DNA of 64,000 nt. Origin: Chiloscyllium plagiosum (lineage: Eukaryota). The position numbers and the translations under genes are program-made. The notes under the pieces are model-generated. The model did no database searches. It was not told the origin of the DNA and saw only the letters and a list, made by a program, of their open reading frames with translations. The stretch is taken from the NCBI RefSeq assembly GCF_004010195.1, contig NC_057718.1, positions 7,210,110 to 7,274,109 on the forward strand, written 5' to 3'. This document shows, piece after piece, positions 1 to 64,000 of the stretch; positions within the stretch are counted from its first letter, which is position 1; each line of letters opens with the position of its first letter.

Positions 1-361
1 CCCACCGCCCCCTCCAACCCCCCCACTGCCCCATCACCCCCTCTCAAACCCCTCCACTGCCCTTCCAAACCCCTCCATCACCCCCTCTCAAAACCCCATC
101 CCACCCCCACCGATAAACCGCCACATTATTGCTGCTGGGGGGGGGGAATGAAGGTGTAAGCGGAGACGGCCGCCCGGATTCCAATGAACGAGCGGGACGT
201 CTCGGGGCTGCAGAGAGATTCCCGGGGGCGGGGGGGAGGCGATATCTGAATGAAAACCTCCCGGAGCGCGTTTCTGGCTCCCTTTCCCCATCCCCGGCCC
301 CAACCTCCCTCAGCCCCCCGGGGGTGTGTGCAGAGAACCACGGCGACGGAGCCGGCATTAC

Positions 362-434
362 CTCCCAGCACGGCTCCGGTGAAGAGGAATTTCCTTTTGT
401 GGCGTTTGACGAAGCTCCAGACGGACCGCAGCAT
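362..434 (-). CDS. PEX3: Peroxisomal biogenesis factor 3, coding exon 1 (gene continues off the window to the left)
   Basis: Minus-strand ATG at 434 gives MLRSVWSFVKRHKRKFLFTGAVLG+G, matching the PEX3 N-terminal basic peroxisomal targeting segment. The 73-nt exon ends at a GTAATG donor. PEX3 is head-to-head with ADAT2 in other vertebrates. Confidence 0.93.
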
Positions 435-930
435 CTCGGCGGCGGGAGGAGGGGAATGTGGGGGGGAAAGAGAGAAGCCTGAGAGCCGAGGCCCCCAGCC
501 CGGGGTGGGTGACACCCGGTAATCGAGGCTGAGCAGAGCCCGGGGCCTTTAAATTCTCTTCGAGCCCGAGGCCCAGGCTCCAGGCTCCGGGCTTTACCGC
601 CTCCCGGGGCTCCCAGCGATTCCCTTCCCCCGGCCCCTAGCAACAACATCCCGCGCCTTCCGTTCCGGACTCAGTTTCCCCCCTTCACAGAAACCCACAC
701 AAATAAAATAAACACACACCAGTTTTTTTTTATTATCCCACCTTCGTCGGAGAGTGTCGAGCCGCCTCGGGTTTTATAACATTTTAATTAGGGGTGGGTT
801 TTGTTTTTGTGAACGGGTTCGGCTGTCGGCCGGAAGGTCCGTCCCGGAAAGGGCTCCGGGTGGTTCACCGCCGCGAGGAGGAGGCGGCACGGTTTGAGGT
901 TCCCGCCCCGACCCCCGGGAGGAGCCCGCC
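435..930. promoter_or_regulatory. Bidirectional CpG-island promoter and 5' UTRs shared by PEX3 and ADAT2
   Basis: The two divergent ATGs are about 500 bp apart in GC/CpG-rich sequence. ETS-like CCGGAA cores at 830-836 and 843-850 (+) and 657-668 (-), GC box CCCGCCCC at 902-909, and an AT-rich centre at ~700-810. Confidence 0.75.
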
Positions 931-1011
931 ATGGGGGAAGGGGACGGAGCAGGATTCCAGCCGCCACAGAAGCAGGAGCAAGAGCAGTGGATGGAGAGGG
1001 CGCTCACCATG
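931..1011 (+). CDS. ADAT2: tRNA-specific adenosine-34 deaminase catalytic subunit, exon 1
   Basis: Strong Kozak context GCCCGCCATGG; MGEGDGAGFQPPQKQEQEQWMERALTM; phase-0 donor GTGAGG at 1012. Confidence 0.9.
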
Positions 1012-1019
1012 GTGAGGGG

Positions 1020-1309
1020 GACTGATGATTGGGGTTAGGAGTGGTTGGGGTGGGGGTGATTGGGGTTGGGGGCCCAACGCCCAACGCCCAACGCCCAACC
1101 CACCCCGCTGCCAACCCCCATCACCCCGCCATCCGCCCCACCCAACCCCCCAACAGCGGGTGTTTGGGGGTGGGCGGGGCTGACGGGGATTGGGGTAGAC
1201 GGCGAGGTGTTGGGGGTTGGGCGGGGTGGATGGTGGGGTGTTTGGGGGTGGATGGTGAGGTGTTGGGGGTTGGGCGGGGTGTTGGGGTGGGCGGGGTATT
1301 GGGGGTTGG
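1020..1309 (+). repeat. G-rich low-complexity/degenerate tandem sequence running into an assembly gap
   Basis: Repeated GGGGT/GGTGTTGGGGGTTGGGCGGGG motifs and CCCAACG x3; abuts the N run at 1310-2190. Confidence 0.8.
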
Positions 1310-2349
1310 NNNNNNNNNNNNNNNNNNNNNNNNNNNNNNNNNNNNNNNNNNNNNNNNNNNNNNNNNNNNNNNNNNNNNNNNNNNNNNNNNNNNNNNNNNN
1401 NNNNNNNNNNNNNNNNNNNNNNNNNNNNNNNNNNNNNNNNNNNNNNNNNNNNNNNNNNNNNNNNNNNNNNNNNNNNNNNNNNNNNNNNNNNNNNNNNNNN
1501 NNNNNNNNNNNNNNNNNNNNNNNNNNNNNNNNNNNNNNNNNNNNNNNNNNNNNNNNNNNNNNNNNNNNNNNNNNNNNNNNNNNNNNNNNNNNNNNNNNNN
1601 NNNNNNNNNNNNNNNNNNNNNNNNNNNNNNNNNNNNNNNNNNNNNNNNNNNNNNNNNNNNNNNNNNNNNNNNNNNNNNNNNNNNNNNNNNNNNNNNNNNN
1701 NNNNNNNNNNNNNNNNNNNNNNNNNNNNNNNNNNNNNNNNNNNNNNNNNNNNNNNNNNNNNNNNNNNNNNNNNNNNNNNNNNNNNNNNNNNNNNNNNNNN
1801 NNNNNNNNNNNNNNNNNNNNNNNNNNNNNNNNNNNNNNNNNNNNNNNNNNNNNNNNNNNNNNNNNNNNNNNNNNNNNNNNNNNNNNNNNNNNNNNNNNNN
1901 NNNNNNNNNNNNNNNNNNNNNNNNNNNNNNNNNNNNNNNNNNNNNNNNNNNNNNNNNNNNNNNNNNNNNNNNNNNNNNNNNNNNNNNNNNNNNNNNNNNN
2001 NNNNNNNNNNNNNNNNNNNNNNNNNNNNNNNNNNNNNNNNNNNNNNNNNNNNNNNNNNNNNNNNNNNNNNNNNNNNNNNNNNNNNNNNNNNNNNNNNNNN
2101 NNNNNNNNNNNNNNNNNNNNNNNNNNNNNNNNNNNNNNNNNNNNNNNNNNNNNNNNNNNNNNNNNNNNNNNNNNNNNNNNNNNNNNNNNNGAGGTGGGCG
2201 GGGTGGATGGGTTTGGGCATGGGGGATGTTGAGAGTAGAGTTGCGAAATAGATTTGAGGGAGGATTTTGCAAGTTGGCAGGGTGTTAGGGAGGTGTTAAT
2301 AAGGGGTGGGGGTGTATTGAAAGTTGGGTGGGAGAATGGTGTTGTTGAG

Positions 2350-2940
2350 AGGGGCATTAGCATTCATTTTGACAGGGCTAAAGAGCAGTGATGTACTGCT
2401 GAGGCTGTATTCGGCTCTGGTCAGACTGCATTTGGAATACTGTGAGCAGTTCCAGGCCCCATATCGAAGTAAGGATATACTGGCCTTGGAGGGGGTCGAG
2501 AGGAGGTTTGCAGAAATGATTCCGGGAATAAACTGGCTTATCATGAGGAGTGGTTGAGGACTCTGGGTCTATGCTCGATGGAGTTTATGAAGATGAAAGG
2601 GTGATCTCATTGAATCTTACAGAATACTGAGAGGCCTGGATAGAGTGTACATGGAGAAGATGTTTCCATTAATAGGAGAGACTAGGATGTGAGAGCTCAA
2701 CTGCAGGGTGAGGGGATGATTCTTTCCAACTGAGATGAGGAGTTTCTTCTCCCAGAGGGTGGTTAATCTGTCAAATTCATTGCTGCAGAAGGCTGTGGAT
2801 CCAAGTCTCAGAATATATTTAAGACAGGGGATCAAGGGTTAAGGGGAAAAGGTGATAGAATGGAGTTGAGAAACGTATCAGGCATAATCAATGGAGGAGC
2901 AGACTCGATGGGCCGAATGGCCTAATTCTATTCTTGTATG
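2350..2940 (+). mobile_element. CR1-clade LINE, 3' fragment
   Basis: Decayed ORF2 C-terminus (VLLRLYSALVRLHLEYCEQFQAPY..LEGVERRF) plus a typical 3' tail. Confidence 0.85.
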
Positions 2941-3601
2941 TTAGAGTGTTCTGGATTAGAGGGTGGTGGGGATGTTGAGAGTCAAGAGAATGGTGGACAA
3001 GTGTGTTGAGAGTTGTGATTGGAGGGAGGAGTGGAAAATTTGCTCTCTCAATTTCTTTTCTAATTAAACCCTGCACTTTCTGTATTTCTCCAGGGGTTTG
3101 GTTTTCTGAGCCCTAGGTATGTGCCACAAGCTTAATTTTTGTTTGCTGTCCAGTTTTGTACATTCGTTGACATTCCGGGTTTTCTGGATTTTTGGTTGAA
3201 CCCTTCACCTTTAGAGGAACATTTTGACCGTGCACTCTCACTATTAGCCTTTCTGAATGACTCCCACTCCTGTGATGTCGATATTCCTGCAAGTAGTAGC
3301 TTCCAGATCCTGTCTTATATTTTAAAAACCCTCCACTCTCCAAATTCTGAATCTTTACTTCCTGTCCATCTTTATTCTTTTTCATAATTACCTGAAGCCT
3401 TACTGAGTTATGGTCACCGTCACTGGAATGCTGTCCCACTGAGAGTTTTTTCTACTTGCCTGAATTTATTCCCTAAAATTAGATCCAACACTGCCGTTCT
3501 CTTGTTGGATTATGAGTCCTAGCGTAAAAGCTCTTTTGGATACATTTTAAGAATTCGGATCCCTTCAACTCTTCCACTCTTTGTCTATCCCAGTTATGAC
3601 A

Positions 3602-3957
3602 ATAGGTGCAGGAGTAGGCCATTCTGCCCTTCGAGCCTGCACCACCATTCAATATGATCATGGCTGATCATCCTTAATCAGTATCCTGTTCCTGCCTTAT
3701 CTCCATAACCCTTGATTCCACAATCCTTGAGAGCTCTAACCAACTCTTTCTTAAATAAATCCAGAGATTGGGCCTCCACTGCCCTCTGGGGCAGAGCAAT
3801 CCACACAGCCACCACTCTCTGGGTGAAAACGTTTCTCCTCATCTCTGTCCTAAATGGTCTACCCCGTATTTTTAAGCTGTGTCCTCTGGTTCGGCACTCA
3901 CCCATCAGCGGAAACATGTTTCCTGCTGCCAGAGTGTCCAATCCTTTCATAATCTTA
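3602..3957 (-). mobile_element. CR1-clade LINE 3' end
   Basis: FKIMKGLD..RTRGHSLKIRGRPFRTEMRRNVFTQRVV plus 3' UTR. Confidence 0.88.
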
Positions 3958-4032
3958 AAGTTAGTGTTGAGGTATTTGTAATCCCCTAGTATTATTACCC
4001 TATTATTTTTATACTTCTGATATTTATGTATA

Positions 4033-4325
4033 TATAGAACAATACAGCACAGAACAGGCCCTTCGGCCCACGATGTTGTGCCAAACATTTGTCCTAGCTT
4101 AAGCACCTATCCATGTACCTATCCAATTGCCACTTAAAGGTCACCAATGATTCTGACTCTGCCACTCCCACAGGCAGCGCATTCCATGCCCCCACCACTC
4201 TCTGGGTAAAGAACCTACCCCTGACATCACCCCATACCTTCCACCCTTCACCTTAAATTTATGTCCCCTTGTAACACTCTGTTGTACCCGGGGAAAAAGT
4301 CTCTGACTGTCTACTCTATCTGTCC
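4033..4325 (-). mobile_element. CR1/HER1-like LINE 3' end
   Basis: Reverse-complement tail TAGAACAATACAGCACAGAACAGGCCC shared with copies at ~17245-17470, 32441 and 43396. Confidence 0.75.
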
Positions 4326-5383
4326 ATCTGTCTCTTTCTGACTGTTAGGAGGTCCAAAATACCCTTTCAGCAACATGACCTCAGTTGAAGAACTTTATGA
4401 AATATCATTCCTCCTTATTGCAGTAATTAACACCCCCTGTTTTCTTTTATGCTTGTCTGTGCAACAATGCTATTCTACTGCCACTCCGTCCCATCTCCTG
4501 CAAAATTACTCTAAATACCAACAGCACTAGGGCTGGAGAAAAACAGTGTGCTCCTCCATCTCAGCCATAACACGGCCAAATATAAACTTAGTCACCATCT
4601 GTCTACTGATCTGCATCTACGTGTTCCTTATGTTTTAAAGAAGCCAACGTAAAACAACTGTATATTCAAATCCCTTTCTATATGAACAGCTTGTTCTTCA
4701 GTAGAAGATTAGTGCATGGTTTCTCTGGCTACTGAGCACAGCATGCTCTGCTTAACCCCTTAATCATCAAAGGAAAGAAATAACAGGCTTTTTCATTACT
4801 TATATCCAACCACAAGTTTATATAAGTTGTTTGACCTGAAAAGTAGCAATCCATTATTTTCACTGAAATGTTTATGCTTGAATCATGAACGTCTTAAGTT
4901 TGACTACACAGCTAAGTGTATGTAAAGCATTAACCCTCACTTTGGGTAGAATGTTAAAAATCAAGCCCTGCTTTTCTGCAGTCATCACAAAAGTTGAAGG
5001 TTTTCTAAAAGTACACCAAATTCCCCAATTTACCTGTCTTTTGGACCCAGGTTTCTGTACTTATTAAGAATGACTATTTATAATGTATGCTACATTACAA
5101 ATAGTTTCTAACTACAGATAAACAATTGTGAACTGTTAACAAATAAATTTACTAGGTTAAAAACTGTAACCTCTTTATATGTCCTACCAATACCCACATA
5201 CAGACACAGATAAATGAAACATTGATGACATGGGTGAAGGAAAAGACTGGGAAAATAGATCAACCGTCCTTGTTCACAGGGTTTGCTGAGATGATCCTTT
5301 TGACTTGTCAGGACATACTGCTTCTCGATCTTCTTTCTCCATGTATTTTCACTTGCAGGAGGCAAAGGGCAGTTGGTTAAGAC

Positions 5384-5690
5384 TAGATTAGATTAGCTTC
5401 CCTACATTGTGGAAATAGGCCCTTCGGCCCAACTAGTCCAAACCGACCCTCCGAAGAGTAACCCACCCAGACCCATTTCCCTCTGACTAATGCACCTAAC
5501 ACTGTGGCCAATTTAGCATGGCCAATTCACCTGACCTGTACATCTTTGGATTGTGGGGGGAAACCGGAGCACCCGGAGGAAACCCATGCAGACACGGGGA
5601 GAACGTGCAAACTCCACACACAGTCGCCCGAATCGAACCTGGGACTCTGGTACTGTGAGGCAGCAGTACTAACCACTGAGCCACCGTGCC
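5384..5690 (-). mobile_element. tRNA-derived V-SINE (HE1-like)
   Basis: Head GGCACGGTGGCTCAGTGGTTAG with A/B boxes, V-domain GTGTGGAGTTTGCACGTTCTCCCCGTGTCTGC, LINE-derived tail ending in TCTAA repeats. Confidence 0.85.
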
Positions 5691-5696
5691 TCCCCT

Positions 5697-5826
5697 GGAT
5701 CCTGATGAAGGGCTTATGCCCGAAACGTCGATTCTCCTGCTCCTGGGATGCTGCCTGACCTGCTGTGCTTTTCCAGCACCACACTCTCGACTCTGATCTC
5801 CAGCATCTGCAGTCCTCGCTTTCTCC
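5697..5826 (+). mobile_element. Solo Penelope pseudo-LTR (family A) with an intact hammerhead core at 5697-5734
   Basis: GGATC-CTGATGA-A-GGGC(TTAT)GCCC-GAAA-CG-TC-GATTC, followed by the same tail that ends the RT-bearing element at 23693-23794. Confidence 0.8.
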
Positions 5827-8800
5827 AAAAGGGATAGATCTGTCCTTTTCAGAGAACCAATGGCATCTTCTTCATTTGTATCCGCAAACTGTTTAGCTAA
5901 CAAGGAGCCAATCACATTGTTGTTGACAGACAGCAGGCATGTGCAACTGATAATCGGTGACCATTTCATAGACAAATCAGCTACTTGTGGCCAGCAGAAG
6001 TCCACTGGTGCACATTTCTTGACTCCAGCTTATCTGTAACTAGGCTTCACCCATTGTTTGAACAAGTAGTTGTGTAAAAAGCACTTCCAAAGAATGTCCA
6101 ATAACTTGCTTTTAAAATGTGCAACAACTCCACAACAATCCCTCAATTATTAGATCAGCCCTTTTCTCATTCAGCAATCAATAAAATAGAAAGATGTGGT
6201 CTTAACAAAAATTTTCAGCTTCGAGATACATTGTCTGTTATTTATCTATATTATGCTATACTTATATTACTATGACAGCATGTTGATCAGGAGAAATCTA
6301 TTCCACAGCAATGCAATCCTGTTTTTAGAACTTGCAAGAATTTGCTAAACTTGTATTCACTAGTGATATTTACCTGAAGGAGCACAGGTTGAGAGAGTAT
6401 TCTCCTTGATGGGAAAAAGCTGGGATGGTTATAGGGATACCTGTAGTCTTGATTTTTCAAAGGCTGAATTCCAGGTAAAATACAACTACCAAATGTCATG
6501 TAGTGAATTTGTAGTTTTTGCATTATCTAATAATAGTCTGCTGAAAGGTGCAACATTAAACGAAAATTATCATGTAATTTCTCTGAACTATTGCAGTCAA
6601 ATGTATAATTTTCACCGAGTCCAAAAGATTACAATAAAGATATATTTATTGCAAGATTTCACATTGACATCATGCTTTTATGAAGATCAGCTATGGCATG
6701 ATGAGATGTCAACATAATCTTTGTACTTATGAGTGAGTAACCAAGTTTGGTTTATGCTGATGTTTAGCTGCTGATTCACAGGTGAAATTACAGCATTAAG
6801 TTGAGTGTATGAATCAAAGCCTCAAACACACCCTGGGAGTCCTGGGCTTATGATTGACTCAAAATAGAGAAGGTTAATTTTTGAAGGAACTGAACAAGTC
6901 ATAAGGCTTAATCAAGAACACAGAGGCAAATTGAAGCCTGGCAGGATGTGTTGTAAACTTCAGCTGAGCCATCTGCCCCCATACGTGGCAGATTGTCGTA
7001 AAGAAGGGCTGTGATCATATTCTGTAGTATCCAGGACAGTATTTAATCCTAAAGATTATATATGGTCATTTATCACCTTTGTATTAGTGAAAACTTGCTG
7101 TGTTTCCTATATCACCATCTGAATGATATTTATTGTAACATACTCTGGAGTATATTGTGTGAACTTCTTTTAGGTCTTTTCTTTGTGTTTGGGGGACCGG
7201 CACCGCGGCTATGATGAGCTGGAATTTAGTGTTGCCATTTTGGGTTTGGTTTGGAATATCAAGAACCATCAGTGGCAGGAGTGGGTTCAACTTGGAAAAG
7301 ACTAAATCCTTCCTCTCCATTCTGCAAAATGTGAGCGCGAGGAAAGAAATCTAAAGGAAGCTTCAATGAAAATGTGTCTCCGCATCAGGGTTGGCAGCCC
7401 AGAGTTTACTGCAATAATTCAAACAACATTCACTGGAATAGAATTGCAGTGCACCATGGGAGAGATGAAAGGCACACAACAGACTCTTAGAAACAAAAAC
7501 TGAAATTGCTGGGGAAAGAAAATCAAATCTGGCAGCATTGTGGAGAGAAACCAGAGTTAACATTTTAGGTCAAATGACCCTTTCTCGGAACAGGATATTG
7601 GATCTATCCCATAGATCCACCCTTTAGGCTTGTGTTGGAATCAATGGCATGGCTCATGGGTGCTCTGTTGGAGTGGCCTACAGTCAAGGCTGGTCAATAT
7701 TTACTGCTTCAGTTTCTGCATGTTTGTATATTCTGTGTCACTGCCCCAGAGGTAATTACCCTGATGCTTGTACTGCAGATTAATCTGATTCAGTGGGACA
7801 GGAGCCTGTTGGGGGACTGAGGCAGGCCCTCAGGCACCTGCATCGCTAGCACATAGTGCTGAAGGAAGGCCCACCAAATACAACCATAGCACTGCGCTCC
7901 CTCTAGTGTTCACAATCCCTCCTTCCTGTTCGCTGCTTACGAAGGTGAATTGTTAAGCTTTGCTGAATAGTGGATACATATCGCACAAATTTAACTCCAT
8001 CTCACGTTTCTTTCCTTCCTTCAAAATCGGGAGCTTGTACTTGGCGTAAAAGCTGAAAATCTGATTTTATGACGGAACACTGGATTTTGCAGCCATTCTA
8101 CACCGTTCCAGGAGCTATTGAATCTGCCTGCCTGTGATTCCAGGAAACCATTTGTCCTGTAATTCTATGGGCAGCCAACTGGTCGATCGCGGAGTCTCCT
8201 CCTGCCGCTCGTGGGTCTTCCTCATTTTCATTGCATTCCTACCATCAGCCATTAAATGAAAGAGGAGCCCCAGGAGATCAGAATTGGAAGTTTCTGAGTG
8301 AGTTCTTTCAGAGCATTATTGAGGGTACATGCCTGTGAAGTAGCCCTTTACATCCCCAGAATTGGTTGCCCTGACCAAAGCCAGGGCAAGAATATGCCTG
8401 TCGCCCACCCATGTGTTTCTGTTCATTTCTCAAAGACAGCGGCTAGGGAGACAGCAACTTTCCTGTCCACAGCTTTACCAGCCACACTGCCAACCAAGCT
8501 GACTAACCCCTCTCCAGAGATCCATTTTTTGTGGATATGCCTTGCTGTATCTCTGTGAATAGAATTGACTTCCCACACCACACCAGGCATGGTGAAGTGT
8601 TCACCACCCCGGTTGGAACTGCTTAGCATCCTTGGTCATCAACGCCTGAGGTTTATCTTTCTGAACCCAGGAAGACCCATTTTAATATTGTAGGCATTAA
8701 CCCCAAATATTTTCTTTAAAGGTTTAAAACAAAACATATTATATATAGGGGCACAGTCTCTTAAGTTTATCTCCTTCTGATGAAACAGCAAATACCAGGT

Positions 8801-8963
8801 TATCACCAGTCACTGCATTAAAATGTTCTTGCAATTCCCCCCTGTATCTCATGCCTTTGCATATGTTGAATTTTTGACAAAATGTAAGGGACTAACTATC
8901 AAGGTCACACAATATTTCATATAGTTTTAGTTTGGAGCAGACAGTCTGGCTGTAATAACTCCC

Positions 8964-9507
8964 TGTTGTGGTTCTGTTCGCCGAGCTGGGAATTTGTGTT
9001 GCAAACGTTTCATCCCCTGTCTAGGTGACATCCTCAGTGCTTGGGAACCTCCTGTGAAGCGCTTCTGTGATGTTTGCTCCGGCATTTATAGTGATTTGTA
9101 TCTGCCGCTTCCGGTTGTACGTTCCAGCTGTCCACTGCAGTGGCCGGTATATTGGGTCCAGGTCGATGTGCTTATTGATTGAATCTGTGGATGAGTGCCA
9201 TGCCTCTAGGAATTCCCTGGCTGTTCTCTGTTTGGCTTTTCCTATAATAGTAGTGTTGTCCCAGTCGAACTCATGTTGCTTGTCATCTGAGTGTGTGGCT
9301 ACTAAGGATAGCTGGTCATGTCGTTTCATGGCTAGTTGGTGTTCATGGATGCGGACCATTAGCTGTCTTCCTGTTTGTCCTATGTAGTGTTTTGTGCACT
9401 ACATTGGTCCCCTAGACAGGGGATGAAACGTCTGCAACTCAAATTCCCAGCTTGGCGAACAGAACCACAACAACGAGCACCCGAGCTACAAATCTTCTCC
9501 CAAACTT
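8964..9507 (-). mobile_element. 5'-truncated Penelope-like element: GIY-YIG endonuclease end plus inverted pseudo-LTR
   Basis: Minus frame HYIGQTGRQLMVRIHEHQLAMKRHDQLSLVATH..AREFLEAWHS; ~62-bp inverted copy at 9409-9471; 21-bp direct flanks at 8951-8971 and 9508-9528. Confidence 0.9.
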
Positions 9508-10206
9508 TGTAATAACTCCCTGTTGTGGGAGTTTGTAAGCCATGAGCCATAAATGTTGAGAACCAAGACACTTGATTGTAGGCATTCTGGCCATTGTTGA
9601 ATACTGACTGGTCTTAAATACCAATAGCTGATTATAGTAGGCAGAACTACTCTCACTCATCATTACTTGAACTCCACAAATATTTACTTTTAAAATTCTT
9701 CAGTTGCACATTGTGAAAGCTTTAAGTGATTGTTTTACTTAAGAACTAGGAGCAGGAGTAGGCAATTCAGCCCCTCAAGCCTCAACTGTACTTTCCTGCC
9801 CACTCACCATAATCCTTCAACACATTACTAATTCAAAATCTGTCTATCTCCTTCAATGGAGTTGTCAATGATCTGGCATCCACCACACCCAGGTAATAGA
9901 TTCCACAGATTCATGACCCTTTGAAAGAAATAATTTGACTACATCTATGTTTTAAATCTGCTACCCCATTACTTAAAATTATTACCTCTGTTCCAGATTG
10001 CCCCACATGAGCAACTATACTTTCTCCACCACAATTTGCTAATTTCCTTTAGCAGTTTAAATGCCTCAGTTGGCTTTCATGTCATTCTTCCAAACTGCTC
10101 AATCTCTCTTCATTAGACAGATCCCTCATCTCTGGAACCAATCTGGTGAATCTTGTTGACTTATTTGAAAACCTTGTCTCTTTGCATTTCTAAATAAAGA
10201 AATTAA

Positions 10207-10720
10207 CTCATCATTGGCGGTCCCTTACAGATGAGGATGATTCTCTTCTGTTCTCAGGGTGAGTCTAGGTGGCTGTACAGACTGATGGGGCTATCGCAGG
10301 CTCTGTTACACTTGGGGCAGAAGGTGTTATGGGAAGGGGTGGATGGGGCATTGGTGAGGCAACGTGCTCCTTACGCTGTGTTCCCCCGGCTTCCATTTTC
10401 CCCCAATGGCTAGTCTCTAGGTGGTCGACGTCTTCCCGGATGCCCCTCCTCCACTTTGGACAGTCTTGGGCCAGTGATTCCCAGATGTCAGTGGGAATGC
10501 TGCACTTCACCTGTGAGGCCTTGAGGATATCCCTGAAGTGCTTCCTCTGTCCATCTGGAGCTACCCTGCTGTTTTGGAGCTGGGAATAGAACACCTGCTT
10601 GGGGAGTCTCGTGTCAGTCATGGGGACGACATACCCAGTCCTTTGGAGCCAATCAAGGGTTGTCAGTGCCTCGATGCTGGGGATGTTGGCCTGGTCAAGG
10701 ACACTGGTGTTCATGCTTCT
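10207..10720 (-). mobile_element. RTE-clade LINE 3' fragment
   Basis: SVLDQANIPSIEALTTL..MTDTRLPKQVFYSQL..GQRKHFRD..WESLAQDCPKWRR is a typical RTE ORF C-terminus; TGA-type tail. Confidence 0.82.
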
Positions 10721-12289
10721 TTCTTCCCTGAGGATTCGCTGGATCTTCAACAATGTACTATCAGACTGTTGGTAGTACAAAAAAATTGACCAACAGGAGT
10801 TGTGTCTGCTGGAGTTTAGAAGACTAAGAGATGATGACTAAAACCTGTCAGATCCTTGGTAGGGTTGATGTGGAGAACATATTTGCTGTTGTGGGAGAAT
10901 CTAGAGCCGGTGGGTCAGTCATTGTTTAAAAATAAGGGATGATCTGCTTTAAGACAGGCGACGACAAATCCTTTGCTCACAGGGGATTGAGAGTCTTTGG
11001 AGTTGTCTTTCTCAAGAGGCAATGAATGCTTTTAAGGCTGAGGCAGATAGATTCTGGGTAAGTGAGCAGGTGAATGGTGATCAGAAGTATGTGGAAATGT
11101 GAAGTAATCAGAACAAGTTAGAGTGCCCAATTCCAAATTTGAATTTTTACATGTGAAAGCATTTGATTTTACCTGTACAATATTTTGCATAAATTTCATG
11201 GATTTATTGCTTTAAAGAAAGACTTATGGGTGTCACTTTTGAAAAGAAGAAATGGATGGTTACAGTGTGGTAGGATGTGCAATGTATAACATACTTCATA
11301 ACACTTCTGGTGAAGAATACTACGATGGATACAATAGACAGCTAATATCCCAGTCTGAGTTAGCAAAGGTTGCTTTGGACCTGCTGCCTCTTGGTCCTCC
11401 CCACTTAGGGAAATGTATTGCCTTGAGACATACTGAGATCAGTCCTCATTTTCTCTGAGATACTGAGACCCACAGGATAGTATGCTCACCAGATTACTAG
11501 CTAACAGCTGACCTCCATCCTTGGGAGGAAAACTCTGTTGGGGTTCTCTGGAAGGGCAGCCATCTGACTGGATGTTGAACAGGGACCAGTTTGGGTCCTG
11601 CAGCAGTCAGCTAGTGTGTCAGTTCACATCTGGATGCTGACTTGAGTAAGGTGCCCAAAGGCTGTTGGCATCCGTAAAAATACTCCCAGAGTATTCACCT
11701 CTTTAGAAACAAGTGTATTAAGCACAAACCTATGGGTGGAGAGGGAGATATCTGTACATTTTTAAAATATATTGAGTGATCATCAGTACCATTGGTTATC
11801 ACCAGGGGGTGGTGTTGCTGTTTGAAATTAAAATGTTGAAAATGCACCGCAGGTATTATCAATGTAGGTTAATGTTTTGGGTTTTTAGGTATGAGCTTTG
11901 TCAGTAGATTATGTTGAGATCTCTGGATTAAATGTTTATTTTCTAAGACACTGTTGAGAACACATACTACAAGACGGATATTTTGTAAAAGGCCTGTTCA
12001 GTAATGTTAAAACGCACCTGTGGAGCAGGTGGGATTTGAATCAGAGTCTCCTGACTCCGAGATAGGGACACTATCAATGTACCACAGGAACCTCTAAGTA
12101 ACTAATTTCACTCACTTTCACGAACAGCAGCAGCAATATACCTTGTCCTCATATGAGGATAATAAGGCAGAGTAGATGTTTCTCCCCAGTATATGAGAAG
12201 TTATACTATGTTTGATTTTATTTCTTGTCCAACTAGATTTTTGGCTTTTTTGTTCCAAAGTTTGAATGCGTTTAGACCTCTCTAGGTCC

Positions 12290-13275
12290 ATTGGAGTTCA
12301 GCAGGAGTCAGTGATGGGACACAACTATTCACGTTGTACATTAACGATCTGGACAAAGCGATTGAGGACTTTGTTGCTATGTTTGTAGGTGACACAAAGC
12401 TAGTTGGGTGGGTCAGGTAGTATTGATGAAGTGAGGAGGCTGTAGAAGGACTAAGACAGGCCAGGAGAGTGGGCAAAGAAGTGGCAGATGGAATACAATA
12501 TGGAAAAGTGAGGTTATGCACTTTGGGAGGAAGAGTAGAGGTGCAGACTATTTTCTAAATGGGCAAAGGCTTCAGAAATCTGAAACTCAAAGGATATTAA
12601 AAGTCATAGTTCAGGATTCTCATACTGTTAACATGCAGGTTCAGTTGGCAGTTAGCAAGGCAAATCAATGTTCATATTCATTTCTAGAGGGCTAGAAAAC
12701 AAGAGCTGAGATGTACTGCTGAGGCTGTAGAAGGCTCTGTACAGATCACATTTGGAATATTGTGAACGGTTTGAGCTCCACATCTAAAGAAATATGTGCT
12801 GGCGTTGGAGAAGATCCAGAGGAGGTTTAAAAAAATGACCCCGGGGATGAAGGGCTTATATGAGGAATGATTGAAGACTCTGCGTGTATACTCAATGGAG
12901 TTTAGAAGGATGATGGGTATTTCATTGAAACTTATAGAATACTCAGAGGCAGGGATAGAATGGACGTGGGGAAGATGTTTCCACTAGTAGGGGAGATGAG
13001 GCACAATGTCACAGTGAAGAGACAACCCTTTAGAACTGAAATGAGGAGGAATCTGTTTAGCCAGAGAGTGGTGAATCTGTGGAACTCATTGCTGGAGAAG
13101 GCGGGTGAGGCCAAGCCATTGAGTATATTTAAGACAGATAGGTTCTTAATTAATAAGAGGATCAAGGGTTCCAGGGAAAAGGCAGTAGAATGGGGTTGAG
13201 ATACATATCAGCCATGATCATGGTGCAGCAGACTCGATGGGTTGGAACCTAATTATGCTCCTATATCTAATGGTT
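12290..13275 (+). mobile_element. CR1-clade LINE, decayed RT 3' portion
   Basis: GVQQESVMGTQLFTLYINDLD..FVGDTKL remnant, followed by FRTEMRRNLFSQRVVNLWNSL and the tail. Confidence 0.85.
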
Positions 13276-13432
13276 TGCAGTTAGAACAGTCTACTCTGTT
13301 TTGATCTCTGCTTGTTTAATCCTTTACAGTGACTCAATTCCAGCTTTTGTCAGGTTATGGAACGCAAATTTGGTTTGTTACTCTTTGCCATTGTGGCTGC
13401 AGCAGGAGTATTAAACAAGGGAGTGTTCCTGA

Positions 13433-13576
<144 letters not shown>

Positions 13577-14449
13577 TAATGTCTGAAGCCTAATTTGTCA
13601 GAACAGACTATGAGGTATAATGACATTGAGGGATGTCAAATAAACGCCTTATTACCATCCAGACCATCCTCTTCCAAATATAGTCAGTGGGTAGATAATG
13701 GGTGACCTGTTGGACTTTGCCTATTGTATGCATTTTCCAGTGTCAAAATTTAGCTCACATTCCAAAGCATTTTGTTTGTTGAAAATCCAGGTGACAAAAG
13801 CAGGTATATATGTACATTATGTCAAGGTCTTTTAGACTAGATAAGGATTCATAATCATGAATGCCAGCCTGGGTTTGAAGGCTGCAAGATGCACGAAAGT
13901 TTGAAGTGTTCTACTGTTTTGGAAAGTTCTGAGAAGATTGAGAGTAGAGTAGGAGCTGATTTTCCAATCTTGTTTTCCATATCTGTCCTTCACGTGCCTC
14001 CTCTATGATACCTCATGGTGTTCCTAATAATCCACCCTGTCCACTGAGATTTGAAAGTCAGATCTGGGATGAGTAGAAAACAATCTAGCTCCATCTCTGG
14101 AAACAGTCAAGGTAGAGTCAATGGCAAGGACATTGTTCCTAGTGAAAAGAATGGGCTTTAGATACTTCGGTACCCTGCTGAAGGTAATTCTGCTGGTTCT
14201 TATCAGATAATCTGATATCACAAAAATAGTCATAGGACTTTGGGAAGAGAAGAGCTTGGTGTCATCAATGCACAGTTAAAGGTGATCCCATATCTGAAAG
14301 TGTCAGTAAATTCCAACAGAACTGTCTAGAAAAGCACCTTAACTTCATCTTCATAATCTACAGATTAAGGTTAGCAGCATCAGTTGATTCCTTGGCTAAC
14401 CTTGTCCTTCTAAACTCTATGTGTTAATGTCCGGTCACCTAGATTTTCA

Positions 14450-14657
14450 GTAATGAAAAGGGTGGCGCTGGAAAAGCACAGCAGGTCAGGAAGCATCCAA
14501 AGGAGCAGGAAAGTCATGTTTCGGGCATAAGGCATGTGGCATTCTTGATGAAGAGCCTATGCCCGAAACGTTGACTCTGCTGCCTGACCTGCTGCGTGTT
14601 TCCAGCACCACACTTTTCGAAATTGATCTCCACCATCTGCAGTCCTCATTTTCTCTG
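14450..14657. mobile_element. Hairpin-type Penelope pseudo-LTR insertion (family A)
   Basis: Inverted arms GCTGGAAAAGCACAGCAGGTCAGG / CCTGACCTGCTGCGTGTTTCCAGC; degenerate hammerhead TTGATGA..GCCCGAAACGTT; AGATTTTCA duplicated at 14441-14449 and 14658-14666. Confidence 0.75.
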
Positions 14658-15562
14658 AGATTTTCAATGAAGGGAATACCAGGTCCTACCCCCAACTCTC
14701 AGCTTCTCCAATAAAATGAAAATACTGCAGATACTGAAAATCTGAAATCAAAACAGAAAAATGCTGGAGAAATTCAGTGGGCCTTGTAGCACCTTTGAAG
14801 AGAGCACAAATTTCAAATCCGTTATGATGATTTCAGAACTGAATGGGCTCAAAGATAATGGTTTTTATTTTCCATCTCCTCCACTGACAATAGTGTAAAA
14901 AATCTTATTTACAGCCTCCTGCAGTCCCGAGGAAGAGTCTTTGGATTGAAAGGTTAACTTCGTTTCTCTTTCCACAGATTCTGCTGAGACCTGCTGATTT
15001 TTCTCCAGCATTTTCTCTTTGTACCTCATCTTCACTGAGCACTACAGAGCACTTTGTCTTTTCTTTGTCAGTCAGCTCAGAACTAAGTGCTGGTTTTGCA
15101 CCATGGTTCACTCTTGCTCCCTTGTTACACCGCTTCTGCTGAAGCCCTTTCCCACATCTGGGTCACCACTGGACTTGATCTTTCCAATGCTGTACTCATA
15201 GGCGCCCAGTACTTGACCTGTACAAACTGTCAGCTGATCCAAAGCTTCGCTAACTGCCTTTGTACTGTGAAAAGTGGTTCTTTGCCTCTGTCAGTCTATG
15301 CATTCTGATTGTGGCAGAATGTTAACACACTTGAGACTCTGATGGATGCAGGGAAATGGAACAGGAAAGGGGTATACAGCAGTAAGCAGAACACACCTGG
15401 AATCCTCTTGTAGGCAAAGCAAAAATTGGAGGGCCATTCTGCGTTGCATTTAGATCCTGTATCACTTCTTCAAGATTGCTGATCTTGTATATGGTGGAGT
15501 GTGACTATTTTTGAATCACTATGGCCTTTCCTAGTTTCCTGTGTTCCAAGCTCACGTTCTGA

Positions 15563-19559
<3,997 letters not shown>

Positions 19560-20513
19560 TAATGCTGTTAATCACTTCCAAGAAGCTTTCTATCAATGCT
19601 TTGTGTTCCAGCACATAGCTAAGGAAGCTAGCAGTGACAAGGATTTCTGTGGTTTCTAGTAGTCTTAAGACTGAAGCATTGCATAGAGACATGCAAACCC
19701 ACAACTTCAACATTAGTCTGGCTCATGGGTATGGATAATTCTCTCATGAATCTGAAAGGGTTAATTTGCGAGGACCTGGCGTTGTTCCCTGTGTATGGAA
19801 GCTTAGGGTTTTTTTTCATTCATTCATGAGGTGAAGGCGTCACTGGCTAGGGCACCATTTACTGCCCATCCCTAATTGCCCAGAGGGTAGTTAAGAGTCA
19901 CCTACATTATTTTGGATCTGGAGTCACATGTAGGCCAGACCATGTAAGGATGGCAGTTTCATTCGTGAACATTATAGAGTCATAGAGATGTACGGCGTGG
20001 AAACAGACACTTTGGTCCAACTTGTCCATGCTGACCAGATATCCCAACCCAATCTAGTCCCACCTGGCTCATATCCCTTCAAACCCTTCCTATACATATA
20101 CCCATCCAGATGCATTTTAAATGTTGCAATTATACCAGCCTCCACCACTTCCTCTGGCAACTCATTCCATACATGTCGCATGAACCCAGTTTTTATACTT
20201 AACATGAATGATCATTTATTTTAAATAAATAGACTAGCTACAGGTAAACAATTATTAATCATCAGTATATAACTGAGTTAAAATTCTAACACTATTATAA
20301 ATTCCTCCCAATACCTACATGCAGACCGATATAGATAGACACAAAACAAAACATGACTAGTGAACAAGCTGGGTCTTTCTGACAATTGGCAGTGGGTCTG
20401 TGACCATCATAGGACTCCTAATTTTGGATTTTTATTGAATTCGCCTTCCATCATCTGTCGTGACGGGAATTGAACCCAAGTCCCCAGAACACTACCTGGG
20501 TCTCTGGATTAAT

Positions 20514-20611
20514 TCCTCATTCCTGATGAAGGGCTTTTGCCCGAAACATTGGTTTCCTGCTCCTCGGATGCTGCCTGACCTGTTGTGCTTTTCCAGCACC
20601 AGTCTAACCTT
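20514..20611 (+). mobile_element. Solo Penelope pseudo-LTR (family A) inserted in a SINE
   Basis: CTGATGAAGGGCTTTTGCCCGAAACATT; 14-bp TSD GTCTCTGGATTAAT at 20500-20513 and 20612-20625. Confidence 0.8.
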
Positions 20612-20950
20612 GTCTCTGGATTAATAGTCTAGCAATAATACCACGAGGCCGTTGCCTCCCTGAGAGTTGTACTGTTTACAATGTTTGCACCGTTAAATGT
20701 TTATAATGAGTTGATGGGGTAGATGGAAACTATTCCCTGTGGTGGGGGATATCAGAATAAGGGATAGGTAGTTTAAAATTGGAGGGGCAGGCCATTCAAG
20801 GGGAACACAAAGGGTGGAGGAGAGCTGGTGTACTCTTTCCCCCAAAGCTGTCGAGGTTGGAAAGTGAAATTGATAGATTTGTGCTGAGCAAGGGTTTTAC
20901 AGTTTAAGGGGACCAAGGCTGATGAATGAAGATACAGATCAGCCACAATC

Positions 20951-23792
20951 ACCGCCTTCCTAACCTGAGATCTTCTTCCCGACCTCTCCGCCCCCACCCC
21001 AGTCTGACCTATCAACCACAACAAAACGACGGTTGGAGGAAGAACGCCTCATCTTCCGGCTAGGAACCCTCCAACCACAAGGGATGAACTCGGATTTCAC
21101 CAGTTTCCTCATTTCCCCTCCCCCCACCCTGTCTCAGTCAAATCCATCAAATTCAGCACCACCTTCCTAACCTGCAATCTTCTTCCCGACCTCCCCGCCC
21201 CCACCCCAGTCTGACCTATCACCCTCACCTTGACCTCTTTCCACCTATCACATTTCCGACGCCCCTCCCCCAAGTCCCTCCTTCTAACCTCAGACATGGA
21301 GAATGTTTGGCCAGTAACTTCAAGTCTCTCTTTGTTTTTCTCTCTTATATTCCTGGTTCAGGATAAGTGTGGTCTTTCTACATGCAACACTCACCATGTT
21401 TTGGCCATGTCACCATCTGATCTACTGTTCATTGTTTTTTATGTTATATTTTGCAGATTTGCATATTGTTATTATCATCAATCATGTTTCCTGGGCATCA
21501 CTCCTGCTTGTAGTGTAATCTACATTCTCAGTCACTTGACCATTGACTTGGACCCAACCAGGACAACCAGTACCTACAACAAATCCGAAGCCTCCAGCAA
21601 CAGATGTCCCTCCGGATCCTCCGCTCCACGCTTGCAGCCATGCGCCGCTATCTACATTCCCTGCAACTCGACCTACCCCAGCTCAGGACAATACTCTCAC
21701 AGACCTGTAAAGGACCTCTAAAGTTCTTCATCCACAGAAGGATCCATAAACTAAACAAACAGTTCTTCCTGGCTATATCGGAAATCAAAGACAGTAAGTA
21801 CCAAAAACTTTCATGTACTTACCCCCACACTCCGGATTCCTCAACTGTTCCAGAATCTTCCATTGGCCTCCGAAATCAGTCTGGCGCCATTACACACGCG
21901 GCCGCTACATCGCCCGATGCAATACCTGCCGCCGCCGATGACGTCACCTCCGCCCCCACCGACCTCGCAGCCTCCGCGATCGCCGCCCAAACAACCGCCT
22001 CCGCGATCGCCACCCAGACAACCGCCTCCGCGATCGCCATGAAGACAATCGCCGGCAGATTCGCGACCTCCACGGCTATGGGGAATAACTCTGTCTCTGC
22101 GGTCGCCGCAGCCACTTCCGCCCCCACTGACGTCACTAACCTACACGCCCACAACGCCGCATGTGTCTCCGCCCCCACGCCGATCTCCACGCCTAACCCA
22201 GCCCCTTCGCCGATCTCCGACTGCATGCCTCACCATGGACATCCAGTCCCTGTACACCTCCATCCCCCATCCCACGAAGGACTCAAAGCCCTCCGCTTCT
22301 TTCTTTCCCGCCGTACCGACCAGTACCCTTCCACTGACACCCTCCTTCGGCTGACTGAACTGGTCCTCACCCTGAACAACTTCTCCTTCCAATCCTCCAA
22401 ACGAAAGGAGTAGCCATGGGCACCCGCATGGGCCCCAGCTATGCCTGCCTCTTCGTAGGATATGTGGAACAATCCATCTTCCGCAACTACACTGGCCCCA
22501 ACCCCCACCTTTTCCTCCGCTACATCGATGACTATATCGGCGCCGCCTCGTGCTCCCACGAGGAGGTTGAACAGTTCATCCACTTCACCAAAACCTTCCA
22601 CCCCGACCTCAAATTCACCAGGACAGTCTCAGATTCCTCCCTCCCCTCCCTCGACCTTTCTATTTCTATCTCAGGCGACCAAATCAACACGGACATCTAC
22701 TANNNNNNNNNNNNNNNNNNNNNNNNNNNNNNNNNNNNNNNNNNNNNNNNNNNNNNNNNNNNNNNNNNNNNNNNNNNNNNNNNNNNNNNNNNNNNNNNNN
22801 NNNNNNNNNNNNNNNNNNNNNNNNNNNNNNNNNNNNNNNNNNNNNNNNNNNNNNNNNNNNNNNNNNNNNNNNNNNNNNNNNNNNNNNNNNNNNNNNNNNN
22901 NNNNNNNNNNNNNNNNNNNNNNNNNNNNNNNNNNNNNNNNNNNNNNNNNNNNNNNNNNNNNNNNNNNNNNNNNNNNNNNNNNNNNNNNNNNNNNNNNNNN
23001 NNNNNNNNNNNNNNNNNNNNNNNNNNNNNNNNNNNNNNNNNNNNNNNNNNNNNNNNNNNNNNNNNNNNNNNNNNNNNNNNNNNNNNNNNNNNNNNNNNNN
23101 NNNNNNNNNNNNNNNNNNNNNNNNNNNNNNNNNNNNNNNNNNNNNNNNNNNNNNNNNNNNNNNNNNNNNNNNNNNNNNNNNNNNNNNNNNNNNNNNNNNN
23201 NNNNNNNNNNNNNNNNNNNNNNNNNNNNNNNNNNNNNNNNNNNNNNNNNNNNNNNNNNNNNNNNNNNNNNNNNNNNNNNNNNNNNNNNNNNNNNNNNNNN
23301 NNNNNNNNNNNNNNNNNNNNNNNNNNNNNNNNNNNNNNNNNNNNNNNNNNNNNNNNNNNNNNNNNNNNNNNNNNNNNNNNNNNNNNNNNNNNNNNNNNNN
23401 NNNNNNNNNNNNNNNNNNNNNNNNNNNNNNNNNNNNNNNNNNNNNNNNNNNNNNNNNNNNNNNNNNNNNNNNNNNNNNNNNNNNNNNNNNNNNNNNNNNN
23501 NNNNNNNNNNNNNNNNNNNNNNNNNNNNNNNNNNNNNNNNNNNNNNNNNNNNNNNNNNNNNNNNNNNNNNNNNNNNNNNNNNNNNNNNNNNNNNNNNNNN
23601 NNNNNNNNNNNNNNNNNNNNNNNNNNNNNNNNNNNNNNNNNNNNNNNNNNNNNNNNNNNNNNNNNNNNNNNNNNNNNNNNNNNNNNNNNNNNACGTCGAT
23701 TCTCCTGTTCCCTGGATGCTGCCTGACCTGCTGCGCTTTTCCAGCAACACATTTCCAGCTCTGATCTCCAGCATCTGCAGACCTCACTTTCT
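20951..23792 (+). mobile_element. Penelope-like retroelement (probably Neptune-type), rearranged and non-functional, spanning an N gap
   Basis: Endonuclease C-terminus RRLEEERLIFRLGTLQPQGMN (~21027); N-terminal ORF; RT motifs TMDIQSLYTSIP, GVAMGTRMGPSYACLFVG and RYIDD; pseudo-LTR tail after the gap; CCACAATC duplicated at 20943-20950 and 23793-23800 inside a CR1 tail. Confidence 0.88.
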
Positions 23793-25804
23793 CCACAATC
23801 TAATTGAGTCTCGAATTAAGACATGAGAGACTGAATGGTCACTTCATGTTTGTGTGTTCCTTGACTCTGTAAGTGCAAACATTACAGCTGTTTGTGAATG
23901 AGCACCTAACTGCCTTTCATTGGGACTATGTATTTTTCTTGGTTTACAGTTTTGTTTTAAAATGGCTAGCCTGTAATGACCAGTGAAGTTAGGAGGACAA
24001 GTTGAATTTTGTAGAAGCTTTTCCAAATCCAAAGTGTACATTCTGCAATTGTGCTACACATTGACTGGGCTAAGTTGATGCTGAGTTCAATGGAAAGAAC
24101 ATCAATATATGAAACCGGTCTTGTAAAATAGGTAAAAACTAGACATGGTTGATAAACTGCTAGAGGAGTCATACATGTCATTTCAGTCTGTCAACGACAA
24201 TGCATTACAGAGATGCCAAGAGTGAAATATTGCTGAAATTGAGGGAATGAAGAGGGTGTTTGGTTGACAAAACAGGCAGAAAAAGTGAGGAGACGGTTCA
24301 TATCTAAAAAAGAAACTCCTGAGAGATGACCTGATGTGGTGAGGGGTTAAGATTGTGGAAAGGTTGATTGGGGAGATGTGGAGCAGATGTTTCTACCTTA
24401 TTGCTGTTTCTTCACTGTCGCTGGGCCAAAATCCTGGATTTCCCAGAATTGTGGGTGTACCTACGTCAAATAGACTGCAGCTGCTGAAGAAGGCAGCTCA
24501 CCACAAACCTCCTAACTGCTGACCTAGTCAGTAATGGCATCTCCTGTAATGAATAAACACACTTGTGGTGGAGAATCTAAAACTAGGAATTGTCAGTGTA
24601 TGATGTGAAACCTACTACTACGTGATGTTGATGGAATTAAAGAGAAGCTGGTCAAACATGAGAGTGAAAAAAAGGGAAGGATATTATGATATGATAATAG
24701 GAAGATGTGGGAGAGGCATTTAGAAAAACCTCATATGGAGCGTTTGATTTTGTAGCGTGGATATGTAATAGGAGTAGCTGAAGAATTCCCATGTGACTGT
24801 TTTATCCTTGTATTTTGTTGTGCTCAACCTTCCTGCTGGGCCAGGTACAACATAGCTCTCCTCTTTGCTTGCAGCACAGTATCAATTCTGGCTGTTGGCT
24901 ATATGTATGAACAAACGTATATCGCTTTTGGTTCTTTAGTCAATAGCTGTAAATCTCCACCCTCTGGATCCTGTCGTTTGGGAGTGAATTATTTTTGTTT
25001 ACTCTGTCCATACCCTTCATGATTTGCACACCTAAGTCAAGTCCCAACTCTCCTTCCCCAAATTTGGGCTTTTTTCCATCTATCCATATCCTGAAGTCTT
25101 TCATCTCTGAAGCCATTTCTCTGTTGACCCTGTCCAAAGCCTTCATATCCTACCTTGAGCGCAGTGCCCAGAGTGAACCAAATACATGTTTTAGGGTGGG
25201 TTGGAGGAGTCAAAACAGCCAAGAAGAGGAAAGAAAATGCATCAAATAAAAATACATTTTGTATTTCTGATTTTGTAAAGAGCGACTCCTCATGGACTGC
25301 AGGTTGACCACTGCGACTGTATGATTTCTTAACAGATGATCCATCGCTTCCTGTTACACACTTCCTCGTGCCTCAGTTCCGGCCTGTCCCTGTCTGTGGC
25401 TTTGGAAGTTCCCTCACTCCCTGTGCTGGCTTAATTCCACGCTTGTCCTTGGCTACGTTCATCCTCAACGTCCCCCAATGATTTCACTGCGCTGACCTGC
25501 TACGTGCTGTGTACTGTTTTAATTAATCTTGGATTGACAGCTTTCGCTGCCCCTGGGAAAGATTGTTTCCTGTGCCTTATGCTGACTTCTGCAGAGTGCA
25601 GAGCCAGAAGTGATATGTCTGGTTCTTCTGCGTGTTTTCTAAAAATGGATTTTAAATAATATTGAGTTTGTGCATGTCAGTAGGGAATGCCTGAGCAATA
25701 TATTTTGTAAAGCAATTCAAAATTGTATTAGCATTATTAGGTTAGACATAGAGCTCGCCTATCTCCATACTCCTCCATTGGAGGTTAAGAATCCCACTGG
25801 TCTA

Positions 25805-25964
25805 CAAAGGAACTTCGATTATCCAGCATTCAACTATTCGAATATTGGATTATCTGGAAAGATCACAAGGTCCCAATGCATGGCTAAACAATGTTGTCCG
25901 GGGCATTCGATTATCTGAACAAAATACTCCCTGTCCATGTTATTTGGATAATCAAGGTTCCCTG
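25805..25964. mobile_element. Tc1/mariner (Tigger/pogo-like) MITE
   Basis: Terminal inverted repeats CAAAGGAACTTCGATTATCCA / TGGATAATCAAGGTTCCCTG flanked by TA on both sides; internal TTCGATTATC repeat. Confidence 0.75.
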
Positions 25965-26919
25965 TACTTTTAAGATAGAAGTTTATGGATTCTTGATTAC
26001 CAAGAGGTGAAAGATTAATAAGGATATGCATATATGTGGAGCTGAAGTTCAAATCAGATTAACCAATGATCTTGTTGAACAGAAGAACAGGCTCAAGGGG
26101 CCAAGTGGCCTCCTGTTGTTCCTTCCTTATCTGTCCTTTTGTGCAGTGGCATTGTCAATGCGCTCATGAAAAATTCCTATTCCAACTATTGCTAGCAATA
26201 TCTAGAACGTGGCTTTGTTAAGAACATGGAGCAGAGGCATTCTTCACAAAATTCAGCTGGGACATTGAAGGTGGATATTTGGGTTTGATTATTTGGATAG
26301 AAATAATGTGCAAGGATATGGGGGGAAAATGATTGGCACCAATTAATGATCGTCATTTGAAGAACTGATGCAAACACAATGAGCTGAATAGCCTCCTTCT
26401 ACACCATACATTGTGACTGTGAGGTGTTTCACCAGTGTCTATCTTGGCTTATGTGATAGCCTTTCTAATATTTGGGAGTCTTTATCACTAACCCAATCTG
26501 TTAGGGGACAAAGTTGGAAACAGTGTTAGGACTTCATGTACTGACTGAGAATTTGGGGTATCTTTTCATTTTCAAAAAAAGACACTTGAGAAAACTTCAG
26601 GTCATTTAGCCAATCTGACTAACAGTCTAACTTTCAATAATTGGAGCACGAGAAAGCAAGACAGCTCATTTGCCATTCAGTAGTGTTGTGGCTGATCTCC
26701 CACAGCTTCACTTTTCTGTACTGTTCCTTCTTTGATTCACTTAGTGCCCAAAAGTCCACAGCTGATAAGTCTTCAATACTGAAAGTACCAAGCAACCATA
26801 ACCTCGATGGTACACTCTACTCCCATCAATCTACTCCCATCCCCACCGTGTACCAGCACTTGCTAAGCGCCAGGTTGATTGCTTGAGGGATATAGGTGCA
26901 GAAATAAGAATTTACTTTA

Positions 26920-27930
26920 TTTGCTGAGGGGATGTGGGCATTGCTGTCTGTATTTATTGCCCATCCTTGTATTCTCATGCGCTGCCTTCTTGAAATGTTG
27001 TAGTCCGTGTCCTCTGGTATGCCCATAGTACTGTTAGTGGGGGGTATTCCAGGATTTTAACTCAGCAGAACTGTTAAGGAGGCAATGTATTTCAGGATGG
27101 TGAGTGGCTTGGACAGGATCTTGGAGGTGGTGGGCGTTCCCATGTATCTACTGCTCTTCTCCTTCTAGATGGTATTTGTCATGGTTTGGAAAATGCTGTC
27201 TAAGAAACCTTGGTGAATTTCTGCTGTGCTTTTATAGCTGATACACACTGCTGCTGCTGAACGTCAGTGGTGGAGTGACTGAATGTTTAGGTTTGTGGAT
27301 ATGATGCCAATCATGCAGGCTGCTTTGTCCTGGATGGTGCCAAGCTCTTTAAATGTTGGAAGTGCTCTCATCCAGGAAAGCAGGAGGCATTCCATTAGAC
27401 TTTTAACTCTGCCTTTAGATGGCGGACAGGCTTTGGGAAGTCAGCAGGTGAATTATTTGTTGTAGGAGTCCTAGCATCTGACCTGCTCTTGTAGCCACTG
27501 CTGTGGAGGTACTGGTGTTGAACTGGAGTGGACAAAGTCAAAAATCACACAACACACAATTATACCTGTTGGACTTTAACCCAGTGTAATGTGACTTCTG
27601 TATTTATATGGTTAGTCGAGTTCCGTTTGTAGTCAGTGGTAATCCCCAGGATGTTATAGTATGGGATCTAATTATGTTAATGCATTGAATATCAAGGTGC
27701 AGTATTTGAATTGTCTCTTGTTAGGGATGATCATAGCCTGGCAATTGTGTGGTGCAAATGTTGTTTGCCACTTATCAGCCCAAGCGTAGATATTGTCCAG
27801 ATCTTGCTGCATTTGGGCATTTGCTTCAGTATCTGAGGAGTCACAAATGGTGCTGAACGTAGTGCAATCATCAGTGAATATCACCACTTCTTATGACGAT
27901 GGGAAGGTCATTGAGAAACAGTTGAAGATG
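26920..27930 (-). mobile_element. CR1/L2-group LINE 3' fragment
   Basis: IFTDDCTTFSTI..MQQDLDNIYAWADKWQTTFAPHNCQ RT remnant; same family as 36505-37430. Confidence 0.8.
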
Positions 27931-28877
27931 GTTGGAAATATAACATATTTGCAATTATGTTGCTGTTAAATTTAAAGCAATTTCCAAAGCGCTTCACAAA
28001 TAAAGAAAAAAAAATGGCCTGAGAAAAAGAAGGAAAGACTAAAGTGGCTTCCTATCGGAAGGATATTGTGAAACATGAAAGGGTTCAGAAAAGATGTACA
28101 TGGATGGTACTTGGATTGGGGGGTTTGAGCTATAGGGAGGGGTTGAATAGGCTAGGCGGTTTTCTGGATGGGTATATGAATAAGAAGGATTTGGAGGGAT
28201 ATTAGCGGGTGCTGGCAGGTGGGACAACATTGGGTTGGAATACATGGTTGGCATGAACGAGTTGGACCGAAGGGTCTGTTTCCGTGGTGTACATCTCTAT
28301 GACTCTAACCAAATGCTTGATCACTGAGGTGGGTTTTAAGATGGATCTAAGAGGTGAAAAAGTTTAGGGAGGAAATTTCAGAGTGTGGTCGAAGGCACAG
28401 TGTCACTTGTGGATTGCAGTAAACTGTGTATGTGCAAAAGGCCAGATACAAAGGTTTGGAGAGAGGTCTATGGTTGCTGCAGGTAAAGAGCAGGGAGCTG
28501 GCCAAGCTGTAGGACTAGGTGTGAACGAGTGCAGAAAGCAAAGTTTGGACTAATTCAGATTCAAGGAGGGTGAAGAAGGAGAGATCGATCAGGAAAGCAG
28601 CAGACTCTGGAGGTGAAAAACATCTGTTGGGGCAAATGGCAGCTAAATTTATTTGTAGTATGGAGGATATGAGGTCAGAGGCACAGCCACTTTTAGTTCT
28701 CTGGCTAAGTTATTGGAGATTCTGCAGATCTGTGGTTATTGCTGTCATGAGTCTGAAAATTCACTGTTTTATAATATTGACTGTTATGTTGTGTAGCAGA
28801 GACTTTACAGTATCGGTGTGCTTATGTTGTGCCTCATCTTAGCTTGTTGACTTTGTTAATGCACCAGCAATTTATGG

Positions 28878-29220
28878 CAGGGCAGCGGTGTCATGCTGAT
28901 GTTGCTAGGCTAGTAATCCAGAACACAAGGTTAATGTTCTGGGGGAATGAGTTCAAATCCCGCCATGGCAGACGGTGAAATGTAAATTCAAATAAAACAA
29001 AATCTGGAATGGAAAGGTAGCCTGAAGGCAACCATGTCATAAAAACCGCTTGTCATAAAAGTCCATCTGGTTTGCTTTAGGGAAGGAAATCTGCTGCCCT
29101 TACTTGGTCCAGCCTGTATGTGACTCCAGACCACAGCAATGTGGTTGACTCTTAACTGCCCTCTGGGATGAATGATAAATGCTGACCGAGCCAGAGATGT
29201 CCACAATTTGTCAATGAATT
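28878..29220 (+). mobile_element. Second tRNA-derived SINE family (SacSINE1-like, tentative)
   Basis: B-box GTTCAAATCCC and body AGGGAAGGAAATCTGC..GTGACTCCAGAC..GCAATGTGGTTGACTC; related copies near 19815, 20360, 31375, 35420, 57790, 58074 and 59716. Confidence 0.65.
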
Positions 29221-29582
29221 TTGTAAAAATCTGCTTAGTCCTGAGATGGAGTGAAATGAGACTGTCATAAATTTACTACATCTGGCTTTCAAAAGATGTC
29301 ACAACATACACCCAATTGTCACAACTTATTGAGGTAGCACATTGGAACTCAAGCCTCACTGTACCAGGAGTCATCACCCAAAGTTAAAGATTTACAAAAT
29401 AGATGCTCAATATTCTTCAGTGTACCTGATTTTCAGATCCAGAAGTTTCAGTACTGAGCCAGTGTCACTCTTTATTACAAGTAATTAAACTTTACCTAGA
29501 GGTACACAGTTATAAACTGACAGCATATAATACTTACAATTAAAACTCTAATCTGCTTTTATCATGATTTTGTACACTCTAT

Positions 29583-29870
29583 ACGGCAGCACAGTGGCTC
29601 ACAGTGCCAGGGACCTAGGTTCAGTTCCATCCTTTGGTGACTGTATGGAGTTTGCACATTCTCCCCGTGTCTGCGTGGGTTTTCTCTGGGTGCTCTGGCT
29701 TCCTCCCACAGTCCAAAGATGCGCAGGTTAAGTTGATTGACCATGCTAAATGCAAGGTTACAGGGATCGGGTAGGGAGATGGGTCTGGGTGGGATGCTCT
29801 TCAGAAGGTCAGTGTGGACTTGATGGGCTGGATGGCCTGTTTCCACAGTTTAGAGATTCTGTGATTCTAT
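29583..29870 (+). mobile_element. V-SINE (HE1-like), internally deleted head
   Basis: V-domain GGAGTTTGCACATTCTCCCCGTGTCTGCGTGGGTTT. Confidence 0.8.
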
Positions 29871-30788
29871 AAAGTTACCCCTCAGCCCCGACACTCCAGA
29901 GAAAAAAAAATGCCCCAGCCTATGCAGCCTCACCTTATAACTCAAACCCTCTTGTCATAAAACAAACTTGTAAAATTAAGAAATAAAGTTGATTAATGGG
30001 CGCTAGGTCCTTTGCATCACTGCCAGAGAAGTTGAGGTGTAACACTGCAGGATCTGTTTGCATATACAGTCTCAATGACAAATTGGAACTTGAGAATTCA
30101 AAGTGAGAAAAGGGCACAAAAACGTTTTAAGAAGTCAAGGTTTTCAATACATTGAATGGTCCTTTTAAAACCAGTTTCAGGTTTGATTTGATTTTCAAAT
30201 TAATCAGAAATAGTGTTTTGACTACAAACCTAATGACTGATTTGAAACTGCTATTTCTAAACCTTTCTGCTTTGTGGTGGGTAATTGCTCAACTGATGTA
30301 TTGAGCCTTAATTCTTCACTTGACAGCAATAGATTACCTGTAGAAATGTAACTGTTTCAGTCTCCTCGATTTAACGTGTCAGGGCATTTCCATGTGGATG
30401 ATTTCATCTCCAGCTCCTGTTATCTTCCAACCTTGAAGAATAAATATAACAGGGTGGGCTTGAAAAGATAGTGGGCCTGGGTCCAGTAACATGGACTGTT
30501 CTGATATCTGAGAGGGTGGACAAGTAACTTATCCCACCTCTTTGGAACAGAATCAGTTATGTAGCAGACATTATGTAACATTAAAATCCCTCCATGGCAT
30601 TTTTCGCCCTCCCATTTTGCCTATGCATATTCTCTCAGTGCCAGCAAGAATTTGACCTCCCATTAATTCACAATGCCTGGGCTCCACTCCAGCCCAGAGG
30701 ATTTCAGAGATGAAATCACAGTGTTTGACTTGACATTTGGATCACATTGACGGCCTGTATCCAGATATTATTTTCATTGTTGGCTTTT

Positions 30789-30824
30789 TGTGTGTGTGTG
30801 TTTTGAGTGTGTGTGTGTGTGTGT
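30789..30824. repeat. (TG)n microsatellite, interrupted
   Basis: Two TG runs separated by TTTTGAG. Confidence 0.9.
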
Positions 30825-31374
30825 AATTCCCAGAATCAGCAGGTGGGGGTGACATTGCATCCCTGAAGCCACTGTTTTTATTGGTGTTTTGTCTTTGGGG
30901 ATGAGTTGCTTCCTGCCTTGCACTCTCCAGCCAGCAGTATGGAAAATGAAGTTTTTACAGATCATGTTTCTGGCTGTTGAGTGTTGCCAGAACAGGCCAG
31001 TCAGCCTGTGCACACCATTCACAATCAGTCCAGAGGTTCAATGTCAGATTCTGATTAAGTGACTGAAAACACACACAGTGACACAACAACTCTTAGTCAC
31101 AGCCTCTGAGATCTGTCCAATTACCTCCGTACATAATGTCACTAAAAATACCAATCGTTCCAAATGCTGTGTTTGCAACTTTTCTTGAAAGGCGTTTGCC
31201 AGCTCTGTGTAAACTGCTGATTTTTTTACCCCCTCACTGCCAGTTGCAGTTGAGCAAACAGCACTCCAGGTCACAGGTTCAAGACCCACTACAGGACACA
31301 AACTTTAAGCTGTATTAAGGGAATGCTACACTGTTAGGTGTGCTTCTTTTTCTGTTAAGGGTTTAGTTTATTTT

Positions 31375-31715
31375 ATTTACCCATGGGATGTGGGTGCCTC
31401 CAGCTAGACCCAGTATTTATTGCCCATACCTAATTGCCCAGAGGGCAGTTAAGAGTCAGCCACTTTGCTGTGGGTCTGGAGTCACATGTAGGCCACACCA
31501 GGTAGGGATGGCAGTTTCCTTCCCTAAAAGGCATTAGTGAGCCAGGTGGGCCTTTCCTGCAATCGATAGTGGGTATATGGTCATTATTAGACTATTAATT
31601 CCAGGTTTTCATTGAAGTCAAAATCCACCATCTGCCATGGCCAGGTTTGAACCCAGGTCCCCAGAAACTACAGCCAAATTTCTGGATTAATAGTCTAGTA
31701 GGCCATTGTCTCCCC
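31375..31715 (-). mobile_element. Second SINE family copy
   Basis: Reverse complement of the 28878 family. Confidence 0.65.
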
Positions 31716-32205
31716 TCCCCAGGATGTGTGTAAATTACTTCAAGGCACTGCTGTAGGAATAGGTGAAATCCCATGGATGACCCTGCTGATAACTATCCAT
31801 CAGCAAACGTGTAAAGCAGGTTATCTGGTCATCAAATTCATTGTTGCTTGTTGAGCACACTCGTTGCAAATCAGCCTTCCCAAACCCTATATTACAACTA
31901 TGCCCGCACTTCAAAACTACTTCATTGGCTATAAATCCTTTGAGATGTTTCATGATTCCTGGCAGGTTGTTTAGCTCAGTTGGCTAAACAGCTAGAATGT
32001 GATGTGGAATGACACTGTTCATTATGGTCTTATTCCTAGAGATCAGAGAGTTTTACAGCACGAAAACAGATCTTCGGCCCAACTCGTCCATGTTGACCAG
32101 ATATTCCAAATTATCCTAAATGAGGTCTACTTTATTTAGTCTACCTCATTTAGCCCTTTGCATCTAACATAATACCCCTCAAGCTGAATATATATTAGAA
32201 CATAG

Positions 32206-32429
32206 CTGAAAAATTTGTTGCTGGAAAAGCACAGCAGGTCAGGCAGCATCCAAGGAGCAGGAGAATCGACGTTTCGGGCATAAGCCCTTCTTCAGCCTCA
32301 TTCCTGATGAAGGGCTTATGCCCAAAACGTCGATTCTCCTGCTCCTTGGATGCTGCCTGACCTGCTGCGCTTTTCCAGCATCACATTTTTCAGCTCTGAT
32401 CTCCAGCATCTGCAGTCTTCACTTTCTCC
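32206..32429. mobile_element. Hairpin Penelope pseudo-LTR pair (family A) with a hammerhead motif on each strand
   Basis: Inverted arms span ~32219-32378; minus core CTGAAGA..GAAACGTC is intact, plus core has GAAA>AAAA; TSD ATATA(T/C)TAGAACATAG at 32190-32205 and 32430-32445. Confidence 0.85.
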
Positions 32430-32440
32430 ATATACTAGAA

Positions 32441-32820
32441 CATAGAACAATACAGCGCAGAACAGGCCCTTCGGCCCTCGATGTTGCGCCGACCTGTGAA
32501 CTATTCTCAGCTCGTCCGCCTACACTATTCCATCATCATCCATGTGCTTATCCAAGTTTTGTTTAAATCTCCCTAATGTGGCTGAATTAACTACATTGGC
32601 AGGTAGGGCATTCCTCGCCCTTACCACACTCTGAGTAAAAAAAACCTGCCTCTGACATCTGTCTTAAATCTATCACCCCTCAATTTGTAATTATACCCTC
32701 TCGTACAAACTGACGTCATCATCCTAGGAAAAAGACTTTGACTGTCTACCCTATCTAATCCTCTGATCATCTTGTATGTCTCTATCAAATCCTCTCTTAG
32801 CCTTCTTCTTACCAGTGAGA
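32441..32820 (-). mobile_element. CR1/HER1-like LINE 3' end
   Basis: Tail CATAGAACAATACAGCGCAGAACAGGCCC and CR1 C-terminal coding remnant. Confidence 0.78.
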
Positions 32821-32920
32821 TTGTTTCTCTCTGTCTCTTTATTGGAGACAGCTACCTATGGTCTTTTGTGGACTATGACTAATTACTTATTAACTACAAG
32901 TCTCTCTCTATTTCTTGTAG

Positions 32921-32993
32921 TGCCTAGGAGGCTACAGAGCTGAGGAAGCTGTGGAACTGTTGAAGACCTTTTACAAGGCTGAAAATCCCAATG
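32921..32993 (+). CDS. ADAT2: ADAT2 exon 5
   Basis: Pyrimidine tract plus TAG acceptor; CLGGYRAEEAVELLKTFYKAENPN matches the ADAT2 C-terminal helix; weak donor GTCTGT. Confidence 0.93.
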
Positions 32994-33098
32994 GTCTGTA
33001 ATCTCATATTGTCAGCTTATACTTTTGAGTTATACTCGCACAATTCAATTTGCAAACTGCAATTTCCTTTTTTTTAAAACACTCTTTTTTCACAACAG

Positions 33099-33130
33099 CA
33101 CCAAAATCAAAAGCAAGGAAGAAACACTAA
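33099..33130 (+). CDS. ADAT2: ADAT2 exon 6 (terminal coding part)
   Basis: Acceptor after a 105-nt intron; (A)PKSKARKKH-TAA. Spliced CDS totals 549 nt, i.e. 182 aa plus stop, with all phases consistent. Confidence 0.88.
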
Positions 33131-34034
33131 GTTTCACCTGACATCACCAAAAAAAAAGAGTCTGCAGTGCTTCATCAGCCAACAGAAGAATACAGGAGGA
33201 AGTTGCTCAGCGTTTAACCTGACCGGTCAGTGGGAAGAGATGACCAGTTAGAGGTGAACACAGGCAAAAGATGGTCACAGTCAAAAAGCAACTGTCAGGA
33301 ATCATGGGCAGTAGCAATGTTTCTCAGCCTGCCGATCTGTGCTGTGCTGCCTGCTTCTCCCTCCTGGTCTGTCCATCCAAGGTAATTGGCAACAGCTCGG
33401 CTCCAACATTCAGTATTATCAGAAACTCCACATTCTCTCCAATAACCTATCACCTTCTTCCTTTCTGAGAAGTTATCTACCTTTGCCTTAAAAATATTCT
33501 AAGAGTCTGATTCCACTGCCTGTTGAGCAAGAGAGTTCCAAAAACCTACAGTCCTCCGATTGAAAAAAAAAGGCTCCTCATGTTTGTCTTAAATGGGCCA
33601 CCCCTTATTTTTAAATAGTGATGCTGATTTCCAGATTTTCTCCTTTCCACATGTAGCATATCAGGAACCCTCAGACCATATCTATTTCAATCAAGTCCCC
33701 TCTTACTTTTCCGAACTTCAGCAGAGGAAAGGTTGTCCTCCTTTAACAACTTGCCCATTCCAGGTATTACTCTGGAAGACCTTCTCTCAACTGCTTCTAA
33801 CACATTTACAGCTTTTTTAAAGTAAAGAGATGAGTATTATCCACCATACCTCAGTTATGGTCTCATCAAAGTCCTGCAGAATTAAAGCGTAATCTCCCTA
33901 CTCTTGTATTCAATGATGGCCATTTACTGTGGGGATTGTAGGCATTCATTTGTACACAACCACTCAGTGATCATATTCCCATGTTGCATTCAAAGTTTTA
34001 AGCCAAAACATCATTTTTCTTTGGTCTTATTACA

Positions 34035-34040
34035 AATAAA
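34035..34040 (+). terminator. Candidate ADAT2 polyadenylation signal
   Basis: First AATAAA I found downstream of the stop codon, about 900 nt after it. No transcript evidence. Confidence 0.35.
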
Positions 34041-34620
34041 TTATGAAATTCATCTAAACATCAATTAAGTGAAATGACACTGTGCTTTCCTCGTGAATTG
34101 AGGATGCTGAATGTTCTCCTGTACTCATGTTCCCTGCTAGTTTTCCAGTTTGTCTTATCCACTTGATCAGAAGAGTGGTTGACAATGGTCCATCTCTAGA
34201 TGGGATTGGGACATCGGTATGTCTTCTGTTTCACATCAACTGCTCAGGTTTTGTTGGCTTTAACAACTCTTCTGGAAAATGTGTGAATAACTGAAGCCAA
34301 CAGGAGACAACAGCTAGTTAGGGAGATGTTAAACAATAGCAGGCTGCAGTGCAGGTGCTGAGTGCAAGAAAAATGTTTAAGATCGATTTTGCATTGCAGT
34401 AAGGCCTTGGATTATCCGACTCCATCTATTATGAACTGCAGTAAGTTGGAAAGCAAATCAAACGTTGAGGGGATCAATAATCAAAAACACACAAGTAAAA
34501 ATTGCAAATTATAAAGCTGCACACTGGAAGCCTGCAACGAAACCTGAATTACAAAATATACGATAGGCCCATTAGCGTTTGCAAAACAATCGCAACTTGT
34601 ATTTGGATAACATCCTCCAT

Positions 34621-34859
34621 ATAGTCATGATTTGGAGATGCTGGTGTTGGACTGGGGTATACAAAGTTAGAAATCACACAACACAAGATTATAGTCCAAC
34701 AGGTTTATTTGGAAACACTAGCTTTTGGAGCGCTGCTCCTTCAGGTGATTGTCCTGATGAAGGAGTGACCACCTGATGAAGGAGCAGTGCTCTGAAAGCT
34801 AGTGCTTCCAAATAAACCTGTTGGACTATAACTTTGTATTGTGTGATTTTTAACTTTGT
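34621..34859. mobile_element. Hairpin Penelope pseudo-LTR insertion (family B) with hammerhead at 34770-34804
   Basis: CAC-CTGATGA-A-GGAGC(AGT)GCTCT-GAAA-GC-TA-GTG; ~85-bp inverted arms; 10-bp TSD CATCCTCCAT at 34611-34620 and 34860-34869. Confidence 0.82.
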
Positions 34860-34916
34860 CATCCTCCATGTAGGATGCTGCAGATTGCTTCACAGGGACA
34901 TGATCAGCCAAAAGGA

Positions 34917-35210
34917 GCGACACAGTGGCTCAGTGGTTAGCACTGTTGCCTCACAGCGCCAGGGCCCCAGGTTCAATTCCAACCTCAGGCAACTGTGCAA
35001 ACCCCACATAGACATTTTCCCCGAGTCTGCGTGGGTTTCCTCCGGGTGTGCTAAATTTCCCATAGTGTTCAGGGATGTGTAGGTTAGGTGCATGCGTCAG
35101 GGGTAAATGTAAAGTAAATGGAGAATGGGTCTGGTTGAGTTATTCTTCGGAGGATCACTGTGGACTTGCTCAGCTGAAGGGCCTGTTTCTACGCTGTAGG
35201 GATTCTAATT
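34917..35210 (+). mobile_element. V-SINE (HE1-like)
   Basis: Head ACAGTGGCTCAGTGGTTAGCACTG..GGTTCAATTCC, V-domain and LINE-derived tail. Confidence 0.8.
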
Positions 35211-36504
35211 CTCAAATTTGACCCTCAATCACATTAGGGTAGATCAGCAAAAGCATACTGAAGGAGTCAGGTAGTTAAGGTCATCTTAGAGGACAAAGAG
35301 CTGGGGAATTTTAATTCCAGGCTTAAGGCCAAGAGAACTGAAAGCACAGCTGGCACTGGTGGAACGCTGAAAACTGATGTTTAAAAGAGTGAGTTAGAAA
35401 CATTTGAGGGGAGAAGGTGGGGATGGTGGTATGCTGGTAATATCACTGGACTAATAATCCAGAGGCCCAGGCTATTGCAGTGGACACATGGAATCAAATC
35501 CCACCATGACAGCTGGTGAGATTTGTATTCATTAATTAAATCCAGAATATAAAGCTTCTCACAGTGATGGTGACCATGGAGCTGTCACTGTTTGGTGTAA
35601 AAACCTACCTGATTAATGTACTTCAGGGAAGAAAATCTGCTGTCCTTACCCATTTTGGCTTGTGTGATACTCTACACCCTCAGAAACATGGTTAACTCTG
35701 AGAAAGCCACTCATTTTAAGGGCTGTGAAGAGTGGGTAATAGATGCTGGCCTTGCCAGTTCTTTGTGTGAAAGGACAACAGATTATAAAACAGAAGTAGC
35801 TTGTTTTACTGTGTAGACAATACAATACCCTCGCCAATTCACCCACCTTGTGACCAAAGCCTTCAATCCATGTTCTGTAGTCTTTTTAGCGTTTGCTAAT
35901 GTGGGAACATTTTGTTTTATCTGAAGCTGTCCTTTTGGACCTGTATCAAATTTTGCCTCAACATTCTTGTCTCTAAGAAGAACAGTTTGAACTTCTTCAG
36001 ACTAATCTACTTTCCAAAATCTCCCATCTCTGGAACCATCCCATAAATCATGTCCTCAAGGCTTCTCTGGCTGCATCTTCGGATCTACCAAGATGGACAA
36101 GACAGCTACACCATCTGCAAGTGGCCCTCCAAGCCACACTCCATCCTGACTTCAAAATATATCACTTGTCCTTCATGGTTGCTGGGTCAGATTCTCAAAA
36201 CGGCAGCTCACCACTGCCTTCTTTAGGGCACAAATAATTTTTTTTTAAAATGTCAATCCACACCCTACTCGAGGGCTCTCATATCCTTTCCATAGTGTGG
36301 GGAGAATCAGGTGCAGTTCTCCAGTTTTGGGTTTCAGCTTTTGCCACAATTCCATTGCATGGAATTGGGCAAGCAGATGCTGAAATATTCTGTTAGAGTG
36401 GCCTTTGCAAAAAATGTGTCTGAACACCGGACGTTTTCCTGTAAATGACCTGTACTGCTCCCTCCTCGGTGACACTGTATAAGTGAGAAAGTCAGCCAAA
36501 GTTC

Positions 36505-37430
36505 TGCGGGCTAGAAATCATCTTCAACTACTTCATCAATGATCTTCTCTCCATCATAATGTCGATAGGTGGATGTCCATCAATGATTGCACAGCGTTCA
36601 GCACCATTGGCAATTCCTCAGACACTAAAGCATTCCATTAATTGCAGCAAGATCTGGACAACACCCAGACTTGGGTGACAATTGGCAAGTAACATTCGCT
36701 CCAAACAAATGCTATGCAATGACTATTTCCAATAAGAGACAATCTGATCACAACCCTTTGAAATGCAATGGTGTTACCATCACTGAATCCCCCACTGTCA
36801 ACATCCTTGGGGTTACTGTCGACCAGAAACTTAACTGAACTTGTCAAATAGACACAGTAGTTACAAGAGCAGGTTAGAGGTTCAGAATACTGCAGTGAGT
36901 AACTCATCTCCTGACTCTTCAAAGCCTGTCCACAATGGAATATTCTCCACTTGCCTGGATGGGTGCAGCTCCAACAACACTCAAGAAGCTTGACACAATC
37001 AAGGACAAAGCAGCCCACTTGATTGGCACCACATCCACAATTATCCACTCCCTCCATCACTGATGCTCAGTCACAGCAGTGTATACTATCTACATGATGC
37101 ACTGTAGAAATTCACCAAAGGTCCTTAGACAACACTTTTCAAAACCACGACCTCTTCCATCTAAGAAAGACAAGAGCAGCAGATACATGAGAACGCCATC
37201 ACCTGTAAGTTCTCCTCCATACCACTCAGCACCCTGACTTGGAAATATATCGCCGTTACTTCACTATTGATGGGTTGAAATGCTGAAATTTCCTCCCTAA
37301 GGGCATTGTCGGTCACGGACTGCGGCGGTTCAAGAAGGCAGCTCACCCCCACCTTCTCAAGGGGCAACTCAGGACAAGTAATAAGTAATGGCCCAGCCAG
37401 CGATGTGCACTTCGCACAATGAATGGAAGC
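36505..37430 (+). mobile_element. CR1/L2-group LINE 3' fragment
   Basis: IIFNYFINDL..QQDLDN remnant plus a tail shared with the second SINE family. Confidence 0.78.
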
Positions 37431-38279
37431 AATAAAGTTTGAGAGTAAGTTGGAACAGATTTGCAATTGGATTAAAACTGCTGACATTTGAAATGAGAGG
37501 AGCACAGAGAGCTGCAGAGCCAGATGAGGTTACAGAGACAGGGGAAACAATGTGCTAGCGTTTGAAAAGAGGGAGCTTAGTATTTTGGGCTGGATCTTTC
37601 ACAATCACTAACCAATAAAGCACTGCTTCTAAAATGTTCATCTATTTTCAAATCGTTTCCATTTAAAACTTTTCTTGAGAGAAATGCCCTTCGGAAAAGA
37701 GAAGACTAAGGGCAAATCCTGAGAAGGTTTTAAATGTTCAGTAAAAGTCTGATAAAGAGGTGGTAGAAGAAAATGCTTCCTGGTTGTGGAGCAGGTCCAA
37801 CACCACGGCATGATGGATGTAAGAGGATCACCAATCAAACGCAGTACAGAATTCAGGGTAACTTTACTGAGAGAGTGGGAGGACTGTGGAACGTGTTACT
37901 GCATACAGAGCTTGAGAGAAATACTTTTGGTGGCTTTCAGAGAAAATTGGATTGTTTTGTTAATACATGAAGAGGCTGGGAGGAGTTAATGTGGAACGTC
38001 CAAACCAATGTAGACCAGTTGGCCTATTTCCATGCTATGCATTCAGTGTCATTCAGATAGCAGAGTGTGCCTGTCTTAAATATTTCCCAGAGGCTCTTGT
38101 GATACAGAAGGGATTGGGTGTGATGCTGAACGGATGTGTCTGATTACGTAGTGTCTCTGTGAGTAATGCTGCATCTGGTGTGTGTGTGTGTGGTGGTGGG
38201 GGGGGGTGGGGGAACAGGATGAGAAATGGTCATGCCTCTGACCGTGAGCCCAAATCATTGCACAATTATGTGAACTTAT

Positions 38280-38890
38280 AAGCGCAAAGAACAGTACAGC
38301 ACAGGAACAGGCCGTTAGGCCAACAAGATGCTCCCACATGATGCTCTTCTAAACTCAAAACCTTGTGCTTCCACGCAGTCTATATCCCTCTATTTCCTAT
38401 CTACTCCCTATCTATTCATGTATCTGTCAAGATACCTCTTAAATGTTGCTGTTGTATTCACCTTCAGCACCATCTCTGACAGCATGTTCCAGGCACCTTC
38501 CACTGTCTGTGTACAACACCTGCCTCTCACAACTCCTTTAAATTTACCCCTTTTACTTTAAACTGAGTAATTGTCTCCTCATCTCCCAGTAATTGACATT
38601 TCCTGGGCAAAAGACTTTGACTGTCCATTCTGTTGAATAATTCTGTCACCGTTCTGTCTATTCCTCATAATTTTGTAAACTTCTAACAGATCGTGCTTCA
38701 TCCTTCAAAGTTCAAGTGAAAACAAACCAAGTTTCTCCAATCTCTCTTCACAGCTCATTCCCTGCAAACTAGGCAGCATCTGATAAACTATTTCTGTCCC
38801 CTCTCCAAAGCCTCCACATCCTTCTGCTAGTGTGGCAACCAAAACTGTACACGTTATTCCAAATGTGGCAGAACTAAAGTTCTGAAAAGT
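38280..38890 (-). mobile_element. CR1-clade LINE 3' fragment
   Basis: Reverse tail AGAACAGTACAGCACAGGAACAGGCC and a decayed coding end. Confidence 0.72.
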
Positions 38891-39691
38891 GACTTTACTT
38901 CACTGTATCTCCATTTGGGTGGGTAGGATGGAGCTTGGATTCACACAGCACCTTTCCTGACCGGAGGAATCAGTTGTTGCTTTCAAGGACTATTAGTAGC
39001 TGACAATGGGTTGGTTGTGATAGCAGCCCATGTGATGACCAGGCCTGATGTGTGGGGTTAAAGGCCTTAATGTTATTGAATTCTGTATTGAGCTTTGAAG
39101 ACTGCAAGGTGCCCAAATGGAAAAATGAGGTGCTCCTCTTCTGTCTTGCATGGAATTTAACTGGTGCACCTCAGCAAGCCTGAGAATTATCATTAACTCT
39201 GACTGTGAGCCACATGAGATATTAGATAGCCAAAGGTAGATTTAAAAGAGTCTCTTAAGGTTTGTAGAGAGTATCAAGAGAGACAACCCCTTAGCTTAGG
39301 GCTTCAGCAGCTGCAGGAACAGTTGCCAGTGGCAGAATTTAATAAGATCAGGGATGCACAAGAGGCCAGAATTAGTGGAGCACAGATATCTTGAACAGTT
39401 ATAATCCTGGAGAAGATTACAGAAATAAAGGTTGGTGGAGATATTTGAAAACAAAAATGAAAATTAAGATCCTGTGTAAGCAAAAGCAAATATAGGTGAG
39501 CAAGAGGAGTGATAGAGGAATGGGACTTGGTGCAAGTCGAGAGTAATCACAGTTGTCATTATATTAAGTCCCAATGTAGGACAATTGTAACGTAAAGCAT
39601 CATGTTTAGCAAAGGTCCTTCTATGTTTTTGAGTGTGTACGAATTAAATCAAAGTACTTACAAAGATAGATTGCTTTTTTAAATTTGAAAG

Positions 39692-39912
39692 CAGACAGGC
39701 AGAAGGCTGGAAGAACACAGTAAGCTAGGCAGCATCAGGAGGTGCAGAAGTCGACATTTCAAGTGTAACCCCTTCTTCAGCTCTGAAAAAGGGTTACACC
39801 CAAAATGTTGACTTCTGCATCTCCTGACACTGCCTGGCTTGCTGTGTTCTTCCAGCCTCCTGCCTATCTACTTTGGATTCCAGCATCTGCAGTTTTTTTT
39901 TGTCTCTAACCA
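39692..39912. mobile_element. Hairpin Penelope pseudo-LTR pair (older, degenerate hammerheads)
   Basis: Inverted arms AGGCTGGAAGAACACAG / CTGTGTTCTTCCAGCCT; CTGAAAAAGGGTTACACCCAAAATGTTGAC; near-identical TTTTT..AATTTGAAAG at both flanks. Confidence 0.7.
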
Positions 39913-42619
39913 AGTTTTTTTTAATTTGAAAGGCATTCCTTGCCCCCAATGTCATCAATACCTGCCACAATTTGACTCTAGTCAATTGCAATCACCATAA
40001 AAAAGGAAAGTGACCAGCAGAGTTCTCATGACCTCCTGTTGACTAATCAATCTCTCAGTGCAGCTGTTCATCACACACACGTAGCCAAAGGAACTAGTTC
40101 AGTGGATTAAGCAATGAATCAATTACTCCTTAAGTATGAGGGAATCCTTTTCTATTTCGGGCAAGTCTTTTCAAATCATCTGAGCTTCATTTTTCTATGG
40201 GTTATACCCTGCTGGCATAATTTCCCATCTGAAAGGTGTTAGCAGTTCAAATCCATGTCACTGTGTCAAAATATCTGTGGAAAATAGAGCTTTTTTTAAG
40301 GATGAATGACATTGGTGGTGTATGGCGCAGAAGGAGGCCATTTGACCCATCGTGCAAGTGTCCATCCTCTAAAGGAACTATCCAATTAATCCCCCAGCCC
40401 TCACTTTCTACGTTTCCTTGAAATTTCTTGTTTACCAATCTAGCACCCTTTTGAAAGCTTACTATTAAATCTGCTTCCCCACCATCCTTTCAGATAGTGT
40501 GTCCCAAATCTTAACAACACACTGGGCTTGATTTTGCGTTAGCTATGCAGCTTCCCTTCCTGTCATTTGCAGATGTAGTAGAGGCCCCATGTTTGTTCCA
40601 AAAGAAAGGCCTGATCGAATTGACTCACCAGGCATTTAACTGGCCAGCATCAGGCTGCCCATACAATTAAGGACGCTATAAGATAGGAATTCTTCCCCCA
40701 AGAATTGCCAGCCATTCTTGATAGTGCCATTGGGAACAGTGACCTCTGTTGGTGATACCCTGAAGTGCAAACTCAGAATCAGTGGTGGGACCCAGAACAC
40801 AAGTGAGTGAGGACAGCATGAGTTTGTGCATGTGTTAAGAGGAGTTGGAGGAAAGGTCAGGGAGTGGTTTTAAGAGATGCCCCCCCACTTCCAAAAACTC
40901 TTGGTGAGGCACAAAGTGCCTTAAGTACACAAGAAGCATCACTAGACCCAAAACGTTAATTCAGCTTTCTATCCACAGATGCTGCCAGACCTGCTGAGTT
41001 TTTCCAGCAATTTCTGTTTGTGTTACTGAAACTCATTGCGTGTGGTATTGACACTGCTGCTTTGTTTGTAGATGGCCGGGCATGCGTGTGTGCAGGCGCG
41101 TGTGTTTGTTGAGTGAGGTCTGACTAGGTTTGTTTCTATTGTAAAGAGTCATGGATGCTAAAGATCATCAGTCTGATGATGACTCTGATTAGTTCCTGAG
41201 TAGCTGAACAACATGTTTGTGTGAGCAATACAGTAAAAGACCTTTGGAACTCTGAAAAGGCAGGATGTGAGTTTGCTCACTGCAGTACAAATGCCTGGAA
41301 AAAGCCTTTTTTTTTCACAGCAAATGCTGCAGTTACCTTTTAACCTGTGAAATAAAAGAATTTATAGTTAGTCTACCAATTGGCCTGTAGAATCAGGTCT
41401 GCCAAGATGAGTGTTTGTTCAGCATGAATTGGCTTTACTGCGAAGAAGAACTTTGATTGTTACTTTGTAAGCGTGAACTTTCCTTACCTGTATTGGCTAT
41501 AATGCCATTCCAGCCCCATTATTTTAAATGGCAGGGCTATTGTGCAATTTTCTTATATTGTGAGATTACGTGAGAATGGAACCACCACGTTTTATCAGAA
41601 CCAACTGTACTTCTGACAAAGAAGTGAAAGGAACCTGGAGAAAAAAGATTGAAGAACAGAGGTCCTGGCAAGTGAAAGGATCATCTCAGTGCGCCCTCTG
41701 GACTGCTGCTGTTCCAGTTTTCCCCAGGATCCATAAAGCAATGATTTTGTTTGTTTGTCTGTGTCTGTATGTGTGTATAAGGCATTAGATTTTGTAACTG
41801 ATAGAACCATATGTTGATAAGTCATAGCTGTTTACTTGTGATTAAATTTACTTGATTATAATAAACAAAAGTTATGGTTAAGTATAGGAACCTGGTCAGT
41901 GTTTTTTATTAACTTGTTTCCAACAGACTTTGTGTGGTTTTATTAGACCATTAACCCTTATGGTGACCCTTAGACAAGTGGATCTCCAGGATCTACACAC
42001 TTTCCCAAGTAAGTTGTAGCACCTTTTATATCGGGGATTTGAAGTAAACTACTGTGATAAAAACCTTTTTATTATTTGAGCAAGTAAATTACAAGTTGGA
42101 TAAAGGAGAACCTGTAGATGTGGTGGATTTAAAGTCCCAAGATAATTCAATAAGTTGCAATGTCAAAGGTTGCTACACATATAAAAGCATATCTTGACAC
42201 TTTGGAAGATACAATAAATGATTTACGAGGATAATACCAGGAATAAGAGGTCACACCTATTAAGGCATTCTGAAGAAATTGGGAGCTCTTTAGTATGACA
42301 AAGGGAAGGCCAATGGTTGACCAAATAGGGCTCTTTAAGAGTCTGAAAAGCCTCCATATAATAAGGGAGCAGCCTACGGTATTCTGGGACGATGATGAAT
42401 TTCACTTAAGGGTGAACACTTTTTGAACAAAAATATATGTATAAAAAAATATATGGATGTAGTCATAGACGCAGTTCGGAGTGTCAGTAGCATATCAAGG
42501 AAACCAACCTTGGAATTTGAATCTATCCAAACAAACCGAAGACACGTCTTACTTGAACCAGGTTATATTTACATACATTTGAAGCAGTAGGAATGTCCGA
42601 TAACTGAACGGATCCCCAT

Positions 42620-42790
42620 TTACCTTCAACAGGAAGGCCTCAGACAGTGGTATTTCCCCACTGAACCCTGGTGGCAGCTGTCCCAAGCTTTAGTGCATCC
42701 CTCAGTACACAGTCCTGGACGTTGGAGCGTGCCAGTCGGCAACACCCGGTCAAGGTCAACCCCTTGTTCTGGAAGACCAACAACTACAGG
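42620..42790 (-). mobile_element. L1/Tx1 3' fragment
   Basis: VQDCVLRDALKLGTAATRVQWG is homologous to the end of the 48190-49905 element. Confidence 0.65.
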
Positions 42791-42859
42791 GTGGACATGG
42801 TAAATATGGAGGCACGTACCTGAGCCTTTAAATGAGTGGAGGACACAAATAACATGCTA

Positions 42860-45582
42860 GTAATTGACAAAGAGGTGAAAGTAGGTGAGGATCTGGAAAC
42901 AATCACTATCACAAAATAGGTAGTGCTGGGCAAGCTAATAGAGCTAAGGACAGACAAGTCTGGCCCTGATGAAATGCATCCAAGTGTGCTAAAAGAGATG
43001 GTAGGAGAAATAGCAAATACATTTGTGGTAATTTTCCAAAATTCACTGGATTCTGGGGCAGGTCCAGCAGATTGGAAAACAGCAAATGTGACACCACTGT
43101 TTAAAAAGGGAGGTAGACAAAAGGTGGGGAATTATAGACCGGGTATCTTAATTTCTGTAGTGGGGAAAATGCTTGAGTCTATTATCCAGGAAGAAATAAC
43201 AAGGCATCTAGATAGAAATTGTACTGTTGGGGAGACGCAGCATGGGTTCGTGAAGGGCAATTCATACTTAACTAATCTTCTGAAATTCCATGAAGACACT
43301 ATGAACACAGTGGACAATGGGGACCCAGTAGATGTGGTGTATCTAGATTTCCAAAAGGCATTCAAAAAGGTACTGCACAAAAGGCTGCTGCATAACATAG
43401 AACATTACGGTGCGGTACAGTCGGCCCTCAATGTTGCACTGACCTGTGAAACCATTCTGAAGCCCATCTAACCTACACTATTCCATTATCATCCATATGT
43501 TTATCCAATGACCATTTAAATGCCCTTAAAGTTGACCAGTCTACTACTGTTGCAGGCAGGGTGTTCCACTACTTCTGACATCTGTCCTATATCTGTAACC
43601 CCTCAATTTAAAGTTATGTCCCCTCGTGCTCGCCATCACCATCTGAGGAAAAAGGCTCTCACTGCCCACCCTATCTAACCCTCCGATTATCTTGTATATG
43701 TCTCCGTTAAGTCACTTCTCAACCTTCTTTCTAACGAAAACAGCCTCAAATCCCTCAGTCTTTCCTCATAAGGCCTTCCCTCCATAACAGGGAACATCCT
43801 AGTAAATCTCCCCTGCACCCTTTCCAATGCTTTCACATCCTTCCCATACAATGTGGCGACCATAACTGTATGCAATACTCCAAGTGCAGCTGCACCTGCG
43901 TTTTGTACAGCTGCAACATGGCCTGATGGCTCTGAAACTCAGTCCCTCTACCAATAAAAGCTAACACACCCTATGCCTTCTTAACAACCCTATCAACCTG
44001 GGTGGCAACTTTCAGGAATCTATGTACACGGACGGACACAGATCTCTCTGCTCATCCACACTGCCAATAATCTTACCATTAGCCCAGTACTCTGTATTCC
44101 TGTTACTCCTGCCAAAGTGAATCACTTCACACTTTTCTGCATTAAACTCTATTTGCCACCTCTCAGCCCAGTTCTGCAGCTTCTCTATGTTACTCTGTAA
44201 CTTGCAACATCCTTCAGCACTGTCCACAACTCCACCGACCTTAGTGTCATCCGCAAATTCACTAACCCATCCTTCTACATCCTCGTCCAGGTCATTTATA
44301 AAAATGACAAACAGCAGTGGCCCCCAAACAGATCCTTGTGCTACACCACTCGTAACTGAGCATAAGGTAAAGATGCAAGGCATTACGGCCAATGTATTAG
44401 CATGGATAGAGGATTGGTTAACCAATTCAAAGTCAAGATTGGACTCATCAGCCACTTAAGACCCATAAATAGATCAACGGAATGAAGACCCCGAGGGATA
44501 GCCATGATGCTGATGACAGTTAACCAACAGGAAGCAAAGAGTGGGAATAGATGTGTCTTGTTCTGGTTATCAAACACTGACTAGTGGTGTGCCTCAGGAA
44601 TCAGTATTGAGACCGCAATTATCCACAATTTCCATAGATGATTTGGAGTTGGGGGCCATGTGTAGCATGTCAAAGGTGACATTAAGATGAGTGGTAGAGC
44701 AAAGTGTGCAATGGACTATGAAACTCTGCAAAAGGACAAAGATAGTTTAAGTGAGTAGGCAAAGGTGTGGCAGATGGAGTACAATGTTCATACATGTGAA
44801 GTCATCCATTTTGGTTGGAATAACAGTAAAAAGGACGATTACTTGAATGGTAAGAAATTGCAACACGCTGCTATGCAGAGGGACCTGGTTGTCCTTGTGC
44901 ATGAATCACAGAATGTTAGACTGCAGGTGCAACAAGTAATTAGGAAGACAAATGGAAGTTTGACCTTCATTGCTAAAGAGGTTGAGTTTAAAAGCAGGAA
45001 GGTAATGTTGCAGCTGTACAGGGTGCTGGTGAGGCCACACCTGGAGTACTGCGTGCTGTTTTACTCTCCTTACTTGAGAAAGGATGCCCTGGCACTAGAG
45101 AGAGTGCAGGGGAGGCTCACTAAATTGATTCTGGAGTTGAGGGGTTGGCTTATGAGGACAGACTGAGTAGACTGGATTATATTTGTTGGAATTCAGAGGA
45201 ATGAGGGGGGATCTTTTAGAAACATCAAATTATGAAGGGAATAGATAAGATAGATGTAGAGAGGATGTTTCCACTGGTGGGTGAAACTAGGACAAGAGGG
45301 CGTAGCCTCAAAATTAGGGAGAGCAGATTTAGGACTGAATTGTGAAGGAACTTCTTCACCTAGAGGGTTGTGAATGGAATTCCCTGCCCAATGAAATGGT
45401 TAAGGCTTCCTCAGTAACTCGTTTTAGAACTAAGATAATTTTTTGAACAGTAAAGGAATTAAGGCTTATGGTGAGAGGGTGAGTAAGTGGATCTGAGGCA
45501 TGAAAAGATCAGCCATGATCTTATTGAATGGCGGAGCAGGCTCGAAGGGCCTCATGGCCTACTCCTGCTCCTAGTTCTTACG
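42860..45582 (+). mobile_element. CR1 LINE RT region, interrupted by two nested insertions
   Basis: KSGPDEMHP..WKTANVTPLFKKG..NYRP..QHGF..VDVVYLDFQKAF, resuming at 44361 with VLAWIEDWL..GVPQ..RPHLEYC and the tail. Confidence 0.92.
43396..44359 (-). mobile_element. Nested antisense CR1/HER1-like LINE
   Basis: SGVAQGSVWGPLLFVIFINDLD..FADDTKVGG on the minus strand; GCATAA duplicated at 43390-43395 and 44360-44365. Confidence 0.9.
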
Positions 45583-47452
45583 TAATGAGTGGTAGTTGCT
45601 AATAAATCCAATCAGGAATTCAAGAGAATACTTTGTACCCAGAGAGTGATGAGAACTCACCTGCAAGTAGTTTTAAAGTATAGTTGGTGTATTCTGAGAG
45701 CAATGAGGTTCATACATGAGTACTCATCGCAGGTGTAGTCCAGTTATGCTGAATGGTCAATTTCTGTGCAGTAATACTATATACAGCAGCTCACCTGGGA
45801 GTGGTGTTATCTGGGTGCAGTTGAAGTAGAGTGCATATTTAATTCTTCAATATAGTGTCTTATCTCAATGAAGACAAAATGAACAAAAGGTTAAAAGAAG
45901 CAAGTGTTTATTTGGTGGGAACATTACTTGTGTTGTGAAGATGACTCACTGACATATTTGACTCAGTGTAAAAATAGGAATTCAAGGTTATTTCAACAAA
46001 GGTACTTTAATCTCTGAGTTGGATACAATACCTGTCTAGACTCAAACCAACAGATTATACTGTTGTCATGTTAACTCTCCTCGTAAATACCACTCACAGT
46101 GAAAAGTAACAATTTTAACAGTGGGACTTGAGCATGCTATCACACATCTACAGTCAGAGATTGCAGCTTGGTAACTGCGTTGTGTGAAAATCTTGCAAGG
46201 TCATGGGAAAAGGGCAGGGGACTGAGACTAATTAGATCAGTCCTTCAAAGAGCCAACACAGGAACTAAGGGCCAAATGGCTTTCTTCTGTGTTGCAAGAA
46301 TCTCTGCTGAATTTGCTTTCATAATTAACTTGAAGTTTCTTTTGACTAATGATGAAACAGTGGAGGCAGTATGTACCATTTAAAGAAACATGCAGTAACT
46401 CACTGCAGTAACTACCCCAGGGTATTTCAGTAGCATCTTCCAAGCCTGCAACCTCTACCATCGAGAGGGACAATGACAGCAGATATATGGGAACACCGCC
46501 CGCTGTAATTTCCCCTCCAAGCCACTCATCCTGACTCGGAAATGTATCGTCAACAAAAGCGAACGATTATTCAAGATGTGATGTGAATATCTGCTGTAGA
46601 AGCTCAGCAGGTCTGGCAGCATCTGTGGGAGGGAGTTAATGTTTTGAGTCCACTGTAACTCTTCAGAACACGAAGGGTTTGGAAAATGTTTTTTAAATAC
46701 TTTTGACAGATGAAGGAGGGACAAGGGGAACAGATGGTGTGGAGTGCAAAAAATAGTGGGTTGCTAAATGTGTTGAAACAAACAGAAATGTAAAATGGGT
46801 GTAAGTTAAGGTGAAAAGGGGAGAAATTGGGTTGTCTCTACTGACAGTAGAATTAACAAAACAGTTAAGACAAAGTTGCTCCTCGGATGCTGCTTGATCT
46901 GCTGTGCTTTTCCAGTGCCACACTTTTCGATTCTGATCTCCAGCGTCTGCAGTCCTCACTTTCACAAGCAAGTCAAAGCCATGTGGTGGGAAGGGTATGT
47001 AAGGAAGATGGAAAACAGACATCCATGCATTCAGACTCTGATGTACGGTTGTTGAGAATTTCAGCATTTCCTGAAGTCCGAAGTGACTTTGTAAGATCCG
47101 GGGGGGGGGGGGGGAGGTGATGACGAGTCTGTTCTGATGAAGAGTCATTAGCTCTGCTTTCTTTCAGATGCTGCCAGACCTGCTGAGCTTCTCCTGTTTC
47201 AGATCCTGTGGGGATTTGACCAAGCAGATATCAAAAGGATGCTTCCTCTTACTGGAAAATGTAGAATGTTGGGTCATAGTTTAAAAATAAAGGGCTGTCC
47301 ATTTAAGTGAGGACGAAATAAAACTCTCAGAGGATTATGAGTGTTTGGAACCCCTTTTCTCAAAAGGCCGTGAATGCAGAATCTTTAAATGTTTTTTAAG
47401 GAGAGGGAGATAGATTACCAAGGCGTGAAGAATTATTGGCGGATATGCAGGA

Positions 47453-47581
47453 TTCCTGACGAAGGGTTTATGCCCAAAATGTCGATTCTCCTGCTCCTCA
47501 GATGCTGCCTGACCTGCTGTGCTTTTCCAGCACCACATTCTTGACTCTGATCTCCAGCATCTGCAGTCCTCACTTTCTACT
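47453..47581 (+). mobile_element. Solo Penelope pseudo-LTR (family A) in a CR1 tail
   Basis: Decayed core CTGACGAAGGGTTTATGCCCAAAATGTC; 12-bp TSD GGATATGCAGGA at 47441-47452 and 47582-47593. Confidence 0.82.
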
Positions 47582-47827
47582 GGATATGCAGGAATGTAGA
47601 GTTGAGTTAAAAATCAGATCAGCCACGATCTTATTGAATGACAGCGCAGGCTGGCTGAGGTATTCTTGTTCCTTATACATATTTCCAGCATCTCCAACAT
47701 TTTGCTTGTAGATATCGGTGCTCCAAAGAGAAGACGAGGTCCTCACCTGTCACCAAACAACATTTGCTTCCTCTGCAGCAAATGCTAATCCCGCTCAAAA
47801 TCCAGACCACAAAATGCAGCTTGGTCA

Positions 47828-48130
47828 GTCATCATGGAATTCCTACAGTATGGAAGCAGGCCATTCAGCCCATCAAGTCCATACCATATCTCCAAAGAGC
47901 ATCCCATCCAACCCCTATCAACCTGCATTCCCCATGGCTAATCCACTTTGGAGCAATTCAGAATGACCAATCTACCTGCACGCCTTTGAACTGTGGAAGG
48001 AAGCCAGAGCACCCGGAGGAATCCCATGCAGACAAAGGGCAAACTCCACACAGACAGTTGCCCAGGGCTGGAATTAAACCCAGGTTCCTGGCACTGTGAG
48101 GCAGCAGTGCTAACCACTGAGCCATCGTGC
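47828..48130 (-). mobile_element. V-SINE (HE1-like)
   Basis: Reverse head GGCACGATGGCTCAGTGGTTAGCACTGC and V-domain. Confidence 0.8.
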
Positions 48131-48189
48131 CGACCCATTATCAACTGCTTCAGAAATCTTGATGCTACTGTATAAATGTAAATGTATTT

Positions 48190-49905
48190 TTTTTAATTTC
48201 AAAAATATACTTTATTCATAAAATTATTTGGATCTCTATACAATTGGTCATGCCATTCTTATGCACACGTTACATTTCTTTACTTACAAATACCGAAATT
48301 AATCTTTCATATATACAAGTCTGTACATTGACTATCCAGCTATTCTGCTGAGGTGTCAGCGGTGCCCAATTACTGCACGGGCCCCCTGTTCTTTGGCAGG
48401 CAGACGCTACACGGTGGTCTTTCCTCACTGCGCCTTGGCGGCAGCTGCCCCAAGCTTCAGCGCGTCCCTCAACACGTAGTCCTGGATCTTGGAATGTGCC
48501 AGTCCGCAACACTCAGTCGGGGTCAGCTCCTTCAGCTGGAAGATCAACAGGTTTCGGACAGGCCAAAGAGCGTCTTTCACCGAGTTGAAGATCCTCCAGG
48601 CACAGTTGATGTTCGTCTCGGTGTGCATCCCGGGGAACAGACCGTAGAGCATGGAGTCCCGCGTCACAGAGCTACTCGGGACGAACCTCGACAAACACCA
48701 CTGCATTCCTCTCCAGAATTCCTTTGCGTAGGCACATTCCAAAAGGAGGTGTGTGACAGTCTTATCCCCCCCGCAGCCACTTCGAGGGCAGCATGCGGTG
48801 CAGCAGAGCGTCTGGACGTGTATAAAGGATCTCACAGGCAGAGCCCTTCTCACCACCAGCCAAGCCATGTCTTGGTGCTTGTTGGAAAGTTCTGGCGATG
48901 AGGCATTCTGCCAAGTGACTGCCCAGGGAACCGCTTGATAGGATCCACCCTCTCCTTTTCCCGACGGGTTTCAAGGACACTACGTGCTGACCACTTCCTG
49001 ATGGACTTGTGGTCAAAGATGTTTTTCTTCATAAATCTCTCCACAAAAGACAGGTGATACAAAACATGTCCAACTACTCGGAGCGTTCCGCAGCAGCGAG
49101 GCCAGGCCCATCCTTCGCAACACCGGGGACAGGTAGAACCTCAGTACGTAGTGACACTTGGTGTTTGCGTACCGGGGATCCACGCACAGCTTGATGCAGC
49201 CACACACAAGGATGGCCATCAGGGTGAGGGTGGCATTGGGCATGTTTTTCCCCCATTGCCCAGGTCTTTGTACATTGTGTCCCTTTAGACCCAGTCCATC
49301 TTTGATCTCCACATGAAGTGGAAGATGGCCCGGGTGACTGCAGTGGCACAGGTTCTGGGAATAGGCCAGACCTGTGCCACGTATAACAGCAATGACAGTG
49401 CCTCACACCTGATGACCGGGTTTTTTCCCGCGATGGACAGCAACTGTTGCTCCCATCTGCCCAGTTTCTGCCTCACTTTGCTGATACGCTCCTCCCAAGA
49501 CTTGGCGCATGCCCCAGCCCTTCCAAACCAAATACCCAGCACCTTCAGGTCGTCAGTCCTGACAGTGAAGGGGATCGAGGATTGGTCGGCCTAGTTCCTG
49601 AAGAGCATGGCCTCGCTCTTGCCTTGGTTGACCTTGGCCCCTGAGGCTCATTCGAACTGGTCACAGATGCGTATGGGTCTATGCACGGACAGCGGATCCG
49701 AGCAGAAAACAGCAACGTCATCCATGTACAGGGAGGCCTTAACCTGCAGGCCCCCGCTGCCAGGAATAGTCACCCCTCTCAGGCTCGTATCCTTCCTGTT
49801 GGATTCGGCAAATGGCTCTATGCAGCACACAAACAAGGCAGGAGAGAGAGGGCTGCACTGCCTGACTCCAGATCTGACTGGGAAGCTATCTGATTCCCAC
49901 CCATT
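48190..49905 (-). mobile_element. L1-clade (Tx1-like) LINE, 5'-truncated and frameshifted
   Basis: SGVRQCSPLSPALF and SLYMDDV RT motifs, LSIAGKNPVIR, C-terminal zinc knuckle CPRSGCGGDKTVTHLLLEC, AATAAA and A-rich tail. Confidence 0.9.
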
Positions 49906-49947
49906 ATGTATTATTGTAACTTATCCTTGCTTAAAGTGCATCAGTCA

Positions 49948-50804
49948 TGTAACAACCAAGGCTGGTGGAGTGCACCTCTGTTTAGTCCCACTGTAAAATA
50001 AAAATACTTCTCCCTGTGACTGAGGTGACCAGTTAAATACTTTATCCACATCAGGTTTAAAACAAGAAAGATGTATCAACTGTTTTTTAATAAATAAATT
50101 TATTGGTTTATTATCAAAGCAAAACTTATTCAATAAAGATTCAATAATTGATTAACTTACAAAGTCAATGATGAAGAAGAATAAATGGTTATCTTTTTTA
50201 TTTATCATCAAAACGTGCACATAAACTCTTCAGGAAAAGAAGGAAAGAAGTGGGTTTTCTGATAAACAAATTTTAGCTATTGGGTTATTCTTCAAGACAA
50301 AAGGAAAAACTATATGATGTTCCAAAGTCATTTGCTGTGATGTTCTGGGACATGTGGTCAAGATCCTTATCTCGCACAGTTGTCTCTGAAGTTTTACAGA
50401 CACAGCTTGCTCAGGAAGTATAATTGTGAGAGATTCCTTAAATCACGCTTTCAAAACAGCAAATAGGTTTCACCCTTTACAACTCAACCTTTCAGAATTG
50501 AGAGAGACTAGCTGGGCATCTTGTTCCTTGTAGTCATTCCTCCAACTTGTCCTGAACAGGCTTTCCTCAAATTCAGTTTGTTCTTGGCAGGCCTCCCTCC
50601 AATTGAATCAAAGAAAACAAGAATCTCTTCAAGGCCAGAAACTATTCATAACAATCCATAGCAAAGCAAGTGGTTGTTGCCAGTCATGCAATATCTAAGA
50701 AGACTTATTTTAAAAATCTCCAATCCACACAGTGAATTCTCAGGCATTTCCTTTAAAACAACCACTACAGGTATTTTCACAAACACTGAAATCCATTTTT
50801 CACA
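49948..50804. mobile_element. Possible solo LTR
   Basis: TGTAAC...CACA termini and AT-rich poly(A)-signal-like stretches. The flanks GTCA/GTAC are not a perfect TSD, so the call is weak. Confidence 0.3.
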
Positions 50805-50837
50805 GTACTTCAAGTCCTCCAAGCAATATTAATGAAA

Positions 50838-52125
50838 AGGGTTCATGAAAGGCAGGTCACCTTTAACTAATTTACTGCAATTCATTGAGGACATTATGAG
50901 CACGGTGAACAATGGGGAACCGGTGGATGTGGTGTATCTGGAGTTCCAGAAGGTATTCGACAGGGTGCCACACAAAAGGCTGCTGCATACGATAAAAGGT
51001 GCACAGTGTTTCAAGTAATGTATTAGCATGGATAGAGGATTGGTTAACTAACAGAAAGCAAAGAGTGGGGCTAAATGGGTGTTTTTCTGATTGGCGAATA
51101 ATGGCTAGTGGTGTGCCTCAAAGATCAGTGTGTAGACCATAATTGTTTACAATTTCCATAGATGATTTGGAGTTGGAGACCACGTGTAGTGTGTCAAAGT
51201 TCAGAGATGACATTTAAGATGAGTGGTAGAGCAAAGTGTGAAGAGGAAACTGAAAGTCTGCAGAGGGATGTAGATAGGTTAAGTGAGTGGGCAAGGATCG
51301 AATAGATGGAGTACAATGATGGTAAATATGAGGTCATCCATTTTGTAAGCAATAACAGCAAAATGGACTATTATTTAAATGGTGAAAAATTGCAGCATGC
51401 TACTGTGCAGAGGGACCTGGGTATCCTTGTGCATGAATCACAAAAAGGTTGGATTGCAGATACAGCAGGTAAACAAGAGGGCAAATAGAATATTGTCCTT
51501 CATTGCTAAAGGGCTGGGGTTTAAGAATAGGGAGGTTATGTTGCAGCAGTACAGGGTGCTGCTGATGCCACATCTGGAGTACTCCGTGCAGTTTTAGTCT
51601 CCTTTTTTGAGAAAGGATATACTGGCACTAGAGGGGATACAGAGGAGGTTCACCAGGTTGATTCTGGAGTTGAGAGGGTTGCTTCATGAGGAGAGATTGA
51701 ATAGACTGGGACTATACCCACTGGAATTTAGAAGAATGGGGGGGGGGGGGAGTCTTACAGAAACATAGAAAATTATGAAGGGAATAGATAAGATAGAGGC
51801 CAAGAGGTTGTTTCCATCTGTGGGTGAAACTAGAACTAGGGGGCGTTCCCCCCTCATAATCAGGGGAACAGATTTAGGACAGAGTTGAGGAGGATTCTTT
51901 TCACCCAAAGGGTTGTGAATTCCCTGCCCAGTGAAACAGTTGAGGCTACTTTGTTGAATGTTTTTAAGGTGACGATAGATTTTTGAACAGTAACGAAATT
52001 AAGAGTTACGGCGAGAGTGCGGGTAAGTGGAGCTGAGGCCATGAAAAGATCAGCCATGATCTTAGCGAATGGCGGAGCAGGCTTGAAGGGTCAGATGGCG
52101 TACTCCTGCTCTGAGTTCTTATGTT
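50838..52125 (+). mobile_element. CR1 LINE RT 3' portion, same subfamily as 42860-45582
   Basis: GFMKGRSPLTNLLQF..VDVVYLEFQKVFDRVPH through the tail. Confidence 0.88.
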
Positions 52126-53199
52126 AAATATAAAGTGTCTTTATAACAGCCTAGACCTTCTGAAGAGGAGCAATGATAAGATTGCCACACTGCTGAACTT
52201 TACGCTGTCTCAACACTGCTCCACTTTTCTTGCTGGGTCTCCTGAGCCAAGCTATCATCGAAATGCAGAGCACAACATCTCTCTGAAAACTCTGCATTGC
52301 AGCGCTGTGGAGTTGGAAGGAAAACAGGATACCTGACTCTTTTACAACACTAACTTCCATGTGGTATGTTTATAGATCCAATGTGAATGTTACTGAATGG
52401 ATACATGAATGAATTGACACAGTGGGTGGTTCAGGTGGCAGCTGAGTAGGCTGGTAGGTTGGTTAGCTAGCAGGTTAGTTGTGTGACAGGTGAGAGAGGG
52501 TGGGTGTCTAAAGTCCAGTCGGGGCCTTGTTAGATTTGAGTGGGAGAGGTAGTTTGGTTTGGGCTTTGGGTGGGGTTTAGTCCTGGATGTTAGGAGGTGT
52601 TGGGGTTCTATTGTGAGTGATCTGATGGTTCATTCTGTAGTAACACAGCAGATTGATTCTGTCGAATATTTCCTGGGTATCTGGCTAAGTAAGTACATCG
52701 GAACTCTCCCAAACATCAGACCGTCACTCAAAGTCGGAGATTTTCATGGAAGTTTGCGGACAGCAGAGGATGGTACGCCTTTGTATCCTGGTTGTTGGTC
52801 ATTCACCCTGTCTCGGATAATCCAGTGCCTGAGGATTTTGTTTCTCAGTTTGGAAGAAAGATCACCAACCTGAAACATGAACTCTGTCTTCGCTGATACT
52901 GCCAGATCTGCTGAGGCGTTTCATAATTTTCTGCTTTTATAGCAATTGTTAATAAGCTGTGAAGGTGGGGAGATGATTGCGTTTATGAACTATCAGAGGA
53001 AGTGGTAGAGGCGGGTGCAGTTACAACATTCAAAAGACATTTGAACAGGCACATGAACAGGAAAGTTTAGAGGGATATGGGCCAAATGCAGGCAAATGGG
53101 ATTAATACAGTTTGGGAAACCTGGTCAGCATGGACAAGTTGGACCGAAGGGTCTGTTTCCATGCTGTATGATTCTAAGACTCGATGAGATCAGACCTAG

Positions 53200-53810
53200 C
53201 CAGAACAAATGTCCACTTGGAAAGGCATGGATTAATCAAGGATAGTCAGCATCTGGGGAGGTCATGTCTAACACATTTCTTTGAATGTTTCAAGGAGGTG
53301 GCTGGGAGTGTAGATGAGGGGAGTACAGTCGATGAAGTCTACATGGACTTTGAAGCTTTTGACAAGGTCTTGCATGGCAAAGCTAAGAGCCAATGGGATC
53401 CAGGGCTATTTGAGAGACTGGAATCTGAATTGACTCAGTGACAGGAAGCAGAAGTGGTGGCCAATGGATAATATTGTGACTAGAAGCCTGTGTCCTCTGC
53501 ATGTGGCAGGGTTCAATGTTGGATCCCTTGCAGGTATTCTATACATTAATGGTCCAGATATTAATGTAGATAGTTCACAGATGATATGAGAATTGATGGA
53601 GAGGTAAACAGCGAGGAGAAAAACCTCGGAATATATGGACAGCTGGTCAGATGAGCTGAATGGTGGCAAATGGAATTTCATCTGGAAAAGTGTGAGGTGA
53701 TGCATTTCGAGAGAACTAATAAGGCAATGGGACAAGTGCAGGGAAATGGGATTCCAATAGATAGAGGCTAGATGATTGGCATGGACATGATAGGCAGAAA
53801 GCTGTAAATG
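53200..53810 (+). mobile_element. CR1 LINE fragment, heavily deleted
   Basis: HLERHGLIKDSQH..GRSCLTHFFECF..VDEVYMDF.AFDKV. Confidence 0.78.
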
Positions 53811-55774
53811 CTGTCATTTTTATGTCTGTAAAAAGCTCTTCTTCCTGCAAATGTGGTTAACATACTTGGGAGATTTGAGATCAGCATTTTCGTTGCTCGT
53901 TTGCCTGATTTTCACTTCCACCAAAATTCATTTCGACAGGCTTGTTCCCGATGCAAAACAAATCACAGCTCTGCTCTCGAAAGGTCAGGAAGCCCCCTCT
54001 CCTGTCCCCTCCAATGCCCCCACCCCCTGTCTCTCCTTGGGGAATGATCGCAGCTTATTAAATAAATAATGAAAGTGAATGCAGTCTTGGATACCACTCA
54101 CAAATGCTCTCTGTAAACCAGCAAATGCAACAGCTCAGTGCTGTTAAGAGATGTAATCTCACACGAAAAAAAAATTCCACTGGGCGCAATTTGAGTGAGA
54201 CAAAGCTTTTTATTTTTCCACTGAAGTAGTTGCCTGGGATATTTGCCATGTTTGTCCTACAGAGACTCGTTATCTTCCCTTGCAATGCAAAACATATTTG
54301 CGTGTTGGGCCAATGCATTAGGTAAAGTTGCAAAACAGCAGCTATTAAAAGGGGCTCGCATCATCATTGACACTTTACCTTCGCAAGCCACAAATCCACC
54401 CTAAATTTGTTTTAAATCACAGCAGCCTGCCACCCTTCTGGGCAGTATTTATTGACGTGTTTAAAAAAAAAGAGGATTAGGTCCTTTTGGCTAGTCACAG
54501 TATTTTTGAAAAGAATATGCTTGGCCCAATCATTATGGTATGAGTGAATAAACTTGCATGTCACAACATTGTGTGAAATAAAACAAGGCGATTCCAGGGA
54601 GACCAATCACAGTTTAAGTGACAGTGAGCGTGCTACCCCCATCAAGGGTAATAATAGTAGGCAACAGCGCACCCTACGATGTGAGGTTTGCGGTATATTA
54701 TGCATCTGCTGGAAAAGCTGATGGGGAGAATGGACAGCACTGGTCTACCTTGGAATGCCACACACACTTGAATAGGGAGATGCAGGTACAGTGACAACAT
54801 TTAAAAGACATTGGACAGGTACATGAAAAGGAAACGTTTAGAGGGATGTGGACTAATCGTAGGCAAATGGGGCTAGTTTATTTTAGGAAATCTGGTCGGC
54901 ATAGATGAGTTGGACCGAAGGGTCTGTTTCCATGCTGTATGAGTCTATGGGAAAACAAAACGGTGCTCCCTCTGCTGGTGTCGTACATCCTCAGCACCAT
55001 ATTCAGGTGTCGACAGAGAGACTGTACTTAGGGGATTTAAGTGGGCCTGATTTTCCAGGGTGGAGATTCTGCTCAGGGCTCCCCGGGGAGGGCAGAGCCA
55101 TGTTTCCATTCTGACAGACTTTTCTCATCACACAACCGTCAGAGGAAGGTAAACCAGACCCCCCCCCCCACCCCCGCCCCCACTCCTTTTACCAGCAGTC
55201 AGCTGCTATGTTCTGAAATGTAAAAGTCCTGACGGACATTTTGACAGCTGCTGCCACACAGGAAGTAAATCGAGTAAATGGGAGGGGAGGGTACCAGGTG
55301 GGCTGAATGCATCTAGGAAGTGGTTAGGGTCCACATGTATGAGTCGGCAGTTGAGGTTGGTGCCTGCTGGGGAGGGTGTGAGCTGGGATGGGAATAGGAA
55401 CCCAGATGTATAGGGAGCCCTGTAAGTAGAGTGCCAAGTGTGGTGGGGAGGGTGGATCTTGGGTCCTGGTTAGAGCACGGACAAATATCCTTGCCCTTGA
55501 GCAGAGGCATTTGTGTGTACTTATCAAGAGAGGGAGGGCAGTGACATTGTGGTATTGTCACTGTCATCTAGAGACCCAGGCACACTGTCTGGTCACTGAG
55601 ATGAAAAGTGTGTGATTTTTACATAGTTTAACATCATTTATTTTAGAGTTTGGATTTGAATGGCATTTTGGTTCGCAAGTATGTGTCTAAATGGGTTTAA
55701 TGACAACCTTATAAATAGCCGTAGTGATTATTTTAAACATAGCATTAGAAAAATACCCTGTAGGGATTCTATGA

Positions 55775-56300
55775 GCTTCCAGTTGCCTGCCACTTTAACA
55801 CCCCACCCTGTTCCCTAGCCAACACCTCTGTCTCAGGCTTGCTGCAGTGCTCCAGTATAGCTCAGCGCAGGCTGGAAGAACAACACCTCATTTCCACTTG
55901 GGGACCCTGCAGCCCTCAATACTGAGTTCAGTCATTTTCGGGCCTGAACTCCCCCATGTCCCAGTTCCCTACCCCACATACCAGGCCTTGTTATCTCACA
56001 CAATCTGCCATTACACACTACCTATTGTTAGTCACTAAAAGCCCCAATTAACAGCTATTCACCCACCCAGCCAGATTGTTATCAACTCCTTTGTCCCAAC
56101 TGTTTTCTCTCTTTGGGCTCTATCCCCACCTATCAGTTACTCCTTATCTCCTCCCCACACCCTATCTTCTGCATGTGAACTGGCATTTTCCCAGCTACTA
56201 TCAGTTCTGAGGAAGGATCACCGGACCCGAAACATTAACCCTGATTTCTCTTTACAGATGCTGCCAGACCTGCTGAGCTTTTCCAGCAACTTCTGTTTTT
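55775..56300 (+). mobile_element. Penelope-like 3' end: GIY-YIG C-terminus, UTR and family-C hammerhead pseudo-LTR
   Basis: VACHFNTPPCSLANTSVSGLLQCSSIAQRRLEEQHLI..LGTLQP, then GTT-CTGAGGA-A-GGATC(ACCG)GACCC-GAAA-CA-TT-AAC at 56204-56239. Confidence 0.82.
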
Positions 56301-56364
56301 GATCAGAGAGAGACTTCCTGTTGTGTAATACAGTTATTTTTAAATGGGAACGTTTCTGCAAGTG

Positions 56365-56582
56365 TTTAGATTAGGGTGGTGCTGGAAAAGCACAGCAGGT
56401 GACGCAGCATCTGAGAAGCAGGAAAATCAACGTTTCGGGCAAAAGCCCTTCATCAGGAATAGGGCTTTTGCCCAAAACGTCGATTTTCCTGCTCCTCAGA
56501 TGCTGCCTCACCTGCTGTGCTTTTCCAGCACCACTCTGATCTAGACTCTGGTTTCCAGCATCTGCAGTCCTTGTTTTTACCG
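56365..56582. mobile_element. Hairpin Penelope pseudo-LTR pair (family A)
   Basis: Intact minus-strand core ATTC-CTGATGA-A-GGGC(TTTT)GCCC-GAAA-CG-TT-GAT at ~56425-56460; imperfect 14-bp TSD CGTTT..CAAGTG. Confidence 0.82.
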
Positions 56583-58073
56583 CGTTTTTACAAGTGAACA
56601 AGTTAAACAGCTGTGCCTTGGCCTTTAAGTTTAGAAGTTCAAGTTTGGTGGGTTTTTGTTTTGTTTGGGGAACATCCATAACTTTGAATAGCTTCTTGTT
56701 TTCATTGGGTGGTGTATCAGAAATGTTGGCTGAAGCTAGTGTGCAGAACAGTTGCTCCTGAGAAAAGGAAGTAGGTCAGAACTGTTGGATTAGGTTATTT
56801 CAGTGCAGAACGTTTAGTTTTAAACTTCAAGACCAGAAGTATTTGGTCAAAACTCTGAAGAGGTTATTTAAAGCTGAGAAAGTTTATGCCCAGTTGTAAA
56901 ACAATTGAACAAAGATTGATCAGATTCTCATGACCGTGGAGTTGAAGCCGTTGCTAAGCCAAACTCAAATGATATAGAAAAGGAAATTCTTGCTGTTGTT
57001 TGTACTGTAAAGAAATACTGTTCAGATCAATGGAATTGTAGATTGATATGTGTTTTCAAATCTTTAAACTCTGTTACAAGTAAATAGTTTGGTTTCTTCT
57101 ATTTTATCTTTGTTTCTTTTCTGTAATAAACTCCTGCTTTCTCATTAAAACCAAATCTACACATCAGTTGTTTATGTTTCAGTGAGAGACCACCTCAATA
57201 AAATCAAAACTATCAAGTCATCAGTCTGTCAAGCCAGGTTTTAGACTGGGATCTGATTTGTGCAGTAATAATATCAGCAAGGGTCATGGTAGGACGTGGT
57301 TTCAAATCCGGCCTGCCACAGAGAGTGAAATTTGAATTCATTCGTTTAAAGCTGGCAATAAAACTAGTCAGGTGGAGACCATGTAACCATTGTGGTCAAA
57401 ACCCACTGAGTTCATTAATGCCCTTCAGGATATGCCCAAAACATCAACTCTCCTGCTCCTTGGATGCTGCCTGACCTGCTGTGCTTTTCCAGCACTACAT
57501 CTCGCCCCTTCAGGGAAGGACCCAGTTACCATTTTACCATGCCCAGACCTGATTGCTCTGATCTACGTTAAACACTGCATCTCACACCTTGCGCCCTATT
57601 CCCTTGGCATCATACCCATTTTATTTTACTTACCAGGCACCCTACTCATCTTCCATCCTTACCGGTCTGACCTAAGTGGGACTCCAGATCCACACCAAAG
57701 TGGTTAACTCGCAAAGTAGTTAACTCTTATTTGCCCTCTGAAATGGACCAGCAAGACATGCTTTGTTAAAGAATTTTTTCAAAGGTTTGGGGGTGTTGCT
57801 GGTTTGACTGAGCCAGCATTTGTGGCCCATCCCTAATTGCCCAGAGGGCAGTTAGCCACATTACTGTGGGTCTGGAGTCATTGAGAGACCTGTTTCCTTC
57901 CCTGAAGGAAATTAGTGAACCAGATGGGTTTAATCTGACAATCAGCAATAGATTCATGGTCCTCAGCAGGTTCTTAATTCTGGAGTTTTAATCAAAATCA
58001 AATGCCTTCTTCGCCATGGCATGATGTGAACTTGGGTCCTCTAAACATTACCAGGGTTTCAGGATTAATAGTG

Positions 58074-59959
58074 TAGCCACATTGCTGTGCGACTGGAGTC
58101 CCATATACACCAAACTAGGTAAGGATGGCAGTTTCTTTCCCTAAAGGACAATAGTGAACCAGGTGTGCGTTTCCCATGATCATCATCATACTCGGAATTC
58201 CAGGTATTTATTGAATTCATTTTCCACCACCTGCCATGGCAGGATTTGAACCCTGGCCCCAAGGATATTTCCTGGCTCTCTAGATTAACAGCCCAGTGAT
58301 AATACCACATGACCATCACCAGTTAAAGCTTTGTGTGTCATGAGACAACACTGGGAGAGCGCTCATTGTATTTTCCACTTCCCAGCTATCCTGTGGATTC
58401 CCCAGCTGTCATTAATGGTGAGTTGTGGGTAGTTGCTTTTTTCTGCTGCACAGCCCTATCTGCTCTACAATTAAGGGTGAGCCTGCCTGAGGCTGATTCT
58501 GTTTGGCAGGGAGAGACCATTTATACCACTATGGCCATCACCTACCCATTCAGTTTAAGGGTAATTAGGGATGGGCAATAAATACTGAGCTAGCCATGAA
58601 ACCCACATCCCACGAAAATACAAGGAGGGAAAAAGAAATAAAAATCATCACTAGTGTCTTTTGTTAAAATTAACAAGTGGCAGGAAATCTGATCCAAGTT
58701 CTTCATGCCTGAGCTTGTTCTCAGAAATTCCTGCACTCACAGGATGGTAGAATTCTCGAATTCGCCTTGCTGTGAGATCAGTGGATGTCAGTAAAGTATA
58801 GTCAGGACAAAGGTCAGCAGGTTTTGAGCTACCTAGAAGATTACGAGGCACGGGGAGGTGCTGCGTGAATGCAGAGTCAAGGTAGATTATCAGATGGAAG
58901 GGCAGGCTCCAAATAGCCAGATCCAATTCCTAGAGAGACCATGTTTGTCCTTTCCCTCCCTATTCAACTACATGTGGCATCACATAGAAACCCAGAATTC
59001 TCCATTTCAGCAGGAGACACATCCATACAGGGTGCAGTGCTGCCCCACAGCTCTATACCCAGTGAGAGCAGCAACTCAACAAGAGTTGAGGTTTGGACTG
59101 GGAGCATTCTGTCCAGTATCACTCAACTTCCCACTAATCATTGAATTGAATTTATTGTCACGTGTACCGAGGCACAGTGAAAAGCTTTGTCATCCGAGCA
59201 ATTAGCAGTTCAGTTGCCAGGGAAATCCTGTGGACGTGTTACTCAAACATGTTTCAAACTTCTGTCAAGGCAGTGGAAGCTAAGAATTTTGGACAGTCTC
59301 TGTGGCTAAGATCATGGGATTTTTCTTTCCTTAAAAATAACAGCTAAGACTTGGAAGGGAGAAGAGTTTCCACTAGCCTGGTTTGTGGCTGATTACAAAA
59401 CCGAATTTTGTCTGTGATTGCCCAAGGGGGCTGCGCAGTGCATAAATCAAAACATTTCCTCCTCTCCTCTGAGACCGAGAATCATGTCCAGCATTAAACC
59501 AATGGCACGAAAACAGTCTCTCCCTGCCAAACATAATTAGCCTCAGGCAGGCTCACCCTTAATTGTAGAGCAGATAGGGCTGTGCAATGGAAAAAACCAA
59601 CTGCCCACAACTCACCACTAATGACAGCTGGGGAATCCACAGGATAACTAGGAAGTGTAAAATGCAACGAGTGCTCTCCCAATGTTGTCTCATGACACAC
59701 AATGCTTTAACTGATGATGGTCGCATGGTATTATCACTGGGCTGTAAATCTAGAAAGCCAGGAAATATCCTTTGGGCCAGGGTTCAAATCCTGCCATGGC
59801 AGGTGGTGGAATGTGAATTCAATAAATATCTGGAATTCTGAGTATGATGATGACCATGGGAAATGCTCACCTGGTTCACTAATGTCCTTTAGGGAAAGGA
59901 ACTGCCATCCTTACCTGGTTTGGTGAATATGGGACTCCATTACCACAGCAGTGTGGTTA
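58074..59959. repeat. Long inverted repeat: arms 58074-58517 and 59516-59959, ~1-kb spacer
   Basis: The arms align as reverse complements along their length. The ORF track shows paired near-identical peptides (58065-/59714+ and 58333+/59494-). Confidence 0.92.
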
Positions 59960-60084
59960 ACTCTTGCTATTTTCTATGCTGCCTGACCTGTGAGTGTTTC
60001 CAGCATTTCCTTTTTGTTTTCGAACCAAGGCTCCAGGTCCATAGCTAGGCCCCAATACCTGAAGGAGGAGAAAGGTGGTCTCAG

Positions 60085-61400
60085 CCCAGTGTGTTGGTCT
60101 TGTCTCAGTGTGATGGTCATGTCCCAGTGTGATGGTCATGTCCCAGTGTGATGGTCTTGTCCCAGTGTGGTGGTCTTGTCCCAGTGTGATGGTCTTGTCT
60201 CAGTGTATTGGTCACGTCCCGGAGTTGCAGTCTTGTCCCAGTGTGATGGTTTTGACCCAGTGTGATGGTTTTGTCCCAGTGTGGTGGTCTTGTCCCAGTG
60301 TGATGGTCTTGTCCCAGTGTGATGGTCTTGTCTCAGTGTATTGGTCATGTCCCGGAGTTGCAGTCTTGTCCCAGTGTGATGGTCTTGTCTCAGTGTGATG
60401 GTCTTGTCCCAGTGTGGTGGTCTTGTCCCAGTGTGATGGTGTTGTCTCAGTGTGGTGGTCATGTCCCAGTGTGATGGTCTTGTCCCAGTGTGATGGTCAT
60501 GTCCCAGTGTGATGGTCTTGTCCCAGTGAGATGGTCTTGTCCCAGTGTGGGTCTTGTCCCAGTGTGTTGGTCTTGTCCCAGTGAGATGGTCTTGTCTCAG
60601 TGTGATGGTCTTGTCTCAGTGTGGTGGTCTTGTCCCAGTGTAATGGTCTTGTCCCAGTGTGTTGGTCTTGTCCCAGGTGTGATGGTCTTGTCTCAGTGTG
60701 GTGGTCTTGTCCTAGTGTGATGGTCTTGTCCCAGTGTAATGGTCTTGTCCCAGTGTGATGGTCTTGTCCCAGTGTGATGGTCTTGTCTCAGTGTGATGGT
60801 CTTGTCCCAGTGTGTTGGTCTTGACCCAGTGAGATGGTCTTGTCCCAGTGTGGTGGTCTTGTCCCAGTGTGGTGGTCTTGTCCCAGTGTGATGGTCTTGT
60901 CCCAGTGTAATGGTCTTGTCCCAGTGTGGTGGTCTTGTCTCAGTGTGGTGGTCTTGTCCTAGTGTGATGGTCTTGTCCCAGTGTAATGGTCTTGTCCCAG
61001 TGTGATGGTCTTGTCTCAGTGTGATGGTCTTGTCCCAGTGTAATGGTCTTGTCCCAGTGTGATGGTCTTATCCCAGTGTGGTGGTCTTGTCCCAGTGTGG
61101 TGGTCTCAGCCCTGTCTGGTTGTATTGTCCCCGAGTTGTAATCTTGTCCTGATATGGTGGTCCCGTTCCGGAGCTGCGGCCTTGTCCCGATGTGGTGCTC
61201 TCAGCCCGGATTGTGGTTTCGACCCAGTGTGGTGGTCTTGTCCCGGTGTGGTGATCTCGTCCTGGAGTTGTCACCTTGTCCTGGCATAGCTGTCTTTTCC
61301 CATTGTGGTGATCTTGGCCAGGTGTGATAGTCTTGGCCCAGTGTGGTGGTCTACGTCCGGAGTTGTAGCCTTGTCCTGGTGTAGCGTTCTTGACCCGGTG
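60085..61400. repeat. 19-bp minisatellite (CTTGTCCCAGTGTGATGGT)n
   Basis: About 53 well-conserved units to ~61105, then progressively degenerate units to ~61400. Confidence 0.97.
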
Positions 61401-61583
61401 TGGAGATTTACTGCTTCTTCGGAGTCCAGGTATTCAAGCAAACTGACAGGTGGCCTCATCCAGTAATGGAGTCTCACAGCGGACTCCTTTGGTGTAGGTT
61501 TCTGGCCTAGTGTTCCAGCTCCCGGCATACAATGTTTTTTCAGGTTTACGGGCTGTCCACAGGCTACCGTTCACAAATATGTT

Positions 61584-61899
61584 TGATTAGATTGGATTCC
61601 CTACATTGTGGAAACAGGCCCTTTGGCCCAACCAGTCCACACCGACCCTCCGAAGAGCGACCCACCCAGACCCATTTCCCTCTGAATAATGCACCTAACA
61701 CTTCGGGCAATTTAGCATGGCCAATTCACCTGATCTGCACATCTTTGGACTGTGGGAGGAAACCAGAGCACCCGGAGGAAACCCATGCAGACACGGGGAG
61801 AATGTGCAAACTCCACACAGACGGTCGCCTGAGGCTGGAATCGAACCTGGGTCCCTGGTGCTGTGAGGCAGCAGTGCTAACCACTGAGCCACCGTGCCC
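61584..61899 (-). mobile_element. V-SINE (HE1-like), full length
   Basis: Very similar to 5384-5690; A/B boxes and V-domain intact. Confidence 0.87.
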
Positions 61900-62159
61900 A
61901 TGGGTTGATTTATACACAAGTCGGAACTTGATACAGTACAGTATAAAATAACTGTTTTGGAAGCACGAACAAATGTTTGCAAGTCAGATCTTTAAAAGTA
62001 ACACTTTCATCAGTTGGATGTTCAGAAATTGGGGACTACCTGTAATTACACAAACACATAAGAACCAGGAGCAGGAGCAGGCCATTTGGCCCTTGGAGCC
62101 TGCTCTACCATTCAGTAAGATCATGGCTGACCTTTTCATGACCTCAGCTCCACTCACCC

Positions 62160-62281
62160 ACCCACTCACCATAATTCTTAATTCCTTTACTGTTCAAAAA
62201 TCTTTGCATTAAAATCATTCACCCACTCACCATAATTCTTAATTCCTTTACTGTTCAAAAATCTTTGCCTTAAAATCATTC
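62160..62281. repeat. 61-bp tandem duplication inside a CR1 tail
   Basis: 62160-62220 and 62221-62281 are identical except for one base. Confidence 0.92.
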
Positions 62282-62894
62282 AAGGCAGTAGCCTCAACTG
62301 CTTCACTGGGCAGAAAATTCCACAGATCCACATCCCTTTGGGTGGCTCCTCAATTCATAAGGTGCTCAAAGAAAGGCTTTTATATAAATGTAACTTTTCA
62401 AAATGTGCCTGTAATCACGATTTCAACACAGTGTCCAAGGAACTTATTCTTTAATTCTGACAGAGACCAGGTTGAACGTATTGGACAATCACTCACCCCA
62501 TCCATAAGTGGTCACCACCTCTGAACCAAACCCGGTGTGTTTCTGGATTATCTGCTCTCTTGGGGAGCTTCAGAGTTGGTCCTGCCCTTAGCTGACAGCC
62601 CCTAAAGACACACTCATACACTCACAAACTGGATCATGTTTTGAGAAATAAGTCTCTCCGTCCCATTCTAAAAATAAAACATCTGATTCAGTCTGAGCTG
62701 CAGCTCGATTTACTGTGTAAAATAACATGTCAGCAAACCCTCACCAAGAAGGCAGACAACATGGGACCACAGAGTTTGCTTTTTGAACAATAATACTGAA
62801 TACAGGCAAGAGATACAGAGCTCCTTTGCTGTCAAATGATAACTTTGTGCCTTCAACCAGCTAGAACCATTATCTTTGTAAAAACCAAAAGAAA

Positions 62895-63070
62895 TGTGAA
62901 TGCTGTAAATCAGAAACAAAAAACAGGTATTGCTGAAAAAGCTCAGCAGGTCTGGCAGCATCTGTGAAGAGAAGTCAGAGTTAATATTTCGATCCGAAAC
63001 GTTAACTTTGATTTCTCTTCACGGATGCTGCTAGACTCGCTGAGCTTTTCCAGCACGCATGTTTTTGTGA
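62895..63070. mobile_element. Hairpin pseudo-LTR pair (family C) with the central hammerhead core deleted
   Basis: CTCAGCAGGTCTGGCAGCATC..GTTAATATTTCGATCCGAAACGTTAAC..GATGCTGCTAGACTCGCTGAG. Confidence 0.7.
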
Positions 63071-64000
63071 CCATAGTCTCTAACTTCATTTTTATAAAGT
63101 ACTTCTTACAATACAGTGTGTATGATTCACTCAGGCGGCAATTGGCAGCAGAGGTCTCTCGGTATTGTCTCTTCCTGGGTGGGAGAATAGGAAAGACAAC
63201 ACGTTTGTGCTGGGTTTCCACGCAAAGCCATTGTACAGCTTTGCTCACCTGTCGAGAGAAGGTCTCCATGTATGATGGACTATAAGGGTGAAAACCACAA
63301 ACAGCAGGAAACATGCACAACTCACTTATAGATATCAAGCCTGTCCAGAAAATCTTCCAAACAAAATACCGAGTCATTTGTGATAATGTTCTGACACTTT
63401 TCCTACCCAGAAACTCGATGTCTATGTTAAAGTACAGAATCAGGCCCATTCAGCCCAACTGCTCATGCTTGTTTGTATTACACACTAACCATCTTCCATC
63501 CCACCTTGTCTAATCCCATTGCTTTTTATTTTACTCTATTCCATTTTATGGGATGCAGCGTTGCTGGAAAAATGGACATTAATAATTCGTCGCTAATTGG
63601 CGTTGAACTGAGTGACTTGCTAGGGCCACTTCAGAGAGCAGTTAAGAGGCAAGCACATTGCTGTGAGTCTTTTTTTCATACTCACTTGTGAGATGTGGGA
63701 TTTATTGGTTGTCCCTAGTTGCCCCTTGAGAAGGCAGTGGTGAGCTGTCTTCTTGAACTGCAGAGGTCCATGAGATATAGGTAAACCCACATTGTAACTA
63801 AGGAGGGAATTCCAGGAGTTTGATCCAGGAGCAGTGATAAATTTCCAAGTCAGGATGGTGAGTGGCTTGGAGGGGAAACATAGCAAATAGGAGCAGGATT
63901 AGCCATTTGGCCCTTCAAGCCTGCACCACCATTCAATATGATCATGCAATCTCAGTATCCCACTTCCATTTTCTGTCCATACCCCTTGATCCCTTTAGCT

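Follow-up and report, generated by a model that had tools for sequence, protein, structure and literature searches.

Does the hammerhead core CTGANGA..GAAA, which recurs along this stretch of the Chiloscyllium plagiosum genome, reflect genuine ribozymes, and, if so, which elements carry them and what could they do there? The window, i.e. the whole 64,000-nt stretch of DNA that was analysed, had been described in an initial annotation as holding at least four families (A to D) of minimal hammerheads with covarying stems, and all the sites listed there do carry the motif sequences attributed to them. Our results point, with a probability that we put at roughly 0.88, to minimal, helix-III-less type I hammerhead motifs carried by Penelope-like elements (PLEs) of five or more lineages, in whose 3' UTR/pseudo-LTR region they lie about 85-140 nt before the 3' end of the element. 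The four families are borne out and a fifth lineage, E, is added to them.

Motif detection and chance expectation

Taken alone, the bare CTGANGA..GAAA pattern is weak evidence, and a poor proof, of a ribozyme: it is found 12 times in the window against 5.98 expected, and 12 or more occurrences are reached in one of 100 shuffles. A strict descriptor (helix I of at least 3 bp, helix II of at least 4 bp, complementary 15.2-16.2, U16.1 and H17) matches the 64-kb window twice, at 5702-5729(+) and 34773-34801(+), and gives no match in 300 runs on simulated first-order Markov sequences. When it is relaxed, 20523(+) and 56429-56456(-) are gained, for a simulation mean of 0.003 matches. A covariance model (R1), trained on 13 genuine copies from families A, C and D, recovers ten window sites at E<1e-6, the family B motif not being among them. 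These are 5695 (the family A copy, with 54 bits and E 1.2e-14), 8997(-), 14538, 20516, 32261(-), 32297, 47449, 56200, 56422(-) and 7552-7595(-), the last of which had not been listed earlier. At the scale of the genome, exact family patterns occur 604 to 21,180 times each, and the reversed-pattern controls never. The hammerhead motifs in the window are not due to chance.

That the motifs are chance matches or microRNA-like hairpins is hardly credible. The merely about 2-fold enrichment of the bare core would fit such a reading, as would the weak microRNA-family matches that Rfam models give on palindromic copies in E-value mode, far below gathering scores. These microRNA-like matches coincide, however, with head-to-head pairs of elements, and the reading is contradicted by the descriptor null, by the exact copy counts with their reversed controls and by the covariance-model search.

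Anatomy, families and copies in the window

In all families the core reads C3 U4 G5 A6 N7 G8 A9 ... G12 A13 A14 A15.1 ... U16.1 H17. The free positions vary, N7 being U, A or G and H17 being C, A or U; H17 is never G in the family forms, nor in the window copies at 5702 and 34773, which all keep the conserved core. One unpaired base lies between A9 and G10.1 (U in D, an A in the four other lineages), the loop of helix III is absent, and A15.1 to U16.1 form a palindrome, ACGU in A, C and D or AGCU in B, which CpG decay turns into ACAU or AUGU in some copies. The extra base after A9 and the loopless, palindromic stem III, which the initial annotation had reported except where CpG decay had struck, are accordingly seen in families A to D, and the cut sites that it predicted after 5729 and 34801 do follow H17. 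The G10.1-C11.1 pair is present in the A and C family forms. As C11.1 is commoner than T11.1 genome-wide in family B (17,811 vs 5,610) and in family D (4,146 vs 340), the U11.1 of the window's B and D copies is a CpG-decay variant.

Helix II is GGGC/GCCC in A, GGGUC/GACCC in C, GGAGC/GCUCC in B and GUCACC/GGGGAC in D, and helix I is AUUC/GAUU, AGUU/AACU, CAC/GUG and GCA/UGC in the same order; lineage E is A-like, with a helix II that reads GGGU/ACCC when its two arms are compared. In an alignment of 115 model matches (101 distinct rows), itself fitted to the model, the share of paired cells is 82.0%, vs 75.5% in shuffles (a level that none of 500 attains) and 10 to 51% for partners slid against each other. 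Changes on both sides are seen in nine of ten pairs, these events being few and chiefly between A and C; the B and D stems were compared by eye. The stems of helices I and II thus differ between families and retain their pairing, as the initial annotation had held. Its view that the motifs occur in unrelated contexts stands for B and D, which share the core alone with the other families, and fails for A, C and E, which have a conserved tail in common. In the commonest A form, helix I has two contiguous pairs followed by a U.U mismatch, and in its minimum-free-energy fold some of the core is base-paired instead. Among the predicted dimers, the ACGU helix is formed in D only.

The following copies are found in the window.

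5697-5835, plus strand: family A copy of the UUAU-loop subfamily; its minimal hammerhead (5702-5729) is strictly intact, with a cut predicted after C17 at 5729, and is followed by the conserved tail
7490-7595, minus strand: family C copy with tail, decayed, its core reading CCGAGAA; R1 match at 7552-7595
8959-9400, minus strand: family D copy; hammerhead at 9001-9040, U11.1 decay variant, tail of about 45 nt
9407-9477, plus strand: family D inverted arm, 5'-truncated, beginning inside helix II, head-to-head with 8959-9400
14459-14655, both strands: family A head-to-head pair (arms 14459-14531 minus, 14543-14655 plus); plus hammerhead decayed, C3 to T
20516-20618, plus strand: family A copy, UUUU loop; intact core, ACGU decayed to ACAU
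23693-23798, plus strand: family A tail, directly after the N stretch 22703-23692, within which any hammerhead of this copy would fall
32197-32430, both strands: family A head-to-head pair; 99-nt arms, 93% complementary, 8 nt apart
32261-32301, minus strand, and 32297-32338, plus strand: hammerheads of the preceding pair, the plus one with G12 to A
34653-34743, minus strand: minus arm of the family B head-to-head pair 34653-34875; damaged core
34765-34875, plus strand: plus arm of the same pair; strictly intact hammerhead at 34773-34801, predicted cut after A17 at 34801
39706-39893, both strands: lineage E head-to-head pair; cores decayed in both arms
40924-41022, plus strand: decayed family C copy
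46592-46673, minus strand: decayed family C-type copy
46877-46963, plus strand: family A tail, 5'-truncated, without hammerhead
47449-47578, plus strand: family A copy, decayed by G12 to A and by C15.2 to U
56195-56320, plus strand: family C copy; intact core, A.C mismatch in helix II, ACGU decayed to ACAU
56373-56577, both strands: family A head-to-head pair; minus core intact at 56429-56456, plus arm beginning at G10.1
57431-57509, plus strand: family A tail, 5'-truncated inside helix II
62919-63067, both strands: family C-type head-to-head pair (at 62991); the two copies share their junction, which falls inside helix II

BLAST retrieves about 25 PLE tail fragments in the window, more than had been listed. 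Five head-to-head pairs are tight (three of A, one of E and one of B), with arms 11 to 21 nt apart; the family D pair is wider, with 6 nt between the copies. Most window copies are decayed, e.g. by G12 to A, C3 to T or CpG decay to ACAU. Truncated at the 5' end, altered by CpG decay or set against an inverted partner, the window copies are almost all dead insertion relics, and few if any of them could cut.

Link to Penelope-like elements

GIY-YIG ORFs lie upstream of the motif, on its own strand, in families A, B and D. At two family A loci (L030 and L014), the ORF end carries C-x4-C-x2-C and IIYCIRC..YIGESG..REH..VAQHFN, and its stop precedes C3 by about 250 to 260 nt; the Pfam GIY-YIG score of the A-type ORF (E 0.0012, 19.5 bits) falls short of the curated cut-off, 22.6. 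In the UUAU subfamily of A (locus L069), about 120 nt separate the end of the endonuclease (EN) match from the motif downstream, and in family B (locus L053) an EN-like ORF, whose C-terminus recurs in L050 and L056, ends about 490 nt upstream. The family D ORF at 9021-9398(-) is a 5'-truncated GIY-YIG endonuclease that reads YIGQTGRQL..EH and runs into the motif, its TAG stop sitting in the hammerhead's loop 2; in the ESM Atlas it groups with clusters named 'GIY-YIG domain-containing protein (Fragment)' (0.93). No ORF was linked to family C, which is homologous to A, among 30 loci, and no reverse-transcriptase domain was seen next to the motifs in the sequence searched, where the ORF bodies are largely N.

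In the 3.56 Gb genome we count 205,203 A-type 12-mers, which are half-motifs, and 23,421, 4,486 and 604 exact patterns of B, D and C, respectively. PLE hammerhead motifs thereby reach a few hundred thousand copies, about one per 15 kb. Thirty A copies have a common 3' end and extend upstream by 0 to 360 nt, and an inverted partner lies within 700 nt upstream at 6/30 A, 13/30 B and 11/30 C loci. Such variable 5' truncation, common 3' end and inverted partners are PLE-style insertion; 5' truncation and inverted pairing are described for PLE insertions (PMC8557442).

The motifs of PLE pseudo-LTRs are recognised by four features, namely a missing helix III, one base that bulges out behind A9, the pairing of G10.1 with C11.1, and a palindrome (Cervera and De la Pena, 2014, PMC4209133). 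Our motifs share all four with these metazoan ones, the palindrome being 15.2-16.2 and the unpaired base lying between A9 and G10.1. They further resemble them in that helix I is short, that one genome holds several consensus families with compensatory changes between them, that dual motifs occur on opposite strands and that most copies are solitary and truncated (PMC4209133). They differ by a helix II of 4 to 6 bp, where the Schistosoma families have 7 to 8 bp, and by a far higher copy number, with about 205,000 A-type 12-mers vs about 4,000 motifs in coelacanth and about 9,000 in Xenopus, counted under different criteria (PMC4209133). The hosts given in the available text of that paper are bony fishes, coelacanth, frog and reptiles, cartilaginous fishes not being named there.

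The assignment to PLEs follows from the motif anatomy, the GIY-YIG ORFs of A, B and D, the retroelement-style copies, the copy number and the paired stems. It agrees with the initial annotation, which had seen minimal type I hammerheads of PLE pseudo-LTRs, cleavage being predicted. If two copies stand in one transcript, or if two transcripts meet, the palindromic A15.1-C-G-U16.1 (AGCU in B) would pair as a shared helix III and, by analogy with published PLE hammerheads, each core would then cut after H17. In vitro, published PLE hammerheads cut poorly, and insertion can do without the cutting (PMC4209133, PMC11167929).

Two neighbouring classes were considered. The motifs resemble the canonical type I hammerhead (Rfam Hammerhead_1, which we take to be RF00163) by their catalytic core and helix order, and differ from it by the absence of helix III and loop 3 and of loop-loop tertiary contacts. 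Membership of that family was rejected, as Rfam models give no window match at gathering score and, among the 21 matches at E up to 10, none to a hammerhead family. The claim that the lineages are uncatalogued therefore stands with respect to Rfam and falls with respect to the literature, where the kind is published. Non-LTR retrozymes have reportedly been described in animals by Cervera and De la Pena in 2020. These share with our units type I hammerheads and short, non-coding units related to PLE pseudo-LTRs, and occur in the one Chondrichthyes species sampled by Li et al. (2026, bioRxiv). Retrozymes are, however, defined by tandem arrays that give circular RNA, and membership was set aside, since head-to-tail A pairs are rare here (323) and head-to-head ones dominant (10,461).

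Insertion ends and the role of the motif

The tight head-to-head A pairs outnumber the head-to-tail ones (period 127 to 157 nt) 32-fold, in a spacer search limited to head-to-head pairs whose two arms contribute no more than 24 nt between them. Among the window's repeat families and BLAST matches, units that bear a hammerhead nowhere form a head-to-tail pair; genome-wide, a few genuine head-to-tail arrays exist. For cutting within one transcript the dimer model requires head-to-tail pairs, and these are rare. Among 73 tail-anchored A copies, one begins at the predicted cut site, which argues that cleaved RNA was not a common template, and 39 begin at -9 to +7 of C3. In the first 50 head-to-head A loci listed, inspected by eye, the spacers GAATC/GATTC (10 loci), GAAT-N-ATTC (6) and GAATTC (2) place the arm ends at about -4; most B arms stop at -7 to -10, and those of C at about -5 to -7.

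The Anolis Poseidon element PAc (Frangieh et al., 2024, PMC11167929) is a close parallel, as a PLE with a GIY-YIG endonuclease and a hammerhead without helix III, with an overlap of motif and coding sequence in one lineage and with cleaved RNA that is not the main template. The overlap differs in kind, the start of the PAc ORF overlapping helix II and the family D stop codon lying in loop 2, and in families A and B, unlike in PAc, the motif follows the stop by about 120 to 490 nt (PMC11167929).

These insertion ends raise the possibility, which we hold unlikely, that the motif is kept mainly for a role other than cleavage, in vivo cleavage being rare or absent. The candidates would be RNA-RNA dimerisation via the palindromic ACGU/AGCU, or a signal that makes the protein of the element bind or stop. 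The near absence of copies beginning at the cut site, the head-to-head excess and the weak helix I of the main A form would all fit, as do the PAc results, in which hammerhead mutants had no effect on in vitro insertion and no reads ended at the cut site (PMC11167929). N7 and H17 do vary, however, and the other core positions never do, exactly as a catalytic hammerhead allows and requires, which is hard to explain by dimerisation alone. Published PLE hammerheads also cut as dimers or with protein (PMC4209133, PMC11167929), dimer cleavage of the minimal form being due to Lunse et al., as cited in PMC6765202.

It is also possible, if on the doubtful side, that most copies are not truncated autonomous PLEs and instead represent a unit of about 140 nt, running from a few bases upstream of helix I to the tail. 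This would be a solo pseudo-LTR, or would live off the PLE machinery in the manner of a SINE, and would be related to the non-LTR retrozymes of animals. The pile-up of 5' ends and of A, B and C arm ends just upstream of helix I speaks for such a unit, and retrozymes have been derived from PLE pseudo-LTRs (Li et al., 2026, bioRxiv). Against it stand the long copies, which are continuous from the ORF through the motif, and the rarity of the tandem arrays that define retrozymes.

Within the PLE reading, thousands of independent A, B and C insertions end a few bases upstream of helix I, many as near-perfect head-to-head pairs. This leads us to a tentative and fairly improbable proposal, namely that the most-copied RNA has its 5' end at the hammerhead, and that the motif serves for dimerisation or as an end-marker no less than for cutting, yielding hairpin insertions. 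A discrete RNA of about 140 nt would start at helix I and be reverse-transcribed to its 5' end. Doubling could then result either from snap-back of the cDNA or from both cut DNA strands priming on two RNAs joined by the palindromic helix III. The sequence there, TCATTC in A and TCAGTT in C at the proposed RNA start, presumably resembles an initiator element.

The kind of motif described here is already published, and what is known of ribozymes is unchanged by our finding. It nevertheless shows a ribozyme class that can be recognised by reading sequence without tools, and it adds a cartilaginous-fish genome with PLE hammerhead motifs at a few hundred thousand copies. For the biology of retroelements, its interest lies in the 32-fold excess of head-to-head pairs, in 5' ends piled up beside helix I and not at the cut site, and in the endonuclease stop codon of family D inside loop 2 of the ribozyme, all of which bear on the purpose of hammerheads in PLEs.

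Detection and anatomy of the hammerhead motif

The 3.56-Gb genome is CpG-depleted (CpG observed/expected 0.31) and the 64-kb window is rich in interspersed repeats, which look like those of an elasmobranch, with N stretches at 1310-2190 and 22703-23692. The hammerhead sequences quoted in the initial annotation are present at all ten of its sites. With the loose pattern CTGANGA-N(5-30)-GAAA, the window gives 12 matches against 5.98 expected, an enrichment of no more than about twofold, and 1 of 100 shuffles reached 12. The decisive evidence for the motif is instead the full descriptor, composed of helix I, core, optional bulge, helix II, GAAA, complementary 15.2-16.2, U16.1 and H17, and compared with a simulated null. 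In its strict form, it matches 5702-5729(+) and 34773-34801(+), against none in 300 simulated sequences, and in its relaxed form it gives four window matches against 0.003 per simulated sequence. A covariance model, R1, was also built, from 13 real copies of families A, C and D, and returns 10 window sites at E<1e-6, including one that had been overlooked, 7552-7595(-). Family B, being left out of the alignment, is not detected in the window by R1. Rfam reports no hammerhead in the window, neither at the gathering score nor at E up to 10; weak miRNA-like matches in E-value mode were rejected, as they are caused by the palindromic copies.

Common forms of the motif, read from real copies, with exact family patterns counted genome-wide (reversed control 0 for every pattern)
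Family A: helix I AUUC/GAUU with a U.U; N7 U or A; bulge A; helix II GGGC/GCCC; 15.2-16.2 CG; H17 C; 28-mer, 21,180 matches
Family B: helix I CAC/GUG; N7 U; bulge A; helix II GGAGC/GCUCC; 15.2-16.2 GC; H17 A; T11.1 form 5,610, C11.1 form 17,811 matches
Family C: helix I AGUU/AACU, up to 6 bp; N7 G; bulge A; helix II GGGUC/GACCC; 15.2-16.2 CG; H17 U; 30-mer, 604 matches
Family D: helix I GCA/UGC; N7 G; bulge U; helix II GUCACC/GGGGAC, one A.G; 15.2-16.2 CG; H17 U; T11.1 form 340, C11.1 form 4,146 matches
Lineage E, 39706-39893: helix II GGGU/ACCC

The claim of at least four families is thus borne out, with E as a fifth lineage. Core variation between families is limited to the two free positions, N7 and H17; helix I is fully paired (AUUC/GAAU) in one A subfamily, and the U at 11.1 in the B and D copies of the window is CpG decay. 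An A-type 12-mer, CTGAWGAAGGGC, occurs 205,203 times genome-wide, against 144 for its control. The four hallmarks of the motif are those given by Cervera and De la Pena (2014; PMC4209133).

The proposed covariation of the stems is supported by 115 R1 hits in 330 kb. In these, 82.0% of cells are paired; shuffling gives 75.5%, with none of 500 shuffles reaching the observed value, and sliding the partners gives 10 to 51%. Two-sided changes affect 9 of 10 base pairs, in an alignment that is fitted to the model and holds few independent events, mainly A versus C.

Lineages, endonucleases and neighbouring repeats

The 3' terminus, about 95 to 140 nt past C3, the start of the core, is shared by the 30 A loci, which extend upstream by a variable 0 to 360 nt. 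Upstream of the motif, two A loci, L030 and L014, carry the terminal portion of an ORF, which shows a C-x4-C-x2-C motif together with a GIY-YIG endonuclease (EN) reading IIYCIRC..YIGESG..REH..VAQHFN. The distance from its stop to C3 is about 250 to 260 nt. This ORF matches Pfam GIY-YIG at E 0.0012, short of the curated cut-off, and a genome search with the same Pfam model gives one weak match among 150 scored of 14,403 candidates. In the UUAU-loop subfamily of A, the EN ends about 120 nt upstream (L069). Family B has a distinct EN, 30% identical to that of A, which ends about 490 nt upstream in L053 and whose C-terminus is also present in L050 and L056. In L039, a B motif is preceded by an EN resembling that of A, but this EN is probably that of another copy, because B-specific upstream homology there is below 80 nt. 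For family D, the window ORF 9021-9398(-) reads ..YIGQTGRQL..EH.., is grouped by the ESM Atlas with eukaryotic GIY-YIG fragments at 0.93, and has its TAG stop inside loop 2 of the hammerhead (9001-9040, -). The single A.G mismatch of D helix II falls in the last sense codon of this ORF, and the 34-base D motif is identical in 92 of the 100 genome copies listed first (our own count).

For family C, no ORF link was found in the loci compared. An EN near the C copy of L073 was not assigned to C, since it is flanked on either side by A-type hammerhead matches and may belong to those neighbouring copies, and a long upstream homology between L069 and L079 was rejected as a mosaic of other repeats. 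No reverse transcriptase is seen beside the motifs, because the ORF bodies are mostly N. The homology of family C to A nevertheless spans -68 to +28 relative to C3 and also covers the tail, whereas A and B, A and D, or B and D have nothing in common but the core. The "unrelated contexts" of the initial annotation therefore hold for B and D with respect to A, but not for C.

A block approximately 36 nt long, GATGCTGCC(T/A)GACCTGCTG(T/A)GCTTTTCCAGCA, recurs in the tails of A, C and E. Its conservation exceeds that of the hammerhead stems, and it contains an invariant 5-bp hairpin, UGCUG/CAGCA, without covariation. This block may be a recognition site for the reverse transcriptase of the element.

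Tail block of A, C and E in the window
5744-5787, 20564-20607, 32346-32389, 40975-41018
47498-41541 region (end as given), 56254-56297, 56496-56539, 57460-57503, 63021-63064

Long sequence shared downstream of some A copies was considered as element interior and rejected: in L007, it encodes an apurinic-type LINE endonuclease in the opposite orientation, an ORF that the A-type copy abuts at 1533-2434(-) of the locus. Such downstream sequence is common to several A loci and may reflect a target preference.

Other repeats of the window
42920-45583 and 50839-52124: LINE fragments
42920-43471 (+) and 44012-44455 (-): Pfam RVT_1
48425-48970 (-): LINE fragment, Pfam zf-RVT
5386-5695, 29641-29859 and 61585-61898: copies of another short repeat
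21943-22137: GC- and CpG-rich tandem repeat, 27-base period, within long open frames (21547-22413)
58074-58522 / 59511-59959: inverted repeat, 449-nt arms, 91% complementary, 988 nt apart
59956-61400: long tandem array, 19-base period, 47 to 61 copies, two overlapping repeat families

The LINE region contains two segments about 80% alike, 6.5 kb apart. Next to the A copy at 5697, the adjoining end of the short repeat resembles a reversed tRNA-derived SINE head; ARAGORN gives no tRNA for the window. The 27-base repeat, unusual in a CpG-poor window, precedes the second N stretch, and the inverted repeat adjoins the 19-base array.

Copy structure and the RNA that was copied

BLAST with the window's own copies reveals about 25 tail fragments. 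Among them, five tight head-to-head pairs (three of A, one of E and one of B) have arms 11 to 21 nt apart; a C pair sharing its junction at 62991 is also head-to-head, as is a D pair with wider spacing. An inverted partner lies within 700 nt upstream in 6/30 A, 13/30 B and 11/30 C loci, and same-strand partial tandems are also found, for example in L026. In truncation, partial tandems and inverted partners, these copies match the insertion pattern of Penelope-like elements (PLEs) as described in PMC8557442, where insertions are strongly truncated at the 5' end, form partial tandems and bear a truncated copy in inverse orientation at their 5' end. The anatomy of the motif, the EN upstream of A, B and D and this copy structure together support the reading of the motifs as minimal PLE hammerheads.

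Genome-wide, head-to-head pairs with 0 to 24 nt between cores number 10,461 for A-type, 1,945 for B and 136 for C, against only 323 head-to-tail A pairs, counted at periods from 127 to 157 nt. The head-to-head spacers of the 50 A loci listed first are stereotyped, by eye GAATC/GATTC (10), GAAT-N-ATTC (6) or GAATTC (2), which places the arm ends about 4 nt ahead of C3. In some same-strand pairs (e.g., C8:3991140, C8:4014958 and C5:7512921), 3'-UTR sequence resumes after the first hammerhead: the element's own upstream 3'-UTR begins 7 to 12 nt past the predicted cut and leads to the second hammerhead, an arrangement that resembles the outcome of a template jump shortly beyond the motif.

Of 73 A copies anchored on the tail and sampled without selection, 39 have their 5' end between -9 and +7 (8 of them limited by a short query), 16 farther upstream and 18 farther downstream; only one of the 73 begins at the predicted cut site, +28. 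The usual template of A copies is therefore uncleaved RNA ending near helix I, with which the in vitro and RNA-seq results reported for an Anolis PLE agree (PMC11167929). The ends near helix I could correspond to the 5' end of the RNA, to a stop of reverse transcription, or to snap-back or two-sided priming; an extra-G signature of a cap, seen at 1 of 6 simple 5' ends, is not supported.

Possible cleavage and place among known ribozymes

By analogy with the published family, two motifs would pair through ACGU or AGCU to form a shared helix III, upon which each core would cut after H17. Such dimer cleavage could apply in the window to at most the few intact copies, the remaining ones being relics, and folding energies of monomers and homodimers decide neither for nor against it. 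While the structure and genomic context of the motifs are read directly from the copies, their catalysis is thus predicted from the published family.

The motifs had been called probably uncatalogued, which stands as far as Rfam is concerned, but their kind is already known. No paper joining "hammerhead ribozyme" with a cartilaginous-fish term was among the matches listed in a search of the Penelope, hammerhead and cartilaginous-fish literature, and the only cartilaginous-fish mention found is one Chondrichthyes species in a 2026 bioRxiv preprint. The supplementary tables of PMC4209133 and of this preprint may already list motifs from these fishes. As the kind is known, the motifs described here are new members of it, in a new host group and at very high copy number.
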